From IMG/VR virus record IMGVR_UViG_3300017739_000018, positions 1 through 50,025 of that record: a stretch of DNA of 50,025 bases; one strand, 5' to 3'. The notes under the pieces are model-generated. The model did no database searches. It was given only the letters and a program-made list of their open reading frames with translations, and had not been told where the DNA came from. Below, one piece after another: positions 1-50,025 of this stretch. Numbering within the stretch: the first letter of the stretch is position 1; the number at the start of each line of letters is the position of its first letter. Both the position numbers and the translations under genes were made by a program. This DNA is from a virus (lineage: Duplodnaviria > Caudoviricetes).

Positions 1-1250
1 AGCGAGGTATTCAAGTCTGATTTATTCGGTGTTCCTGCCGTATTAGGCGCGGCATTTTTGCCAACGTAAATTTTTCCTGTGGTTAAATCTACTGCGAATG
101 TAATTACATTTCCGGTTGACCAAATTCCAGTGGAACTACTTGAGCCTTCGCCGTTTTCGTCTCTATCCCTGTCATTTCCCTGTTGAGCGTACATCGATAT
201 AGAGTCTGTGGTCGGAGCAGTAGTATGGGGCTTAACGTCTGAGTTAATTATACCGATTAAGTTGCGGTTGCCCTGATTCGTCAAAGTGACTTCAAAATAA
301 TACTTATTATCTTTCATGGCTATTGTTGAAAAATAACACTTGTCATTTTGAACATTGACTGCTTTAAGATTTCCATCAGATAAAGTTGCGCCCATAGGAT
401 TACTAGATGGATTGAGGGTAGCGTGATTGTCTGTCGGAGAGTCAGTCATGTTATCTGTCGTAGCAAGTCCATTACTAGAATCAAAATGATTATTTTTTCC
501 AGATGTATCTGCACCGACCGTACTAGACGATGCTGATCCGACAGATGAATTTTTGAACTGAAGCCTAAATCCGTTGTTTCCGAAGGCTAGCCCAGAAGTG
601 TCTTTGGGTATCCAAATACCTTCTTTTGTTTCACCGAAAGAATCTTTATCTAAAGCTGTACCGTCGATAAAATTAACTTCGGTTAGGTAGCCGTCAAAAA
701 ACGAATCAATACTTGCTATTTTTCTAGCTCCAACCACATGCAATTTGCCCGATTGATTAATTTCAAATTCTTCATTTTGTTGAATTTCGTCTTTACTACT
801 TTGAAGAACAAAAGTTGTATCTTGAACGCCATTCACATACACCTTTATGCGATTGCTTGCGGTTCCCTGAGTTGTGTCTATTTCAAGAACAATATTGTAC
901 CAAGCACTTGGGTCTGAATATTTTGTAGTGCTTCTGTAGAACACATGACCGCCACTCGCATCACCGGGTCTGTGTTGAAATTGCAACATATCGGTATCAG
1001 TGCCAAATCCAAAATTGGTGTGGTTGCTGTTATCCGTCCCCGCGGCGAACAAACCTTTTTCAGCAGTTGAATTAACTAATCCTCGTTTAACCCAACAAGA
1101 AAATGTAAATTTTTTTCGATTAGTTGGTGTTCCTGCTGTGAAGTTTAGGTATGCACTGTCATCATCGTTAAAGCGCAAGGAGTTGCTGATTTCAAACGGA
1201 TAAAATGCTGTTGCCGCTTCTCCTGCCCCTGCCGCTTGGATTATGCTCAT
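1..1250 (-). CDS. Tail fiber/receptor-binding protein with LamG/concanavalin-like domain (partial, runs off the window)
   Basis: Not in the ORF track. Manual translation from ATG 1250 gives MSIIQAAGAGEAATAFYPFEISNSLRFNDDDSAYL...KKFTFSCWVKRG...DPSAWYNIV...FDGYLTEVNFIDG, typical of LamG-type fibers in marine podophages. Confidence 0.8.
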   Translation of the reverse strand, partial: MSIIQAAGAGEAATAFYPFEISNSLRFNDDDSAYLNFTAGTPTNRKKFTFSCWVKRGLVNSTAEKGLFAAGTDNSNHTNFGFGTDTDMLQFQHRPGDASGGHVFYRSTTKYSDPSAWYNIVLEIDTTQGTASNRIKVYVNGVQDTTFVLQSSKDEIQQNEEFEINQSGKLHVVGARKIASIDSFFDGYLTEVNFIDGTALDKDSFGETKEGIWIPKDTSGLAFGNNGFRLQFKNSSVGSASSSTVGADTSGKNNHFDSSNGLATTDNMTDSPTDNHATLNPSSNPMGATLSDGNLKAVNVQNDKCYFSTIAMKDNKYYFEVTLTNQGNRNLIGIINSDVKPHTTAPTTDSISMYAQQGNDRDRDENGEGSSSSTGIWSTGNVITFAVDLTTGKIYVGKNAAPNTAGTPNKSDLNTS

Positions 1251-1259
1251 AGTTCGCCC

Positions 1260-3572
1260 CTAAGTCAGTATGGCTGTCGCCCCGACGAGGATAGTGTTGG
1301 CTCCACTAGCCGCAGTGACGTAATACGTTAAAAAGTAAGTGCCTGTTGTACTAAGAGAGGTTAATACACTAGCGTTAATTGCAACAGGGGTATCAGCCGA
1401 GACTGAGCGATTCGAATCGTTTACAAACTTAATACAGCCAGATTGACCAGCGGCGACGTTAGAAAAGGTTAGCGTGACATCCCCTGATGTTGTGGTCGTA
1501 AAATTATTGCCTACAGCAAGATCGTAAGTCGCATCATTCTCAGCAGTAATAGTACTGCCAACAGCCCGTCCGACTACAGTCACATCATCATTCATGGTGA
1601 AGACTGTTGTACCAGTAGCAATAGACGCTACAGTGCCGTCTGCATCATTCTTAATGGTTACGTCTGTTGAAGATCCCTGTCCGGTTAAAATCAGCCCCTC
1701 TGCGGCAGTGAATCCGATTGCCGCATTGTCGCCAGCAGAGGTATCTCCAGTAGCCTCAACAGTGCCACCAGTAATTACACCCGTAGTAGTGATAGCACTA
1801 GCACCGTTGTTTATAGCACCAAAGCCGCTTGTAATAGAACCACCGTCTAACGCTCCTACTGAAGTAATGTTAGTTTGTGCCGCAGTTTGAAGAGTACCCG
1901 TTAAATTACCGTTGATATTACCAGTTACGTTTCCGACAACGTTACCCGTAAATCCATCTGATGTTACAGTGCCTAATGAGGCACCCCCGTCAGCAAAAGT
2001 AATTGTACCACCATCAGCGTCTAGCGTAACTCCACCACTAGAGTTGAGCGTAACTGTTGTACCTGCAAGTTCTGCTGTACCATCAGCGGTAATTGAAATG
2101 TTAGCGGCGGCGGCGGCAGTATCAGTTGTGGTAATTGCTAATGTGCCATTTGTACCAGCAGTAATTGTAGCGGTGTCATCGGTAGAGCCAGTAAGAGTAA
2201 TTACTTTACCATCAATGGCTACATCATCAGCAGTTACAGAGCCACCAGTGATTGCTCCTGTTGTAGTGATCGTGCTAGAACCATTGTTAATATTACCAAA
2301 GTTACTAGTTATTGATCCCCCATCAAGCGCACCAACTGATGTTACGTTTGTCTGTGCCGCAGTTTGAAGAGTGCCCGTTAAATTACCGTTAATATTACCA
2401 GTTACATTTCCAACGACATTACCAGTAAACCCGCTGGATGTTACAGTTCCTAACGACGAACCTCCATCAGAAAACGTTATAGTTCCGCCATCCGCATCAA
2501 GTACAACCCCACCACTAGAGTTGAGTGTTACTGTAGTGCCCGCAAGCTCTGCCGTTCCGTCGGCTGTTATAGTTATATTAGCGGCGGCGGCATCAGCATC
2601 TGTGGTCGCAATATCTAACGTACCATTTGTTCCTGCTGTTAGTGTTGCAGTATCGCCTGTAGAACCAGTTAAAGTAATGACTTTGCCATCTAAAGCTACA
2701 TCATCGGCGGTTACGGAACCTCCGGTAATAGCCCCGGTAGTGGTAATAGTACTTGACCCAGTGTCAATGTTTCCAAAACCACTTGTTATTGACCCAGAGT
2801 CTACGGCACCTACTGATGTAATCGCACCACCTGTGTATGTTTTTAAATCAGCGGCAGTTATTTGTTTCATTGTGCCGCTATCATTCAGGATAAGCTGATC
2901 GGCATCTACTACTGTAACACTACTAGAAGATGTATTACCGTCTAAAATATTAAGTTCAGCGGCAGTAGAAGTAATGTTGGTGCCGCCAATATCTAACGTA
3001 GTCATACTAACTTCACCAGCAACGGTAACTATACCAGAGGCTAGAGTCATCAAGTCGGTGTCACTGGTGTGTCCTATTGTTGCACCGTTGATATTGATGT
3101 TATCAATGACAGCCTGTGTTACAGCACTGTTTGTACCTAATGTGATTCCGTCTACAGAACCCCCATCTATGTTTGCTGTGTCTGCTACAAGCGCGTCTGT
3201 GGTCACAGTGCCATCAAAGAACGCATCTTTAAATTCTACAGAACTAGTGCCTAAATCCACATCGTTACTTGTAACGGGAACAATTGCTCCATCTTGAAAA
3301 CGAACCTGTTCTACAGTAGAACCCGCACCGCCCGCATCTACGAACACACCTACTCGATTATTGGTGTTGTCTACTACGACTTTATTTAGAGGTGTAGTTA
3401 CACCCGGGTCGCCTATTAGACCAATCACAGGTCCTTCAGCCGCTGTCCCATCGTGCTTATGTCCAGTAGAATTATTAAAAGCGGAAAGAACCTGATTAAA
3501 CTCATCATTTGAGTGTGCCGCTGTTATAGTGTCGCCGTCAGAATACGAGGACTGCCTAGTGTATCCCGCCAT
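1260..3572 (-). CDS. Tail fiber protein, 770 aa, G/T/A-rich with internal repeats
   Basis: N-terminus MAGYTRQSSY...GHKHDG, beta-rich composition, follows the tail tube genes. Confidence 0.8.
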   Translation of the reverse strand: MAGYTRQSSYSDGDTITAAHSNDEFNQVLSAFNNSTGHKHDGTAAEGPVIGLIGDPGVTTPLNKVVVDNTNNRVGVFVDAGGAGSTVEQVRFQDGAIVPVTSNDVDLGTSSVEFKDAFFDGTVTTDALVADTANIDGGSVDGITLGTNSAVTQAVIDNININGATIGHTSDTDLMTLASGIVTVAGEVSMTTLDIGGTNITSTAAELNILDGNTSSSSVTVVDADQLILNDSGTMKQITAADLKTYTGGAITSVGAVDSGSITSGFGNIDTGSSTITTTGAITGGSVTADDVALDGKVITLTGSTGDTATLTAGTNGTLDIATTDADAAAANITITADGTAELAGTTVTLNSSGGVVLDADGGTITFSDGGSSLGTVTSSGFTGNVVGNVTGNINGNLTGTLQTAAQTNVTSVGALDGGSITSNFGNINNGSSTITTTGAITGGSVTADDVAIDGKVITLTGSTDDTATITAGTNGTLAITTTDTAAAAANISITADGTAELAGTTVTLNSSGGVTLDADGGTITFADGGASLGTVTSDGFTGNVVGNVTGNINGNLTGTLQTAAQTNITSVGALDGGSITSGFGAINNGASAITTTGVITGGTVEATGDTSAGDNAAIGFTAAEGLILTGQGSSTDVTIKNDADGTVASIATGTTVFTMNDDVTVVGRAVGSTITAENDATYDLAVGNNFTTTTSGDVTLTFSNVAAGQSGCIKFVNDSNRSVSADTPVAINASVLTSLSTTGTYFLTYYVTAASGANTILVGATAILT
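1760..2820 (-). repeat. Intragenic tandem duplication, 477-bp (159-aa) period, two full copies plus a partial third
   Basis: TGTGCCGCAGTTTGAAGAG occurs at 1876 and 2353; protein unit TSVGA..GSITS.FG...GNINGNLTGTLQTAAQTN is repeated. Confidence 0.9.
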
Positions 3573-5098
3573 TATCTTCTTCCTCCGGGAGTAAATTCAA
3601 TTTGATAGCCTTTTATAGAAATGGGATCAACCCCTGCGGTATCTTCTAAACGTAAACCGACTACAAAGCCGCCACCTTCAACCGTTTGTCGTGCTAGAGG
3701 TGCTCCTGACGCACCATAAGTTGCAGTGCTATACGTAGATTGTGTAGCACCGTATATTGCAAAAGCACCACCAATAGCTAAATCGTAAGGATCAGGCTGT
3801 GGAACATCTGCCGCGTCAAAGTCGTAAAGCAATCTGAATGAGGTGTTTACACCCCCTTCGTTAGTGTAGTTCCAAATCACACGTTGCATAGACTTTCGTA
3901 AACCGGGATCTCCCATCGTATGATCAGGAGAACGGTAAATAGCTTTTATATTTGTTCCGTCAAAAGTGTTACCCGATTCTTGTTGATGAACGTAGTGGTC
4001 GTATCCTGCATGTAGTATTGTCTCTACATTACTAATAAAACCAGAAGTTGCATACGTAGGCTTTAGACCTATTAAGTCAGCGTACTCAAAACCTATACCG
4101 CCTTGTTCCCCGGCTTTTATTACGCCTATTACACCAGCGGCTTTAGCGGTCGGACCATCATCGGTAGGAAAAAACAGTCGATACTGTGATTTTTCTCTAA
4201 TTACTAAAGATGAAATACGTTCTAAAGAAATACCATCTAATCTAGTTTGTATTTGTTTAGACACAGTGCCTAATTCTGTATCACCAATTTTTTCTGTACC
4301 AGCTACCGTACGTAAACCGTCTGGTGCTAGAAAGATTAAATCACCGCCAATTTCTTGGACACTAAACCCATCTGAACACCCTATCTTACGCGTGATGGGT
4401 GCAAGCTGAAAGTTAGCAACAGACTCTCCTGCCAGTTGATATATCTCATCTTTACAAAATACTATGAGCCTATCCCGAAACACTCGTAACTTAACGACAG
4501 GGCTTTCAGTTCTAAATGATCCGCCGCCACTAGCGGGCGTGAAATCTGTTGGATCAAATGGTGCGCTAAAAAAGACTTCAGACGGATTAGCAGATGCACC
4601 AGATAAAAACAAATGTGATTTAAATACTGCACAAAGAGAAGGGTTACTCGGAGCGGGAGACGCACTTATGTCTGTTACGGATGAGTCATTGTAAATAGAT
4701 GCACGATTAGCACCGTCACACCAAACTATCTTTTCTGTCCCATCAAAATTAAATACAGCAAAATCATACCGTCCAGCACTTGTTCTGCCACTGTCAATTT
4801 CAGTCCAGCTACCGGACCCGCTTGTTCCCGTAAATACTTTTTCACCACGCGATGCAACAACTTTTGTTTTATAGATTGCAATGCCTAGTATTTTTTCTGT
4901 TGAGGCAGAAGTCTGCGGGACTATGTTGGTATTAAACTTAGTAAAACCATTTAAACGACGATAGCCCCCCGCTATGTCAGGTTCAAAGTTTTGTAGCTCT
5001 AACGCCGCACCGGGTGGCAAAGAAAACGTATCTTTATTTAAAATTAAACCACCCGACAACCTAACTACATAAGGACTGATAGCAGAAGTATCTGGCAT
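3572..5098 (-). CDS. Tail tubular B/nozzle-like (P22 gp10-like stabilization) protein
   Basis: 508 aa, beta-propeller-like, GGDLIFLAPDGLR motif, positioned after the adaptor gene. Confidence 0.65.
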   Translation of the reverse strand: MPDTSAISPYVVRLSGGLILNKDTFSLPPGAALELQNFEPDIAGGYRRLNGFTKFNTNIVPQTSASTEKILGIAIYKTKVVASRGEKVFTGTSGSGSWTEIDSGRTSAGRYDFAVFNFDGTEKIVWCDGANRASIYNDSSVTDISASPAPSNPSLCAVFKSHLFLSGASANPSEVFFSAPFDPTDFTPASGGGSFRTESPVVKLRVFRDRLIVFCKDEIYQLAGESVANFQLAPITRKIGCSDGFSVQEIGGDLIFLAPDGLRTVAGTEKIGDTELGTVSKQIQTRLDGISLERISSLVIREKSQYRLFFPTDDGPTAKAAGVIGVIKAGEQGGIGFEYADLIGLKPTYATSGFISNVETILHAGYDHYVHQQESGNTFDGTNIKAIYRSPDHTMGDPGLRKSMQRVIWNYTNEGGVNTSFRLLYDFDAADVPQPDPYDLAIGGAFAIYGATQSTYSTATYGASGAPLARQTVEGGGFVVGLRLEDTAGVDPISIKGYQIEFTPGGRR

Positions 5099-5757
5099 TA
5101 TACGGCTCTAAAGTAATCTTTACGGTTAATAAGTTCAACTCTCATTCGGGCTAAACCTTCTTTGTAATCTCGTTCTGTTAGTTGGGCAGACTGCAAATCT
5201 GAACGTAATACGTAAGCATAGTATTTAGCTCTGTTCACAATAACATCGTGAAAACGTTCTGGAATTATTGGGGTATCGGTGTTAGCACTTAAATCACTGT
5301 GAGTAGCGTAGTACTCGTAATTAATTGTGTATGTAGCATTTGGCTCTGGGTATAAACCCAACTTTAAATCTGGAGTGAGATAGAACCTCTCAGGTTCAGC
5401 TAAATGATCATCCCCGGGATCACTATTAAGTGCTAAATAAGATTGGTTGTACTCATCATAGCTTAAAAACTTAAGTAACTTAAGAGACTTAGTGCCGCCC
5501 GGATTAAGTATTACAGAGTCTTCATTTAGGGTTTTTAAGTCAGTCTGAAGACTATACTCTCCAGTGCCGGAGGATGTTGTTATGGTATTTGATGAATAAG
5601 TAAAAGGCCACTCAACCTCTGAATTAATAATATCTTTTTGTGCTTTATTAATCAAATCTTTTACAGCACTTTGAATGCCTCGTGTAGAAGCAACAGATGT
5701 AATTACAACCTCATTTAGTTCTAATAAAACAGCGTTTACCAATTGTAAATACGTCAT
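5098..5757 (-). CDS. Tail tubular A/head-tail adaptor protein
   Basis: MTYLQLVNAVL start, LYPEPNATYTI and PIIPERFHDVIV motifs, synteny. Confidence 0.7.
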   Translation of the reverse strand: MTYLQLVNAVLLELNEVVITSVASTRGIQSAVKDLINKAQKDIINSEVEWPFTYSSNTITTSSGTGEYSLQTDLKTLNEDSVILNPGGTKSLKLLKFLSYDEYNQSYLALNSDPGDDHLAEPERFYLTPDLKLGLYPEPNATYTINYEYYATHSDLSANTDTPIIPERFHDVIVNRAKYYAYVLRSDLQSAQLTERDYKEGLARMRVELINRKDYFRAV

Positions 5758-6117
5758 TTAAGTTACTCCGGGTGTAAACAACTCTTCTACAGAAACAATT
5801 ACATCAAGAGCATCAGCACTAGATGCAGTTGCTTTTAAAGTGTCTCCAGCATTAAAAATAAAAAACCCCTCTGATAATTGTAGATAAAGTTTTGTATTTA
5901 CTGTTGTAGTATTAGTAATCTTGTAAGTTGCAGAAGCAGAACTGTCTGTCCACTCCAAAGTTATGTCGGCATTACTACCAGCTATGTTTCCTACGTGAAT
6001 TAACTTTATTACGCCCGTGTAGTTTGATGGACAAGTATAAACAGTAGTTTGGTTCGTTGATGTTAACTTAACCCCTATACTTCTTATTTTAGCAGTTGTT
6101 CCATCTAAAATAGGCAT
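5758..6117 (-). CDS. Small beta-rich virion protein
   Basis: TTVYTCP motif; likely start MPILDG coupled by TAATG overlap to the lysozyme stop. Confidence 0.55.
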   Translation of the reverse strand: MPILDGTTAKIRSIGVKLTSTNQTTVYTCPSNYTGVIKLIHVGNIAGSNADITLEWTDSSASATYKITNTTTVNTKLYLQLSEGFFIFNAGDTLKATASSADALDVIVSVEELFTPGVT

Positions 6118-6542
6118 TAGGGCCACTCACCGATACGCATAGCTTCTGATAGTTTATGTGCTCGTTGTCCAACCTGACGCGCCCAGCGGCTATCCATCAT
6201 TTCAATACTAGCTTGAATAAAGTCTTCTTGCTCAATAGCTAACCACATGTTTTGAAACTTAAGCAAAGTTGGAATGCCTAGATTAAAGCCCATGTCTACA
6301 AGCACCCGCTGACGAACAGCATCAAGTTCAGCAACCATCGGCTTTTTACTAAGTAATTCATCTTCTACGATCTTGATATCGTTCTTAAGAAGATACCGCG
6401 CCTCGTCTTCTGTAATACCACGATCTTCAATGTTACGACCTACTCCAATAGTTAGCTTGTCGGCAGTGCATTGGTATGGCTTTAATTCAAGACCTTCATG
6501 TGTAATAAGCTGGTCCTCTAGAGATACCATATCGTATTTCAT
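6117..6542 (-). CDS. Lysozyme/endolysin, GH24 (T4-lysozyme-like)
   Basis: HEGLELKPYQCTADKLTIGVGRN catalytic region, MGFNLG and DSRWARQVGQRA; start MKYD by TAATG coupling. Confidence 0.88.
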   Translation of the reverse strand: MKYDMVSLEDQLITHEGLELKPYQCTADKLTIGVGRNIEDRGITEDEARYLLKNDIKIVEDELLSKKPMVAELDAVRQRVLVDMGFNLGIPTLLKFQNMWLAIEQEDFIQASIEMMDSRWARQVGQRAHKLSEAMRIGEWP

Positions 6543-6793
6543 TAACATTTCCATCTACGCCGAGCCGCAAGACCCCGCTCCCCTTTCCAGTTCTTAGAAC
6601 GAGCACAAAAACTCTTACGTCGTTTAGCGGCCTTACTTCCCGGTTTTACTTTACCTGTTACGGGAGCTTTTAAGTTTGACCCTGTCTCTCTATTGTATTT
6701 AGCACGACCTTTTGCGGTGAGTCCAGCACCCTGCTTTACAGAACGCTTTTCACCCCGTTTAACAGATAGACTAACGTTTTTTCGTCTTGCCAC
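6542..6793 (-). CDS. Small Lys/Arg-rich protein
   Basis: GLTAKGRAKYNRETGSNLKAPV...RRKSFCAR; tightly packed in the operon. Confidence 0.7.
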   Translation of the reverse strand: MARRKNVSLSVKRGEKRSVKQGAGLTAKGRAKYNRETGSNLKAPVTGKVKPGSKAAKRRKSFCARSKNWKGERGLAARRRWKC

Positions 6794-7034
6794 GTCCGGT
6801 CCTTACTTTTGCTCGCCTTGTATTAGCTACAACAGTTTTACCCTTGGCACCTGCCGCCTTTTTCTTACGGGCAGTTTTAGCTCTCTCGCTTTGGGACAAA
6901 CTTTGCGCTTTCTTTTTGGGTAGACAACGATCAGGGTTTTTCTTATCTTTGGATGTTCCACAAGGCCCTTTTACTTTACCGTCTGTTCCAATACGGACCC
7001 ACTCTTGTTTTAACCACTGTTTAAGCTGTCCCAT
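6771..7034 (-). CDS. Small Lys/Arg-rich protein
   Basis: LKQWLKQEWVRIG...PCG...RCLP; operon packing. Confidence 0.7.
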   Translation of the reverse strand: MGQLKQWLKQEWVRIGTDGKVKGPCGTSKDKKNPDRCLPKKKAQSLSQSERAKTARKKKAAGAKGKTVVANTRRAKVRTGRGKTKKR

Positions 7035-7035
7035 A

Positions 7036-7320
7036 TTATGCCTTTTTACGTGCGCGTCTAATTGCTTCTTTACCGCGTTTTGCTATTTTAGCTTGCTCTG
7101 TTTTACCAGCTACCTTAGCACGTTGCTCAACAACGGTAAGTATCTGTATTTTACGTGCAAAAGATTTACCGCTATTTTTAACACGTTTTACTGTGTTTCG
7201 TGCATCTTGCACAGTAGCGTATTTTATTGGAACTGTATCTTTAGGATTTTCGTCTGTGTACAGTCTACGACTACTACCTTTAGGTTTTTTACCTGTTCCT
7301 GCTTTGGGGTCTTTTTTCAT
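7036..7320 (-). CDS. Small Lys/Arg-rich protein
   Basis: KDPKAGTGKKPKGSSRRLYTDENPKDTV; coupled to the upstream stop. Confidence 0.7.
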   Translation of the reverse strand: MKKDPKAGTGKKPKGSSRRLYTDENPKDTVPIKYATVQDARNTVKRVKNSGKSFARKIQILTVVEQRAKVAGKTEQAKIAKRGKEAIRRARKKA

Positions 7321-7550
7321 TACCTACCCCTACGCTTACCACCTTTGGACTTTTTAGCGTAGTTGGGGTCTTTACAGTACTTTGATGCGGCTAGGTTTGC
7401 ATATGCTGACGGGTATGTATCAAAGGTGCGTTTTGCCCAAGCTTTTCCTTCTGGACATATCTTACCTTTGCTTTTTGTTTTTGACTTGCCACCTTTAGCC
7501 ATTGCCGCTCGAGCTTTAGCAAATCGTTCTGTATAACCTAAGTGTTGCAT
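7320..7550 (-). CDS. Small basic protein (PSAYAN motif)
   Basis: KICPEGKAWAKRTFDTYPSAYAN; first gene after the promoter at 7609. Confidence 0.7.
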   Translation of the reverse strand: MQHLGYTERFAKARAAMAKGGKSKTKSKGKICPEGKAWAKRTFDTYPSAYANLAASKYCKDPNYAKKSKGGKRRGR

Positions 7551-7609
7551 ATGGGTTTACCCCCGGCGGGTGTTGATGAGATCGTAAACTATGAAACTCT
7601 TTATGTCAA
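7551..7609 (-). promoter_or_regulatory. sigma70 promoter plus conserved downstream element (copy B)
   Basis: TTGACA(7609-7604)-17 bp-TACGAT(7586-7581), then CCCGCCGGGGGTAAACCCAT (7570-7551). Confidence 0.75.
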
Positions 7610-7630
7610 CACCCCGTAAGATGTTGACGT

Positions 7631-7652
7631 AAAGAAGGGGCCCAAAGGCCCC
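7631..7652 (-). terminator. Intrinsic terminator after the capsid operon
   Basis: GGGGCC-TTTG-GGCCCC followed by TTCTTT, just past the stop at 7660. Confidence 0.75.
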
Positions 7653-7659
7653 GACTTAT

Positions 7660-8082
7660 TTAGGCAAATGTTGCCGCAGTTTCGGCAGTGCCGAGTTCCG
7701 CGATAACAGCAAATACACGGACTTTACCGTCGAAAGTTGCTGTATTAGCAATCAAATCGATAGTGTCAGCCGCTGTGTATAGCTTCATTGTGCCTGCGGC
7801 ATTGTTGATTTCGTGCCCAGTGGCAGTGCCATCTAGAGCCGCAACGTATAGATCATCATCAGTATCGTCACCGAGGTCAAGAACTGGAGATCCAGTTGAT
7901 GCCACCGTAAGAACTTCAACGCCTGCCGCTAACACAAGAGTATTAGCTTTCATCTCTATTACTTCAACTGAGTCAGAAGTAGTCAAGCTGGTAGACGAGA
8001 AATCTAAAACGACTTCAACAATTTGAGGTTTAATGCCGAGGGGGACTCCCGCAACGGCACCAGTAACAGTATATGTAGCCAT
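7660..8082 (-). CDS. Minor capsid/decoration protein
   Basis: 140 aa, acidic and beta-rich, directly after the major capsid gene, GGGAG RBS. Confidence 0.6.
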   Translation of the reverse strand: MATYTVTGAVAGVPLGIKPQIVEVVLDFSSTSLTTSDSVEVIEMKANTLVLAAGVEVLTVASTGSPVLDLGDDTDDDLYVAALDGTATGHEINNAAGTMKLYTAADTIDLIANTATFDGKVRVFAVIAELGTAETAATFA

Positions 8083-8095
8083 TATTTAGTCTCCC

Positions 8096-9040
8096 TTAGT
8101 CAGTTTTAACAACGCCAACAGCCAACGCTTCTGGACGTAAAACTTTACGGCCGAATACGTGCAGACCACGAACGATGTCGCTAAATGTTTCAGTTGAACG
8201 AACAACTTCTGTTTTAGCGATGTGCGATGCAGTCGCTGTAGAAGACATGTGACCCGCGAGAACTACGAAGTCGTTTGTAGTGTCCTGTGAAGTGATAGTC
8301 ACAACGTCAGTACCAGAGTTGTTTAGTGCAGTTGTTTTGTAGCAGTTCATGCCAGCGATGTTGCCCTGCATAACGAGACCGTTACGAAGAGGTGAAGTCG
8401 CATCACCAGTGACCTGCACTTCAGCAAATTTAGCACCTGCTTTAAACAAGTTTTCCCAGAAAATAGGAGGTGCTACAAACCAACGATTTTCCTCAGGAAT
8501 TGAGTTATCATCCATTGCACGTGCAATTGCCAACATTAAGTTAACAGCGGCGTCTTCGTTGCCGGAACCAGTGATGTCAATAGGAGCTGACGCAGATCCA
8601 AAAGTAGCCGCGCCACCTGTAAGACCAGCACCATCAGCCATCGCTTGAAGGACGTTAGCATCGTACTTACGTTTCAAAGAGAACGCACCAGAAGATGTAG
8701 CCAACGCCTCAAAATTGACGTGTGACTGACGTTCTTCGATGTCGTCAATCTTGAACGCGAAAGCATTCGCTTGGTCAACAACCATTGTAATCTGATCGTC
8801 AGCGAGGTCTTGTGGATTGACCACAGCACCGCGTGAGTAAGAAGATACAGTGATTGTAGGTTCTTTGATAATGCGAACAGTATCGCCGAAGTTTTCAATT
8901 TCACCAGCGTAATCAGTGTTGGTGATATCTTCGACTACCGACGCACGACGGAAAAACTTCAGGACTTTCTGAGAAAAAATCTCAGGAGTAAAGTTCCCTG
9001 AAGGCAGGTTGTTATAACCTGATGCGCTATTAAAAGCCAT
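8096..9040 (-). CDS. Major capsid protein
   Basis: NLPSGNFTPEIFSQKVLKFFR, TNTDYAGEIENFGDTVRIIKEP, DIVRGLHVFGRKVLRPE; follows the scaffold gene. Confidence 0.92.
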   Translation of the reverse strand: MAFNSASGYNNLPSGNFTPEIFSQKVLKFFRRASVVEDITNTDYAGEIENFGDTVRIIKEPTITVSSYSRGAVVNPQDLADDQITMVVDQANAFAFKIDDIEERQSHVNFEALATSSGAFSLKRKYDANVLQAMADGAGLTGGAATFGSASAPIDITGSGNEDAAVNLMLAIARAMDDNSIPEENRWFVAPPIFWENLFKAGAKFAEVQVTGDATSPLRNGLVMQGNIAGMNCYKTTALNNSGTDVVTITSQDTTNDFVVLAGHMSSTATASHIAKTEVVRSTETFSDIVRGLHVFGRKVLRPEALAVGVVKTD

Positions 9041-9082
9041 GTTAATACCCTTCCTTATGAGATAGTTAGGTCGCTATTAAGA

Positions 9083-9970
9083 TTATGCTCTGTAATCGAT
9101 ACGGCCTTCTACTTTCGCGGCGTCAATCTCAGCTTCGAGTTTTTCAAATTGCCACGGTTTTAGCCTACCGATTTCTGAAGCCTTCCAGATCTTCTTATCT
9201 GTTGGAGCTTCGTCAGCCACATCTTTCGCAGTTGAGCGTGTAACTGCGGCGGCTGGGTCTTCATTTTTTGCGGATTTGCGTTTTTTAGTAGTTAAACCCA
9301 TGTCTGATTTATATAGGTCTACTACCCTTGATGCCCAGACTGCATCCGTGTTGTTCTTGTAAATTCCGTCTGAGATAGATTCAGGTTGCTCGTCGAGCCA
9401 CATTAAAAACTTCTCATCAGTTTTCAAGTCATTAAAGTCCGGATGCTTTGCTAGCAGTTCTTTATACGCTGATTGAATTTTAAGATTTTTCTCTTTACCT
9501 TTTAAAGAGTCAACCTCTTCTTTTAATTCTTTTAGCTTGTTTTCTGCTTGCAAAGAAGAAACTGTTTCTACGATTGCATAAACATCCGGATACTTTGCTT
9601 TAAACTCCTCCAAGTCTTCTGGAGTTTTGGGAAGTTCTGAAGCTGACAGTCCGCTGTCTTTGCCCGCTTGTCTAGCTTCTGCAAGTTCTTGTCGTTCTTG
9701 CTTCCACTCTTCAAGTTTTGTATCGTAGTGACGTTTTAAATCGTCGTATCGTTTCTTGTAGTCTGTGTCAGAACCTTCTTTTGGTTCTGCGAAGCTAGTT
9801 TCTTGCTTAGGAGTAGCCTCTTCTTCTTGCGAGGGGTCCTGTGCTTCTACTGTTTCGTCTTCATCTTGGTAAACTTCTTCTCGATATTTTCCACGATATA
9901 ATTTATCGTTATTGATTGTTCCGAAAGAATCGTTTGCCTTATTTGCGCGATGTCCGCGTGATTTTGCCAT
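9083..9970 (-). CDS. Capsid scaffolding protein
   Basis: Acidic coiled coil, DYKKRYDDLKRHYD, C-terminal EIDAAKVEGRI; immediately upstream of the capsid gene. Confidence 0.8.
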   Translation of the reverse strand: MAKSRGHRANKANDSFGTINNDKLYRGKYREEVYQDEDETVEAQDPSQEEEATPKQETSFAEPKEGSDTDYKKRYDDLKRHYDTKLEEWKQERQELAEARQAGKDSGLSASELPKTPEDLEEFKAKYPDVYAIVETVSSLQAENKLKELKEEVDSLKGKEKNLKIQSAYKELLAKHPDFNDLKTDEKFLMWLDEQPESISDGIYKNNTDAVWASRVVDLYKSDMGLTTKKRKSAKNEDPAAAVTRSTAKDVADEAPTDKKIWKASEIGRLKPWQFEKLEAEIDAAKVEGRIDYRA

Positions 9971-9984
9971 TTTAGTCTCCTATC

Positions 9985-10053
9985 TCACGGGGCCTCATGG
10001 CTGAGGGTAGCCGTAGTGTATTCACGGGGCCTGCGGGATTGCAGGGTAGCCGT
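9985..10053 (-). promoter_or_regulatory. Two tandem hairpins in the scaffold-gene leader
   Basis: ACGGCTAC-CCTGCA-ATCC-CGCAGG-CCCCGTGA and ACGGCTAC-CCTCA-GCCA-TGAGG-CCCCGTGA. Confidence 0.7.
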
Positions 10054-12177
10054 TTAAGACCTTAAAAACCCAGTTGGATTACTTACTTTGTATTTGTCCG
10101 GGTTCTTTTCTGTATACTTGATGTAAGGGCGTGGAGATATGTCCCTATCATCGTAATTTGAGTATTCTGATTTGTTAAAGTAATCAAACTGTTCTCTAGC
10201 TGATCTATCTGAATTCATTAAAGCGTTTGACATCATTTCGTTATAAAATTCTTTTTCATAGCCTTTGGCAATTCTAGGGGCTATTTCGTTTAAGTACGCT
10301 GAAAATTTAAGAAGAGAGTCCCCAGTAAAAAGGGCGTTTTCTTCGTTAGGATCATCATATATACGGGCACTGTCATCTCTAAACTTTTTGAGAAGGCCGC
10401 CAAACTGCTCAATTTCTCTGTCAGACAGATTGGGGTTAAAGTCTGCATCTTTAGGCGTTTTACCACCTTTAGCCATTTTTCCGCCATCATAAGCTACCAG
10501 CATCCCTTCCGAAGGATTTTGTGGCTGTTCATCGAGTGCTTCAGCTTCGGGGCTTTGGCCGTTCTCTTCGACACGTTCTTCAACTTCCGCTTTGCCGCGA
10601 TTGTTGATCTTATTTAATCTGTCGTAGCCGATGATCTCAGCAAGCAAAGGAGGAATTACAACCTCACCCTCTGAGACTAATAAAGATACAGCATTCTCTC
10701 TGTCTATTTTATTCTCATCTCCAGAAATGTCAACACCTTGGCGTCTTGCTTCATCTATAGCCTGAAGAATCATTTTTTTAATGTCTTCTGATCCGGCGAA
10801 CTCGACTGCGGCCGCGTTAATAATAAACGTACCTTCTTCAACGTCGAGAGGAACGTCATCAGCAACGGTTTTACTCTCTGGTAAATTTTCTGGTTTTTTC
10901 TTGCCCACAAACCCGACAGGGCCGTCACCCGAAGGCTGTCCTTGGGGTTGTCCCACTTGCATACCTTCTTGAACCCGCAGGGGGCGGTCGGCGAGGTCCA
11001 GCACCGCTTGGTTGTAAGCATACATTTCTTGTAGTTCAACAGAAGATCCCGCTTTCATAGGGTTCTTCATAAATGCTTCGGGGTTTTTCTTCACAGCAAC
11101 AGGGTCAAACATAGGACGAGGTTTCGCAGACATCATCTTGTCCATCTGAGAATCGTACGCCGTTCCACCGTTTGCTTTCTTTTTAACTTCACCACCTTCT
11201 TTGAAGAGGGAATCAAATGCGCTGTCAACCATTTCATATGCACTCGGATAAATAGAAGGGCCTACTGCTCGCATAAAGAGAGGACGAAGAGACGACCTGA
11301 AAGGCCGTGTAGCGGCTAATGCAAGAGGATTTGCTCTTGTTACTGCTTGTGCGTACTCGGGGTCGCCGCCTCCTAACTCTCTTCGTGCTTCCATCGCTTC
11401 TCGTGCCGCAATTATTTGAGACTCTCTCGCTTGCGGTGATAACAAAGAAGCACTTTCTCCAAAAGCTGTAGATGCGTAAGCGTAGTCCATTGCCCCTTGT
11501 TCGCGTCCAGTAATATCCGTCGCAAGAGCTCTATCTACTTTTGCTCCTCCGGGAACAGCCATTCCAATGACATTTCCAACAAAATCAGTAAACTCAAAGT
11601 CGTCAAATACTTTTCCGATGTACCCCTCACCTGCCGGCGAAACAATATAGTCTCGAGTTACGCTCGTACCAAAACGGGATGCAACGCCTTCCGCAAGGTT
11701 AGTTCCAAGCTTTTGTAAACTGCCGCTAAGACCTTCTTCATATGATGGAATTTTTGACTGAAGTTCTGATTCGAGCTCGTCAAATCCAATCGCTCCTGCT
11801 AAGAATGCGGCCTCTTCTGCACCGACACGAGAACCTCGAGGATCAAAGTTCATAACTTCCATGTCAGCGTTAAGCACCGTGTAATCTCTTATGGAGTTAG
11901 CCCAGTTACCTCGATTAGCTTTTTCGTAGGCAACGTCTAGACGATCAAACAGGTCAGAGATGCGGTCGAGCTCATCCATTTGCTCATCTTGTCTATCCGC
12001 ACCTTCGCCAACAATTCCCATATTAATGTCAACTTCAGCACCAGAACCCCCACGACCGCCGCCTCCACCGCCATCATTTTGGTCATTACTTCCACCGGAA
12101 TAGCCCATCGCTTCATTGAAAGAATCATCAAAATCTCCTGCGGAACCCCCACCACTACCTGTATTAAAGTTAGCCAT
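10054..12177 (-). CDS. Internal virion protein, 707 aa, with duplicated DDVP..EG.(F/V)(I/V) module
   Basis: ADDVPLDVEEGTFIINAAAV and LLVSEGEVVIPP...RLNKINNRG; low-complexity N-terminus; lies between portal and scaffold. Confidence 0.55.
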   Translation of the reverse strand: MANFNTGSGGGSAGDFDDSFNEAMGYSGGSNDQNDGGGGGGRGGSGAEVDINMGIVGEGADRQDEQMDELDRISDLFDRLDVAYEKANRGNWANSIRDYTVLNADMEVMNFDPRGSRVGAEEAAFLAGAIGFDELESELQSKIPSYEEGLSGSLQKLGTNLAEGVASRFGTSVTRDYIVSPAGEGYIGKVFDDFEFTDFVGNVIGMAVPGGAKVDRALATDITGREQGAMDYAYASTAFGESASLLSPQARESQIIAAREAMEARRELGGGDPEYAQAVTRANPLALAATRPFRSSLRPLFMRAVGPSIYPSAYEMVDSAFDSLFKEGGEVKKKANGGTAYDSQMDKMMSAKPRPMFDPVAVKKNPEAFMKNPMKAGSSVELQEMYAYNQAVLDLADRPLRVQEGMQVGQPQGQPSGDGPVGFVGKKKPENLPESKTVADDVPLDVEEGTFIINAAAVEFAGSEDIKKMILQAIDEARRQGVDISGDENKIDRENAVSLLVSEGEVVIPPLLAEIIGYDRLNKINNRGKAEVEERVEENGQSPEAEALDEQPQNPSEGMLVAYDGGKMAKGGKTPKDADFNPNLSDREIEQFGGLLKKFRDDSARIYDDPNEENALFTGDSLLKFSAYLNEIAPRIAKGYEKEFYNEMMSNALMNSDRSAREQFDYFNKSEYSNYDDRDISPRPYIKYTEKNPDKYKVSNPTGFLRS

Positions 12178-12183
12178 TTGCTA

Positions 12184-12411
12184 TTATTTCTCCGCGTCTA
12201 CCACTGCTTGGTGGTTAGATTTGAGGTTCAGGAGGGTTTCCAGTAAAACCATCTTCCCCTGCAACTGGAACATTTCCCGTTCCGATTGTGCCGTCACCAA
12301 CCCCCGAAGCGTCACTTGGTGGAGGTCCATCAGGTAATTGGTCAGGGCTTCCCATGCCTGCGGGTGGTGCACTAGCGGGCCCACCTTCTGGGCCTGTTCC
12401 TTGTTGAGCAT
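12184..12411 (-). CDS. Small helical protein overlapping the portal 3' end
   Basis: AAGGA RBS then MLNKEQAQKVGPLV...AWEAL...MFQLQGK; typical of post-portal small genes. Confidence 0.65.
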   Translation of the reverse strand: MLNKEQAQKVGPLVHHPQAWEALTNYLMDLHQVTLRGLVTAQSEREMFQLQGKMVLLETLLNLKSNHQAVVDAEK

Positions 12412-14311
12412 TTTGAAGTCCTTGTAGTACTTTTGCGTAGAGTTGTGCTTCATTTACATCATTTACCAGCTCTTCCGGATCAATGTCCTGAGAGATTGCC
12501 AATTCTTTGACAAGATTGGGTAATTTAATAAACGGTGCGAGCATTGGATTCGCAACCGTCTGGAGAAGCGTTGTAAGCCTCTGTGAGCGAACTTCTTTTT
12601 GCATGACGGCCGAGGTACCCCGAGGCTTAATACTTAGATCTCCGACGATATCAGGGGCCTTCTCGTTGTACTGCATATTCCATTGAAAGTATGCTTCACC
12701 AAGCGGTTTAAGAAGATAGTCATCAATGTTTTTGATAACAGTTTTTACGGACATCGTTCCGGCACTCATTAACATAGACAACCCAGAAGACGTTCTACCT
12801 GTACCTGTAACACCCGTTTGTCCGTGCAAAACGCTCGGGATGCCAGTTTCTTCATCTGAAAGCTGACGAGCAATTTGATACATTTGAATGTTTTCAGGTG
12901 CAGTATTAGGAAATTTAAGCCCGTTGATTGCTGTGCCTGTTACCCCCGACTGGCGTCTGAACACTTTACCGGGAAAGATTTCAAAGTTTTGTCCGGGAAC
13001 AAGAGATGCTTCGTCCACATCAAAAACAAGGTTGCCCGCTAATGCTAAGTTGTCAATCGCCATACGAACATGACCGTTCATAAGCATTTGGGCATCTTCC
13101 ATGTTTTCCGCAACGCCAACGCCCCAAATCTGGTAGGGGTTAACTTCATACGGAAAGCAGTGGTATGGAATTCGAGCGGGAGTAAAAGGATTGAGCACAC
13201 AACGTAAAACTTCAGTGCCACAGACCCACGCGTTAATTTGTACTTGATCTAACTCTGAAACAGTCTCAGGTAAATCCATCCCGACTTCACGAGCAAGTTT
13301 AGCATCTAAAACACCCCAATACTCAAACAATTCAAAACGGTTTTCTTGATAGTATGGCTCCGTATCGTCTTCTCTGATCGTATCTTCATAATACTTGTCT
13401 TCGTAGTTGGGTCCTTTTAAAAGTGTGTTTTCTATTGCCGTCGCGTTAAAGAATGGACGATTCATCAAATTACGAATTTGTTGGCGATTCATCCTATGAC
13501 GTTGAATTACATATTCACAATCTTCAAGACTTGTAGCTGAAGGGTCCGGATGGAAGTCCCAAGCTGAAACATGTTCAAGACGAGGAACTAAGTCCTCAGT
13601 AGGGTTGTACACACGTTGTCCGTCTTCGCCACGTTCCCAACTGTGAATGCGCTTGTAATGATTAAACGGTCCTTTTACAATCCCCGTACCGAGAAGGCAC
13701 GACTCAAAGATAGCGTTACGTAATACATTGACCGCGTTTGTGTCCAAAAGCTGGTCGTGAATATGCTTTTCTAACGCACGTGCCGCCTCAGCCGCTGGAG
13801 AAAACTGGGGCTCTCCTACTAGCGACGGGCCTGCTGAGAGCTGATCCGCCATTTTTTGGTACTTGCCGAAATTAACCTCAGTAGCACCGGGTTCTAAATC
13901 TAGCCCATCACCAGCAAAACCAAAAGGACTTTGTAATTCATCCGCAGGTGTTTTAAGGTGTGCAAACTCCACGATACCGTCAGGCACAGGAGTGTGTTCA
14001 ACTACGATTGGAAACTTTTTGTTCACAAACAAAATGTCTACAATTTGACCGTATGCCGCTAAAACTTTAGTCTTCGTGATTTTAATAAAGACTTTAGATC
14101 TTTCAGAGTCACGATACTGTGTAGACGAGTCGTAGATTCCACGGAAGTTTTTGTACGCTTGAAGCCACCGCTGTTCAAATGTACGACGTCCATTTTCCGA
14201 ATCTTGAAAACGATTATGGATATAGCCTGCTAGCCCCGGCATTTGTTCGTCAACATCGAGAACCTCGACCTGACCGTCATCCGGAGCTTGAAGGAAGCCC
14301 TCTTCAGCCAT
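12215..14311 (-). CDS. Portal protein
   Basis: RSKVFIKITKTKVLAAYGQI, GTGIVKGPF, WGVGVAENMEDAQ; downstream of terL. Confidence 0.9.
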   Translation of the reverse strand: MAEEGFLQAPDDGQVEVLDVDEQMPGLAGYIHNRFQDSENGRRTFEQRWLQAYKNFRGIYDSSTQYRDSERSKVFIKITKTKVLAAYGQIVDILFVNKKFPIVVEHTPVPDGIVEFAHLKTPADELQSPFGFAGDGLDLEPGATEVNFGKYQKMADQLSAGPSLVGEPQFSPAAEAARALEKHIHDQLLDTNAVNVLRNAIFESCLLGTGIVKGPFNHYKRIHSWERGEDGQRVYNPTEDLVPRLEHVSAWDFHPDPSATSLEDCEYVIQRHRMNRQQIRNLMNRPFFNATAIENTLLKGPNYEDKYYEDTIREDDTEPYYQENRFELFEYWGVLDAKLAREVGMDLPETVSELDQVQINAWVCGTEVLRCVLNPFTPARIPYHCFPYEVNPYQIWGVGVAENMEDAQMLMNGHVRMAIDNLALAGNLVFDVDEASLVPGQNFEIFPGKVFRRQSGVTGTAINGLKFPNTAPENIQMYQIARQLSDEETGIPSVLHGQTGVTGTGRTSSGLSMLMSAGTMSVKTVIKNIDDYLLKPLGEAYFQWNMQYNEKAPDIVGDLSIKPRGTSAVMQKEVRSQRLTTLLQTVANPMLAPFIKLPNLVKELAISQDIDPEELVNDVNEAQLYAKVLQGLQNAQQGTGPEGGPASAPPAGMGSPDQLPDGPPPSDASGVGDGTIGTGNVPVAGEDGFTGNPPEPQI

Positions 14312-14325
14312 AGTAATCTACCTTG

Positions 14326-14523
14326 TTAGCCGTATAAGGAAGTATCGTCTGCCATTGTGAACAGAGAAGCATCTACCGTTGTTTTAGTTTGAACTTTAGG
14401 TGCGTCTTCTGTTAGAACGTCAGTTTTTGCTTGCGTATCAAACTCCAGACCTTCACGATAGAGATTAGTTTCTCCAACATTAGTATCTACAGTTTGTTTA
14501 TCTGAGTTCATAATATCTTTCAT
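14326..14523 (-). CDS. Small acidic protein, 65 aa
   Basis: GAGGAG RBS before MKDIMNSDKQ; the longer track start overlaps the upstream gene. Confidence 0.6.
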   Translation of the reverse strand: MKDIMNSDKQTVDTNVGETNLYREGLEFDTQAKTDVLTEDAPKVQTKTTVDASLFTMADDTSLYG

Positions 14524-14533
14524 TTTATTCTCC

Positions 14534-16270
14534 TCATTGGATTCCAAACATTCGGGACATCTGTCCCTCAATGTCGTCACGTAAGCCAGCTTCTTCGGCT
14601 TGTTCTTCAATTTCTTTTGCCACAGGTTCTAGCGCGGCTCCCATTACTTCTTTACCGACTTCGACACCTGCTTGCATTATTCCGACAGGACTTTCTTCGA
14701 GTATAAATTGTCCGGCCTGTTCTAATACAGAAGGTACGACGGGTTTTCCTTCTTCAATGTTTTTTTGAGCTTCAGCGACACGGGGCATAAGTGAAGCACC
14801 TATCAACGCAGTGCCTCCAACTGTAAGAGCTCCTTGAGCCATCTTGCCGCCATCAATATTGCGGAAGAAGTCCATGAGTGAACTCATGCCTTTTTTCATG
14901 TCGTCGTCTACGGTGACTTGTTTAGGAGCAGGAGCGGTTTCCGCTTGGATGCGAGCGCGTTCTTCTTTTTCAAACTGTTTGAGTTCTAATTCACGCGTGA
15001 TTTGCTGTCGATCAATGGCATCCTGCCCTTCAAGAAACTTTTGACCCTCTTCACTCTGTAAAAACTCAATTCGCTCTTTTTGCTTTTTAAGAGCATCACT
15101 TAAATAGTTTTCAGTTTTATTCTTAGCTTCTGCAACCTGTGCTTTTGCTAACTCTCTGCGCTCTTCTTCCGTAAGAGTCGAAGTAAAGTTTGAAGCGTCC
15201 TCTCCAAAACCCGCGAACTTATCACGGACACCGATTAAAAGGCTATCGGCAATCTTGCCCAGTCCTTCGACAGGCTTGAGTCCTGCGTAGTTTCTTGAAA
15301 GAATGGAAGAGTCGGTGTGACCCATCATTGCTTCGGTAACGTCCGTCGGATAACCGAGCTCGTCTCGAACGATTACTGACATAAACGAACGAGTAGCACT
15401 TGGGCTTGTTATAACGCCTTTAGAAGGGTCTTTTGCGTCAAACAGCGGTAAAAAATCTTCAAACCCTGCCAATAACCGTGGAGAAATAGTTGCACGGTAC
15501 GCTTTATCGTACGTACTTTGAGTCACGTCAAATAGCTTGTCACTAACGGAAGACTCATAGTTACGGATTACTAAATCCGCCATTGGTGATCCAATGGGAT
15601 ACTTTACTGCGGGGCGAGTTTTTTTACCTTTAGTTACGCTTTTAACAGTGACAAAATCGTCTGTGATAGTGACGTCGGACTTTTTAATTGCGCTGTTACC
15701 AATTAATTGTTCGGGGCGTTGAAAAGTCGCTTTGTGGTACAGAGCTAAATCTGCAACTGCGTCTCCATATTGAGCCCGTATTTCAGGGACAGCTTCCGAA
15801 TATATCTTTTCAATATCGTCGTGCGGGATAGGCTTTTGCATGGGGCGTTCGCCCGCCAGATCAGTGCGCTGTGTACCTCCTGATAGACTTCCCGACCCTT
15901 TACCCCCTGTAATGAGAGGATAAACCCTAATTTCACCTACTCCACCGGGACCGGGCACTGTTAGATTAAGTAAACCGGATTCCTCAAGAATTGGTCGAAT
16001 GTTTGTTTCTAAAGCTTGGAAATTACTGTACTTGTTGGCGGTTTTGTTTACATCCTTACCTAAACGAGACCAATTGTCTTGCTTCCGCATCTCAGCGAGC
16101 GTAATATCCGCAGGTAAACCTGTTTTGTCCCACGTATTACGGAGTGCACGTAGCTGTTTAAAGTGGTTTTCAGTCGTAGTAGGCTTTGCCATCGCGTAGT
16201 CGATAGCTTCACGGACTGTAAGCGTTTGGTCTGCGGCCTTTTCTACAAATTCTTCGTACGATAGTGGCAT
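14534..16270 (-). CDS. Tyrosine recombinase-fold protein with C-terminal coiled-coil and hydrophobic extension
   Basis: Ordered motifs ATFQRPEQL (R), TKGKKTR (K), SPSATRSF (R; His of HxxR replaced), MMGHTD (H), SRNYAG (Y). Confidence 0.72.
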   Translation of the reverse strand: MPLSYEEFVEKAADQTLTVREAIDYAMAKPTTTENHFKQLRALRNTWDKTGLPADITLAEMRKQDNWSRLGKDVNKTANKYSNFQALETNIRPILEESGLLNLTVPGPGGVGEIRVYPLITGGKGSGSLSGGTQRTDLAGERPMQKPIPHDDIEKIYSEAVPEIRAQYGDAVADLALYHKATFQRPEQLIGNSAIKKSDVTITDDFVTVKSVTKGKKTRPAVKYPIGSPMADLVIRNYESSVSDKLFDVTQSTYDKAYRATISPRLLAGFEDFLPLFDAKDPSKGVITSPSATRSFMSVIVRDELGYPTDVTEAMMGHTDSSILSRNYAGLKPVEGLGKIADSLLIGVRDKFAGFGEDASNFTSTLTEEERRELAKAQVAEAKNKTENYLSDALKKQKERIEFLQSEEGQKFLEGQDAIDRQQITRELELKQFEKEERARIQAETAPAPKQVTVDDDMKKGMSSLMDFFRNIDGGKMAQGALTVGGTALIGASLMPRVAEAQKNIEEGKPVVPSVLEQAGQFILEESPVGIMQAGVEVGKEVMGAALEPVAKEIEEQAEEAGLRDDIEGQMSRMFGIQ

Positions 16271-17974
16271 TTAGTATCCGAATGTTGAATCTTGGGGTTT
16301 AAATGTGCTATTCTTAATGTCGTTAAGTGTTTTGTGGATAGAGACGTACCCAGATGTACGGGTCATTAACATGTAGCGGAGCGCGTCGTACGCATGGTCT
16401 TCCGCTTTTGTGTCGACGTCTTCAGAATTTGTTTTTGACAGGGGGATACCCGCTAACTGTTTTATTATGTTTGTGCACGTGTTAAAAAATTTAACTGTAG
16501 GCTCTCCGGTAAATTCATTGTCACCTAATCTACGGTGTATTTCCATTTTACCGGATATTCTGTTACTATCAGATGGAGTCCAACGGCAACCGCCACGGAT
16601 CATTGTCTCTGCAATAGACGGGCCGTATCCTGTACGATTCCAACAGGATTTATCGAGCACAACGTAATGAGGATTAGGGTCCCACTCCTCTAATTCTATT
16701 ATTTTAGCGGCTAGTTGCTCTGCTGTAAAGTGTTTTACGTAAAGTTCTCGATAGACCCATATGTTGTTGTCCCAATCGATTGCACCCCAGAGTACGCACG
16801 AAGGGCTTGCATAACCGTAGTCAGCGGCACGGATTCTTGGCCAGTTGGTTGGTAGTTCGAAAGGATCAACGCAGTGCTTAATCTTGTTAAACTCTGGGAA
16901 AGCACAACCTTCTGCAACATCCCAGTCTCCGTCGAGTAGACGCTTTCGCTCCACTTCTGGTAAGGAGAGGAGCATTGCTTCGTATTGGCCGTCCCGCATA
17001 AGGTACGGGTTGTCTGTAAGTCTGGCTGGGACGAATTTTCTCCAGTACAGCGGCTGGCCTGCCTTCTCATGTCCCTCAGGGTATACATATGGCTTTCCTG
17101 ACTCGATATCGGCGGGAACGAATGGCTTACCGGGGTTTCCTTGGTCGATGTACATCTTTTTGACCCACCAGCCTCCGACACCGCCGGGGTTGGCTGTACA
17201 CCGCATTGAGAGATTTTTCGAGAGCTCTGAGTCGGTTGAACGGAGACGTGACCGTAGGTAGTCCCATACGTAGGAGGTGGGATACTGGGTAATTTCATCG
17301 ATTGCTATCCAATTGAAGGCTTGTCCCTGATATCGGGTAACGTCTTTGTCTTTGTCAAGATAACTAAACCAGATAGTGGCCCCCGACGGGAAATGCCATG
17401 TGGATTTAGACTCTCTAAAGGAGGCACCGGGAAACGCCTTGGGATAAAGTTGTTTAGATTTGGAGATGAGTTCAGTCAATTCATCCAGAGTGCGACGGAG
17501 TAATAAACCACGATGACTAGGATTATGGCAATAACGGAGAGGATCTGCCAAGAGAGCGAAACTTTTTCCTCCACCAGCCGCACCGCCGTATAATACATCT
17601 TGTTCAGGTGCTGACAGAAAGTCTTCTTGTGGTCCATCATTCGGTTTGAATACAACTTCAGATTCTCCCACAAGCTTTTTAACTGCGTCTGGTAAGGCAT
17701 TTAAGTCTCCTACATCAATTACTCGTGAATTTTTACCTTGTAGTGCCGTTTCTACTTTTGATGCGGCTTTTTCTCGCACGGATGCACGATATGCTTGTTT
17801 CTTAGCCGCTTCTCTTTTCTTTTCAGCTTCTTTTTTTGATCTTCTTATCGAAGCTTGTGTCGCTCTACGCGCTTTTTCCGCAGTAGAGAGGTGATAACGG
17901 GCTTTGGGCGCGTTCGGGTCTTTTTTTGGACGACCACGGGCACGTTTTGGAGCTTCTGCGACCTCATCCGTCAT
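16271..17974 (-). CDS. terL: Terminase large subunit
   Basis: Walker A YGGAAGGGKS, Walker B IAIDE, TANPGG, nuclease motifs DYG and EDHAYDALRY. Confidence 0.95.
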   Translation of the reverse strand: MTDEVAEAPKRARGRPKKDPNAPKARYHLSTAEKARRATQASIRRSKKEAEKKREAAKKQAYRASVREKAASKVETALQGKNSRVIDVGDLNALPDAVKKLVGESEVVFKPNDGPQEDFLSAPEQDVLYGGAAGGGKSFALLADPLRYCHNPSHRGLLLRRTLDELTELISKSKQLYPKAFPGASFRESKSTWHFPSGATIWFSYLDKDKDVTRYQGQAFNWIAIDEITQYPTSYVWDYLRSRLRSTDSELSKNLSMRCTANPGGVGGWWVKKMYIDQGNPGKPFVPADIESGKPYVYPEGHEKAGQPLYWRKFVPARLTDNPYLMRDGQYEAMLLSLPEVERKRLLDGDWDVAEGCAFPEFNKIKHCVDPFELPTNWPRIRAADYGYASPSCVLWGAIDWDNNIWVYRELYVKHFTAEQLAAKIIELEEWDPNPHYVVLDKSCWNRTGYGPSIAETMIRGGCRWTPSDSNRISGKMEIHRRLGDNEFTGEPTVKFFNTCTNIIKQLAGIPLSKTNSEDVDTKAEDHAYDALRYMLMTRTSGYVSIHKTLNDIKNSTFKPQDSTFGY

Positions 17975-18371
17975 GCTCTACAACCATTTCTTTTTTCGGG
18001 GGGAGTAATACCACCCCATGTATAGCTTGGATGTTGACATTGTGAGTCTCTTGTTTCCCCAAGCCGACTCTATTGAGCAAACTCTCGGCCGCTTGGAGAC
18101 GTATGTTATCTCCACGCTCGATTTCTGGTGCATCAATGGTCTGGACAAGCTTATTAGCGGCTTTGAGAGCACCACCTGCAAGAATATTCCGTGCTCCTTC
18201 GATAATTTCGTCGGCAAGAGACTCTTTAAGGTGTCCGATGGAACCCTGCGAGTAACCTGACACTTCACAGGCACGTGAGAAGTTACCTCCGTTCTCGAAG
18301 AGTGCGGTAAGAAAAGCTTGTTGTTTGTCGGATAACTCACGTTTTTTCCGTTGTTGAGGAAGGAGATTCAT
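17964..18371 (-). CDS. terS: Terminase small subunit
   Basis: LSDKQQAFL..L...GGN...ACEVSGYS HTH and C-terminal VVLLPPK; directly upstream of terL. Confidence 0.75.
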   Translation of the reverse strand: MNLLPQQRKKRELSDKQQAFLTALFENGGNFSRACEVSGYSQGSIGHLKESLADEIIEGARNILAGGALKAANKLVQTIDAPEIERGDNIRLQAAESLLNRVGLGKQETHNVNIQAIHGVVLLPPKKEMVVEHDG

Positions 18372-18487
18372 GAAAATCACATATATATGTTAAAAAAAGC
18401 GTACGAAGGGGCTTGTGGTCGCGGAACTTTGTTCACATGGACTATAAAAGTTGATTTCCCTTGCCATTTTGGCCCCGGTACAGAGTT

Positions 18488-18517
18488 ATTATGGGCAACA
18501 ACCGTTTAATTTGTCAA
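18488..18517 (-). promoter_or_regulatory. sigma70 promoter for the terminase/structural arm
   Basis: TTGACA-18 bp-CATAAT on the minus strand, divergent from the promoter at 18542. Confidence 0.6.
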
Positions 18518-18541
18518 CAAAAAAAATATTTTATGTAGCTA

Positions 18542-18600
18542 TTGACGAAATGAAATCTGAACAGTACAATGGGATTGTAAGCCCGCCGGGGTAAACCCAT
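18542..18600 (+). promoter_or_regulatory. sigma70 promoter plus conserved downstream element (copy A)
   Basis: TTGACG-17 bp-TACAAT, then CCCGCCGGGGTAAACCCAT at 18582-18600. Confidence 0.78.
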
Positions 18601-18660
18601 ACAATACCCGCAGGTCAACCCCAGAACCCTGACAGTACCCTCTGCTGTCGGGGTTTTTTT
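18577..18660 (+). ncRNA. Candidate ~85-nt small RNA
   Basis: Bounded by a near-consensus promoter and an intrinsic terminator; contains no ATG-started ORF. Confidence 0.55.
18625..18660 (+). terminator. Intrinsic terminator
   Basis: AACCCTGACAG / CTGTCGGGGTT stem followed by a T run. Confidence 0.8.
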
Positions 18661-19054
18661 GTATCCAGTTTGCTCATCCATTGGATTACCAACGGTAAGC
18701 CGTCGTGTGAAACACTCCGTGAAACATAATACCCAAAACTACAAAAAATATGGGGAGATTGCTAGCAATAGTGCCACCACCCCCCGTGTCCCTTGCCCTG
18801 CCACCATTGGGGTCCTTTTATTTTAACATCACTGATCTTTCGGTTTTACCCTTGGGTCGTTCCTTCGGTCTCCCGTTGGGTAACCCCCAAAGGTTTTAAT
18901 GGCTCAACGCGTAGAAATTTCGGTAAAGGCGTTGACCCTTTTCAAATCGGTTTTCAAAATGGCCCCCGTCGATGGGCGGTTATATAGCCCCAGTGGACAC
19001 CTTAAAAAACCTTTAGATGTACTGGCGGTAAGTACTTAGGTATTTTTCTGGGAC

Positions 19055-19080
19055 AAAAAAAGGCCCCCGTAGTGGGGGCC
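19055..19080 (-). terminator. Intrinsic terminator of the early minus-strand cluster
   Basis: GGCCCCC-ACTAC-GGGGGCC then TTTTTTT on the minus strand. Confidence 0.85.
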
Positions 19081-19135
19081 AAAAAGCCGGCGGGATAATC
19101 TGAGAATGGAAACTCAGCACCGGCTCGAGGGAATA

Positions 19136-19348
19136 TTATAGACTCACGTCAGACGTACCGACTAGCGCGAGTGTTTCCAGCTTATTGAGGACGTTGGCAA
19201 GATTGCGAGCAAAAAGGATGCGCTCGTCAGACACATACGTGCTGATCTTGTTGTCGTCACCGCGAGTCGCCCAACCCACTTGATCAATCAAACGCTTTAG
19301 TTCGGCAAGTTGAGCAGGCGTAAAGTTCAAAGTTGTTTCGGTTTTCAT
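19136..19348 (-). CDS. Hypothetical early protein, 70 aa
   Basis: AAGGGG RBS and ATGA overlap with the upstream gene. Confidence 0.6.
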   Translation of the reverse strand: MKTETTLNFTPAQLAELKRLIDQVGWATRGDDNKISTYVSDERILFARNLANVLNKLETLALVGTSDVSL

Positions 19349-19764
19349 AGTGTTCCCCTTAAGGTTTTGAAGTCGTTATTTTCCCTGACCCCTTCGGCCA
19401 GTGAGAACAATGTAATACGTCCCTTTCGAGATTGCAAATTTGCGAGCCCATGATGTTTCACAATGTGGGTGTACTGTGCGATTGTTTCCGGCTTAACTCC
19501 CAAGATCCCAGCAATGTGCTGGCGGTGCATCGTGCCGTAATGCGAGAGTAGTGCAAGCATACGGTAATGTGTCGAACGTATTTTTCGATCATCGGCGGTA
19601 CGCTTCTGGTCGGCCTCAAGCAACTCATCGGCCGATATCACCTCGCCGTCCATCTCATTTTTGAGATCGTCCAGTTGAGACGAGAGAGTCTCAATCTGGC
19701 TAGCGAGGGTTGAAAGTGCTTCGCGATGGTTCGCAAGTTCAGTGCTGAATGTTTTTGTGTTCAT
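19345..19764 (-). CDS. Coiled-coil plus C-terminal HTH DNA-binding protein
   Basis: Likely start MNTKTF; MHRQHIAGILGVKPETIAQY is HTH-like. Confidence 0.6.
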   Translation of the reverse strand: MNTKTFSTELANHREALSTLASQIETLSSQLDDLKNEMDGEVISADELLEADQKRTADDRKIRSTHYRMLALLSHYGTMHRQHIAGILGVKPETIAQYTHIVKHHGLANLQSRKGRITLFSLAEGVRENNDFKTLRGTL

Positions 19765-19846
19765 AATTTTCATCCTATTAATTTCGATATAATAATAAGT
19801 AAAACCAATACCCAAAGTAATCGCCACAAATTGGCTATTAGTTCGG

Positions 19847-20851
19847 TCATGCGGCCAACTCCAGTGATTGCCATTGTGGCGACTCGAGAACGGTGCGAAC
19901 TTTTGCTTCCCGTTGAAGTCGTACTCGGTGAGGATTCGACGAACCACGACTGGTCGATAGTTCGGTGATTGTGCCGTCATCGTTCTCGCGCTCCCATGTT
20001 TCATCGACGTGAGTCGCCCAATGTGTAAGGGCATTGTAAGCACCCCACAATGTCGGGCCCAACTCCCGCTGTTCCTCTTGGAATCGATGGTTGAGATAAT
20101 CGAGCAAACGGCCGTTAACTCGTGTGTTTTTGTCGGTCGAAAGTTGCGAGGCCTCGCCTCCTTTCTTGCACACTGTATTTTCGAGAACCTCAACCCACTG
20201 GGACCGATCTAATTCGATGGTTCTCCACTTCTGCATCTGGTCGCGGTGAGCATGAAACATACCAAGGCCTAGCGTAGATTTAGCAATCATCGCAGAGACC
20301 GACAGATTAGAGGTGTGTTTTCGTTTCTGGTGGTAAGCCTTCTGACCCCCAAACACCATCGTATTACGGCAGTAATCGCGGTAAGCACCGGAGAACACCT
20401 GAAACGCCCACGACATGTCGACGCTGTTAATAATGTCGGCGCGGGCCGTGATTCCTTCCCCCCTGCCGTCAATGTCGAAAGTGAGATCGTTGAAATAAAC
20501 TGCTCGAGTGGCGCGGCGGCCTTCGTCGAAAATCCGGTCGACTACGGTGAAATTATCGTGGGGTAACGATGGGTTCTCGAGTATCGATTTCGCTTGCTCG
20601 AGGAACGCCAGTGAATGATCCACAAGCTTATAGGATTTAGAGACCGGCGGTGACGCCAGTAGCTTTTGCGTGTTGCTGTTTCGGAGTGCGTAGTATCCCT
20701 CGACAAGATTCCGGTCGCGGTCGTAAATCGCCTCCTTTTGGACAGATCCAAGTTCACTAAAAAAGTCGACGTCAAGCGGGTTGCTGTGCGTGAACTCCAA
20801 ACCGTCTTGGATACGCTGAGCGGTGCGCTCTGGGTTAACTGCAATATTCAT
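19847..20851 (-). CDS. DUF932-like phage/plasmid protein
   Basis: AAGGAGG RBS before MNIAVNPER; INSVDMSWAFQVFSGAYRDYCRNTM...KRKHT matches the family pattern. Confidence 0.7.
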   Translation of the reverse strand: MNIAVNPERTAQRIQDGLEFTHSNPLDVDFFSELGSVQKEAIYDRDRNLVEGYYALRNSNTQKLLASPPVSKSYKLVDHSLAFLEQAKSILENPSLPHDNFTVVDRIFDEGRRATRAVYFNDLTFDIDGRGEGITARADIINSVDMSWAFQVFSGAYRDYCRNTMVFGGQKAYHQKRKHTSNLSVSAMIAKSTLGLGMFHAHRDQMQKWRTIELDRSQWVEVLENTVCKKGGEASQLSTDKNTRVNGRLLDYLNHRFQEEQRELGPTLWGAYNALTHWATHVDETWERENDDGTITELSTSRGSSNPHRVRLQREAKVRTVLESPQWQSLELAA

Positions 20852-20873
20852 GGCTAAAAGCCTCCTTAGTAAT

Positions 20874-20947
20874 TGGACACAGCGAGGGGAATCGAACCCC
20901 TGTAAACAGATTTGCAGTCTGTCGCCTAACCAGTCGGCCACGCTGTG
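20874..20947 (-). tRNA. tRNA-Cys (GCA), 74 nt, CCA encoded
   Basis: Acceptor CACAGCG/CGCTGTG, D arm GCCG..AGGC, anticodon arm ACAGA-CTGCAAA-TCTGT, T arm AGGGG-TTCGATT-CCCCT, U73 then CCA. Confidence 0.93.
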
Positions 20948-20983
20948 TCGGTATCCGGTCGGCCAATCCGATCCGGTAAAGTC

Positions 20984-20992
20984 ATTATAGCA
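20984..20992 (-). promoter_or_regulatory. Extended -10 promoter upstream of the tRNA
   Basis: TGcTATAAT on the minus strand about 37 nt before the tRNA 5' end. Confidence 0.6.
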
Positions 20993-21227
20993 CGGAACAA
21001 AAGAACCATAACAAGAAACCAAGCAAAAAAGTTTCTGTCAAAGAAGTGAATCCAACGACGCGATCAAATCGCGGGCGAGGGACCTCGTCGGGCTTTAAAG
21101 AGAATTTAGAAACGGCACAATATTTCCCATAACCTACGCGCCCAAAATGAGGAGTTGACCTTTTTTGTTGCTGATTTCGATTCGCATCCATGCCCAAAAT
21201 GATGCGGTGACCTTTTTTGGTCTGCAT
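20985..21227 (-). CDS. Hypothetical basic protein
   Basis: GGGAG RBS before MQTKKGH; fills the gap after the Gp88-like gene. Confidence 0.45.
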   Translation of the reverse strand: MQTKKGHRIILGMDANRNQQQKRSTPHFGRVGYGKYCAVSKFSLKPDEVPRPRFDRVVGFTSLTETFLLGFLLWFFCSVL

Positions 21228-21242
21228 TTGAATTCACTCCCG

Positions 21243-21911
21243 TTAGTGCGTCTTAAAAATGATGTTCTTGTCGGGCGCGTCCCAACAAAGAGCGCAAGTT
21301 GTGCAAGCTTGTGTTTTCCTTTCCTGTTCTGGGCAAACAATACCATCACTAGTTAGCTCCTCACTGTTGGCACTAAACGTCCCACAAGTGTCGGACCATC
21401 GTACAGCCCATCGTTCGGGAAAACCGTTACGGTTCGTTTGTAGCTCGTGGTAGATTTGCAGGTCATCGGACGGAGTAACATGCGTATACCCCCACACATA
21501 AAGATTCTGGTGTAATACCAAAAGTTTACGCCAGAGTTCCACATACTCTGCGCTATAGAAATCCCCAAGAACGTGCAACCGCACCAGTACTTTGCGTTTC
21601 TTTTCTCGCGCTTTAGTACAAATCTCTTTTACCTCCCTAATCAATCGCGCCTCAAGTTCTCTCCCGTGTTCCAACCGATGGGCGAACGGCATATTGTCAC
21701 CGTAACAGTCATCCCAGTGATGGCAAGAAGTTGGGCACGTCTCCCGTTCAGTTAGCGTCAAGGTATACACCTCCGCACCTTTCAACTTACCTTTTTTTAC
21801 GTGCCGTCCTGCACCTCCTATTTTCGCGCTTGATGGCTTCTTTAAGACGGAGTGCGAGTATCCCGTCAAGCTTTTTTTGCTTTTTTGGTAACGTGTTGTT
21901 GTGAGGTGCAT
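21243..21911 (-). CDS. Gp88-like Cys-rich putative Fe-S protein
   Basis: TCPTSC..WDDCYG, VRLHVLGDFYS, WGYT and C-terminal CPEQ...CTTCALCW. Confidence 0.65.
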   Translation of the reverse strand: MHLTTTRYQKSKKSLTGYSHSVLKKPSSAKIGGAGRHVKKGKLKGAEVYTLTLTERETCPTSCHHWDDCYGDNMPFAHRLEHGRELEARLIREVKEICTKAREKKRKVLVRLHVLGDFYSAEYVELWRKLLVLHQNLYVWGYTHVTPSDDLQIYHELQTNRNGFPERWAVRWSDTCGTFSANSEELTSDGIVCPEQERKTQACTTCALCWDAPDKNIIFKTH

Positions 21912-22002
21912 TGTTTGTTTCTCCAGTAAGAGTAATTGGTCTTTCGTCGTTTGCTCTCCAGTCTGCTAAGGCTTCTGGATGACATATTGTTTTCGGCTTC
22001 AT
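21787..22002 (-). CDS. Hypothetical early protein
   Basis: Start MKPKTICHP in ATGA overlap; overlaps the next gene by about 125 nt. Confidence 0.4.
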   Translation of the reverse strand: MKPKTICHPEALADWRANDERPITLTGETNNAPHNNTLPKKQKKLDGILALRLKEAIKRENRRCRTARKKR

Positions 22003-22202
22003 TTTCGTTCCCTGTATATAGCTAACATATCTTGCGCACACCGTAAATGTGACATAGCGTTATCTAGGTCGCTTGATTCGGTATCACCAGTGTCATGCAA
22101 GATGGTGATAGCTTCGGTTATTAAGTTAAAACATTGCGTCAATTGTTTATCCACTAACGCATCGACTCGTACCTTGTTTTCATTCCTACTTGTTACGATC
22201 AT
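21999..22202 (-). CDS. Hypothetical early protein
   Basis: AAGGT RBS; operon packing. Confidence 0.55.
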   Translation of the reverse strand: MIVTSRNENKVRVDALVDKQLTQCFNLITEAITILHDTGDTESSDLDNAMSHLRCAQDMLAIYRERK

Positions 22203-22389
22203 TTTTACCTTTCCTTAATATGTATAGCTCCTGTAAAGCTTCACGGGGCGTTTCACTAAATACCGAATCACCTCCCGTCTCTGCTTTAAAATTTGTGGAA
22301 TATAAAGAGTTAAAACATTGAACATTGACACAATCACGAAACATAAAGTTAAGTAATGTTGTGTCGGAAATTTGCTTTGCGTTTTTCAC
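22186..22389 (-). CDS. Hypothetical early protein
   Basis: AAGGAGG RBS before a GTG start. Confidence 0.55.
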   Translation of the reverse strand: MKNAKQISDTTLLNFMFRDCVNVQCFNSLYSTNFKAETGGDSVFSETPREALQELYILRKGKNDRNK

Positions 22390-22708
22390 TGTGTGGGGCC
22401 TCCTTTACTGGTTTTTGCTCAATGGTATCGTGGTACTCAATCCAAGACGCGAGATATTCGTCATCGCTAGTCACGCCATAAGCTTTATCGATAACCATAA
22501 CATCACACCAAGGATACTTGTCACATACGCAATCCAAAACCTGATCTTTTGTTTCCGCAAAAACACTTACAACAAAAAACCGGCAAGGTTCAAAGGGCGG
22601 GTACTCTGTATCCTGATCCAGTAAAATGCAACGGAACCTAAACGATACCGGCCCAATTCTATTTTCCGCAAAGTGCACCTTTTTAGTGCGGTAATTTTCT
22701 GAAATCAT
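22349..22708 (-). CDS. Hypothetical early protein
   Basis: GAGGTG RBS before MISENY, ATGA overlap. Confidence 0.55.
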   Translation of the reverse strand: MISENYRTKKVHFAENRIGPVSFRFRCILLDQDTEYPPFEPCRFFVVSVFAETKDQVLDCVCDKYPWCDVMVIDKAYGVTSDDEYLASWIEYHDTIEQKPVKEAPHSEKRKANFRHNIT

Positions 22709-22965
22709 CCCAGCACCTCGCTCTGCGAATCCCAATTGAGATCATCAACAATAACCTGTTCCTTTGTCTCAATCCACACTCTCGCGCCACAAGCTAATGG
22801 CTTATCTGGAGAATACACAAGCTTGCTAGGCCCGTTAATTCTTACACCAAAACCTTTCGTATTACTCCGACTTGTCTTTACAGTAACAACCGGCCTGAGA
22901 TCGTCGGGATTCTTTGCGTTATGTCGTATGTTGTGCTGATTAATGTGTATGCGTTTAATTGTCAT
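22705..22965 (-). CDS. Conserved hypothetical phage protein
   Basis: KRIHINQHNIR...YSPDKPLACGARVWIET pattern; GGAGG RBS. Confidence 0.65.
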   Translation of the reverse strand: MTIKRIHINQHNIRHNAKNPDDLRPVVTVKTSRSNTKGFGVRINGPSKLVYSPDKPLACGARVWIETKEQVIVDDLNWDSQSEVLG

Positions 22966-23161
22966 ATTCATTGGCCTCCACTTTAATGATCTCACCTAGA
23001 TGACAATCGTCACCATCAGTCACGTCAATTACTGCAGAAAAATCATTTTGCTTAATTTGATCGACGGCGTTCTGCAAACTACTTGCTTCCACAGTGTACG
23101 CTCGTTCAATCACAACCTCCCTAGTAACAATAAACTCTCCACAATCTTTTTTAACTCTCAC
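22955..23161 (-). CDS. Hypothetical early protein, first of the cluster
   Basis: GGGAG RBS before a GTG start. Confidence 0.55.
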   Translation of the reverse strand: MRVKKDCGEFIVTREVVIERAYTVEASSLQNAVDQIKQNDFSAVIDVTDGDDCHLGEIIKVEANEYDN

Positions 23162-23283
23162 GGAAACTCCCCCCCGTCTTATGAATGAATCCCGACAGTA
23201 TCGAACTCTTATTGTGTGTTGTATTAGACCTTGGTCGTACGGATAGTTTTATTTACGCAAACAAAGATGTAGCGGGCTGTGGT

Positions 23284-23342
23284 GTGGGCGTACCCCCGGC
23301 AGGGGTTGATCGGACTGTATCATGAATTTTATTGGCCATCAA
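23284..23342 (-). promoter_or_regulatory. sigma70-like promoter plus conserved downstream element (copy C)
   Basis: TTGATG-17 bp-TACAGT, then CCTGCCGGGGGTACGCCCAC. Confidence 0.65.
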
Positions 23343-23343
23343 C

Positions 23344-23399
23344 AAAAAGGAGGTTGACCTTTTTCTTTGCTGTTTTGAAAAAAGGAGGTTGACCTTTTT
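23344..23399. repeat. Perfect 21-bp direct repeat, 35-bp period
   Basis: AAAAAGGAGGTTGACCTTTTT at 23344-23364 and 23379-23399. Confidence 0.9.
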
Positions 23400-23445
23400 T
23401 ATGGTTGACTCTAATCTTGCCCCGTACCAATTAGAGGCTATGCCC

Positions 23446-24231
23446 ATGAACATGAAAGAGTACGTCGAGTCTCTTGGCTTACATAACGACGAGTCACGTA
23501 GGATGGACTGCCCGTCATGCGGACATAAGAAGACATTTTCGGTCACCAATCAAGGTGGCACTCTCATGTGGAACTGTTTTTACGCAGATTGCTCTGTAAA
23601 AGGACGCACCAACCTCCGCATTACTCAACACAATTCAGACAATATAGTGGCTATGCTGAGTCAAAATACGCATAAAAAAACATCAGTATGTCCAGAAGTT
23701 CCATTTGAAAAACCAAAGTCTTGGTCTCGTGTGATACCTCCTCGTGGCATGGACTATATTCGTCTTGTCAATACGTCGGGACGGCACGATGACATTTACT
23801 TTGATGTTATACGAGATCGTCTTGTGTACCCAGTGTACGATACTCTGGGCGTACTCAAAGATGGTGTCGGACGTACGATGACGGGTCAAAGACCTAAGTG
23901 GTACAGATACGGTAATTATGATGGTGGTTTCCAAATTGGCACATCAGACATTATAGTTGTCGTTGAAGATGTGCCTTCCGCAATATCGATCAGTGATTGG
24001 GCGTCTGGGTACGCTCTTCTTGGTACAAGTTTACGTGATCGACACATACAAGAGCTATCTACGTATAAAAAAGTGGTGGTTGCTTTAGATAAAGATGCAA
24101 CTGATAAAGCGTTGACAATGATGCGAGCTCTTCATAGTATCGTGCCCACAGGAATGCTTATCTTAGATAAAGACTTGAAGACTCTCGGAGAACAAGAACG
24201 TGAATCAACAATTAGAACAGCAATCGCTTGA
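23446..24231 (+). CDS. DNA primase (zinc finger plus TOPRIM)
   Basis: CPSC...WNCFYADC zinc ribbon, PKWYRYG, VVVEDVPSA, ALDKDA; start chosen from the GAGG RBS. Confidence 0.9.
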   Translation: MNMKEYVESLGLHNDESRRMDCPSCGHKKTFSVTNQGGTLMWNCFYADCSVKGRTNLRITQHNSDNIVAMLSQNTHKKTSVCPEVPFEKPKSWSRVIPPRGMDYIRLVNTSGRHDDIYFDVIRDRLVYPVYDTLGVLKDGVGRTMTGQRPKWYRYGNYDGGFQIGTSDIIVVVEDVPSAISISDWASGYALLGTSLRDRHIQELSTYKKVVVALDKDATDKALTMMRALHSIVPTGMLILDKDLKTLGEQERESTIRTAIA

Positions 24232-25516
24232 AGCGAAGATCATATCGTTCTGTCTGCGGACGGAATGCTATGACCGTGTCAAAAACATCCTCGATAAAGA
24301 CATGTTTGAAGGAGAGTGGGCTCCTATATGGCAGGCTCTTGTCGAAGCTCATGCAGAATATACTGGAGACTTCACTGGAGCCGAGCTACAAGCTTATTTT
24401 GACTCAAGGCACCCCGCCCTACCTGACAGCACACGTTTGAGATACTGGGAGCATTTTGAGACACTAGCTGACAGTATCGGTAAGAACATTGATTTACAAG
24501 AACGAGTTATACGTGATTTATGGATGCGGCATCGTGCTCGTATTATCTCAGAGTTATCTGTCAACATATTTCTCGGTAAGGAGAATAACTTTGGAGAACT
24601 TAAGCGACTCATTGAATCCACAGCAGAGGATTCGATTGGCGAGAAGACGACGTACACGGAGGTGGACATGGGGCTCGAAGAGCTTCTGGACTCCCTTACG
24701 CTTGATCCCGATTTCCCCTTCGACTGGACGCCACTGTCGGGCCACGTTTCGGGATTGGATCGCGGTCATTTTGGAATCATCTTTGCTCGCCCGGAAACAG
24801 GTAAAACTACGTTTGTATCTTTCCTCGCAAAGAAGTTTCTCGAGCAAGGGTTTACCATTGCGGTGTGGGGAAACGAAGAGCCTGCTGTACGAACTAAACT
24901 ACGTATCATCCAAAGCTATTTTAAAGCTACGCGGAAAGAGCTCAGTGAACGGCGTGGTGAATACGCGGAAGTATGGCGTCGCAAGATCGGTGACCGTTTG
25001 CATGTTCTTGACTGTGTTGGAACGGCCATTCAGGAGATTGACGACTGGTGCAAGATTAACAAGCCGGATATCATATTCATCGATCAACTCGATAAAGTGA
25101 AGATTACAGGTAAATACAACCGTGGCGATGAAAAGCTCAAAGAAATTTATTTGCAAGCTAGAGAGATTGCCAAGAAGAACAAGTGTCTTGTTTGGGGTGT
25201 ATCTCAAGCCTCAGCGGAGGCTGACGGAATGCTTAACGTAGAGTACCAATATCTTGATAACTCTAAAACAGGAAAGGCCGGTGAGGCAGACCTTATTATT
25301 GGACTTGGCCGCACAGGAGACCGCAGTCCACAAAATACGAAACGATCTGTGTGTGTATCTAAAAATAAGCAGAATGGGTGGCATGGCACCATTCCTTGCG
25401 AGATCGACATGTATCGTGCGGTTTATGAGTCGCATAATACGGTTATAGAAGTGCCGGAAGAATATCGAGAGCCTGTGGCTCAACCAACCGAAGAGGACAT
25501 GAATAATGTTGAGTGA
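24200..25516 (+). CDS. Replicative helicase, SF4/DnaB-like
   Basis: Walker A ARPETGKT, IFIDQLD, VSQAS, EADLIIG, SKNK. Confidence 0.92.
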   Translation: MNQQLEQQSLEAKIISFCLRTECYDRVKNILDKDMFEGEWAPIWQALVEAHAEYTGDFTGAELQAYFDSRHPALPDSTRLRYWEHFETLADSIGKNIDLQERVIRDLWMRHRARIISELSVNIFLGKENNFGELKRLIESTAEDSIGEKTTYTEVDMGLEELLDSLTLDPDFPFDWTPLSGHVSGLDRGHFGIIFARPETGKTTFVSFLAKKFLEQGFTIAVWGNEEPAVRTKLRIIQSYFKATRKELSERRGEYAEVWRRKIGDRLHVLDCVGTAIQEIDDWCKINKPDIIFIDQLDKVKITGKYNRGDEKLKEIYLQAREIAKKNKCLVWGVSQASAEADGMLNVEYQYLDNSKTGKAGEADLIIGLGRTGDRSPQNTKRSVCVSKNKQNGWHGTIPCEIDMYRAVYESHNTVIEVPEEYREPVAQPTEEDMNNVE

Positions 25517-25970
25517 GTACAATGCTAGTTATCACACTCGTAAAACTTACGATTCAATATTAAGTAGATGCGGCCATCAAAATCACATACCGAATCCTTC
25601 TTTTACTGATTACATTGGAAAAGGAATTACCGTTTGTGAACGGTGGATAGAGTCTTATAAAAACTTTGTGGAGGACATGGGGCTTCGTCCATCAAAACGA
25701 ATGACTCTAGACCGTATAGATAATTCAAAGGGGTACTTTAAAGAGAATTGTAGGTGGGCAAGCTGGTTTGTACAGCAGTACAATCGGGTTAAGACACCCA
25801 AGAATTATTACCATGACAAAAGTCACACGCAGAAGTGGGTTGTTTCTTTTCAGGTCGAGGGCAAGACAATTAATGTGGGAAGATTTGAAGATGAAAAAAC
25901 GGCTAAGAAAGTGGCAAAGGGCATACATCGTCTGATTGACCGCTTTATCGAAACGGAGTTAATACGATGA
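25506..25970 (+). CDS. HNH endonuclease with C-terminal AP2-like domain (free-standing homing type)
   Basis: GKGITVCERW, TLDRIDNSKGYFKENCRWA, KWVVSFQVEGKTINVGRF. Confidence 0.8.
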   Translation: MLSEYNASYHTRKTYDSILSRCGHQNHIPNPSFTDYIGKGITVCERWIESYKNFVEDMGLRPSKRMTLDRIDNSKGYFKENCRWASWFVQQYNRVKTPKNYYHDKSHTQKWVVSFQVEGKTINVGRFEDEKTAKKVAKGIHRLIDRFIETELIR

Positions 25971-26521
25971 ACATTTTGACGTTTGACATTGAATGCACAC
26001 ATAGATTCAAGCCTAACGGTAAGCACACACCCTTGCCCTACTTTGGTAATCACCTTGTCAGTATTGGTTACAAGGTTACCAATGACCCGGTAAATTACAT
26101 CTTCTTTCATCATGAGGAGCGTAAGCCAACGCCAAACGGCTTTGAAACATTTCAACATGCACTGGACTTTGCAGATGTAGTTGTTGGGCACAACATCAAG
26201 TTTGACATTAACTGGATACGCGAGTGTGGTTTTAAGTATGAGGGTAATGTGTATGATACGATGGTTGCAGAGTATGTGTTGGCTAGGGCACGTAAATGGC
26301 CCCTTTCACTTGCGGCCCTTGCTAAAAGGTATGAGGTTACTCAGAAGAAAAAAGATCTTACGGAGGATTACCTTAAGAGCGGCAAGACGTTTGCACAGAT
26401 CCCGTGGGAAATAGTGCAAGAGTACGGTATTGCTGACGTAAAGGCTACATGGGAGGTAGCCCAAAAACAGGTAACGGAAAAGTATTACACAACATGGAAA
26501 GAATTGTATGGCAGAATTTAA
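25967..26521 (+). CDS. 3'-5' exonuclease domain of family A DNA polymerase (separate gene)
   Basis: ExoI FDIE, ExoII GHNIKFD, YDTM, ExoIII YGIAD. Confidence 0.88.
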   Translation: MNILTFDIECTHRFKPNGKHTPLPYFGNHLVSIGYKVTNDPVNYIFFHHEERKPTPNGFETFQHALDFADVVVGHNIKFDINWIRECGFKYEGNVYDTMVAEYVLARARKWPLSLAALAKRYEVTQKKKDLTEDYLKSGKTFAQIPWEIVQEYGIADVKATWEVAQKQVTEKYYTTWKELYGRI

Positions 26522-26609
26522 CACTTGGTCTAAAGAGAAGATAGATGACGTTAAGGCGTTGAAGGAGATGTTGAATGCAAACGATTTATCAAGAAGTAGT
26601 CGTGACTAA
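26508..26609 (+). CDS. Putative 33-aa peptide
   Basis: MAEFNTWSKEKIDDVKALKEMLNANDLSRSSRD; bridges the exonuclease stop and the next ORF. Confidence 0.35.
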   Translation: MAEFNTWSKEKIDDVKALKEMLNANDLSRSSRD

Positions 26610-26829
26610 TGAACTGCCCAGAATCGGGTCAGGCTATCGATTAGTCAAGGTTCAGATCGGAACCAAGTGGGTCCACATCAGTGATCTTGATGGGGAAAAC
26701 CGTACAAAGGTTGGCATGAAAACTTGGTCAGCAATCAAGAAAGGCAATACGATAGAACCGGAGGTCGTTCTGAAGGGCCTGCGCAAAGCTGATAGAGCGT
26801 TGGGTCGAAAAGCGAGGAGAAAATTATAA
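26575..26829 (+). CDS. Hypothetical protein
   Basis: AAGGAG RBS; ELPRIGSGYR..V..G.KWV. Confidence 0.6.
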   Translation: MQTIYQEVVVTNELPRIGSGYRLVKVQIGTKWVHISDLDGENRTKVGMKTWSAIKKGNTIEPEVVLKGLRKADRALGRKARRKL

Positions 26830-27143
26830 TGGCTAAAGCAAAAAGACCTCTTGTTAGTTGGACACAAGAGCAACTCGATGAACTTGTTAAGTTATACCTT
26901 GAGGGTTTAACTTTTGAAAAGATATCTTTACAGCTAGGCATGTCCCATGCTTCAACAAAGGCAAAGATTACATTTCTTCGCCAAAAAGGTGTAGACTTAC
27001 CTTATCGGGACAGACAAAGCATCGCCGAAAAAAGAAGTAAAACAATGAAAAGCGGTAAAAAGAAATCAACAGCATTTGATCGTGAGTATCGGGGATCTGT
27101 ACCATTCGGTCATTGGATAATTACCAAACCGTGGAGGTTGTGA
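26829..27143 (+). CDS. GcrA-N-terminal-like HTH protein
   Basis: WTQEQLDELVKLYLEGLTFEKISLQLGMS..STKAKI..LR resembles the GcrA/Myb-like HTH. Confidence 0.55.
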   Translation: MAKAKRPLVSWTQEQLDELVKLYLEGLTFEKISLQLGMSHASTKAKITFLRQKGVDLPYRDRQSIAEKRSKTMKSGKKKSTAFDREYRGSVPFGHWIITKPWRL

Positions 27144-27334
27144 TGTGTGGCGGAATATATGAAGAGGATTTTGAGAATGTCCCAGAGACAGATACAAAAG
27201 TCTCCAAGAAAAAGAGACCCAGTAGTGTGGATTCTGGGAATGGGTGGATGAACGATTTAAAATTTACTACGGCAGAGGATTTTATGAAAGAACAAGATGA
27301 GTACTACTATCCGGGTAGTGACCCACAGGAGTGA
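27143..27334 (+). CDS. Small acidic hypothetical protein
   Basis: GGAGG RBS and TGATG overlap; MCGGIYEEDF. Confidence 0.55.
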   Translation: MCGGIYEEDFENVPETDTKVSKKKRPSSVDSGNGWMNDLKFTTAEDFMKEQDEYYYPGSDPQE

Positions 27335-27338
27335 GACG

Positions 27339-27548
27339 ATGAATCAGATACTTTTGGTATTTGTAATTACTGGTTTTCAACCTACCGTATCGGACAGAGT
27401 TTTTGAATCATATGACGAATGCAAACAGTTCGTAAATACACTTGCAAAGCAAAGTGTGGTCAACAGTGACTATGGCTTTCAGTTTTTATCTTCAGACAGG
27501 TTGTTAGTCTCAGGTCAATGTGTCGCAAAAGAGGATTATCAAACATGA
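27339..27548 (+). CDS. Small protein with hydrophobic N-terminus and two Cys
   Basis: AGGAG RBS; MNQILLVFVITG...FESYDEC...GQC. Confidence 0.55.
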   Translation: MNQILLVFVITGFQPTVSDRVFESYDECKQFVNTLAKQSVVNSDYGFQFLSSDRLLVSGQCVAKEDYQT

Positions 27549-27868
27549 AAATATTCAAAGCATTTGAGGAGAACGGATGGGTGGCACTAACCAAGTTTGG
27601 TTACGGTTTACTTGATGGCACAAAAAATGCACTCAAGTTTGCACCTATGGAGTACAAGTATTTACTTACGATTTTGTTAGCCGCTATGTGGTGTATTGCT
27701 TTTGGCATATACACGACTGAGTTACTGTACATCGGGTACAATATTATCGGTCACTATGTGCTGATTACCTGCGTGTTTTTTACTTGGTTTGTATTTACTA
27801 CTGAAAAGAGACGTGCACCAAAGTCACCACCAAACAAAGTAAAATGGGACATAGAAAAGGAGGCGTAG
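27545..27868 (+). CDS. Two-TM membrane protein
   Basis: GAGG RBS; hydrophobic LLTILLAAMWCIAFGIY and IIGHYVLITCVFFTWFVF. Confidence 0.65.
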   Translation: MKIFKAFEENGWVALTKFGYGLLDGTKNALKFAPMEYKYLLTILLAAMWCIAFGIYTTELLYIGYNIIGHYVLITCVFFTWFVFTTEKRRAPKSPPNKVKWDIEKEA

Positions 27869-27871
27869 GAG

Positions 27872-28015
27872 ATGATTAAAGTGTATGCTTTCATTTTGTT
27901 TGTATTTAGTGCTACAGCAGGTGTTGGACACTTCATGTCAAACGAAAGCAGAAGTATTGGATTTACCAATATTTGCGGAGAACATAAATATTTTTGTATA
28001 AGGGAAAAACAATAA
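27872..28015 (+). CDS. 47-aa signal-peptide/membrane peptide
   Basis: MIKVYAFILFVFSATAGVGHFMSNESRSIGFTNICGEHKYFCIREKQ, with AGGAGG upstream. Confidence 0.5.
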   Translation: MIKVYAFILFVFSATAGVGHFMSNESRSIGFTNICGEHKYFCIREKQ

Positions 28016-28053
28016 ACAAAAAGCCCTTAGTATATTAAAGGAGATTAAAGCCT

Positions 28054-29601
28054 ATGGCATCGAAATTATTAAACACCCTACGTCTTTCTTTGGAGATGAC
28101 GGATGTCCTTGCGAACCTCGAGAGGACAGGCATCAAGGTTGACCCAGTTGCTCTTGACGAGATTGAAAAAGAGTATCGAAATGAGATGAACGCGCTAGAA
28201 GTCAGACTACAGCGTATGGCTGAAGAAGCGATGGGAGACACACCGATCAACCTTAATAGTGCGGATGACCGCTCAATGCTGTTTTACTCACGTAAGGTGC
28301 TAGATAAAAAGCGATGGTCCTCCATCTTTAACTTGGGATCAGAGTTACGCGGTGCTACCCGCAAACCTAAGCAACGTACGAAAATGACAAAAAAATTATT
28401 CGGCTTGTACGTAAAAGACGAAACAGAAGTCTTGCACAAAACTATCGCATCGAAGTGCACTGCCTGTATGGGACAGGGACGTAAAAAAGTTATCAAGAAA
28501 GATGGTACGCAAGGTAAAGCTGTGCGTGTATGTAAATCCTGTGGCGGGGATGGAATAATATATGCGAAGACTAAACAGATTGCGGGCTTTAAAATTATCC
28601 CGAGGGATGCGTGGGACACGGCGGCCGCAGGATTCAAGACAGACCACGAAACTCTTAGGGATCGTATGGATGAGCTTTCTGGTGACGCCCGAGAGTTTGC
28701 AGAGTCATATTCCCGCTACAATGCACTTAGAACGTACCTCTCTACTTTCGTCGAAGGACTCAAGAACAATCGAGACAGAGATGACATCGTACACCCCGAT
28801 TTTATGCAGTGTGTCACAGCTACCGGACGACTCAGTTCTCGTAACCCCAATTTCCAAAATATGCCCCGTGGTTCTACATTCGCTATTCGGAGAGCAATGG
28901 TCTCTCGTTTTGACGGAGGACAAATCCTCGAAGCTGACTACGGACAGCTCGAATTCAGAGTCGCAGGATTTCTAGCTAATGACCCTCAAGCATATCACGA
29001 TGTGGAGAACAAGACTGATGTACACACAGTTACTGCTGAGATTATTGGGTGTTCCCGCCAAGATGCTAAAGCACACACCTTTAAACCTCTTTACGGGGGC
29101 ACCACAGGTACTGCTGACCAACAGCGATACTACCGGACTTTTAAAGAGAAGTATGCTGGCGTAACGGCGTGGCACGACAAGTTGCAAAAGGATGCGGTGG
29201 AAAAGGGCTTCATCACTTTACCTTCAGGCAGACAGTATGCATTCCCCGGTACGACGTGGACAGAGTGGGGTACAGCGACTAACAGGACAGCTATCTGTAA
29301 CTACCCTGTGCAGGGCTTTGCAACCGCCGATCTCTTGCCGGTCGCTCTAGTAAAGTTGCGTAAGTCCATGAGAAGTACAAGATTTTTAAAGAGTGTGATC
29401 TGTAATACCGTGCACGATAGTATAGTGCTTGACATTTTTCCGGGTGAAGAGGATACTTGTATTAATCTTGTGGTGGAGGCAATGATGTCATTACCCGAAG
29501 AGTGTCGGCGGAGATATGGTGTAGAGTATGATATGCCAATATCAGTCGAGTGTAAGATGGGGTCCAACTGGCTGGATACCCAAGTTGTTTACGCAAACTA
29601 A
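28054..29601 (+). CDS. polA: Family A DNA polymerase domain with DnaJ-like zinc finger
   Basis: CTACMGQG and CKSCGGDG; TATGRLSS, motif A DYGQLEFR, motif B RQDAKAHTFKPLYG, motif C VHDS; own AAGGAG RBS. Confidence 0.95.
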   Translation: MASKLLNTLRLSLEMTDVLANLERTGIKVDPVALDEIEKEYRNEMNALEVRLQRMAEEAMGDTPINLNSADDRSMLFYSRKVLDKKRWSSIFNLGSELRGATRKPKQRTKMTKKLFGLYVKDETEVLHKTIASKCTACMGQGRKKVIKKDGTQGKAVRVCKSCGGDGIIYAKTKQIAGFKIIPRDAWDTAAAGFKTDHETLRDRMDELSGDAREFAESYSRYNALRTYLSTFVEGLKNNRDRDDIVHPDFMQCVTATGRLSSRNPNFQNMPRGSTFAIRRAMVSRFDGGQILEADYGQLEFRVAGFLANDPQAYHDVENKTDVHTVTAEIIGCSRQDAKAHTFKPLYGGTTGTADQQRYYRTFKEKYAGVTAWHDKLQKDAVEKGFITLPSGRQYAFPGTTWTEWGTATNRTAICNYPVQGFATADLLPVALVKLRKSMRSTRFLKSVICNTVHDSIVLDIFPGEEDTCINLVVEAMMSLPEECRRRYGVEYDMPISVECKMGSNWLDTQVVYAN

Positions 29602-29611
29602 GGAGAGCGTT

Positions 29612-30427
29612 ATGGGCGAAGTGAGCGTTATAGGCATGTCTCTTTCTGAGGCAATTAAAACTGGAGATCAGGAGCTTATCCTAAAAGCATCTGGACAAAC
29701 TGAGGCGGATCAGCCAAAGGCTGGTTTGGCACGTCTTAACATTAATTATGATACGGACACGGACGACGGTCATACATTAAAGAAGGGCACATGGAAAGTG
29801 TACTACGATGGCGAATTTGTATACGCGGATAGTGTACATTTTCATCCTTACCTTCGTACTTACGAGTGGTCTGTGTGGGATAACGACGAGAGTAAATTCT
29901 CAAGTCGGTCAGTTCAAGCTGAATCGCTTGATTATCAATTCCCCGACACCACAGGAGGAAACAAGTGTGGCCGCTTAACTAAGTCGGACGAAGAGGCGTT
30001 GGGTGAGGATCATCCGAAAACACTGGCATCGCGTTTAGCGACATGCAATCAGGTTTTCTATGGCATGATCAGCATGAAAGGTAAGAATGCTGGAGGAAAA
30101 ACTATCGAAGTCAAAGACTTCCCAGTCGTTTCTTACTTCAAGCGTTCTGGCTTCCGTCCCGCACGTGAGGCAGTTCAGAAGTTGGGCAAGACACCACTAC
30201 ACACGGTGACTTTTAATTTGACGACTCAGCGTCAAAAGATGGGTAGTGTTGTGTACTTTACTCCTGTGTTTACGCAAGATAAAAGTGCGAATGTTGACAT
30301 TGATACCCTTGTAATGTTTGAGGATACAGTCAAAGCATCTAACACAATGATTATGGAACAGCATAAGGAGGCTTTTAAAGCCAAAGCTAGTGAACAAGAA
30401 GTTGACTTAGCGGCGGACTTTGCCTAA
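29612..30427 (+). CDS. Putative single-stranded DNA-binding protein
   Basis: AAGGAG RBS before MGEVSV; follows pol; acidic/aromatic C-terminus (DLAADFA). Confidence 0.5.
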   Translation: MGEVSVIGMSLSEAIKTGDQELILKASGQTEADQPKAGLARLNINYDTDTDDGHTLKKGTWKVYYDGEFVYADSVHFHPYLRTYEWSVWDNDESKFSSRSVQAESLDYQFPDTTGGNKCGRLTKSDEEALGEDHPKTLASRLATCNQVFYGMISMKGKNAGGKTIEVKDFPVVSYFKRSGFRPAREAVQKLGKTPLHTVTFNLTTQRQKMGSVVYFTPVFTQDKSANVDIDTLVMFEDTVKASNTMIMEQHKEAFKAKASEQEVDLAADFA

Positions 30428-31311
30428 TGATTGCTGAAGTTCTAGTTAAGGACTTCTTGCATAAAGCAGTAAGGGGGGAGGTAACACTTCCCCCTTCTGT
30501 CATGGAAGAGTTTGCAAAGGATTGCCGCGAGGCACTTGAAAAACAATTTAACCGCAATTCTGAGTGGCGATTACGTATGTCAGGATTGGGACGACCCATG
30601 TGTCAGCAGATACACGGGCGCGACGGTAAAGATGAGGAGATGGAATACAACTCAATACTGCGGTTTTTAATTGGAGATCTCGTAGAATGTGCCGTGATGG
30701 CGATACTCAAAGGAGCGGGTATCAAAATCATCGAAACACAAGGTAAGTGTGAACTAGAAATCGGTGGAGAAAGTGTGCAGGGCACACTCGATTTAATTAT
30801 GGATGATCCCGTCGATGGGGAGAAAGTGTGGGATGTTAAGTCTGCGTCTCCTTACTCCTTTGCACAGAAGTTTTCAAAAGGATACGACAACATCAAGCAG
30901 GATGATCCGTTTGGTTACGTGATGCAGGGTCATCTATACGCCGAATCAAGGGATCTTAACTTCGGTGGGTGGATTGTAGTGGACAAATCATCAGGAGAGA
31001 TACAGTTTGTGTCTGCCCCGGATGATCAGGCGGACGACAGAGCGGTGTACCTTGAAGAAGCCGCACGTACTGTTGAAGCTCTTATGTCTAATTATTCATA
31101 CAAGAAGCCGCCCATTCCCCCAGAAGATGAATGCTACACCCTAAAGGGTGAGAAGATTTATACCGGAAACAAGATACTCAATAAATCGTGTACTTTCTGT
31201 GGCTACCGTAAGCACTGCTGGCCGAAGGCAGTACAACACCCGAAGGTTACATCTCGAGCTCGGAACAAGCCGCTTGCTTGGTATCACACACTGAAGGTGA
31301 AAGAACTATGA
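30427..31311 (+). CDS. PD-(D/E)XK exonuclease, Cas4/RecB-like
   Basis: RMSGLGRPMC, GTLD...WDVKS, Q..LY and terminal CTFC.....HC. Confidence 0.82.
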   Translation: MIAEVLVKDFLHKAVRGEVTLPPSVMEEFAKDCREALEKQFNRNSEWRLRMSGLGRPMCQQIHGRDGKDEEMEYNSILRFLIGDLVECAVMAILKGAGIKIIETQGKCELEIGGESVQGTLDLIMDDPVDGEKVWDVKSASPYSFAQKFSKGYDNIKQDDPFGYVMQGHLYAESRDLNFGGWIVVDKSSGEIQFVSAPDDQADDRAVYLEEAARTVEALMSNYSYKKPPIPPEDECYTLKGEKIYTGNKILNKSCTFCGYRKHCWPKAVQHPKVTSRARNKPLAWYHTLKVKEL

Positions 31312-31631
31312 AGCCGCAGGAACTTAAAAAAATTGTAGAGTTACAGGGGCGTATCATAAAGTTACGTGAAAGAATTAAGTCAGACGTTGCTAAGCACAAC
31401 GAAATGGTTATCGACCAGCTACGTCCTCTGATGGATGACGTCCTGCACAACACAATATACCAACATGAAACTACGCTGTATAAACGTGGACGTGTGTTTT
31501 CACAGCTTGAGTGCGGAGAGCACGGTCTCGGCGTTAAGGCAGAAGGATTGGCGACACTACGTAAACTGGAGATAAAAGATGCCCCTTCTGATGACAAAGA
31601 AAGTGGACCGTCAGCTACTTTACCTGAATGA
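31308..31631 (+). CDS. Hypothetical protein
   Basis: ATGA overlap; MKPQELKKIV. Confidence 0.55.
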   Translation: MKPQELKKIVELQGRIIKLRERIKSDVAKHNEMVIDQLRPLMDDVLHNTIYQHETTLYKRGRVFSQLECGEHGLGVKAEGLATLRKLEIKDAPSDDKESGPSATLPE

Positions 31632-31950
31632 AAGAGCCTACGCAGTCTACATCGAAGCCGCTGACAAACGAGGCGGTGATCCGTGGGTAAGGTGGGCACG
31701 TAACTTTGATCGTTGTTTGCCGCTGACTATGTGGCAACACTTTGGTCAACCTTTAGGGCACGAAACATTTGAACGGGATGGTAAAAAAGCTACGGATGAA
31801 TTAATACGTATCGCGAATACATTACGGCAGGGTCGTGTCGTAGTTTTCCCCGGCGATGAGTATACTCACGCACTTCAACAAATAGAGAGTACAACTCCCA
31901 AATTGCAAGAAAGAATTTTTCAATCAATACAGGGGTTTATTAATTTATGA
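31579..31950 (+). CDS. Hypothetical protein
   Basis: GGAG RBS; operon packing. Confidence 0.6.
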   Translation: MPLLMTKKVDRQLLYLNERAYAVYIEAADKRGGDPWVRWARNFDRCLPLTMWQHFGQPLGHETFERDGKKATDELIRIANTLRQGRVVVFPGDEYTHALQQIESTTPKLQERIFQSIQGFINL

Positions 31951-32333
31951 GTAGGCCACAAAGACATAAGTTTCGGTCTGACTACGAATTGGGTGTCGCA
32001 AAATTTTTGGCGGAACGTGGTGTAAAATATGAGTACGAGGCACATAAGCTTGTATATTACCCTAAGCCAAAGACTTATGTTCCTGACTTTTATTTGCCCG
32101 ACTCTAACATTTATATTGAGGCTAAAGGGTTTTTTAGTCCTGCGGATAGGCAAAAGATGTTGCTTGTAATTAAAAACAACCCCCTTCTTGACATTCGGAT
32201 GCTTTTCTTGAGAGCATCGAACAAGCTTAACCGTTCTAGTAAAACTACTTACGGTAAATGGTGTGATCGGCATAGTATTATTTGGGCGGATGGGCAGATA
32301 CCACTGGAGTGGTTGGAGAAAAAACATGACTGA
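31947..32333 (+). CDS. Endonuclease I/Holliday junction resolvase (T7 gp3-like)
   Basis: FRSDYE, YVPDF, YIEAKG, DRQKM, TTYGKWC, IPLEWL. Confidence 0.9.
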   Translation: MSRPQRHKFRSDYELGVAKFLAERGVKYEYEAHKLVYYPKPKTYVPDFYLPDSNIYIEAKGFFSPADRQKMLLVIKNNPLLDIRMLFLRASNKLNRSSKTTYGKWCDRHSIIWADGQIPLEWLEKKHD

Positions 32334-32712
32334 TTTGATATTAGATGAAGAAAAATTAATGGCCCTTGAACAAGCGGGAATGCTCAAAGGACGTTACTAC
32401 ATTGTATTGGAGCCTGTAGAAGATGAAAGTGAAGACGAAGATGGCTTTGCTATACGTGCGTATGCAACTAAAGAGTTTAGAGGTGAGAATGAAGATGGCA
32501 GTTATGTGGACCCAACTTATGTCATTCTTCAAGGGTTACTGGGTGCAGTACACGAGAACTTCGACGATGTATACGAAATGGGATTGGAAAGGGTTACGCT
32601 TGAAGCGTTGGGTGAAGTCGTTCCAGAAGAAGACTTGAAGGAAGAACACAAGAAAAGAATTAAAGGAATGGAAGGTAACGTTATTAAAGCAGACTTCGGA
32701 ATCTTACAATGA
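32326..32712 (+). CDS. Acidic hypothetical protein
   Basis: GGAG RBS before MTDLIL; C-terminal NVIKADFG. Confidence 0.6.
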   Translation: MTDLILDEEKLMALEQAGMLKGRYYIVLEPVEDESEDEDGFAIRAYATKEFRGENEDGSYVDPTYVILQGLLGAVHENFDDVYEMGLERVTLEALGEVVPEEDLKEEHKKRIKGMEGNVIKADFGILQ

Positions 32713-32921
32713 GTGACCCTGTTAATCCCGACCACTACAAGACAGAGACACTCGAGGCTATAGAAGTAATGCGAGCTTTTTGTTCAGATGAAGAATTTAC
32801 TGGACATTTACGTTGCACAGCAATAAAATATTTATTGCGGTTGCACAAAAAAGACACCCCTGCAATTAACGCTAGTAAATGCAAGTGGTATATCGAGAGA
32901 CTGATAAAGGAACTGCAATAG
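32709..32921 (+). CDS. DUF3310-like protein (T7 gp1.7 nucleotide kinase-related)
   Basis: DPVNPDHYK...EAIE...IKYL.R..KK...K..WY. Confidence 0.75.
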   Translation: MSDPVNPDHYKTETLEAIEVMRAFCSDEEFTGHLRCTAIKYLLRLHKKDTPAINASKCKWYIERLIKELQ

Positions 32922-32922
32922 T

Positions 32923-34674
32923 ATGGAAGCAATGTACTGCAACAAAATTGCTATCGATTATTCACGGGATGAAACCTTTTCGGCTCAAGCTTTAAAGCTG
33001 TTAACAGATTATTATATGTTGCCGGACGAATCCAGTCCGCAAGAATCTTTTGCCCGTGCCGCGTTGGCGTACAGTGGAGGTGATAATGCTCTGGCTCAAC
33101 GTATTTATGACTATGCTAGCAACCGCTGGTTTATGTTTGCTTCTCCGGTCTTATCTAACGCACCCCGATACGACGAATCAGTCAAGGGTCTACCTATATC
33201 TTGTTTTCTCACTTATGTTGGTGACAATTTGGATTCCCTTATTGCTCACAACTCTGAAACTGCTTGGCTATCTGTCAAAGGAGGTGGAGTCGGTGGTCAC
33301 TGGTCTGATGTACGCGGTATAAGCGATAAGGCTCCCGGACCTATTCCTTTTATGAAGGTCGTTGATTCAGGTATGACCGCGTGGAAGCAAGGACGTACCC
33401 GTAAAGGATCATACGCCGCTTACCTTGACGTGTCTCACCCAGACATCATCGAGTTTATTAACTTTAAAGTACCCACAGGCGACACGAACAGGAAGTGTTT
33501 TAACCTGTTTAACGCTGTAAACATAACCGACGAATTTATGGAGGCGGTAGAAAATGGAACAGAATGGCAGTTACGAGACCCTCATGACGGAGATGTCAGA
33601 GATTCAATCCCAGCTCGAACTTTGTGGCAAAGAATACTTGAAGCTCGCTTCAGAACTGGCTCACCTTACTTACACTTCATCGACGAATCCAACAGACAGT
33701 TACCAGATTCTCAGAAAGCACTTGGACTCACAATTAACGGGTCTAACTTATGCTCTGAAATCACTCTCCCTACATCTGAAGAACGCACGGCAGTTTGTTG
33801 CCTCAGCTCCGTCAATCTCGAAAAGTACGATGAGTGGAGAGACACCGGAATGGTTGGAGACTTGGTACGATTCTTGGACAACGTCCTTGAATTCTTTATC
33901 AAAAATGCACCAAGAGAACTTTCAAAAGCTGTTTACTCAGCTAGACGTGAAAGGTCCATTGGCTTAGGAGCAATGGGTTGGCATGGATATTTGCAGAAGA
34001 ATAATCTTTCGTGGGAAAGCATTAGCGCAAAGTTTGCGAACCAAAGAATATTTGCCGACATACATGCACAGGCTCACGAGGAAAGTGTACGTCTTGGTAA
34101 AGAGAGGGAAGAGGCACCTGACATGGTTGGTACGGGACGTCGGAACGCTCACCTTCTCGCTATCGCTCCAAACGCTAACTCTTCTATTATCTGTGGGTGT
34201 AGTGCTAGTATTGAGCCTATTAAGTCTAATGCTTATACCCATCGCACTCGTGCTGGGGCTCACCTCGTCAAAAATCCGTACCTCGAGGAGGTCTTAAATG
34301 ATCTTAAAAAAAATGACGAAGAAACATGGAAAAAAATCGTTAATGCTCAAGGGTCTGTTCGGGATTTGGAGTTCCTGTCGGAAGAACAGAGGGATGTTTT
34401 TAAAACTGCGTATGAAATCGATCAAGGAGCGGTGGTCGAACACGCAGGAGACCGACAGCCATACATCTGTCAGGCTCAGTCCGTTAATCTTTTCTTCCCA
34501 GCGGGTTCGCCAGCATCTTATGTCAACTCGGTTCACCTTAGGGCGTGGAAATCTAAGCTCAAATCTCTGTACTACCTCCGCACAGATGCGGGAGTTGAGG
34601 CAGATAAGATTGGAGTTGCGGTTGAAAGAGTCGCTTTGCAAGATGCGGAGGAGTGCTTGTCATGTCACGGGTAA
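32923..34674 (+). CDS. nrdA: Ribonucleotide reductase alpha subunit, class I, no ATP cone
   Basis: PISCF, GGGVG, SNLCSEI, AIAPNANSS, KSLYYLR, terminal CLSC. Confidence 0.95.
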   Translation: MEAMYCNKIAIDYSRDETFSAQALKLLTDYYMLPDESSPQESFARAALAYSGGDNALAQRIYDYASNRWFMFASPVLSNAPRYDESVKGLPISCFLTYVGDNLDSLIAHNSETAWLSVKGGGVGGHWSDVRGISDKAPGPIPFMKVVDSGMTAWKQGRTRKGSYAAYLDVSHPDIIEFINFKVPTGDTNRKCFNLFNAVNITDEFMEAVENGTEWQLRDPHDGDVRDSIPARTLWQRILEARFRTGSPYLHFIDESNRQLPDSQKALGLTINGSNLCSEITLPTSEERTAVCCLSSVNLEKYDEWRDTGMVGDLVRFLDNVLEFFIKNAPRELSKAVYSARRERSIGLGAMGWHGYLQKNNLSWESISAKFANQRIFADIHAQAHEESVRLGKEREEAPDMVGTGRRNAHLLAIAPNANSSIICGCSASIEPIKSNAYTHRTRAGAHLVKNPYLEEVLNDLKKNDEETWKKIVNAQGSVRDLEFLSEEQRDVFKTAYEIDQGAVVEHAGDRQPYICQAQSVNLFFPAGSPASYVNSVHLRAWKSKLKSLYYLRTDAGVEADKIGVAVERVALQDAEECLSCHG

Positions 34675-34677
34675 CTG

Positions 34678-34893
34678 ATGCTTGAGCTAGACAACAAGTG
34701 CAACATCTGTCATTGTGACTTCGATATAGAGACAGAGGGAGGCATACAGGGTTATCTAGGTATCCTCCCATTTAGTCTCTGCCCGATGTGTTTTAGTGGC
34801 CTGATGGATATGTACGATCAACTAAACGGAGACTTAAATGAGCACAAAAGCGGACAAAAGATGGAGGACGATGACGAGAACTCATACAGGTAA
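34678..34893 (+). CDS. Small zinc-finger protein
   Basis: CNIC...CPMC. Confidence 0.6.
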   Translation: MLELDNKCNICHCDFDIETEGGIQGYLGILPFSLCPMCFSGLMDMYDQLNGDLNEHKSGQKMEDDDENSYR

Positions 34894-35032
34894 GGGCAAT
34901 GCTCGTCGTCCACAAAACATAAAAAAATACAGAGAAAACTGGAACAGGATATTTGGTGATGAGAAAAATACAGAAGAAAATCTTAAAGATGTACCACCGG
35001 ATTTTGAAAACTTCGGTCAAGAGAAAATTTAG
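34838..35032 (+). CDS. Small hypothetical protein (start uncertain, possibly 34871)
   Basis: GKGNARRP...YRENWNRIFG pattern common in phage microproteins. Confidence 0.55.
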   Translation: MSTKADKRWRTMTRTHTGKGNARRPQNIKKYRENWNRIFGDEKNTEENLKDVPPDFENFGQEKI

Positions 35033-35114
35033 CAAGGTTGATGATCTTAATTGGAAGCTATTACAGTTAGAAATTAAGTTGAAACAACTTGACGATAGGG
35101 ACAGCGACTCGTAA
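34959..35114 (+). CDS. Putative 51-aa basic protein
   Basis: MRKIQKKILKMYHRILK...LEIKLKQLDDRDSDS by manual translation. Confidence 0.4.
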   Translation: MRKIQKKILKMYHRILKTSVKRKFSKVDDLNWKLLQLEIKLKQLDDRDSDS

Positions 35115-35117
35115 CAT
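35089..35117 (+). promoter_or_regulatory. sigma70 promoter
   Basis: TTGACG-17 bp-TAACAT. Confidence 0.65.
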
Positions 35118-35170
35118 AGGAAATGGGATATAGGTTTCTCCCAACGGCGGATTGATCCCCGTCACTTTGT

Positions 35171-35194
35171 GGCCCCTCTCCGGGGCCTTTTTTT
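35171..35194 (+). terminator. Intrinsic terminator upstream of nrdB
   Basis: GGCCCC-TCTCC-GGGGCC then TTTTTTT. Confidence 0.78.
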
Positions 35195-35219
35195 CCAACA
35201 AATAAAACAAGGACTTACG

Positions 35220-36203
35220 ATGTCTTTATTAGAAGAATCAAAGGTGTACAAGCCATTTAAATATCCGTGGGCTGTAGAGTACGCAGTTTCTCATGAAAAA
35301 GTTCACTGGGGAGAGTGGGAGGCAAAACTGCAAGAGGATGTGGCTCAATGGCAGGGCGGCAAGCTCAACGCTCGAGAGAAACACCATATTACTCAAATAC
35401 TTAAATTGTTTACGCAATCAGATGTACAGGTTGGTACAAACTACCTCGAGCACTACATTCCCAAGTTCAAAAACAATGAGATTCGTGCGATGCTTACGTC
35501 TTTTGCGAACAGGGAGTTTGTACACCAGAGAAGCTACGCACTATTAAATGATACGCTTGGGTTACCAGAGTCAGAGTTTTCTGCTTTTCGTGAGTATCAG
35601 GCTATGGCTGACAAAGTCGAGTACATGGCGGATATTGACACGCACAGCGTGTCTGGCACGGCAAAATCTATCGCACGTAGCGTTATGAATGAAGGCATGA
35701 GTCTTTTTAGTGCGTTTGCAATGCTATTAAATTACCAGAGGTTTGGTAAAATGAGAGGCATGTGTGAGATTGTAGAGTGGTCCATCCGCGACGAGTCTAT
35801 GCATTGCGAAGGTATGGTTAAATTATTCCGGGAGTTTTGTGATGAACATCCAAGAATTGTTACAGACGATTTTAAAAAAGATATCTACGATATGTTCCGA
35901 GGTGCGGTCGCACTTGAAGACAAGGTTATCGATAATGCGTACGAAATGGGACAAGTTGAAGGCGTCAGTGCAGAAGAAATTAAACAGTACATTCGATATC
36001 TAGCGGATCGTCGTTTAATTATGCTCGGTTTGAAAGGTAACTGGAAGATTAAAAAGAACCCGCTCTCGTGGCTTGATTGGATTATCAATGGGGCGAGTCA
36101 CAAAAACTTTTTTGAGGGCACTGTGACGGACTACAATGCGAATGGGATGGTAGGTGAATGGGGCTGGCCCAAGACTGTCGAAAAAGTAGAGGAGGCCGCA
36201 TGA
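35220..36203 (+). CDS. nrdB: Ribonucleotide reductase beta subunit, class Ia
   Basis: FTQSD, EFVHQRSY (radical Tyr), NEGMSLF, DESMH, NFFE; AAGGA RBS before MSLLEE. Confidence 0.95.
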   Translation: MSLLEESKVYKPFKYPWAVEYAVSHEKVHWGEWEAKLQEDVAQWQGGKLNAREKHHITQILKLFTQSDVQVGTNYLEHYIPKFKNNEIRAMLTSFANREFVHQRSYALLNDTLGLPESEFSAFREYQAMADKVEYMADIDTHSVSGTAKSIARSVMNEGMSLFSAFAMLLNYQRFGKMRGMCEIVEWSIRDESMHCEGMVKLFREFCDEHPRIVTDDFKKDIYDMFRGAVALEDKVIDNAYEMGQVEGVSAEEIKQYIRYLADRRLIMLGLKGNWKIKKNPLSWLDWIINGASHKNFFEGTVTDYNANGMVGEWGWPKTVEKVEEAA

Positions 36204-36376
36204 CGGACAGGCAAGTTCAGACAATGTTGGATAGGCTAAAGATACATGCGGATGCCGCACGAACAAATCCCTTGATAGGCGATGCTGAATTGCTTGACTC
36301 AGCACGTAAAATGATCTACGATCTACGGAACAAGTTGAGATTTAGAAAACCGTATGATCGAGATCGTACCAACTAA
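36200..36376 (+). CDS. Hypothetical protein
   Basis: GGAGG RBS and ATGA overlap; MTDRQVQTML. Confidence 0.55.
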   Translation: MTDRQVQTMLDRLKIHADAARTNPLIGDAELLDSARKMIYDLRNKLRFRKPYDRDRTN

Positions 36377-36860
36377 AAAACAAATTGAAGAAGCTAGCTT
36401 TTCTGCTGGTGAAACAATAGGGTTGCAAGGAAGCATTACTCAAGGGGCAGGAAGCCCCGCCGGGGCCCTCGGAGAGATCGTAGTACGAGATCTTTTAGGA
36501 TACAAACAGATTAACACAGCCCACTACGATCTATATACGGATAAAGGCGTTCGCATCGACGTTAAGACTAAACGGTGCACTTCCCCTCCAAAACCTTTCT
36601 ACGAATGCTCGATTACAGCTCATGGCACTAAACAGGAGTGTGATGAGTACATTTTCGTACGTGTGTTAAATAACTTGCAACGTGCGTGGATACTTGGTAG
36701 TATCGCAAAAGATGAATACTTCTCTAAAGCTGTGAGGTACAAAAAGGGCGACAAGGACGAGAGCAATAATTTTACCTTTAAATCGGACTGCTACAATTTA
36801 GCTATAGAGGAATTATGGCCGATTCAAAAGCACAGCTACTCAACTTTACAATCGAGCTAA
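36354..36860 (+). CDS. PD-(D/E)XK restriction-endonuclease-like protein
   Basis: GALGE...YDL...IDVKTK. Confidence 0.6.
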   Translation: MIEIVPTKKQIEEASFSAGETIGLQGSITQGAGSPAGALGEIVVRDLLGYKQINTAHYDLYTDKGVRIDVKTKRCTSPPKPFYECSITAHGTKQECDEYIFVRVLNNLQRAWILGSIAKDEYFSKAVRYKKGDKDESNNFTFKSDCYNLAIEELWPIQKHSYSTLQSS

Positions 36861-37024
36861 ATCGTGATGGAAACATTGAATTTAATTTGGACTGCGTTGA
36901 TACAGTGGGAATGGAGCGCATTTTACGCAAGCTTGGCGATCCCGTTTATCCTCATAAGATTGGTAACATTGTGAGGCATTATTTTCGTGTCCTTCAAGAA
37001 AAACTTAAAGAGGAAAGGTCGTAA
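36815..37024 (+). CDS. Hypothetical protein
   Basis: GAGG RBS; TAATG coupling to the next gene. Confidence 0.55.
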   Translation: MADSKAQLLNFTIELNRDGNIEFNLDCVDTVGMERILRKLGDPVYPHKIGNIVRHYFRVLQEKLKEERS

Positions 37025-37695
37025 TGGCGTACCTGCTTTCTAATATTCCTTATTTTAAATGCTGGGTACGCAAAGAATTTACCGCGAATCATCAAGATTA
37101 CCACGGTGAATATCTTCATGCACTTGCAATCGCTGTAAATACTATAACTGATAGGTCACTTACTTTTCAGGTTGTGTTTACGGGTTGTGAGATTGATCTT
37201 GAAGAGGGTCTTGAAAATGTACACGGAGGTGCAATGTGGGCAAGGATGCCCATTCAAGCTCTGGTTTTTGACATGGAACTGGAGGAGTGGCCCGAAAGAA
37301 TGGAGGATCACTTAGCACAACCTTGGGATTGCGAGTCGCGTAACCATGAAGTTATCGTGATGGACCGAGTTAGTTCAAGTCCTTGGATAGCAAAAATAGA
37401 TGGTGAGTTTTATGAAGCAAGGTATTTGTTTACTGTAGATTACACAGAGAACGATATTGCAGATTCACCAGATCAACACAAACAATCTCATGTCCTGTAC
37501 CTCACAGAAGGGCAGTGGGAAGGAAATGTAGTTGCCTTGCCAAACAACCGGGTTAGAGCTACAAGTCCAGCCTTGTGGAGAACAGGAGAAGGTGCTCCTG
37601 ACTTTGCTCCTAGCCAATATGTTCATTCTGCGGAGGGGGATAGCACGTACACTGATCCCAGCATCACGTTCAATAACCTGTACGCAGAGGAATAA
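37024..37695 (+). CDS. Conserved marine phage hypothetical protein
   Basis: MAYL.SNIPYFKCWVR, NVHGGAMWARMPI, AQPWDC, ALPNNRVR. Confidence 0.7.
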   Translation: MAYLLSNIPYFKCWVRKEFTANHQDYHGEYLHALAIAVNTITDRSLTFQVVFTGCEIDLEEGLENVHGGAMWARMPIQALVFDMELEEWPERMEDHLAQPWDCESRNHEVIVMDRVSSSPWIAKIDGEFYEARYLFTVDYTENDIADSPDQHKQSHVLYLTEGQWEGNVVALPNNRVRATSPALWRTGEGAPDFAPSQYVHSAEGDSTYTDPSITFNNLYAEE

Positions 37696-37718
37696 AAAAA
37701 GGGGGACCTCAGCCCCCC
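37694..37718 (-). terminator. Terminator at the convergence of the two arms
   Basis: GGGGGGC-TGAG-GTCCCCC then TTTTTTT on the minus strand; weak T tract on the plus strand. Confidence 0.75.
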
Positions 37719-37736
37719 AAATGTTTTCTTCTTATT

Positions 37737-37955
37737 TTAAGTACTTTGAAGTCCGTATCTATTGGATTTCGTATAATCCAACATTCTCATTCGTGATCGT
37801 CCCTTGGGTTTAGGACTTCTTGCTTGTCCTATACGGTATTTTTCACGAAATGCAGGGGCTACCTGCCCATCAACTTCAGCAGATCCTTGAGCACGGCGTG
37901 GCGTATTTTCGGTTTCATCAATGAGACGAAATACTCTCCCCTCCTGATTACTCAT
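37737..37955 (-). CDS. Small basic hypothetical protein
   Basis: Start overlaps the stop of the His-rich ORF (ATGAGTAA). Confidence 0.55.
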   Translation of the reverse strand: MSNQEGRVFRLIDETENTPRRAQGSAEVDGQVAPAFREKYRIGQARSPKPKGRSRMRMLDYTKSNRYGLQST

Positions 37956-38070
37956 GTTGATCTTCTACTTTCTCTTCTTCTTCATGGTGCTCGTGACAGC
38001 ACTCCCCCTCATGCTCGTGATGCTCACCGTCATGCTCGTGGCAACATGTTCCCTCGTGTTCTTTGTGCAT
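37948..38070 (-). CDS. 40-aa His/Cys/Glu-rich putative metal-binding peptide
   Basis: AGGAG RBS; MHKEHEGTCCHEHDGEHHEHEGECCHEHHEEEEKVEDQHE. Confidence 0.75.
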   Translation of the reverse strand: MHKEHEGTCCHEHDGEHHEHEGECCHEHHEEEEKVEDQHE

Positions 38071-38082
38071 GGTACTAATCTC

Positions 38083-38346
38083 CTACATGTTATCTGGCTT
38101 TTGTACTTTATTAAGTAAGCGGTCTCTTTTGCTTTTGTACTTATCTCGTGCCAATAGCTTACGAGTCCCAGCAATAGCTCCTCCAACACCTATAGCCGCA
38201 GTGGTAAGCATGGCTGGCACCAGTGCTTTTTCAATGCCCGCTCTTACTTTGTTTCCCAGAGCTATTTGTTTAGGAGTAAGCGGATTAAGTTCTGCGGATT
38301 TTTGCGATTTACGAGGGGGCTGTGTGTATTTAGATGACTCAGCCAC
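38083..38346 (-). CDS. Small basic protein with one hydrophobic segment
   Basis: GGAG RBS; ALVPAMLTTAAIGVGGAIAG. Confidence 0.55.
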   Translation of the reverse strand: MAESSKYTQPPRKSQKSAELNPLTPKQIALGNKVRAGIEKALVPAMLTTAAIGVGGAIAGTRKLLARDKYKSKRDRLLNKVQKPDNM

Positions 38347-38348
38347 CG

Positions 38349-38993
38349 TTATCTCCCCCGGCCCCCACGAGCCATACCTTTGGTTTTCTTACCACCGTAC
38401 ATAGCTTTAGCACGGCCTTTAGTAGCTTTACCGCCACCCATCATCTTACCCTTACCGTCTGCGGCAAAAGCTGGCACCATCTTTCCGTTTTTCTTGACCA
38501 TAGGCATCTTACCGCCTTTCGCCATCATTGCACGACCTTTGGTAGTTTTACCCCCACCCATCATCTTAGTGCGGCCTTTAGTAGTTTTACCCCCGCCCAT
38601 CATTTTAGTGCGGCCTTTAGTAGTTTTACCCTTCATTGCCATTTGTTTAGCTCCTGTTGTTCCACCATACATTTTACCCGCAGGCTCTTTATCTCCGGAT
38701 GGCATTGCACCCTCATCTCCTTTGTCACGTAAAACTTTACGTGCAAGCATCGCATCCGTACCTGTTCCTTCCGCAATCCTGCGGAGGTCTGTTATTGGCA
38801 TACGGCCAAGCTCTTCAATGCGTTGTTGCTGTGCTAATGCTTTATCCTTAGCTGTTGCACGTCCGGTAGCAAGACGGGACTGCGTGTCAGCGTTTGCCGC
38901 TGTTGCACCACCTGTTTGCATTTTTCTCTTGGGCCTCATCGACGCTCCACCGTACATCATCGGCTTTCGGGGTGAGGTTGCATATTTTTTCAC
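38349..38993 (-). CDS. Basic repeat protein with (M)MGGGKTTKGRTK repeats
   Basis: 36-nt tandem repeats around 38530-38640; K/G/M-rich. Confidence 0.7.
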   Translation of the reverse strand: MKKYATSPRKPMMYGGASMRPKRKMQTGGATAANADTQSRLATGRATAKDKALAQQQRIEELGRMPITDLRRIAEGTGTDAMLARKVLRDKGDEGAMPSGDKEPAGKMYGGTTGAKQMAMKGKTTKGRTKMMGGGKTTKGRTKMMGGGKTTKGRAMMAKGGKMPMVKKNGKMVPAFAADGKGKMMGGGKATKGRAKAMYGGKKTKGMARGGRGR

Positions 38994-41900
38994 TGTTGTG
39001 CTCCTTGATTTTGGAATGGTGTTGTTCTGAGACCGAGTGCTCTGAAATCTTTTTCTACCTGAGTCAGTACTTCTTCATCTTCTGGAGGTGCTTCATCTAC
39101 CCCTTGTAACTTCATACGTGCCCGTGCTCGCTCTCTAGGATTTTCAATTTGTTCGATCTCCGCAAGGCGTTCATTACGCTCCGCGATTGCCGCAACGTCC
39201 GCTTGAACACCCGTTGGTGCCGCTTGTGTGCGTATTTCTGGAGCTGGTGTCTCGGGCAGACCAGTAAATCCGTAGTAATACGAAGCAAATCTATCTGTTG
39301 CCGCATTCTCGTTACGCACTTCTGCCATCACAACCTCAGACATTAAAATACGCACCCACTTCGGTTCTACCCTGTATTCTGGAACCTTGTTAGTCTCTAC
39401 AATCTCGAGAACTTTACGGGCAACTTCTCGGTCTTTGAGCATTGCCCGTAGCAGAGCACCGGAGTGCCTTCGGCTCGCACGAATAATAGATTCAGTTGCT
39501 ACCCACTGAACAGACACAACGCCACGATTGATGTTGTAAATACGCGAAAGCACCGAATCAAGTGACATAGATGACACGTGGGCGTCGATACCTGCGTTTG
39601 CTGGGGGCGGGTCAATTTTACGAACAACTTCAGCAATCAGTTCCAACGATTCAACTACGTCTTCTCCCAAATAAGTTTGAAGGCGACGACGGGTGCCACT
39701 GTCAGGGTCACCTAGCATCTTGATGATTTCATCAGAAGATACTGCATACTGCCTTTTATTTACCGTAACTCCGTCAGCACCGACACTTTCTTTGTTGCCT
39801 GTGTACTTTTGAGTTTTAACAATAATGTGATCCTGTATAGCCTTTGCAATTGTTTGGTCGACGTATTCTGACTCATATCCTTCGCTAACGAGATTTTGAC
39901 GCAACCGCTCGAACTCTTTTGAATTATCGTCCATAATAAAACGATTGTATATAGTCTCGTCCATTTGAGCTTTGTTGAACTGTCGAACTTCAGAGCCCGG
40001 ACGTTGTCTAAACAAAATTCCTTGGAGGTCTTGTACAAATTGAATCTCTTGTTTTGCAAGCTCTTCAATACCGACAGCTTCACCACGCGGGCCCCGCTTA
40101 GTCATTTCTCCAATGACTTCATCTTCAATGGTGTTAACGTAAGAATTTGCTTCATCAAATACTTCTTTTAAATCTTCTCGGTTCTTTTCAAGAGCGTTGA
40201 GGTTGATTGAGCTGAAGACTTCTTCTTCGTCGAGTAACTTAACTGGTACTCCATCTTCCATCAAAGGAACGACGTCACCTGCTTCGTTACGAGTATACAC
40301 AGGGATATTGAAAAGCGTGTCAAAGGTGTTCTTGTCGTACTCTACTTTCAAGTTAGGCTGGAAAATAATACGTCCCTTAGCATCCCTCTTGAGTACTTGA
40401 TTAAAGTCTTTAACTAAAACTCCTTGTAAGTGACGAGTAAGAATAGCTTTTAACTGCTTTTGTGTTTCTACAGCTATCTCGTCGTTTGCACCGCCCCCGC
40501 TTTTACCTAGCAAGAAATACTGGCCTGTCTTTTTATCGTACACTCCACCAATCTTACCGAGGGTACCTGCAACAGCGTTATACAGGTTGTCTGTTTTTAG
40601 GTCCATACCCGAAAGAGGAACGCCCGCTTGGTTAGACATTTTTGCGACACGTGCTAGCAATTGGTTAAGCCATTGAGTAGGCATGTTAGCTTCGTCTACA
40701 CGGTCAAACGTCTTAAGAAAATCTTGGAGGAGTTCGTCTTGCTCTACTCCTTCACGGATAGACATGGGACCTGTAGCCGCACCTTTAGTTTTGCCTGTTA
40801 AGCTAGCGTCCCACCTTTTGATTGTCTTGTCGACAGTGTACCGTTCAATGACTTCCTGCATGTAGAAATCTTGGATTGCGCGAAATTGTCCGTACACCTC
40901 ATTTGCGACAGGACGAACAGTTGTACTATCTATCCAGCCTTCCATCCAAGCACTTCGGTTTGGATTGCCATCTGCGTCTGTCTGTTTACTGACAAGTTGC
41001 CACTGATCGTACAACTGGCGGTACCCTTTATTCTTTTGCTCATCAGTGCTTTTTCTCATCGATTTGCCTAAGAATTTGTTCACTCGACGCCACTCAGCAG
41101 TGTTGACGAGAAGTGGCATGTTGTTTACCATCAGCTCTCCATCTACGCCATCAATAGCGAGTTTCTCAGGCTCTTCTTTCGCAAGTCTTTTTAGTTCCAT
41201 CCATTGTTGAATAGGAGGTAGGTCGTCTAGTTCATTCTCGGTGAGAATGCGGTTTAACTGTCCTTGTGTGCGAGTGTTCATCATTTCAAGACCACGTTTT
41301 GCCGCGCCACTGAACATGTTGGCAAGACCCTTACGGTCACTTGGAATAATTTTTGCACCGCCAAGTTTTTCTGTAGACTGAAGAACAAAGTCGGGTTTAA
41401 GAATGTCGTCAAAGTTCTCAACGTTTGCACTCATAAAGTAATCGAACTGTTGAGAGATATTAGCGTACACACCCGGATTTTGAGAGTCGAAATCTACGTA
41501 ACGCTTTGCTACTTCGCTGTCGATAACGTTTCTGTTGTAAGCGACAAGATTAGCAAAGTGACCCCCGGCGCGTCCCATTGACGCTTCTTCTGGGCGAAGG
41601 CCACGTGTGATCTGATTGAGCATTTGGAACTGCTCTTCTCGAAGCTCATCCAAACGGGCTAAACGCTGTTGCACACCTTTTTGTGGTTCAAGAACAAGAC
41701 CTACTGCGTCATCAGTCATGTCGTTCATAATGGCTTCGATACTTGTTTCATACTGCTCTTGGAATAGCCGAGTCGTAGCGGCCTGTACCTCGTCACCATC
41801 AATGTAATCTATTTCCATTCGCGCTTTGATTGCTTCCCTATTTGTTTTAACAAGAGAAGCTAAGTGTTCGCGGTCGCCCTTGAGACGCTGTGAGTTAGCA

Positions 41901-44122
41901 AGTACAAACTCGCGCATTTGATCTGCTAAGATTGACAGAGGATCATCGTCTGATAAATTTGCTTGAAGCTTAACGTCAAGTAACTTTTGTGTTGAAATTG
42001 CAAGCTGAGAAATAAGATCGTGCTGTGCTCCAATAACTTCGCGGTTTTGTATGATAGGACCTGTAATGTCGTCGAGACCAGTAGCGGCGATCTTATCGTC
42101 AAGCTGACGGGACACATCAATAAGCTCCGCCATGTTCGACATAATTGCAAGGTTGCTGACCATCAAGTCTTCATTGATATCAATACCTGTACGTTCGCTA
42201 AGTTCGACAAGACGATTCTTGTACTCAGCGTGTTTTTGTAAACTGCGGATAAACTCGTTTTGAAATTCAGACGGTTGCTCCGTTACTTTACGCAAAACTT
42301 TGGATGCTTCTCTAGAAAGTTTTAAGTCAGCACGTCCAGCTTTAATTGACTCTAAGTCACCGAAGTTCTTTATAACGTTTGATATTTCCGAAATTACAGT
42401 GCCGGTAGCTCGAATACCTGCCCCTGCCATGTCTGCGGTAGTTCCGAATTTACCGAGAGGAATTACTACGGACAATGCTCCTCCAAGTTCGATAGGGAAC
42501 TGTTCAGACTGTTTGTATCCAAAAAATTGTTGTGTGAGCTGTGTAAATGCAACAGTAGCACCTACAGTAAGTCCTGCTTCAGCGTACAAGTCACGAAAAT
42601 ACTTAGGAACTATGTTCTTATGAAGGAATGTGTTTTGTCTCTGGCGTAAACCCACAAGCACTTGTTGCTGACGCTTGACGACATCTGTCTTGCCAGTAGC
42701 GCGGGCCGCACGAAGTGTTTTGAGAGTAGCACTGATTTGCCCCCGAATGCCATCGTATTCTTGTTGAAGAAACTCTTTGCGAGCTTCACCGGGGCGACGG
42801 ACCATCATACCAAACGCGATGTCTAAGTCCTTTGCTAGCTTACGCTGTGCCTTTTCACCTACAGCCGTTTCAGTGTACTTACTAATAACTGTCGCTGGGC
42901 TCATACCTTGAGAACGTGCCTTGGCAAATGCTTCCACAAGGTCGTCGGTGCCGAAAGTATCAAGCATGTGCTTCTTTAACGCAGGAATGCGGCGAGCGGC
43001 AGTGACAGCTTTCGTTGTGCCCCACACTGCGTACAAAGCAACTTCAGGGCCGCCATAAGCTTGAATTGCTTGGTTCAGGCCACGAGGTGCAATAATCTCT
43101 TCAATAACGTCTGGGTTGTAAATGTCACCCGCCATGTTTTCGATGGTCGTTTCAACACCTATATGTTTTGCAATATCGACCATGTCGGTAAGGCTCTGAA
43201 ACTGGCGTTGAACATTCTCTTGTGCTGTTTGCCCTTCCGGTCCCTTTTTAAAATCCATGCCCCCCGCTTCAAGAGCATTCATAACTACTTCGGTAGTCAA
43301 GAAGCTTGCTCCCATAACGGCATACTGCGGAATACTTAGAGCAAATACCTTAAGGTCTTGCAGTTGCTTTGTGACTGCTTCTTCGCTGTACCGTCCCGTT
43401 GCTACTCCCCGAAGGGCAAGAGTACGTGCAACTTGGTTGGTCATCCCCATTTCGATTAACTGCTTATCTAAATCAGCAAGGTCACCCCGCCCTGCTTCTC
43501 CAGTTATCGTAGTAATTGCGCGGTAAGCAACGTCCTGTGCCGTTTCTACAATGTTGTCGGCAGGACGAGGAGTTGTGTAACGTTCGTACTCTCGTGTCGT
43601 AGTCAACGGAAAAAGCTCTGCTATTCCCCGCTCGTCCTTTACTTCCATACCGCTTTCATCAAGTAACGGCAGGTAGCCGCCTTGGTTACGAAGAAGGACA
43701 CGGTACTTTTGCTCTAGAGTAGCATTTTCAGGAAACGCTCGCTCTTCATAATCAAGAGTAAAGAACGTTTCAGCTTGGCCTAACAAACGCTCCTGCTGTG
43801 CACTGAGCTCATCTAAGGCTCCCACACCAGTTTGTATTGGATCTCCTACAGGCACTTGCTCTTCGCCTTCTACACTGCGAGAAACAAGAGGCTCACGTGT
43901 CATACCCAAGACTTCTGGTCTATACTGGAAGATTCCACGCATTTGAGACTCAGAAGCTTTAGAGTAAGGATCAACAGCAAGGCCCTCAATCTGAGCTTCT
44001 TTTTGCGGTGGAGGAGTAGGTATTGTTTCCTGTACCGCTTGTACTTGAGGAACGGGTTCGACAGCCTGTGTTTGTAGCTCGTCTTCGCGTTCTTCTTCAG
44101 TATTAAGGGAAACTTCTGCCAT
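38990..44122 (-). CDS. Large internal virion/ejection protein, 1710 aa
   Basis: Size, helical character, position at the end of the virion block. Confidence 0.6.
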   Translation of the reverse strand: MAEVSLNTEEEREDELQTQAVEPVPQVQAVQETIPTPPPQKEAQIEGLAVDPYSKASESQMRGIFQYRPEVLGMTREPLVSRSVEGEEQVPVGDPIQTGVGALDELSAQQERLLGQAETFFTLDYEERAFPENATLEQKYRVLLRNQGGYLPLLDESGMEVKDERGIAELFPLTTTREYERYTTPRPADNIVETAQDVAYRAITTITGEAGRGDLADLDKQLIEMGMTNQVARTLALRGVATGRYSEEAVTKQLQDLKVFALSIPQYAVMGASFLTTEVVMNALEAGGMDFKKGPEGQTAQENVQRQFQSLTDMVDIAKHIGVETTIENMAGDIYNPDVIEEIIAPRGLNQAIQAYGGPEVALYAVWGTTKAVTAARRIPALKKHMLDTFGTDDLVEAFAKARSQGMSPATVISKYTETAVGEKAQRKLAKDLDIAFGMMVRRPGEARKEFLQQEYDGIRGQISATLKTLRAARATGKTDVVKRQQQVLVGLRQRQNTFLHKNIVPKYFRDLYAEAGLTVGATVAFTQLTQQFFGYKQSEQFPIELGGALSVVIPLGKFGTTADMAGAGIRATGTVISEISNVIKNFGDLESIKAGRADLKLSREASKVLRKVTEQPSEFQNEFIRSLQKHAEYKNRLVELSERTGIDINEDLMVSNLAIMSNMAELIDVSRQLDDKIAATGLDDITGPIIQNREVIGAQHDLISQLAISTQKLLDVKLQANLSDDDPLSILADQMREFVLANSQRLKGDREHLASLVKTNREAIKARMEIDYIDGDEVQAATTRLFQEQYETSIEAIMNDMTDDAVGLVLEPQKGVQQRLARLDELREEQFQMLNQITRGLRPEEASMGRAGGHFANLVAYNRNVIDSEVAKRYVDFDSQNPGVYANISQQFDYFMSANVENFDDILKPDFVLQSTEKLGGAKIIPSDRKGLANMFSGAAKRGLEMMNTRTQGQLNRILTENELDDLPPIQQWMELKRLAKEEPEKLAIDGVDGELMVNNMPLLVNTAEWRRVNKFLGKSMRKSTDEQKNKGYRQLYDQWQLVSKQTDADGNPNRSAWMEGWIDSTTVRPVANEVYGQFRAIQDFYMQEVIERYTVDKTIKRWDASLTGKTKGAATGPMSIREGVEQDELLQDFLKTFDRVDEANMPTQWLNQLLARVAKMSNQAGVPLSGMDLKTDNLYNAVAGTLGKIGGVYDKKTGQYFLLGKSGGGANDEIAVETQKQLKAILTRHLQGVLVKDFNQVLKRDAKGRIIFQPNLKVEYDKNTFDTLFNIPVYTRNEAGDVVPLMEDGVPVKLLDEEEVFSSINLNALEKNREDLKEVFDEANSYVNTIEDEVIGEMTKRGPRGEAVGIEELAKQEIQFVQDLQGILFRQRPGSEVRQFNKAQMDETIYNRFIMDDNSKEFERLRQNLVSEGYESEYVDQTIAKAIQDHIIVKTQKYTGNKESVGADGVTVNKRQYAVSSDEIIKMLGDPDSGTRRRLQTYLGEDVVESLELIAEVVRKIDPPPANAGIDAHVSSMSLDSVLSRIYNINRGVVSVQWVATESIIRASRRHSGALLRAMLKDREVARKVLEIVETNKVPEYRVEPKWVRILMSEVVMAEVRNENAATDRFASYYYGFTGLPETPAPEIRTQAAPTGVQADVAAIAERNERLAEIEQIENPRERARARMKLQGVDEAPPEDEEVLTQVEKDFRALGLRTTPFQNQGAQQ

Positions 44123-44126
44123 TTAA

Positions 44127-46343
44127 TTATCCTTTACGTATGAGACGGTATGTTCTTCCATCACGATTAGGGATTCTGCGGAATTCATCTGGATTCGATT
44201 CAGGTGTAATTTTTTTGTCATCAAGCGCGTCCTTTAAATTCCTAGGAGCACCTTTTAGTAAAGCATCGATTGTTCGAGAACGTGGGTTACTTTGATCGTA
44301 GATGTAAACTGCTTTAAAATCTTCGTCGTCAATAGCTTTAGCGTACTGGCCGTTGATAAGCGCGGTTCTTCCCATCTCTTCGCTAATGTATTTTAGGTTT
44401 TCTTCTACACCTACATCAGCAGATAAGACACCCCGTAGCCCAAGCACTAAGCGTTGGTTTTGAACGTCAGTATCAGAGATTGCACGGCCGCCTTCACCCT
44501 GTTGCACGGCCGCCGCCATTGCGAAAGCAAGTTGTTCACCGAGAAGGTCGAATACTTTTTGACCTTTAATCTCACTTTCCATATCTATTTTATCTAGACT
44601 TCCCGCTTCTTGCAACAACTTTGCGTTCTCAGCAAAGCGAGCGGCAACATCAGGTTCCATGCTGTAAGTAGCGGCAAGTTCTGTAAGCGCGTCGACAATA
44701 GTCATTGCACCACCAACAGTACGCCGAACAGATGCTATCAGACCCACTCCACCGAGCCCCTCACTTCTTAAAACAAGCATACGGTCCGCAATAACTTGTG
44801 CACGTCTTGCCGCTTGCTCCATCTTAGCCGCTTGTTTACCGTCTATCTGGTATGTATTTTTGCGGTTGTTAAACTTCGGTGCAATGTCTCCTTGAGCAGA
44901 GATGGCAACAGAACTCGGCCGTCCCGCCGGATTATCTTTTATAAGGTTACGGATGTATAGAATTTCGTCTTCAGCAGTATCAAAGTTGTTTTCTGTAAGT
45001 TTTTCCCTAACAAGTTCCTTTGTTCTTTTCGTTATTTGCAGAACTCCGTTAGACATGAATACGCCATTTTCGAGTTCTGTGCGCGTTTCTGCAATATCTT
45101 TTAAAGCAAGCAACGGGTTTTTGTGGTCTTTGACCAGCCCTAAAATAATGTGGTTAGGAACACCGTTGTAACTTGATATTTCTTGGACTTGCTTAAAAAC
45201 GTCTTTTTTCATGACAAAACGTTCTTGATCTGAATCGTACTCCGTCGACCACTTCCAATCCTCTGGGTTTGGACGAATGATACGGTTGTTTACTTGGTCA
45301 TACGTGTAATCGATCTCGCTAGGATCACCCATTAGTACTTTCATTGTGTCGATACTGTAGCCGAGCACAGGGGCAAGTACTGTTTGTGAGAACCAGTCTT
45401 GGTTTTGTTTTCCTTTAACGTGAGTTAGCAAACCATAAAAATCGATAGGGTTTTGTATTACCATGTCCTTGCCCTCAGTTTGAGCAAGTTTAGTGGCCTC
45501 TCGCAAAGCGTTTCCGCCGTTTACTTTTAAAGCGTCAACAAGAGTGTTGTAGTTTCCGTAATCACCCAACTTGTACTCCTGAATAATTTGAGGAATCAAG
45601 TCAGGATTATCTTCGAGAGTCTGCATAACTAGAGTGCTATTTGCCATAGCACGTTTCTTGGCGTCGCCTTTAGACTCGTTTACAGCAGGGATGCGGATAA
45701 GCGTTTCCTTAGTGCTACCGTCTGCTAGCGTGACCGGCATAGTAAAAAAACCGCTATTATAATCTGGATCAGCTCCAAGAGTTCCCTTTGCAATACCAGA
45801 GAGCCCCTTCGAAACGCTGTTGTTTGCTTTAATTAAGTTATCAAGTCCCGGAATAGTTCCGAGAATCGGGGGAAGAATCGTGGGAATACCCGCTTGAACA
45901 CGGCGTTGAAGCTCAATAGGCATCTCAGTAGCATCCGGAAGACGCTTTTTTCCTACGTAGTCAGGGCCTACAAACTCGCCTTTTTTATCTCCATCCTCAG
46001 CAATGTACCCAAACGTTTGAATAATTGCTTGTTCTTTTGCTTCAATCTTTGCGGTCTGCTCAAGTTCTATTCTTTCTCCTAACAAACGACGTTGAGCTTC
46101 GTTGTTTTGTTCTTGCAATGCAGTTTGAAACATCTGACGATTTTGTTCCATTTGCTCGTTGAAGAATTGCTGACGTCCCGCCGCAAACCTCGCATTCTCT
46201 TCTTGAATACCGATGATTTCTTTTTGACGCTCTTGAGCGCGTTTTTCTGCGGCAATCTGTGCTTCTTGTGCCGCCTCGGCTTCTTTACTGCGGACGTACT
46301 GTTGTGATGCTCCCCGCAAAAGGCCGAGTGTTAAAAGTCCCAT
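44127..46343 (-). CDS. Internal virion/ejection protein, 738 aa
   Basis: Gly/Leu N-terminus, coiled coil, GGRAISDTDV motif. Confidence 0.55.
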   Translation of the reverse strand: MGLLTLGLLRGASQQYVRSKEAEAAQEAQIAAEKRAQERQKEIIGIQEENARFAAGRQQFFNEQMEQNRQMFQTALQEQNNEAQRRLLGERIELEQTAKIEAKEQAIIQTFGYIAEDGDKKGEFVGPDYVGKKRLPDATEMPIELQRRVQAGIPTILPPILGTIPGLDNLIKANNSVSKGLSGIAKGTLGADPDYNSGFFTMPVTLADGSTKETLIRIPAVNESKGDAKKRAMANSTLVMQTLEDNPDLIPQIIQEYKLGDYGNYNTLVDALKVNGGNALREATKLAQTEGKDMVIQNPIDFYGLLTHVKGKQNQDWFSQTVLAPVLGYSIDTMKVLMGDPSEIDYTYDQVNNRIIRPNPEDWKWSTEYDSDQERFVMKKDVFKQVQEISSYNGVPNHIILGLVKDHKNPLLALKDIAETRTELENGVFMSNGVLQITKRTKELVREKLTENNFDTAEDEILYIRNLIKDNPAGRPSSVAISAQGDIAPKFNNRKNTYQIDGKQAAKMEQAARRAQVIADRMLVLRSEGLGGVGLIASVRRTVGGAMTIVDALTELAATYSMEPDVAARFAENAKLLQEAGSLDKIDMESEIKGQKVFDLLGEQLAFAMAAAVQQGEGGRAISDTDVQNQRLVLGLRGVLSADVGVEENLKYISEEMGRTALINGQYAKAIDDEDFKAVYIYDQSNPRSRTIDALLKGAPRNLKDALDDKKITPESNPDEFRRIPNRDGRTYRLIRKG

Positions 46344-46975
46344 TACTCTTCTCCTTCAACTTCTTGCGGTGCTGGACGTTCTGCCATTCCTTCGCTCATT
46401 GGCTGTTCAACAACTTCTCCTTCAATAGGCTGTACACCTAAAAAGCTTTCTTGTTCAATTTGTTGTTGCATCATCATTTGACGTTGCTTTCGCTCTTGTG
46501 CTTGACGGGGTAATTGGTTTTGAATGTAGTTAGCGAAGTCTGGGTTGCGGTCCCGCATAATTGTTAAAATCTGTGAGTCCTTCATGCCGTAGTTAGTACG
46601 TGGGAGCCCGTTCTTAGTAGCAAAAACTTTTGCGTCAATGTCCGCCTCTGCCGCAAGTCCCATATAGTAGAACGACAGCGGGGCTTTAATTAGCTCTGCA
46701 ACGTCTACAGAAAATTTACCCTCCATAAAACCTATTCGCACTGTTGTAGTTACAAGCTCTTCAATAGACACACCCGCCGCAAGCAACTGGACCTGCATCT
46801 CTTGAATTTCAGGTTTTTCGAGGTTCTCGATGATAGCGTCAACAGCCTCAGGTGCTGTGGCAAACTGTGGCGGCCGTTCCCACGGCCACTTGCCTCTGTT
46901 ACCTGTAAGAGAATAACCGGGAGGTGCTTTTGAAAAGCGAGACTCCGGAGTAATGGTAGGTTTGCGTTTTAGCAT
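46343..46975 (-). CDS. Conserved virion-module protein
   Basis: APPGYSLT...WPWERPPQF, GKFSVDVAELI. Confidence 0.6.
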   Translation of the reverse strand: MLKRKPTITPESRFSKAPPGYSLTGNRGKWPWERPPQFATAPEAVDAIIENLEKPEIQEMQVQLLAAGVSIEELVTTTVRIGFMEGKFSVDVAELIKAPLSFYYMGLAAEADIDAKVFATKNGLPRTNYGMKDSQILTIMRDRNPDFANYIQNQLPRQAQERKQRQMMMQQQIEQESFLGVQPIEGEVVEQPMSEGMAERPAPQEVEGEE

Positions 46976-46977
46976 TT

Positions 46978-47442
46978 TTATCCTCGTGCGCGTGGCGTCA
47001 CTTTAATCGGGGTCGTACCGAGCTGTAAAAGCGGGCCTTTTGCTGGGCGTGTTCGTAACTGCTGTACTGTCTGAGCAATTACGCTACCTGCTCGAGCGTT
47101 ACTAGCCGCACGAACAGCGTTCTGTACTTTAGCGGTGTAGCCAAGATCGACGGCGGAAGCTTTATACGACCCCGAGCTAACTGCGGAACGCGAGCCACTA
47201 GATAATCGCTGACCTTTAGGAGTGCCAAATTGTGGCATTCCTTTTTCACCGTACAGCAGTGTCTTAGCTTGTACGGCAATTTCTGCGGCTGTTTTAGTTT
47301 TATCTAAAAAGTCACCTGACAACGCTCTATCAAGAAAGCTACCTTCGTACGCCTTACCTGCTGTGCTCGTAAAATCGGAAAACGTCGCATCTCCAGTTAC
47401 CACACCCCACCCGGTTGTTACCACGTCCCAAAACCCTGCCAT
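46978..47442 (-). CDS. Putative internal virion protein
   Basis: MAGFWD start, Gly/Ser/Ala-rich; synteny. Confidence 0.5.
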   Translation of the reverse strand: MAGFWDVVTTGWGVVTGDATFSDFTSTAGKAYEGSFLDRALSGDFLDKTKTAAEIAVQAKTLLYGEKGMPQFGTPKGQRLSSGSRSAVSSGSYKASAVDLGYTAKVQNAVRAASNARAGSVIAQTVQQLRTRPAKGPLLQLGTTPIKVTPRARG

Positions 47443-47456
47443 CTATCGCTCCTTAT

Positions 47457-48845
47457 TTAATCGCTCAAGAACCCGAGTATACTAGCTAACGCCGCACTAC
47501 CCACGGAGGCCGCTGTCTCATACTCGCTCTCAAGCCCAAACATGTCTACGTTTGCGTTTTTTTCAAACTCTAACATCGCTAATTGATGTGCACGTGATGC
47601 CGCATTCTCTGTGGACTGCATAACCCACGCACTTTCGTCGCGGTACCGTTGCCACAACGCAGACAGTGCGGATTGAGTTATTTGTAAAACATTAAGTGCA
47701 TTTTGACGCTGTGCTTCGTTCAACACCGCAGTATCGGCTTTAGCAATGTCTCGACGCCATTGAGCATTTGATTGATCAATCTGTGTTTGCATCGACGTGT
47801 CGAAACGTTCGCGGGCGTCTTCAAGTGACGCGTTAAACTGTGCAATTGAGTTAGCTTGGTCGACGTTAAACTGTCCCATTGCGGCAACACGGTTTGCATT
47901 TGCGTTGTCTACCTGTACACCAAGCTCCGCAAAAAACTCGTCCACTTGTTGCTGAGACTTTGCGTTAAACTGAGCGGCGGCGTTTTCGGCCGCCGTATCC
48001 GTAAACACAGCCTGTAGCATGCCTTGGTAGTTCAAAGTTTCCGTAGCTTGTTCGTTGTTAAGGTTTTGAAGATCAATCGCAAGAAAACTTTGAGCGTTTG
48101 TAATAGCCGCTTTCATACGGGCATCTAAATTCGCCATGTCCATCTGAGCCATAGCGGCCGCATTTTGTAGTACAGCGGCTTGTCTGTTATTTAAGTTAGC
48201 AATGTTAATCTTGGAGTACTCAGCGGCATCAGCGGCGGCGATAGGCAAGCCTGCTTCAAGAACAGCTTGTGACACTGCGGCGGCGGCCATTGAGCTTGCC
48301 CCAAGACCTCGCTGTGCCATGATAGACGACGCGACACGCACAGGACCCGCCGCCCAAGGAGGCAGAGGTTTACCTTCTTCGATTGAACTGTACAGCTCCC
48401 CTAATTGGAAACTTACAAGTTGCTCTTGCTGGACTTTTCCTTGAGCCGCTTCAGCAATCGCTTCAGAAGAAAGTGTGCCTTGTGGAGCTTCAATGGTAAC
48501 TTCCGGAGAAATATCAGAGCGTTCAAGCTGGGCCGCTGTTGCATTCGTTATTTGATCTGCGGCGGTGCTAGCTTCGTAAGAGTACTCGTCTTTTTCCGGT
48601 GTGGCAGGAGCTGTTACAAGGGTGGGGTCGTCCGCTTTTTCTGCTGTAACAGACGGGGCCTGTGCGTCAAGCCCGGTGTAAGAGACTTCGGCATCCGTTA
48701 GGTCTTGGTCTGCTATTTTTTCGGGAGCAATGGACGCGCCTTCAGGCATTTCGCCGGACAGACGATCTTCAACCGTGGACGTTAGAGACGCCGCGTCTCC
48801 GCCCTCTGCCATCTTACGTCTATGTCTACTTTGATTATATATCAT
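47457..48845 (-). CDS. Ala/Gln/Asn-rich DNA ejection (pilot-like) protein
   Basis: RGLGASSMAAAA and repeated QFN units in a long helix. Confidence 0.6.
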   Translation of the reverse strand: MIYNQSRHRRKMAEGGDAASLTSTVEDRLSGEMPEGASIAPEKIADQDLTDAEVSYTGLDAQAPSVTAEKADDPTLVTAPATPEKDEYSYEASTAADQITNATAAQLERSDISPEVTIEAPQGTLSSEAIAEAAQGKVQQEQLVSFQLGELYSSIEEGKPLPPWAAGPVRVASSIMAQRGLGASSMAAAAVSQAVLEAGLPIAAADAAEYSKINIANLNNRQAAVLQNAAAMAQMDMANLDARMKAAITNAQSFLAIDLQNLNNEQATETLNYQGMLQAVFTDTAAENAAAQFNAKSQQQVDEFFAELGVQVDNANANRVAAMGQFNVDQANSIAQFNASLEDARERFDTSMQTQIDQSNAQWRRDIAKADTAVLNEAQRQNALNVLQITQSALSALWQRYRDESAWVMQSTENAASRAHQLAMLEFEKNANVDMFGLESEYETAASVGSAALASILGFLSD

Positions 48846-48848
48846 ATC

Positions 48849-49223
48849 TTACTTCCGCATCTTCATAATAGTGTCGGCACCTTTGATGCCAAATGACGCG
48901 AGTACCCCTGTGTATAAGAGATACTGATAAAATTCAGGAAGTTGTTGAAGCGCAGTAAATCCTGCGTGAACACGATCAATAATTGCTGTATCATCTATTA
49001 TAACGCCGTATCCAATAAACCACAACGGAAGTGTCAGAAGAATTATTAGATATTCATCTTTCCACGAGTTAGAAGTAGCATCAGCCATCCGAGCTTCCCA
49101 GTCAGCATCAGTCTTGAGTTTCTCTAGCTTTACTTCCTGCTTAACTTTTTGCTCTTCAGCTTTGCCTTTGACCCAGCCCTTGGCTAAATCAACAACTCCA
49201 CTTAATACTGTTCCCCAAATCAT
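48849..49223 (-). CDS. Holin-like membrane protein
   Basis: SWKDEYLIILLTLP, LPEFYQYLL..VLASFGIKG. Confidence 0.6.
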   Translation of the reverse strand: MIWGTVLSGVVDLAKGWVKGKAEEQKVKQEVKLEKLKTDADWEARMADATSNSWKDEYLIILLTLPLWFIGYGVIIDDTAIIDRVHAGFTALQQLPEFYQYLLYTGVLASFGIKGADTIMKMRK

Positions 49224-49241
49224 GTTGCTCCGCCTACTTTG

Positions 49242-49427
49242 TTATACGCCTGTTTTTTTATCGTCTGGTACAGGTATGCAAGACATTCCTCGCGGGTCTT
49301 CTTCGTTTTGCATTATTACCATTGCTTCTTTAAAACAATCCTGTGGATTCTCGTATTCTTTACGATCTACTATTTGCAAAAAACCCGGTTGCATAGCTAT
49401 TGTGATTATTCCGTATACAGTCCACAT
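49242..49427 (-). CDS. Small protein with hydrophobic N-terminus and two Cys
   Basis: AAGGGG RBS; YENPQDC...SCIP. Confidence 0.5.
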   Translation of the reverse strand: MWTVYGIITIAMQPGFLQIVDRKEYENPQDCFKEAMVIMQNEEDPRGMSCIPVPDDKKTGV

Positions 49428-49428
49428 C

Positions 49429-49878
49429 TTATTTCCCCTTCGTCGTTATAAGCCAATATAAGATGTAACCAAATATGCCAATAGCAGAAAGGGCGGCAAT
49501 GGTAACAATAATGCCAGTAGTCCATTCTTTAATTTGTCTGCGCTTACGAGCCTTGGCTTGTTCAATTCGTTTACGTTCATTTTCTTTCAGTTGTTTTCGG
49601 TTAGCGATAAATTTCTGGTAGTCCTCCCAAAGTCCTGAACGACCACTATAAATAAATAATTGTCGAATCTCAGATTCACGCTGTTGTATTTTCTCAAGCT
49701 CAAAGAAGGCTTCCATGTCACCGTCTTTCGCTTTCTTTTCAATTTGCTCTTTTGCGTCAGCGAGTTTGGTGAGTTGCGGCCCTAGCTCACCGACAGAGTG
49801 GATATGACCTGCAAACTCCTTGATAGCACCGATAGCATCGTTGGCTATCTTGACTGCGGCTATCGCTTCAAAAATCAT
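49429..49878 (-). CDS. Coiled-coil protein with C-terminal TM helix
   Basis: Start MIFEAIAAV by TAATG coupling; TM GIIVTIAALSAIGIFGYILYW. Confidence 0.6.
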   Translation of the reverse strand: MIFEAIAAVKIANDAIGAIKEFAGHIHSVGELGPQLTKLADAKEQIEKKAKDGDMEAFFELEKIQQRESEIRQLFIYSGRSGLWEDYQKFIANRKQLKENERKRIEQAKARKRRQIKEWTTGIIVTIAALSAIGIFGYILYWLITTKGK

Positions 49879-50025
49879 TATACCACCTGCGTAATGAGTG
49901 CAACAACAGCAGAAATGACTGCAACAGTAGACATCATCACCATCGCCTCCAATCGCCACAGTCTTTTGTCAAGACCCTCCAGCTTGTCTTGCACATAACC
50001 ATAACGAATGGCACACTCAGCTTCA
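49878..50025 (-). CDS. Partial small membrane protein (5' end outside the window)
   Basis: EAECAIRYGYVQDKLEGLDKRLWRLEAMVMMSTVAVISAVVALITQVV then stop. Confidence 0.55.
   Translation of the reverse strand, partial: EAECAIRYGYVQDKLEGLDKRLWRLEAMVMMSTVAVISAVVALITQVV

Follow-up and report, generated by a model that had tools for sequence, protein, structure and literature searches.

A short GC-rich block is a real signal at the start of three transcripts in the genome of an uncultured marine phage, and it is kept at the same three places in relatives. The window, a complete virus record of 50,025 nucleotides, was searched for the block and for its surroundings. On our best reading, the block and its promoters form a module that belongs to a subgroup of uncultured HMO-2011-type podoviruses relying on the host RNA polymerase. 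Phages of the HMO-2011 type count among the abundant viruses of the sea. A literature search on this group returned no promoter or start-site study and no account of transcription control, and a search for the block itself returned no description of it. In this genome one conserved sequence marks an early, a late and a small-RNA unit, which gives a concrete handle that can be tested with reporters. Should the block prove to be a leader for stability and translation, an uncultured phage would have yielded a compact expression part. Should a factor read it, this would point to the way in which a phage without a polymerase programmes the host enzyme.

Three promoters are followed by the same block

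Site A is on the plus strand, with the promoter at 18542-18570 (-35 box TTGACG, 18542-18547; -10 box TACAAT, 18565-18570). Its element copy (18582-18600) starts 11 nt after the -10 box. Site B is on the minus strand, with the promoter at 7609-7581 (TTGACA, 7609-7604; TACGAT, 7586-7581) and an element copy at 7570-7551 that starts 10 nt after the -10 box. Site C is also on the minus strand. Its promoter lies at 23342-23314 (TTGATG, 23342-23337; TACAGT, 23319-23314), relatives of it are known, and the element copy (23303-23284) again starts 10 nt after the -10 box. All three promoters are sigma70-type with 17-bp spacers, which bears out the three promoter-plus-element sites that an earlier note on this DNA had claimed.

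A degenerate pattern of the core matched the window exactly three times on both strands, compared with 0.00 matches expected from 100 dinucleotide shuffles. The sites were then scored with a weight matrix that draws on 51 distinct sites from relatives, counting the three of the window. Copies A, B and C scored 22.4, 23.1 and 14.1 bits, respectively, and the next best place in the window scored 7.4. With the same matrix, the best score of a shuffled window was 5.9 on average and at most 12.9 (50 windows). B and C also have the bases from the -10 box to the block in common. Copy A shares nothing with B and C in this interval, yet the block is kept. Downstream of the block, no sequence is shared among the three sites. 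Other strong promoter-like sites in the window do not have the block, among them 18517-18488 (minus strand), 35117 (plus strand) and 36322 (plus strand), so the block is not required for strong expression as such.

Conservation of the block in related phages

The motif search in relatives that the earlier note had proposed found the element to be conserved, linked to promoters and near a set position. Two related records have the same three sites in the same order. When only the -35 box and spacer pattern was used, 48 loci of the site B type were fetched; 23 carry the block and one is cut by a contig end. A unit of the unit A type is present upstream of terS in 42/42 TerL relatives (those with enough flanking sequence; 73-93% identity), and the control, the same pattern on the opposite strand, was found in 0/42. 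With the unit A terminator as the query, all 15 fetched loci keep the terminator directly downstream. The small-RNA units found through this terminator carry the block, and so do regions upstream of terL. Among the loci examined, the block was seen nowhere without a promoter.

In relatives of unit A, the -35 and -10 boxes and their 17-bp spacing are invariant. The sequence of the spacer, the discriminator and the downstream RNA have diverged widely while the block persists, indicating selection on the block itself.

The search of bacterial genomes gave no match to the block, and it is absent from both of the two cultured HMO-2011-type phages checked. No Rfam family matches the block, in support of the earlier suggestion that it is undescribed. 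At gathering thresholds, the scan of the whole window found tRNA-Cys only. When E-values up to 5 were allowed in the 3 kb around each site, two weak matches were obtained, far below gathering scores. Both are on the opposite strand of the locus around site A.

The conserved core and its predicted fold

The core in relatives consists of a C-run, GCC, a G-run of 3-5 and TA, followed by AT-rich sequence, and it is almost invariant. In copy A it occupies 18582-18593 on the plus strand. The conserved part is the 5' part of the element rather than the GGG-N4-CCC motif proposed at first. The G-run is present in 32/32 distinct variants and is never shorter than three G; in distant relatives it is reduced to GGG. 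A change of G to A was never seen, and C to T is tolerated. The C adjoining the would-be loop is T in 7/32 variants, and the CC before the G-run, which would be the loop bases, is nearly invariant (31/32 and 29/32). By inspection, the core is a 4+1+4 inverted repeat in most copies. The element had been described as ending exactly 30 nt after the -10 box. This is correct for all three sites of the window, but the distance is less strict in relatives, where the G-run begins 15-19 nt beyond the -10 box (32 distinct variants).

The GGG-N4-CCC hairpin of the earlier note fared poorly. Across 33 type-A sequences, 68.7% of cells pair and shuffles average 70.1%; in 17/33 the middle pair fails to form. 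The 3' CCC is lost in many relatives, and many site-B-type copies have AT-rich sequence there. Taken over the initial 30 nt, none of the three predicted RNAs has a better fold than shuffled sequence (z = -0.32, +0.71 and -0.06). RNAalifold, run unguided, selects exactly a 3-bp helix between the C-run and the G-run, in which 94.9% of cells pair. All 12 changed cells of this helix are C to U, and compensatory changes were found in 0 cells. Where the C beside the loop is T (7/32), a G-U pair would survive in the sense RNA. The near-invariant CC in the loop fits sequence recognition, perhaps on DNA, better than a simple hairpin.

The transcription units headed by the block

As had been claimed, site A heads only a short non-coding unit. 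Unit A is approximately 85 nt long and ends at an intrinsic terminator of 15 pairs followed by a T-run (18623-18657, or up to 18663; plus strand), about 40 nt after the element. Downstream of the block, the unit A RNAs are C-rich and G-poor. Many relatives have a CCCUCC-type tract there, which is anti-Shine-Dalgarno-like and is shortened in the window's own copy. The whole predicted unit A RNA has a z of -3.6, dominated by the terminator hairpin, and folding of the window's RNA pairs its G-run with a downstream C-run. In type-A units, an inverted repeat that varies between lineages spans the predicted start site.

Site B heads the ORF at 7320-7550, ahead of lysozyme, adaptor and virion genes, in agreement with the earlier note. 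Element B ends at the ATG of this first gene (7550-7548), which puts the G-run at Shine-Dalgarno distance. In 22/23 site-B-type loci of relatives, the G-run plus TA is followed 7-13 nt later by an ATG, with no other purine tract in between, and the 23rd locus has GTG. At site B itself, nothing but the G-run could serve the first gene as a ribosome-binding site. The Shine-Dalgarno role does not extend to every copy, since a distant one of the site B type carries AGGAG as its own ribosome site. Upstream of promoter B, a terminator hairpin (7652-7637, minus strand) is part of a conserved terminator-promoter-leader cassette, and the stretch from this hairpin to the -35 box is common to relatives. 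The genes after the cassette differ between phages (23 related loci), and the cassette is mosaic.

Site C heads the early cluster, again as described before, with small ORFs, tRNA-Cys and an HTH gene, ending at a terminator at 19080-19062. The operon begins with a long untranslated leader of about 120 nt (23283-23162, minus strand) that is partly conserved in relatives; by eye, in three sequences only, no conserved reading frame was found in it. No convincing internal intrinsic terminators were found in operons B and C, where the candidates are weak and no commoner than in shuffles. G-run ribosome sites also occur elsewhere in the genome, for example upstream of 22955-23161 and 19136-19348.

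Candidate protein partners

No phage RNA polymerase was found among the ORFs scanned, consistent with the earlier note. The 1710-aa virion protein gave weak leads to ejection proteins only and no RNA polymerase domain. Pfam scans of 49 ORFs found no Q-, N- or NusG/KOW-type domains, although N-type proteins are small and easily missed by such scans. Two HTH proteins had been put forward as partners of the element, and neither follows it strictly in relatives. The GcrA-like protein at 26829-27143 is absent from 3/3 element-bearing related records. The protein at 19345-19764 is clear in one of these three records, weak in another and absent from the third.

A common 5' leader as the preferred reading

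The reading that we prefer, although only tentatively, is that the three sites are copies of one promoter-plus-leader module, in which the block may work at the RNA level, by loading ribosomes or protecting the 5' end. Each copy would combine a near-consensus sigma70-type promoter with the block among the first transcribed bases. From the promoter geometry we infer that the block spans about +4 to +24, since transcription beginning 7-9 nt past the -10 box would give RNAs with the block at their very 5' end. A search for RNA runs that contain this stretch gave none. It would then be the shared 5' end of three primary transcripts, acting at the RNA level. A G-run could base-pair with the anti-Shine-Dalgarno end of 16S rRNA and, at site B, would serve the first gene as its ribosome-binding site. 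Sites A and C have no start codon after the block; there, a bound 30S subunit could shield the RNA from 5'-end-dependent decay. The C-run/G-run hairpin, which is small and lies only a few bases inside the 5' end, is another possible shield at these two sites. The module would be a high-expression leader, for both stability and translation, on three of the genome's strongest promoters. The 5' stabilising element suggested by the earlier note is viable, and this is the form of it that we favor.

The leader reading is favored because the block is kept irrespective of whether a short terminated RNA, a start codon or about 120 nt of leader comes next. It also gains from the steady position behind a promoter, the persistence of the block in otherwise diverged type-A units, the ATG spacing at site-B-type loci, the asymmetric substitutions, the G-run of at least three G, the C-run/G-run helix of RNAalifold and the other G-run ribosome sites in the genome. 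It is weakened by the absence of a better-than-shuffle fold and of compensatory change, by the near-invariant CC, by the G-run reduced to GGG in distant relatives, by the AGGAG site of one distant copy and by the strong promoter-like sites that lack the block, and the model leaves the start-site inverted repeat of type-A units unexplained.

Known 5'-proximal stabilisers include 5'-terminal stem-loops and STAB-SD or polypurine elements. They come from E. coli and Bacillus genes, with one from a Bacillus phage early RNA, and were demonstrated by half-life assays. Like the block, they are short, lie a few bases from the 5' end (a predicted position in our case) and are independent of what follows, and their ribosome-complementary purine run need not start a gene. 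In contrast to these assayed elements, the role of the block is predicted from sequence, and its hairpin is marginal.

Alternative readings

A promoter or operator role at the DNA level is possible and nearly as likely as the RNA leader. The block could be an initial-transcribed or downstream promoter element, or else an operator at about +5 to +17. In the first case it would set promoter escape and strength for the host RNA polymerase; in the second, a phage or host protein would use it to switch the three units together. Such a role fits the constrained distance to the -10 box (15-19 nt), a sequence conserved without a fold signal and the constant presence of a promoter. It would also fit the CC before the G-run, which is nearly invariant though no RNA helix needs it, the 4+1+4 inverted repeat of most cores and the extra start-site repeat of type-A units. 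However, tolerance of C to T together with a complete lack of G to A is not what a symmetric dimer site predicts, one repressor closing early, late and small-RNA units together makes no obvious programme, and neither HTH candidate strictly co-occurs with the block. No GC-rich element at +8 to +12 is known to us as a target of the sigma70 holoenzyme. The very strong host-polymerase promoters of coliphages T5 and T7 have purine- or AT-rich initial transcribed regions that act on promoter clearance. These regions resemble the block as conserved parts of roughly the first 20 transcribed bases of the strongest sigma70 promoters, whereas the block is a GC-rich C-run/G-run.

Compared with the leader and DNA-level readings, it is unlikely that the block modifies the elongating RNA polymerase, as a pause or processive antitermination signal of the put, nut, qut or ops kind in the nascent RNA or the non-template strand. 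The lambda late promoter makes a short terminated transcript. Unit A resembles this arrangement, and the block heads a long late operon and an early operon. However, a block of about 13-20 nt is too small for such a signal and shows no significant fold, relatives do not keep the downstream hairpin, and the transcribed part has no conserved TAnnnT pause box. The Pfam scans gave no Q, N or NusG-type domain, and candidate terminators within operons B and C are weak, at a frequency not above that of shuffles. In addition, unit A appears built to terminate, with its terminator conserved directly downstream in 15/15 loci. These results lend little support to the put/nut/qut-type antitermination that had been suggested.

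Individual systems of this kind were also compared. The lambdoid nut and qut sites and HK022 put are, like the block, promoter-proximal in phage operons, and unit A is similar to a short terminated leader. The block differs in having three copies, one of them directly before a conserved terminator. Lambda nut works with an N-type protein and, behind an early promoter, has the boxB hairpin, whose 5-bp stem carries a purine-rich pentaloop. It was rejected because the only candidate hairpin, between the G-run and the downstream CCC, is 68.7% paired, no better than shuffles, and lost in many copies, and because the Pfam scans, which can miss such small proteins, gave no N-like domain. The RNA of HK022 put is about 70 nt long, forms two stem-loops and works in cis on the polymerase. 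It was rejected given a block of about 13-20 nt, z values of -0.32 to +0.71 for the 30-nt 5' segments and an unshared downstream sequence. Lambdoid qut depends on a Q gene and on a pause element resembling a -10 box, placed in the initial transcribed region. In this case the block has no conserved TAnnnT box (the sixth base is C or A), and the 49 ORFs gave no Q-family match, so qut was rejected as well. The RfaH ops element is 12 nt long with a C3:G8 pair, essential G4, G5, A7 and G8, and TG at 11-12 (PMC5995543). It shares with the block a place as a short leader signal heading long operons, where it can replace a ribosome site, and a G-run followed by TA (PMC5995543). By the numbering used there, the G-run plus TA gives six of the first seven bases of the E. 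coli ops element, a point in favor of an elongation signal. However, ops was rejected because the essential positions (the C3:G8 pair, G8 and TG at 11-12) are unmatched, with G at 3, A or C at 8 and CC at 11-12 in the window copies. The ops system also calls for a specialised NusG paralogue in host or phage, and the phage ORFs scanned gave no NusG/KOW domain. In addition, ops lies further from the promoter than the block does (PMC5995543).

Also improbable is that the block is a promoter-coupled mark for the host RNA polymerase, read within about 20 nt by a phage or host factor, with unit A as a sensor or decoy. The factor would read the nascent RNA or the non-template strand and commit the three units to a special fate, possibly termination resistance, ribosome coupling or timed shut-off. 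The unit A inverted repeat would present the start site in the loop of a potential DNA hairpin. N4-type promoters have a DNA hairpin upstream of the start and depend on a virion RNA polymerase gene. They were rejected because the -35 and -10 boxes with the fixed 17-bp spacer are conserved and no RNA polymerase domain was found in the ORFs scanned; the N4 hairpin precedes the start, whereas the type-A repeat spans it.

An RNA network is quite unlikely. Here the C-runs of unit A would pair with the G-runs of the B and C leaders, or compete with them for one factor, and so tune translation or stability. The C-rich, G-poor unit A RNAs, the CCCUCC-type tract of many relatives and the G-run/C-run pairing in the predicted fold of the window's RNA agree with this. 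On the other hand, the duplex possible between RNAs of the window spans only 5-6 bp, the C-rich tract is shortened there, and units that carry the same, not complementary, sequence gain no pairing from it. It is very unlikely that the block has no function of its own and was carried by descent and recombination on duplicates of one promoter cassette: B and C do match between the -10 box and the block, and the site-B-type cassette is a mosaic before different genes like mobile promoter cassettes, but the block stays in type-A units whose spacer, discriminator and downstream RNA diverged widely and in copy A, which is unlike B and C from the -10 box to the block.

PeSLs are defined by a stem-loop and a promoter and are not known to have a conserved block after the start, and there are many per genome, compared with three copies of the present module. 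The PeSL cassettes of T4-type phages are like site B in placing a terminator hairpin and an early sigma70 promoter before variable small genes (PMC2839356, PMC4122927). Within the window, this layout is present at site B only, and not at A or C, with the hairpin at 7652-7637 followed by the promoter at 7609-7581.

The block in the window

A GC-rich block (a C-run, GCC, a G-run and TA) follows three sigma70-type promoters in the window, at 18582-18600 (+; copy A), 7570-7551 (-; copy B) and 23303-23284 (-; copy C). The coordinates, hexamers, 17-bp spacers and 10- to 11-nt gaps reported in the earlier note, which was made from the sequence alone, were all correct, and the distance from the -10 box to the end of the element is 30 nt at A, B and C. 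A degenerate pattern of the core matches exactly 3 places in the window, with 0.00 expected. When scored with a weight matrix from the relatives, the three sites reach 23.1 (B), 22.4 (A) and 14.1 bits (C) and the next place reaches 7.4; 50 shuffled windows reach 12.9 bits at most.

The surroundings of the three copies are also as had been described. Copy A heads a non-coding unit, with no ORF and a transcript that runs into a strong terminator. Copy B is at the head of the basic-protein, lysis, adaptor and tail block, where the element adjoins the start codon (ATG) of a gene for a 76-aa basic protein and the promoter is closely preceded by a terminator hairpin. Copy C is at the head of the early small-ORF block. 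The small ORF behind copy C was discarded as a gene candidate, as its reading frame was not conserved in three sequences compared by eye.

The terS promoter was considered as a fourth copy (18517-18488, -) and rejected: its leader carries a CCGGGG word, but the sequence differs and its matrix score is noise. This promoter (TTGACA, 18 bp, CATAAT; region 18380-18517, -) stands back to back with that of unit A, and its own leader is kept in close relatives. Two further sequences that look like strong promoters lack the block. One is at 35089-35170 (+), before nrdB (TTGACG, 17 bp, TAACAT), with a leader conserved in one related record, and the other is at 36294-36322 (+), before 36354 (TTGACT, 17 bp, TACGAT). 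The fourth-best matrix match, which is non-significant, is a long composite hairpin at 19086-19126, between the gene at 19136-19348 and the terminator at 19080-19062. There is no avoidance of CCGG in the window (104 observed vs 126.5 expected).

Distribution among relatives

Judged by its genes, the phage is an HMO-2011-type podovirus. The window, one entire IMG/VR virus record, is estimated to be 94% complete; its 50,025 bases have a G+C content of 44.8%. It encodes TerL (16271-17974), a portal, a major head protein, a virion amidase-like protein, a lysozyme, an SU10-type adaptor, a primase/helicase, a split family-A DNA polymerase, endonuclease I, ribonucleotide reductase and one tRNA-Cys. 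A 1710-aa virion protein gave weak leads to ejection proteins and nothing beyond. Among cultured phages, the TerL comparison places CRP roseophages, HTVC pelagiphages and HMO-2011 nearest (48-57% identity), and a near-identity DNA search among phage records returned no match to the window.

Three of the conservation tests fetched related loci without using the element as bait, by the -35 box and spacer, the terminator or TerL. The -35/spacer query from promoter B returned 48 loci, of which 23 carry the block and 1 ends at a contig edge; the other 24, whose surroundings have nothing in common with these, seem to be random hits to an AT-rich pattern. With the unit A terminator as query, promoter and block were present in 15 of 15 loci. 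TerL returned 80 loci at 73-93% identity, and the 42 with at least 1300 nt upstream were used. On the strand opposite TerL, the pattern of promoter plus C-run/G-run block matched in 41 of these, the 42nd being a one-base variant; on the TerL strand it matched in 0 of 42. In a 99%-complete related record, and likewise in a second, partial one, sites of all three kinds recur, arranged C, A, B as in the window and similarly spaced, at intervals of about 4.6 kb and about 12 kb. A record at greater distance (96% complete) keeps the A unit along with a diverged counterpart of site B.

Other searches used the motif itself. The exact motif was found in 14 further viral contigs, each time with a promoter upstream (14/14). 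A looser motif matched at least 119 loci, and the set examined, which also took in the window and the loci found before, came to 126 matches. Among the 126 matches listed, a strict promoter lies upstream of 26 and one with a weaker -35 box upstream of 4 more, and the remaining listed matches sit in unrelated GC-rich coding DNA. A host or prophage origin was rejected, since none of the 31 matches in bacteria and archaea (one genome per species) has a promoter upstream. Uncultured relatives keep the block behind promoters; it is absent from the two cultured HMO-2011-type phages searched, CRP-207 and HMO-2011. The loose pattern matches once in each of these two, within annotated genes, and the gene order of their terS regions is unlike that of the window. 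Because of these tests across relatives, cellular genomes and two cultured phages, the block is judged to be restricted to one uncultured subgroup and under selection.

As a conserved feature of these sequences the block is well supported. In kind it would be a promoter-proximal leader or an initial-transcribed element, with predicted start site and function. Among the sequencing runs listed for the stretch there was none of RNA, and the three that were listed contain next to none of its words. The Rfam scan that the earlier note had suggested gave no family matching the block. The two longer motif words were absent from the full texts searched, and a 10-mer of the motif matched full texts of unrelated papers only. 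No promoter study of HMO-2011-type phages was found in the literature searched; PMC12753301, in the passages covered, has no bearing on these phages.

Conserved positions

Variants of the block were compared as the nine bases preceding the G-run plus the run length, which gave 32 distinct variants. The fifth base upstream of the G-run is C in all 32, and the two bases directly preceding the run are C in 31/32 and 29/32. At the fourth base upstream, 25 variants have C and 7 have T. Every variant has 3-5 G in its run, never fewer than 3, and TA or an AT-rich stretch comes next. The run starts 15-19 nt, mostly 16-17 nt, past the -10 box in the 32 variants; the exact position lock that had been proposed thus holds within the window, as the common 30-nt end, and loosens to this range in relatives.

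The proposed GGG-N4-CCC hairpin was rejected as the conserved feature. Its 3' CCC gives way to AT-rich sequence in many copies, and it pairs in 68.7% of cells vs a shuffle mean of 70.1% in 33 type-A sequences (units of the A kind). RNAalifold instead paired the C-run with the G-run in a helix of three pairs, with a three-base loop and -1.45 kcal/mol. This helix is paired in 94.9% of cells; the departures that still pair number 12, all C to U, and two-sided changes number 0. Over their first 30 nt, the three predicted RNAs gave folds no more stable than those of shuffles. Selection looks to be on the sequence, with a marginal hairpin at most.

The G-run as a probable ribosome site

At the 23 loci of the site-B type, an ATG lies 7-13 nt, mostly 8 nt, past the G-run plus TA in 22, and the 23rd has GTG in its place. 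Because the stretch between the G-run and the start codon holds no further purine tract, the G-run must, on sequence grounds, act as the ribosome site at these loci. The other genes of the window have mainly GGAG-type ribosome sites and some G-runs. No start codon lies downstream at copies A and C. The first gene behind promoter B varies among phages and comes from a pool of small basic proteins; therefore, the hairpin-promoter-leader cassette is mosaic. The genes behind promoter B in the window (6542-7550, -) are shuffled small, very basic proteins, as compared in the related loci L005, L023, L049, L084, L135, L140, L146 and L177.

Possible roles of the block

The best fit, held tentatively and at somewhat less than even chances, is a common 5' leader module acting on RNA. 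The block is tied to the predicted start site and indifferent to the downstream sequence. It carries a G-run complementary to the ribosome and plainly placed as a ribosome site at B, and the strand-asymmetric substitutions are compatible with G-U pairing in the sense transcript.

That the block works on DNA, either as an operator or as an initial-transcribed element that sets promoter escape, is on the unlikely side, yet nearly as good as the RNA leader reading. A role in DNA would account for the invariant CC and the missing fold signal, but leaves the substitution asymmetry unaccounted for, and the candidate regulators do not co-occur with the block. Two genes had been put forward as partners: the GcrA-like gene (26829-27143) is missing from all 3 related records searched, and the HTH protein (19345-19764) is found at 44% identity in one record, weakly in one and not in another.

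An antitermination signal of the put/nut/qut type, the idea of the earlier note, has little support and is improbable. The structure is unsupported and no factor gene was found: RNA polymerase (in agreement with the note), Q-like, N-like and NusG-like domains were all missing from the ORFs scanned (3-1250, 46343-47442, 47457-48845 and 48849-49959 excluded). Convincing internal intrinsic terminators were not seen, and a conserved terminator lies directly 3' of copy A. The block resembles the ops element, but the likeness breaks down at the ops positions shown to be essential (PMC5995543), which the block does not match.

An RNA network in which the C-rich unit A RNA pairs with G-runs in the leaders of B and C is a long shot, and hitch-hiking, with the block merely carried along in a duplicated cassette, is very improbable.

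Unit A and its inverted repeat

Counted from its predicted start, the unit A RNA would measure about 85 nt in the window, and those of relatives would reach about 105 nt. Its part downstream of the block is rich in C and poor in G, and the conserved terminator closes it. A GCUUACC...CCCUCC tract, which resembles an anti-Shine-Dalgarno sequence, is conserved in the unit A RNAs of many relatives (CCCUCC-type tracts in L008, L014, L169, L218, L221 and L229); the RNA of the window lacks most of it.

An inverted repeat is specific to type A, with the bases directly 3' of the -10 box complementary to the C-run (18571-18584 in the window; also in loci such as L239, L246, L265, L237 and L169). Its stems vary between lineages and a TA step is retained in the loop, where a predicted sigma70 start 7-9 nt past the -10 box would sit. 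Statistical support is moderate. Individual sequences did not reach significance in a free shuffle test, the anchored version over 14 class representatives picked by eye returned Fisher p = 0.004, and a MAFFT alignment held 9 two-sided changed cells, a count reached by 40 of 500 shuffles. A palindrome of the -10 box and the next bases, present in the window, was dropped as a candidate because by inspection it is not retained in relatives.

The interval separating promoter C from the primase gene holds, at 23345-23402, two 21-bp direct repeats; each is in turn an inverted repeat built around the word TTGAC and has GGAGG on the + strand. Between the unit A terminator and the early-operon terminator lie about 400 nt of non-coding DNA (18660-19060), conserved with a related record and containing a direct 8-mer repeat at about 18706-18730; this region may be an origin or packaging site.

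Follow-up and report, generated by a model that had tools for sequence, protein, structure and literature searches.

Why would a marine podophage carry a gene with the motifs of a tyrosine recombinase between the genes for its terminase large subunit (TerL) and its portal protein, and what might such an enzyme do there? We addressed this question for an uncultured HMO-2011-type phage, in a window of 50,025 nt (the whole stretch of DNA that was analysed). The first-pass annotation had proposed a late-expressed, possibly packaged or ejected recombinase that circularises or integrates incoming DNA or resolves concatemers, an interpretation that, taken overall, is partly supported by the results below.

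A recombinase-like gene within the packaging operon

The gene runs from ATG to stop on the minus strand, and the plus-strand reading of the same span is riddled with stop codons. The features of the operon, in window coordinates, are:

12215..14311, minus strand: portal protein (SU10_portal match, 6.3e-24)
14326..14523, minus strand: small acidic ORF of 65 aa between recombinase and portal (conserved; D+E 13, K+R 6)
14534..16270, minus strand: ORF of predicted tyrosine-recombinase fold with a C-terminal extension of ~230 aa (578 aa; ORF calling, fold and catalytic-residue conservation)
16271..17974, minus strand: TerL (phrog_979 match, 1.3e-59)
17964..18380, minus strand: putative small terminase subunit (TerS), the first gene of the operon (phrog_51, weak match, 0.0041)
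18488..18517, minus strand: sigma-70-type promoter-like site upstream of TerS (consensus match only)

The genes are tightly packed in the order TerS, TerL, recombinase, small ORF and portal, and the recombinase ATG follows directly on the TAA stop codon of TerL, just as the first-pass annotation had described. Its placement of the gene between terL and portal holds on the TerL side; on the other, the portal does lie downstream, but the 65-aa ORF intervenes. For comparison across the clade we used 80 contigs chosen by TerL alone, 77 of which have enough downstream DNA (the TerL-seeded set). The small ORF is kept in 59 of the 60 loci of this set that extend to the portal start, and tblastn of the HTVC115P and HMO-2011 loci gave no match to it. 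The putative TerS can be aligned to the protein annotated as putative TerS in HTVC115P. The promoter-like site (TTGACA, 18 nt, CATAAT) agrees with the consensus at 11 of 12 positions, and the packing of the recombinase gene into a TerS-TerL-X-portal operon behind a near-consensus sigma-70-type promoter bears out the suggestion that it is co-expressed with the packaging genes. Operon position would also suggest late expression, although the operon promoter resembles a host sigma-70 promoter. The listed runs carrying the window sequence include no RNA dataset.

Contigs from independent seawater runs (X4 and X5) match parts of the recombinase gene without differences, so the gene is not an assembly artefact, and no junction skipping it was found in the assembled contigs of the sequencing runs. 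Nor did contig ends accumulate at any position, although contigs do not reveal genome ends. The contig was also searched for a direct terminal repeat, and none was found.

Predicted fold and sequence relatives

Residues 1-350 of the protein are modelled as a two-domain tyrosine recombinase fold. The fold comparison that had been proposed as a check returned both a core-binding and a catalytic domain with Foldseek, VIA-align and BFVD:

15851..16270, minus strand: helical N-terminal domain, residues 1-140 (matches the core-binding domain of tyrosine recombinases)
15221..15850, minus strand: catalytic domain, residues 141-350 (Arg185, Lys217, (Ser291)xxArg294, His318, Tyr328)

AlphaFold2 gave pLDDT values of 82-94 across residues 1-120. 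All 8 Foldseek matches in the PDB at E <= 0.001 were tyrosine recombinases, with lambda Int the best (1z1b_B, 1.3e-4). Using VIA-align, the model matched XerA (4a8e, Z 12.0, 240 residues aligned, model 15-348), XerH (5jk0_B, Z 11.3, 257 aligned, model 6-322), lambda Int (Z 10.9-11.2, 244-247 aligned) and Tn1549 Int (257 aligned, starting within model residues 6-17), as well as the lambda Int catalytic core 1ae9_B (Z 11.2, 150 aligned, rmsd 3.4) and 3nkh_A (Z 12.0, 144 aligned, rmsd 2.6); the best 50 matches listed were all recombinases, integrases, type IB topoisomerases or protelomerases. Nearly all the named proteins among the best 50 BFVD matches listed are labelled integrase or recombinase-domain protein. 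The alignments begin at model residues 6-17, which pair with residues 67-74 of lambda Int and with residue 1 of XerH, leaving the arm-binding domain of lambda Int (before ~residue 67) without a counterpart in the VIA-align comparison.

Sequence searches recovered far less. The sole PHROGs match was phrog_1 'integrase' (8.6e-4), and Pfam gave no match at E <= 0.1, PF00589 reaching 10 bits in a six-frame search. The gathering cut-off for this family is 27.1 bits; four of 32 relatives matched beneath it, scores of 21-25 bits were seen in relatives, and it was reached in the clade members G001 (27.5 bits with neighbours) and L058 (35.1 bits). Phmmer against the PDB found 0 matches at E <= 10, and a family profile (A1) retrieved there only low-complexity coiled-coil matches at E >= 0.16. 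Aligned to lambda Int by hhalign, the same profile gave a non-significant result (E 0.13, probability 0.44) that we used solely for motif register; it pairs Arg185, Arg294 and His318 with what we take to be R212, R311 and H333 in lambda numbering. Searches of 50,697 phage records by tblastn, and of NCBIfam, were blank or non-significant, and phmmer found just 62 relatives among 1.84 billion representative proteins. The full-length relatives have 530-778 aa, shorter rows covering part of the query only, and one (P0034) is labelled 'integrase' by one source.

Active-site residues

All the motifs quoted in the first-pass annotation are present, and in the canonical R-K-(S)xxR-H-Y order: QRPEQL at residue 184 (Arg185), TKGKK at 213 (Lys217), SATRSF at 291 (Ser291 and Arg294), MMGH at 315 (His318) and SRNYAG (Tyr328, codon 15287-15289); a first RNY, at 236, is irrelevant here. 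Since residues 323-330 are poorly modelled (pLDDT < 50), Tyr328 is assigned by motif and conservation and not by the model.

Conservation at this locus, likewise put forward as a check, showed the R, K, R, H and Y kept in orthologues. Among 88 relatives of at least 250 aa, with rows gapped at a column excluded from its count, the expected residue is found at Arg185 in 85/85, Lys217 in 83/84, Arg294 in 82/85, His318 in 79/85 and Tyr328 in 85/86. In the TerL-seeded set, Arg-I and Arg-II are each present in 74/74 proteins and the tyrosine in 73/74; lysine is found in 56/74, at a column where the alignment is uncertain, and the second His position holds H in 47/74 and R in 27/74. In these alignments, conservation of the motifs exceeds chance.

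The anticipated variation at the first histidine of HxxR was also seen. Position 291 is Ser in the window protein, and among relatives S in 58, G in 10, T in 5, K in 5, A in 3, M in 2 and E in 1, with His in 0/84; the 74 proteins of the TerL-seeded set have S (25), Y (19), K (9), T (8), R (5), A (3), Q (3) or G (2), and again no His. Activity may be altered, because this histidine is absent in all relatives. The position varies in accepted members of the family, being Lys in type IB topoisomerase (TopIB) and Tyr in ResT. A structural or scaffolding protein of recombinase descent that is catalytically dead would fit the loss of this histidine in every member and the failure of the window protein to reach the Pfam cut-off, but such a loss of catalysis is hard to reconcile with Arg-I, Arg-II and Tyr that stay near-invariant in otherwise hardly alignable proteins, and we consider it very improbable. 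The gene product is predicted, from sequence and model together, to be a catalytically competent and very divergent 'simple' tyrosine site-specific recombinase.

A universal cassette that is exchanged wholesale

A large ORF directly follows TerL in all 77 TerL-seeded loci, and the 64 complete ones encode 559-759 aa. Loci seeded by the recombinase gave the same position in 34 of 36 cases, the remaining two contigs starting inside the gene, and had the portal downstream in 31 of 36. The 77 ORFs of this slot form 41 clusters at 50% identity, while their TerL proteins are 73-93% identical to that of the window. Of the 44 locus pairs in which TerL is at least 97% identical, 22 have cassettes whose effective identity is below 30%, among them one pair with 100% identical TerL. 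Nucleotide homology to relatives is lost no more than 35 nt into the gene and returns at its stop codon or inside the part encoding the tail. By these comparisons the cassette is universal in the sampled members of the clade, and its enzyme part is swapped wholesale between near-identical phages, a feature that goes beyond what the first-pass annotation had seen. Presence in 77 of 77 loci with a constant architecture ruled out a homing-endonuclease-like selfish element as the main reading.

Such exchange bears on two further explanations. One is a Xer/Cre-like resolvase that would stay in the infected cell and resolve multimers or branched intermediates of replicating phage DNA; tethered by its tail to terminase, portal or membrane, it would clear DNA for packaging. 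Co-transcription and tight packing with TerS, TerL and portal would suit this role, as would the simple-recombinase architecture. Such a use of tyrosine recombinases has precedent in current views of virulent phages; the available part of the phiCbK paper proposes it for gp143. However, a resolvase should co-evolve slowly with a fixed site, instead of forming 41 clusters among 77 genes, and HMO-2011, CRP-207 and HTVC115P package their DNA without such a gene, which together make the resolvase unlikely. The other makes it a gene of conflict: its product would attack host or competitor-phage DNA by cutting, nicking or covalent trapping, or would itself be recognised by host defences, and in both cases would evolve under diversifying, frequency-dependent selection. 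Extreme turnover at constant flanks with catalytic residues kept would be expected of it, and HMO-2011-type phages vary in what they carry at the TerL-portal junction: nothing in HMO-2011 and CRP-207, three small ORFs in HTVC115P and a 219-aa ORF in ctYwJ313. On the other side, the constant architecture and 77/77 presence suggest a core function over an accessory weapon, and we know of no tyrosine recombinase with a role as conflict effector; we rate this explanation as quite improbable.

The C-terminal extension

Beyond the catalytic tyrosine the proteins continue for a median of 275 aa (74 ORFs), a part covered by no matching PDB or BFVD integrase among the matches listed (VIA-align, BFVD). 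In the window protein this extension includes:

14936..15169, minus strand: two long charged helices, residues 368-445, a putative coiled coil (AlphaFold2, pLDDT ~54-78)
14789..14830, minus strand: Gly/Ala-rich uncharged segment ALTVGGTALIGASL, residues 481-494 (read from the sequence)
14537..14863, minus strand: acidic C-terminal module ending in FGIQ, residues 470-578 (conserved; D+E 18, K+R 9)

The coiled coil followed by a Gly/Ala segment noted earlier is recognisable here, with predicted helices at 368-405 and 407-445, low-confidence helices from there until the C-terminus, and the segment itself at 481-494. In 49 of 74 relatives the extension contains a stretch of 14 or more residues without charge. 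The further description of the tail as virion-like found no backing: searches against internal-virion and ejection protein families (PHROGs, tail-only search, protein atlas) gave no match, the hydrophobic stretch lies below the transmembrane threshold (Kyte-Doolittle 19-residue maximum 1.26, under 1.6), and the tail modelled alone shows no confident fold (mean pLDDT 48.4). Only 1 of 69 relatives reaches a maximum of 1.6 or more, the median being 1.22.

A protein atlas search with residues 360-578 had no usable match, and a database search with the tail only retrieved nine proteins, all members of the recombinase family, and thus gave no hint that the tail is attached to anything other than a recombinase. 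No second copy of the tail was found in other frames of the window; being unrepeated there, it is not a targeting peptide common to several phage proteins. In seven proteins the C-terminal module is 59-75% identical and the enzyme part at most 34% identical or undetected, and the enzyme part and the C-terminal tail thus reassort independently.

Target sites, tRNA genes and prophages

The main rival to a role in the particle is that the gene encodes the ordinary lysogeny integrase of the clade, oddly placed, expressed in the cell and not packaged, with swapping of the cassette amounting to a switch of attachment-site specificity. Integrase modules of temperate phages undergo wholesale exchange, and exchange between near-identical phages is what we see here. 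The gene is the sole PF00589-like one in a contig rated 94% complete by CheckV, and of five larger related records only G001 matches PF00589, in the homologous gene, the other four giving none. The two-domain fold is nearest to Xer, lambda Int and Tn1549 Int, a relative (P0034) carries the name 'integrase', and certain HMO-2011-type subgroups are temperate according to the available part of PMC9038755, which describes most subgroups as lacking identifiable lysogeny genes.

Against this, the same part of PMC9038755 places the integrase of temperate HMO-2011-type phages upstream of the replication module, not in the packaging operon. The arm-binding domain is missing, and all 64 complete genes retain the long extension that matching integrases do not cover. 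Non-coding DNA that might hold an attP is absent beside the recombinase gene and within the swapped cassette, so any co-swapped site must lie inside the ORF. Rfam at permissive thresholds found no tRNA-like fragment in window positions 14200-19400, the gene included, or in 14 other loci. A prophage scan covering 185,579 species, with a single genome per species, produced 172 pattern matches for the recombinase and 398 for TerL, with 0 confirmed in either case, by exact peptide patterns and in a collection where binned marine genomes may lose prophages. The early ORFs that were checked included no recognisable repressor or excisionase. On balance we think a misplaced integrase somewhat unlikely.

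No recombination site was found at the two places suggested earlier for recombination assays. The region at 18.66-19.05 kb holds promoter-like and terminator-like sites, and the tRNA-Cys call overlaps a conserved DUF932 ORF. A lox-like scan (11-nt inverted arms, 5-9 nt spacer) returned one site, inside a terminator-like hairpin, with 0-5 in shuffled sequences. The long inverted repeats of the window are all imperfect (70-90% complementary) and were taken as chance, giving no hint of an invertible segment.

Comparison with known systems

Cre of phage P1, considered here with the Cre-like enzymes of phage-plasmids, resembles the window protein in being a simple two-domain recombinase without an arm-binding domain, and Cre chains match the model at Z 8.1-9.3 over residues ~1-325 (VIA-align), although sequence similarity is undetectable by PDB phmmer or profile search. 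Incoming P1 DNA has terminally redundant ends, which Cre joins; the cre gene is located close to where packaging starts, and the specificities of Cre-like enzymes from related elements have diverged. At 343 aa Cre lacks a C-terminal extension; it retains the HxxR histidine (His289), with Trp in place of the second His, and cre adjoins the non-coding loxP, outside any terminase-portal operon.

The best structural matches covering both domains, lambda Int, XerA, XerH and Tn1549 Int (Z 10.3-12.0), have Arg-I, Lys, Arg-II, His-II and Tyr in the same order as the window protein. The latter differs from enzymes of the lambda Int type in having Ser for the first His, no arm-binding domain and an extra tail of ~230 aa, and its gene lies in the packaging operon between TerL and portal, not in an early or lysogeny module. 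Variola TopIB (3igc_A) matches in the catalytic domain (Z 10.2, 150 residues aligned, model 141-322); TopIB chains in general align just with model residues 141-352 (Z 7.5-10.2), and residues 1-140 match recombinase core-binding domains. Poxvirus TopIB, which is packaged into virions, has Lys at the first-His position, as do 9 of 74 clade members, whereas the window protein has Ser. The telomere resolvases TelA, TelK and ResT share the catalytic fold and have extra C-terminal domains, and the Tyr of ResT at the first-His position recurs in 19 of 74 clade members. We ranked a protelomerase reading low, the TelA match being weaker (Z 6.3-6.5, compared with 10-12 for integrases); a hairpin-type palindromic target was not seen in the lox-like palindrome scan.

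For delivery with DNA, the closest parallels may come from proteins that are not recombinases. SPP1 gp7 and the 80alpha protein gp44 are internal head proteins that travel with the DNA, their genes being neighbours of the portal gene in the head operon. According to the available part of PMC7290940, gp44 binds and protects genome ends. Neither has a sequence or family match to the window protein; by analogy, their portal-adjacent position in a head operon, like that of the window gene, could serve as a model for delivering an enzyme to DNA ends. In the literature found, no tyrosine recombinase is described between terminase and portal or in tailed-phage virions. The gene is unmentioned in the available parts of PMC9038755 and of bioRxiv 10.1101/2019.12.14.876532, whose supplementary orthogroup tables may list it, and the recombinases in the available parts of PMC5648845 and PMC3556154 are different ones, located elsewhere in their genomes.

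A proposed role at the start of infection

The reading we tentatively favour is a late-made site-specific recombinase that is loaded with the packaged DNA and acts on the incoming genome at the next infection. Two features suggest loading: synthesis of the enzyme alongside the packaging proteins, and its separately exchangeable, docking-type tail. Tyr328 would attack DNA at a specific sequence, forming a 3'-phosphotyrosyl intermediate, with each cassette having its own DNA specificity, and the enzyme would be loaded with, or retained at, the packaged DNA. When the next infection starts it could join the ends of the incoming genome, in a cyclisation like that of Cre/lox, or alternatively insert the genome into a host site. 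A more detailed version seems rather unlikely as a whole: the recombinase would be put into the particle through its exchangeable C-terminal docking module and injected, and would circularise or integrate the genome before expression, the phages trading specificity cassettes. If correct, this version would be, to our knowledge, the first case of a tailed phage delivering a tyrosine recombinase from its virion.

Occurrence and significance

Each sampled member of this uncultured clade has, inside its packaging operon, a recombinase with intact predicted catalytic residues, and the cassette is exchanged at a pace otherwise known from modules for receptor binding, immunity or integration. Should the enzyme be an integrase, the clade has so far been credited with the wrong life style; delivery with the DNA or action at packaging would be a new use of the tyrosine recombinase family. 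Under either reading, the 41 or more divergent cassettes would form a natural library of site-specific recombinases, presumably with differing targets. The available part of PMC9038755 counts HMO-2011-type phages among the dominant viral groups of the sea. The TerL peptide patterns of the prophage scan identified 583 relatives in IMG/VR viral contigs, and the window sequence is present in runs of ten studies, one of them possibly its source.

Location of the recombinase gene

The contig, whose 50,025 bases are the entire record, has a G+C content of 44.8%, an estimated completeness of 94% (CheckV) and no terminal repeat. Its large terminase (TerL) is closest to those of HMO-2011-type marine podophages (CRP-207, 57.5%; HMO-2011, 54.4%; HTVC115P, 48.9%), and its other genes include those for ribonucleotide reductase and for a family A DNA polymerase that weakly matches a DnaJ-type zinc finger. 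The open reading frame that the first-pass annotation had placed between terL and portal is present on the minus strand, where its ATG follows the TAA stop of TerL at once, as had been claimed; the plus-strand reading of the same interval is closed. The surrounding features are as follows:

19080–19062, minus strand: terminator-like hairpin that ends the preceding minus-strand genes
18517–18488, minus strand: near-consensus sigma-70-type promoter-like site (TTGACA, 18 nt, CATAAT), upstream of TerS
17964–18380, minus strand: putative small terminase (TerS), upstream of TerL
16271–17974, minus strand: TerL (phrog_979, 1.3e-59; Terminase_6N, 5.4e-07)
14534–16270, minus strand: recombinase gene, 578 aa, from ORF calling
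14326–14523, minus strand: 65-aa acidic ORF (D+E 13, K+R 6), spanning the gap from recombinase to portal
12215–14311, minus strand: portal (SU10_portal, 6.3e-24), downstream of the recombinase gene

Beyond the portal come the genes for a 707-aa protein without known family, for a scaffold-like protein and for the major capsid protein.

The protein alignment retrieved 36 IMG/VR loci; in 34 of them the recombinase gene begins a few bases after the end of TerL, and in 31 the portal lies downstream, the other contigs starting inside the gene (2) or ending earlier (5). Because this sample is circular, having been retrieved via the gene itself, loci were fetched again by TerL alone, using the best 80 of 583 relatives (TerL 73–93% identical to the window's). 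Three of these contigs end too soon, and in all 77 others a large ORF runs from the TerL stop, with a length of 559–759 aa in the 64 complete cases. Only 34 of the 77 are recognized by the profile of the first alignment; the remainder are proteins of the same kind, with PF00589 listed in 5 of 10 representatives of them (one above the cut-off). Every sampled member of this clade carries the gene, at one fixed position in the packaging operon.

The TerL–portal junction is a variable slot in HMO-2011-type phages (loci L001, L002, L124 and L125): in HMO-2011 and CRP-207 portal directly follows TerL with no ORF between them, and the slot holds three small ORFs in HTVC115P and one 219-aa ORF in the uncultured ctYwJ313. 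The recombinase gene is absent from the three cultured relatives examined (HMO-2011, CRP-207 and HTVC115P), and a tblastn search of 50,697 phage records gave no match to its protein. The window's clade fills the slot with the recombinase and the 65-aa ORF, which was found in 59 of the 60 TerL-seeded loci reaching the portal start (44–100% identity) and in 34 of 38 loci where the remaining 4 contigs stop before that point. This small ORF is thus far more conserved than the recombinase. No family in Pfam, PHROG or NCBIfam matches it, and the HTVC115P and HMO-2011 loci contain no match.

Fold and catalytic residues

By sequence, the window's own protein gives weak signals: no Pfam or PDB match was obtained by sequence, phrog_1 ('integrase') matched at 8.6e-4, and PF00589 scored 10 bits in a six-frame search. 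Signals are stronger in relatives: PF00589 is detected, below its cut-off, in 4 of 32 aligned family members, and the cut-off is reached by the homologue in the larger related record G001 (27.5 bits, with neighbours) and by that of locus L058 (35.1 bits). An alignment of 32 sequences was used to build the AlphaFold2 model, whose mean pLDDT is 69.8, with blocks in residues 1–310 mostly at 72–94. Foldseek against the PDB returned eight matches at E ≤ 0.001, and every one is a tyrosine recombinase (lambda Int, Tn1549 Int).

Structural matches of the model (VIA-align)
Archaeal XerA: Z 12.0, 240 aligned, model residues 15–348
S. aureus integrase: Z 12.0, 144 aligned, rmsd 2.6
XerH: Z 11.3, 257 aligned, model residues 6–322
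Lambda Int: Z 10.9–11.2
Variola topoisomerase IB: Z 10.2, catalytic domain only
TelA: Z 6.3–6.5

For helical proteins, a Z score of less than about 13 can be unspecific; the fold call therefore rests on the uniformity of the 50 entries listed, all recombinases, integrases, type IB topoisomerases or protelomerases, and on coverage of both domains. Almost all named proteins among the 50 BFVD matches listed are called integrase or recombinase-domain proteins, and none of these matches spans the tail, since the query-normalized TM-score never exceeds 0.34. The model begins at the core-binding domain, and lambda Int residues before about 67, which form the arm-binding domain, have no counterpart. 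The tyrosine recombinase domain originally proposed is thus borne out in the predicted structure, where Foldseek and VIA-align matches cover the core-binding and catalytic domains. With 62 phmmer relatives at E ≤ 0.001 among 1.84 billion representative proteins (530–778 aa at full length, shorter ones matching the query in part only) and 42 from a word-indexed search, the family is small and set apart.

The catalytic residues named in the annotation (R, K, R, H and Y) are conserved across 88 relatives that are 250 aa or longer: Arg185 is kept in 85 of 85, Lys217 in 83 of 84, Arg294 in 82 of 85, His318 in 79 of 85 (Gln in 4) and Tyr328 in 85 of 86, along with Arg219 in 82 of 84. Tyr328 was assigned by motif and conservation because its segment (323–330) has pLDDT below 50. 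The variation suggested for the HxxR His is also seen, this position (three before Arg294) being Ser in the window and Ser, Gly, Thr, Lys, Ala, Met or Glu among the 88 relatives, and His in none. An L-INS-i alignment of the 74 TerL-seeded slot ORFs long enough to align, somewhat uncertain for such divergent sequences and most so at the Lys column, gave Arg in 74 of 74 at both arginine positions, Tyr in 73 of 74, His in 47 and Arg in 27 at the second His, and S 25, Y 19, K 9, T 8, R 5, A 3, Q 3 and G 2 at the first. Together, the alignments and the model show a recombinase fold whose active site is conserved, with catalysis predicted; that the protein is an inactive descendant of a recombinase we consider very improbable.

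Exchange of the gene and its modules

The 77 slot proteins form 41 clusters at 50% identity. For the 44 locus pairs with TerL at least 97% identical, effective identity (identity times coverage) between slot proteins is below 30% in 22 and at least 80% in 21, and one pair with 100% identical TerL has only a 4% stretch of the slot protein in common. Nucleotide homology between the window and its relatives breaks at most 35 nt into the gene (window 16236–16265) and returns either at the stop (14534) or within the tail (14800), a pattern of replacement by recombination, not of gradual drift.

Across 74 ORFs, some cut by contig ends, the extension beyond the catalytic Tyr measures 275 aa at the median. 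In the window it includes:

Residues 368–445: two long helices in the AlphaFold2 model
Residues 470–578: acidic end module (D+E 18, K+R 9), ending FGIQ
Residues 481–494: Gly/Ala-rich uncharged stretch

In 49 of 74 proteins the extension contains 14 or more uncharged residues in a row. This run was not called a transmembrane helix because it is only moderately hydrophobic (Kyte-Doolittle 19-residue maximum, median 1.22, with 1.6 reached in 1 of 69). Modelled alone, the tail is not confidently folded; no further copy was found in the window, and a tail-only database search found tail-bearing proteins in the recombinase family only. Two relatives (P0008 and P0009) have enzyme domains 79–86% identical to the window's with unrelated tails, and seven (L041, P0036, P0057, P0064, P0069, P0095 and P0096) have tails 59–75% identical with enzyme domains at most 34% identical or undetectable, which shows that the two modules are exchanged independently.

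Possible function

Exchange of specificity cassettes is typical of integrase modules, and the swapping seen here would fit an ordinary, non-packaged integrase. The contig has no second PF00589 match, and in five larger related records the only match is in the homologous gene of G001. We regard an ordinary integrase as less likely than the reading preferred below, as several lines of evidence weigh against it. G001 itself consists of syntenic phage DNA along its whole length, with no bacterial flank seen. Peptide-pattern-limited scans of one genome from each of 185,579 species found no recombinase or TerL relatives, while the same TerL patterns recovered 583 among viral contigs, and no tRNA-like fragment lies in the recombinase gene of the window or of 14 other loci. 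Passages of PMC9038755 place the canonical integrase of HMO-2011-type subgroups I and III elsewhere, upstream of the replication module, and report subgroups IV–X without lysogeny genes.

The reading we tentatively prefer, at somewhat below an even chance, is that the enzyme is made alongside the packaging proteins so as to remain with the packaged DNA, on which it would act at the next infection by cyclization or integration. Whatever its role, the enzyme presumably links Tyr328 covalently to DNA at a sequence that is specific to each cassette. A resolvase that works inside the cell in connection with packaging is less probable than the preferred reading or the integrase, and a conflict gene less probable still. 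Tyrosine recombinases are themselves a known enzyme family; the literature searched (main texts) contained neither the architecture with its modular tail of about 230 aa, the first-His loss in all members, the fixed terminase–portal site nor the clade-wide cassette exchange.

Other features of the contig

The 707-aa protein (encoded at 10054–12177, minus strand) has no family match and looks mosaic: in relatives with portals 87–90% identical, its best match covers only residues 423–565 or so (83–84%). The portal gene may therefore have a variable neighbour on this side as well. A plus-strand promoter-like site (TTGACG, 17 nt, TACAAT) within 18542–18657 points away from the TerS promoter and is followed by a strong terminator-like hairpin (18623–18657), so that a short non-coding transcript could be produced; no Rfam family reached threshold in this region, and in contigs from three runs position 18653 is followed by an extra T. 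Beside early genes, a 21–44-nt repeated motif containing GGAGGTTGACCTTTTT occurs in 2–3 copies each at 21140–21235 and 23339–23399, and these repeats look like promoter or operator sites. A tRNA-Cys called by ARAGORN (20874–20947, minus strand) overlaps a 391-aa frame (19847–21022, minus strand) in its 5′ part. This frame has a DUF932 domain (3.1e-16) and 41% identity over 375 aa to an ORF of G001; either the true start of the DUF932 ORF lies downstream of the tRNA, or the tRNA call is doubtful. On the plus strand, the contig also encodes a Cas4-domain exonuclease in the replication module (30427–31311; phrog_1990, 1.6e-27) and a ferredoxin-like auxiliary gene (37024–37695; phrog_3704, 1.8e-29).

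What the first reader, a model, noticed from the sequence alone, without database searches (positions are those of the whole stretch)
25967..29601. DNA polymerase split into exonuclease and polymerase genes by a 1.5-kb microgene cassette
Seen: the exonuclease ORF stops right after ExoIII, and the DnaJ-finger/polymerase ORF restarts 1532 nt later with its own RBS. Seven small same-strand ORFs lie between them. Established: the HMO-2011-type polymerase is described as a single exo-DnaJ-pol polypeptide. Inference: a gene fission giving a two-subunit enzyme, which could allow proofreading to be tuned separately, with the break acting as an insertion hotspot. The HNH-AP2 gene just upstream is a possible driver.
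Basis: partly seen in the sequence, partly recalled or inferred. Interest (0 to 1): 0.7.

Follow-up and report, generated by a model that had tools for sequence, protein, structure and literature searches.

The report
Split phage polymerase holding swapped genes
In this marine phage the DNA polymerase is encoded as two separate genes, as it is in a large group of uncultured relatives, and the gap between them holds a block of small accessory genes copied from a different phage lineage.

Summary
A complete DEDDy exonuclease ORF (25967-26521) and a DnaJ-finger/PolA ORF (28054-29601) lie 1532 nt apart, with seven same-strand ORFs between them. Contigs from independent runs bridge both junctions.

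The break sits in the exo-pol linker. Rfam finds no intron, and there is no room for an intein.

The split is older than the insert and is not special to this genome. Of 159 assessable loci, 52 are fused (including 4 cultured phages), 86 are split with abutting genes, and 21 are split with inserts. On the pol tree the insert clade nests inside abutting-split clades, which are sister to fused ones. All 96 split exonucleases keep their catalytic residues. A complex model supports exo-pol binding (score 0.90, best control 0.00), although this may be recall of single-chain PolA folds.

The insert (26543-28019) is 88-93% nt identical to a block that lies between primase and helicase in another HMO-2011-type lineage. 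It carries a scar of that lineage's primase 3' end.

The HNH gene is not shown to be the driver. First-reader notes from this scan report abutting splits in four other genomes.

The parts
24200..25516 (+). Replicative helicase (context; the gene upstream of the HNH gene)
   Evidence: 438-aa ORF. Weak homologue (29% aa) of the helicase in lineage-B loci. Cultured relatives have the order primase-helicase-polymerase.
25506..25970 (+). Free-standing HNH endonuclease gene between helicase and exo. Its stop overlaps the exo ATG.
   Evidence: PHROG phrog_374 'HNH endonuclease' 7.2e-32. No Pfam hit at E<=0.1 apart from DUF7911 at 0.1, and no NCBIfam hit, so the AP2 label was not confirmed by any tool. 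Homologues sit at the same position in 8 other insert loci and in none of the abutting loci.
25967..26521 (+). Stand-alone DEDDy 3'-5' exonuclease subunit (184 aa)
   Evidence: PF01612 50.7 bits. Aligns to the N-terminal ~172 residues of fused homologues. D7, E9, D80, Y153 and D157 are invariant in 96/96 split and 48/48 fused homologues. Single copy in the window.
26508..26609 (+). 33-aa chimeric ORF, a recombination scar. It is made of the first ~12 codons of a resident F2 (GcrA-like) gene joined to the last 21 codons of a lineage-B primase gene.
   Evidence: Its ATG sits where the F2 ATG sits in L013 and L014, and its N-terminus aligns with F2 N-termini. Residues 13-33 (26544-26606) are 90% identical to residues 278-298 of the L231 primase ORF.
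26543..28019 (.). Block shared at 88-93% nt identity with another HMO-2011-type lineage, where it lies between primase and helicase
   Evidence: blastn against L219, L221/L230, L222/L231, L229 and L232 (in L232 the match runs to 28047). The match is patchy. 27135-27338 (o73) matches only L229, L233 and L234, at 76-80%. The flanking core genes are only 29-40% aa identical.
26575..26829 (+). o84, a conserved small protein of unknown function
   Evidence: 15 homologue clusters at 62-95% identity and full length. First gene of the block in lineage B. Weak Pfam hint only (Phage_ProQ_C_like, E 0.096).
26829..27143 (+). F2, a small helix-turn-helix protein with a GcrA-like N-terminus and a conserved C-terminal GHW(M/I)ITKPW motif. 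It is the recurrent anchor gene of the cassette.
   Evidence: PF07750 GcrA 24.8 bits, below the 26.9 cutoff. 5 of 15 family members hit GcrA, 4 hit HTH_23 and 3 hit HTH_38. NCBIfam GcrA 18 bits against a 280 cutoff. Found by ORF clustering in 15 of the 20 insert loci of the window's clade, counting the window, always between exo and pol. 21 homologue clusters, all unnamed. No match in the cultured-phage collection.
27113..27334 (+). o73, a small acidic protein
   Evidence: 73% identical homologue in L013 and 70-71% in L229, L233 and L234.
27339..27548 (+). o69, a small protein. The ORF opens at 27297, but the homologues start at the Met at 27339.
   Evidence: 9 homologue clusters of 69-73 aa covering 82% of the 83-aa ORF. 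79-91% identical in lineage-B loci.
27545..27868 (+). o107/o116, a probable membrane protein. The ORF opens at 27518, and homology starts near 27530-27545.
   Evidence: Homologues in L015 (between exo and pol), in L029 (downstream of pol) and in L047/L063 (upstream of exo, opposite strand). 90-95% identical in lineage B, where the ORF is 107 aa. The hydrophobic stretches are read from the translation. No TM tool was run.
27872..28015 (+). o47, a small hydrophobic protein
   Evidence: Homologues in L013 and L029. 83-89% identical in lineage B.
28013..28053 (+). Remnant of the 'F9' gene (start codon lost, body deleted) followed by the pol Shine-Dalgarno sequence
   Evidence: In most insert loci a ~104-aa ORF beginning MSKKP... 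runs into the pol start. In the window only its last part, which overlaps pol, matches (F9 residues 65-103 at 28038-28154). A degenerate 5' end is read from the sequences. Lineage B has an F9 homologue after o47 (E 1.3e-5).
28054..29601 (+). Polymerase subunit (515 aa): N-terminal helix, DnaJ-type double CxxCxGxG finger, and family A polymerase domain
   Evidence: PF00476 173.2 bits. 47.8% identical to residues ~175-680 of the HTVC033P DNAP. Many residues are invariant across 26 split homologues. Single copy.

Best explanation
The phage is an HMO-2011-type marine podovirus. Its family A DNA polymerase gene underwent a fission in the linker between the 3'-5' exonuclease domain and the polymerase N-terminal helix. 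This happened well before the present genome arose.

In the ancestral split state the two genes abut or overlap, the polymerase has its own Shine-Dalgarno sequence and ATG, and translation is probably coupled. The two products most likely reassemble without a covalent link into a Klenow-like enzyme. The predicted contact is between the pol N-terminal helix and the exo core plus its short C-terminal tail.

Once exo|pol had become an intergenic junction, it began to hold small accessory genes in one sub-clade. This cassette usually starts with a GcrA-like HTH gene (F2) and ends with a small gene (F9) that overlaps the pol start.

In the window most of that resident cassette was replaced by a ~1.5-kb block (o84, F2, o73, o69, o107, o47) from a different HMO-2011-type lineage, in which the block lies between primase and helicase. 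The left crossover fell inside the resident F2 gene and left a 33-codon chimera that ends with the donor's primase tail. The right crossover fell inside F9 and left a dead remnant just before the pol ribosome-binding site.

Shown here: the anatomy, the distribution of the three states, the block homology, the scars and the retained catalytic residues. Inferred: assembly of the two subunits, co-transcription, and any function of the cassette.
For: Break mapping: the exo and pol ORFs align end to end with single-ORF polymerases of HTVC033P, HMO-2011, CRP-3 and CRP-1, leaving about 6-8 linker residues unaccounted for. They also match consecutive parts of one PHROG profile.

Not an assembly error: contigs from independent runs bridge both junctions with 0 differences.

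Not an intron: 0 Rfam matches at E<=1 in 25000-30000.

Split is ancestral and common:
- Of the 80 nearest IMG/VR loci, 72 show both parts and 0 of these are fused. 53 abut or overlap and 19 carry inserts.
- The abutting loci have a conserved GAGGA plus ATG/TTG. In the overlap the pol-frame residues are conserved while the exo-frame tail varies.
- Over all loci: 52 fused, 86 abutting, 21 with insert, out of 159 assessable.
- Among representatives of 1.84 billion proteins, 18 of the 89 near-full-length ones used are pol-only.
- In the tree of 153 rows the window sits in a 19-row all-insert clade (99*). That lies within a 23-row clade (20 insert, 3 abutting; 100*), within a 72-row all-split clade (99*), within a 96-row all-split set (93), which is sister to a 44-row all-fused clade.

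Both halves look functional: DEDDy residues are invariant in 96/96 split exo ORFs, and the pol is strongly conserved.

Assembly of the two subunits: complex model ipSAE 0.90 in 3 runs, best of 3 controls 0.00, runs agree in >=92% of contacts, partner pLDDT >=90. That mark was reached by 58 of 80 solved complexes and 2 of 110 mismatched pairs.

Cassette turnover:
- Gene families recur in different combinations.
- In run X7, co-occurring variants diverge from the window at 26484 and 27540.
- L154 has an independent insert with different genes.

Block transfer and scars.
Against: - No RNA or protein data. The one RNA-library contig (X20, 26639-26864) comes from an oligo-dT library and may be DNA.
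- The complex pass may simply reflect the model's memory of single-chain PolA/Klenow structures, so it shows likeness rather than binding.
- The FastTree of 50%-identity representatives needs at least 6 fused/split changes, and a fused representative (P0002) sits beside the window's pair. One ancient fission is therefore not the whole story. Re-fusions or repeated fissions must have occurred, or some pol-only representatives are truncated gene calls.
- The loci were sampled with split-lineage queries and include a few duplicates of one contig, so the 52/86/21 tally is not a prevalence.
- The direction of block transfer rests on a single 21-codon primase tail.
- Block identity is patchy, and o73 is absent from the best-matching donor loci.
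Confidence: 0.85

Rival explanations
1. The 1.5-kb stretch is a self-splicing intron, or the two halves are joined by protein trans-splicing (split intein), so the mature polymerase is a single polypeptide as in cultured HMO-2011-type phages.
For: Group I introns and inteins are common in phage polymerase genes. Authors raised an intron as a possibility for the split DNAP of MEP401/402 (passages read in PMC10580990). About 15 PolA representatives of ~1000 aa with two matched stretches suggest that intein-like inserts occur in this family.
Against: No Rfam match at E<=1. The stretch is filled with protein-coding genes whose homologues are conserved at protein level. The same block lies between two genes (primase and helicase), not inside a gene, in another lineage. 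Relatives have the two ORFs abutting in different frames with nothing to splice out. Only ~6-8 linker residues are unaccounted for and the exo tail is 13 aa, which leaves no room for split-intein halves.
Confidence: 0.03
2. The arrangement is an assembly chimera: DNA from a different phage was wrongly joined between the two halves of a contiguous polymerase gene.
For: The window is a metagenome-assembled IMG/VR record. The insert is near-identical to DNA of another co-occurring phage lineage, which is the kind of repeat that can mislead assemblers.
Against: Logan contigs from other studies cover 26322-27369, 27995-28300 (X4) and 27867-28198 (X6) with 0 differences and bridge both junctions. 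19 other IMG/VR contigs of the same clade, from different metagenomes, also have inserts between exo and pol. The exo stop and the pol start are those of the split clade. The junctions carry scars of resident cassette genes.
Confidence: 0.02
3. The neighbouring HNH homing endonuclease created the split and/or drives cassette exchange. It would cut HNH-less relatives near the polymerase gene, so that repair copies flanking DNA, including the cassette.
For: An HNH gene (PHROG 7e-32) abuts the exo gene. Homologues occur at the same place in 8 other insert loci and in none of the abutting loci held. Homing endonuclease genes that split or accompany split phage genes are known, for example mobE/nrdA, mobA/gene 60 and seg/gene 43 (passages read in PMC2988022).
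Against: The HNH gene lies upstream of exo, not at the break. The split exists in 86 loci in which no such HNH was found. 12 of the 21 insert loci lack it. The association with inserts is confounded by descent, because it involves one clade. The scars are those of recombination between phage genomes at short similarities. None of the seven cassette ORFs hits a nuclease family.
Confidence: 0.1
4. The exo gene is a decaying remnant, and the phage works with an exonuclease-less polymerase, with or without host proofreading.
For: The two genes are no longer translationally coupled in the window, and exo is less conserved than pol among close relatives (73-80% against 84-91% identity).
Against: All five DEDDy catalytic residues are invariant in 96/96 split exo ORFs. 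ORF lengths stay at 168-197 aa with no internal stops. The complex model gives a confident interface that includes the exo C-terminal tail.
Confidence: 0.03

Closest known systems
HMO-2011-type DNA polymerase (Puniceispirillum phage HMO-2011, Roseobacter phages CRP-1/2/3 and others, Pelagibacter phage HTVC033P)
   Same: These are the nearest cultured relatives, at 36-48% aa identity to pol and 33-44% to exo. The domain order is the same (exo, two CxxCxGxG motifs, PolA), as is the primase-helicase-polymerase gene order.
   Different: All the cultured records examined encode one ORF of ~680-705 aa. Here there are two genes 1532 nt apart. Qin et al. 2022 (PMC9038755, passages read) describe the exo-DnaJ-pol structure for all isolates and 207 MVGs. 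The word 'split' does not occur in the main text.
Split PolB gp43 (43A/43B) of T4-related Aeromonas phages 25 and 44RR (Petrov, Ratnayaka, Karam 2010, as summarised in PMC2988022)
   Same: A phage replicative polymerase gene split into two cistrons, separated either by a short untranslated spacer or by a longer insert with extra genes. The two products co-purify and are active. The authors raised the idea that an insert invaded an already split gene (passages read).
   Different: That enzyme is family B, not family A. The split position is different. Its insert carries a seg homing endonuclease, whereas here no nuclease lies inside the break and the cargo is a GcrA-like HTH gene plus small membrane and unknown proteins.
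Split DNAP of MEP401-type OM43 phages (PMC10580990)
   Same: Marine podoviruses related to HMO-2011-type phages. Their PolA is encoded by two ORFs with a small unknown ORF between them, and the state is seen in most related MVGs (passages read).
   Different: There the break lies inside the polymerase domain (ORF13 is exo plus the N-terminal part of pol, ORF15 is the C-terminal part of pol), with a single small ORF between. Here the break is at the exo|pol linker and holds a 1.5-kb multi-gene block.
Stand-alone phage 'DNA polymerase exonuclease subunit' families (PHROG phrog_403, phrog_192)
   Same: The window's exo also hits these families (5.5e-11 and 2.2e-9). This shows that separate proofreading subunits are an annotated category in phages.
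   Different: The best hit is to the fused-polymerase family phrog_17 (3.9e-28). The window's exo is therefore a recently detached domain of that family, not a member of the older stand-alone families.
Phage-encoded GcrA homologues (for example phiCbK gp222; PMC3556154)
   Same: F2 resembles the N-terminal DNA-binding part of GcrA. Phages of Alphaproteobacteria are known to carry GcrA homologues (passages read).
   Different: F2 is ~100 aa, scores below the Pfam and NCBIfam cutoffs, matches only profile positions 2-66 of 155, and has its own conserved C-terminal motif.

Membership tests
Family A DNA polymerase (Pfam PF00476) | Significant match to the family profile above the curated cutoff | tested here: met
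   173.2 bits against a 34.3 cutoff, residues 195-507. NCBIfam DNA polymerase I partial hits.
Family A DNA polymerase (Pfam PF00476) | Conserved catalytic motifs A, B and C (motif names recalled, not from a tool) | tested here: met
   D295, R335, K339, Y347, H454 and D455 are invariant in 26 split homologues. The assignment of these residues to motifs A, B and C is my recollection.
DEDDy 3'-5' exonuclease (Pfam PF01612) | Profile match above the cutoff, with the ExoI, ExoII and ExoIII acidic residues and the Tyr present | tested here: met
   50.7 bits against a 23.6 cutoff. D7, E9, D80, Y153 and D157 are invariant in 96/96 split and 48/48 fused homologues.
HMO-2011-type DNAP | Partial DnaJ central domain with two CXXCXGXG motifs between the exo and pol domains (criterion used by Qin 2022) | tested here: met
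   Two motifs are seen in the translation. C135, C138, G140, G142, C160, C163 and G167 are invariant and G165 is nearly invariant. The Pfam PF00684 hit is only 19.8 bits, below the 32.7 cutoff.
HMO-2011-type DNAP | Single exo-DnaJ-pol polypeptide, as described for all published members | tested here: not met
   Two ORFs 1532 nt apart. No relative in the 72-locus neighbourhood is fused.
Group I / group II intron | Ribozyme core detectable by covariance model, and an insert lying within a gene and removed from the RNA | tested here: not met
   0 Rfam matches at E<=1. The same block is intergenic in another lineage. RNA removal could not be tested.
Intein / split intein | Intein N- and C-terminal splicing domains at the break | tested here: not met
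   Exo ends 13 residues after the aligned domain and pol starts at the conserved helix. About 6-8 residues are unaccounted for. There are no intein Pfam hits.
Gene split by a homing-endonuclease insertion (mobE/nrdA type) | An endonuclease gene lying inside the break | tested here: not met
   None of the seven ORFs hits a nuclease family in Pfam or PHROGs. The HNH gene lies upstream of exo.
GcrA family (PF07750 / NF050816), for ORF 26829-27143 | Match above the curated cutoff covering both the DNA-binding domain and the sigma-70-binding domain | tested here: not met
   24.8 bits against 26.9, profile positions 2-66 of 155 only. 18 bits against 280. 5 of 15 relatives hit, best 2e-5.

The most novel reading that the evidence does not exclude
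In this abundant marine phage group, fission of polA turned an intragenic linker into a recombination-permissive junction. The same accessory block now moves between different junctions of the replication module (primase|helicase in one lineage, exo|pol in another), by recombination at short similarities near gene starts. Because exo and pol are no longer translationally coupled in the insert-bearing clade, the ratio of proofreading to polymerase subunits, and hence the mutation rate, could differ between strains according to the cargo they carry.
Probability: 0.12. Interest if true: 0.7.

Novelty: new member of a known kind. Interest (0 to 1): 0.42.

Why it matters
HMO-2011-type phages are among the most abundant marine viruses. 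Their polymerase is used as a marker, and searches for it use length and coverage filters. A large uncultured clade that encodes the enzyme as two genes would be missed or misfiled by such filters (the criteria in PMC9038755 are >=80% coverage and >540 aa).

The locus also offers a natural series: fused, then split and abutting, then split with 0.2-1.5 kb of cargo. This series could be used to study how a polymerase tolerates loss of the covalent link to its proofreading domain, and how a new intergenic junction becomes a site of gene exchange.

The recombination scars show directly that two subgroups with only 30-40% identical core genes exchanged a block. This implies co-infection of a shared host, or at least contact between the two lineages.

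Tried and rejected
**Intron.** An Rfam E-value scan of 25000-30000 gave 0 matches.

**Promoter or terminator inside the insert.** The consensus scan found nothing convincing on the + strand between 25970 and 28054. There is one weak terminator-like site at 27680-27692, inside an ORF. Co-transcription is therefore assumed, not shown.

**Repeats flanking the insert.** Only short RBS-like similarities turned up, D5 and D13. The GGAG...TATGGC words at both junctions could be a duplicated ancestral junction, or simply the Shine-Dalgarno, ATG and Ala-codon constraints. I do not claim a target-site duplication.

**Programmed frameshift joining exo and pol in the abutting relatives.** Rejected for three reasons. 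The pol frame is +1 in some lineages and +2 in others. The overlaps vary (41 nt, 11 nt, 4 nt, or small gaps). A conserved SD plus ATG/TTG precedes pol.

**Function of F2.** Pfam, PHROGs and NCBIfam give only sub-threshold GcrA/HTH hits. There is no match among 50,697 cultured-phage records. All 21 homologue clusters are unnamed.

**Expression.** The only RNA-library holder (X20) gave one 226-nt contig (26639-26864) from an oligo-dT library. It is not evidence of transcription. Parts of the stretch without cover in X4, X6 or X7 mean nothing.

I then used the search for related loci with P0004, P0012 and P0002. P0014, P0076 and the other pol-only representatives remain unchecked and could be truncated gene calls.

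**Literature.**
- 'HMO-2011-type' + 'DNA polymerase': 16 papers, listing seen. I read passages of PMC9038755 by term search, and 'split' occurs 0 times.
- 'split DNA polymerase' + 'phage': 10 papers, listing seen. I read passages of PMC10580990 and 10.1101/325100.
- gp43/split search, passages of PMC2988022.
- GcrA search, passages of PMC3556154.
Supplementary Fig. 3 of PMC9038755 (DNAP alignment) might show split forms that I could not see.
- I did not find the exo|pol split of HMO-2011-type phages described in these searches. That is not proof that it is unpublished.

**Earlier notes of this scan.** Four first-reader notes on other genomes report the abutting split. The seven notes on this genome concern other regions.

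Full report
**1. What the window is**

The window is a complete IMG/VR virus record of 50,025 bp with a CheckV estimate of 94%. Its polymerase, exonuclease, primase and helicase are closest to HMO-2011-type marine podoviruses: Pelagibacter phage HTVC033P, Puniceispirillum phage HMO-2011 and the Roseobacter CRP phages.

**2. The observation**

- ORF 25967-26521 (184 aa) is a 3'-5' exonuclease (PF01612, 50.7 bits).
- ORF 28054-29601 (515 aa) is a family A polymerase (PF00476, 173.2 bits). It has a weak DnaJ_CXXCXGXG hit and two visible CxxCxGxG motifs.
- The two ORFs match consecutive parts of one PHROG polymerase profile, positions 670-833 and 841-1234.
- Aligned with four single-ORF polymerases of cultured relatives, they fit end to end. 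The exo ORF covers the exonuclease domain plus a 13-residue tail. The pol ORF starts at the conserved helix that follows the linker. Only about 6-8 linker residues are unaccounted for.
- The gap is 1532 nt and holds seven same-strand ORFs.
- Logan contigs from runs of other studies match with 0 differences and bridge both junctions. X4 covers 26322-27369 and 27995-28300, and X6 covers 27867-28198.

**3. What it is not**

- Rfam finds nothing at E<=1 in 25000-30000.
- There is no room for intein halves.
- None of the seven ORFs hits a nuclease or transposase catalytic family.

**4. The split is old and common**

I fetched the 80 IMG/VR loci most similar to the pol protein (65-91% identity).
- 72 of them show both parts, and none is fused.
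- In 53 the two genes abut or overlap. Fifty have a 41-nt overlap, two have an 11-nt overlap, and one has a 4-nt overlap on the refined start.
- 19 carry inserts of 205-1243 nt.

In the abutting loci a GAGGA-type Shine-Dalgarno and an ATG (or TTG) precede pol. Within the overlap the pol-frame residues are conserved while the exo-frame tail varies. This marks pol as the constrained frame and points to independent initiation.

A phmmer search of 1.84 billion 50%-identity representatives gave a less biased view. I took 89 near-full-length hits and added the window's pol as a 90th row. Of the 89 hits, 68 are fused (about 680-790 aa, with the match starting near residue 170-260). Eighteen are pol-only (493-546 aa, with the match starting at residue 3-16). 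Three are partial.

Further loci found with P0004, P0012 and P0002 confirmed more split lineages. In these, pol is in the +1 or the +2 frame relative to exo. They also confirmed fused lineages. The overall tally of assessable loci is 52 fused (4 of them cultured), 86 abutting and 21 with inserts, out of 159. A further 59 loci could not be assessed. This sample is biased by my choice of queries and contains a few duplicated contigs, so it is not a prevalence.

A FastTree of 153 pol sequences places the window as follows:
- in a 19-row clade in which every member has an insert (support 99),
- inside a 23-row clade with three abutting members (100),
- inside a 72-row all-split clade (99),
- inside a 96-row all-split set (93),
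- which is sister to a 44-row all-fused clade (99).

With the cultured fused forms as the outer reference, the simplest order is fused, then split and abutting, then split with cargo. The tree of representatives needs at least six changes, so more than one fission or some re-fusion is likely. Some pol-only representatives could be truncated gene calls.

**5. Are both halves alive, and do they meet?**

All five DEDDy residues are invariant in 96 of 96 split exonuclease ORFs and in 48 of 48 fused ones. The pol is highly conserved.

A complex prediction with my own alignments scored 0.90 in three runs, against 0.00 for the best of three controls. The runs agree in at least 92% of contacts and the partner's pLDDT is at least 90. 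That mark was reached by 58 of 80 solved complexes and by 2 of 110 mismatched pairs. The interface joins pol residues 1-24, 234-257 and 386-398 to exo residues 77-113 and to the exo tail 172-181.

These are halves of a fold that is solved many times as one chain, so the pass may be recall. It shows likeness, not binding.

**6. The cargo**

Across the 20 insert loci of the window's clade, counting the window, two families recur.
- F2 is a ~90-104-aa HTH protein with a GcrA-like N-terminus and a conserved C-terminal motif. ORF clustering finds it in 15 of the 20, always directly after exo.
- F1 is found in 17 of the 20, although the window's member shares little more than a leader.

Rarer families are F4, F6, F7 and F8. 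In most loci a ~104-aa ORF (F9) runs into the pol start.

L154, in a separate pol lineage, has its own insert with a lipoprotein-like ORF and a membrane ORF. Run X7 holds variants that diverge from the window at 26484 and 27540. The junction therefore does behave as a variable site.

**7. Origin of the window's insert**

Searching IMG/VR with two of the insert's ORFs found loci L219, L221/L230, L222/L231, L229 and L232. In these, o84, F2, (o73), o69, o107 and o47 occur in the same order at 79-99% aa identity and 88-93% nt identity over 26543-27134 and 27545-28019. The surrounding genes are only 29% (helicase), 40% (exo) and 31% (pol) identical.

That lineage is another HMO-2011-type subgroup.
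- Its polymerase is a single ORF, 55% identical to that of HMO-2011 itself.
- It carries an integrase.
- The block lies between its primase (42% identical to the HMO-2011 primase) and its helicase. In HMO-2011 those two genes are adjacent.

The boundaries in the window tell the story.
- **Left boundary.** The 33-codon ORF at 26508 starts at the ATG that F2 uses in L013 and L014, and its first ~12 codons look like an F2 N-terminus. From 26544 on it is 90% identical to the last 21 codons of the other lineage's primase.
- **Right boundary.** After o47 comes a degenerate F9 5' end without a start codon. This is joined to the last bases of F9 that carry the pol Shine-Dalgarno.

A block from a genome with the primase-cassette-helicase order therefore replaced most of a resident F2...F9 cassette, by recombination inside F2 and F9. 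The direction of transfer rests on the primase tail.

Other shuffles point the same way.
- o107 and o47 lie downstream of pol in L029.
- The 164-aa ORF between helicase and pol in L231 is 44% identical to a gene at 36354-36833 of the window.

**8. The HNH gene**

The ORF at 25506-25970 is an HNH endonuclease by PHROG (7e-32). It has no Pfam or NCBIfam hit, so the AP2 label is unconfirmed. It sits between helicase and exo. Homologues occur there in 8 other insert loci and in none of the abutting loci held. This association is confounded by descent. The split exists without the HNH gene, and the scars indicate phage-phage recombination. A helper role through double-strand breaks is possible but not shown.

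**9. Comparison with what is known**

- Qin et al. 2022 (PMC9038755) describe the exo-DnaJ-pol structure for the isolates and 207 MVGs, and do not use the word 'split'. Their criteria (>=80% alignment length, >540 aa) would exclude a 515-aa pol (passages read).
- Split PolA genes are reported for MEP401-type OM43 phages, with a break inside the pol domain and one small ORF, and for a cyanophage lineage.
- The split PolB gp43 of Aeromonas phages has a spacer or a seg-containing insert, and its halves co-purify. It is the closest conceptual precedent.
- PHROG families named 'DNA polymerase exonuclease subunit' show that stand-alone proofreading subunits are a recognised category.
- Four first-reader notes of this scan report the abutting split in other genomes.

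**10. Verdict**

This is a real, functional-looking gene fission of a known kind. It is the normal state of a large uncultured clade and has probably been overlooked because of length filters. The gap is used as a slot for exchangeable accessory genes. The specific new points are the graded natural series and the documented block transfer, with scars, between two junctions of the replication module. Interest is moderate.

Noticed in passing
proteins P0009, P0041, P0053, P0055, P0069, P0071, P0074, P0075, P0082, P0086, P0102, P0111, P0112, P0117 and others: About 15 HMO-2011-type PolA representatives are ~1000-1050 aa and match the window's pol in two stretches that break near query residue ~343. 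This looks like an intein-sized insertion in the polymerase domain of some lineages.
   Followed up: no
L009:714-1028 and the equivalent place in most insert loci; window 28013-28154: A ~104-aa ORF (F9, beginning MSKKP...) ends inside the pol gene, overlapping its first ~107 nt in another frame. The window keeps only a dead 5' remnant and the overlapping 3' part. Lineage B has a distant homologue after o47 (E 1.3e-5).
   Followed up: partly
window 26484 and 27540 (run X7): Contigs in one virome run match the window up to these points and then continue with unlike sequence. This suggests that co-occurring strains differ in the exo tail and in cassette content.
   Followed up: no
L154:2936-3504: In a separate pol lineage (P0012), the exo|pol gap holds two different small ORFs. 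One has a lipoprotein-like signal (…LTIAVSSC) and the other is hydrophobic. This is an independent use of the same junction.
   Followed up: partly
window 36354-36833 and L231:6580-7071: The 164-aa ORF that lies between helicase and the fused polymerase in lineage B is 44% identical to a gene about 7 kb downstream of pol in the window. It is another accessory gene found at different places in the two lineages. It has no Pfam hit at 1e-3.
   Followed up: no
window 27113-27145 and the starts of several cassette ORFs in L010, L013, L021, L023 and L025: A conserved N-terminal leader (…VMCGGIYEEDF) heads otherwise unrelated small ORFs that directly follow the F2 gene. It may be a conserved DNA element (translation coupling or a recombination site) rather than a protein feature.
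   Followed up: no
window 26639-26864 (run X20): A 226-nt contig with 3 differences is present in an oligo-dT marine RNA library. It may be DNA carry-over and is not evidence of transcription.
   Followed up: no
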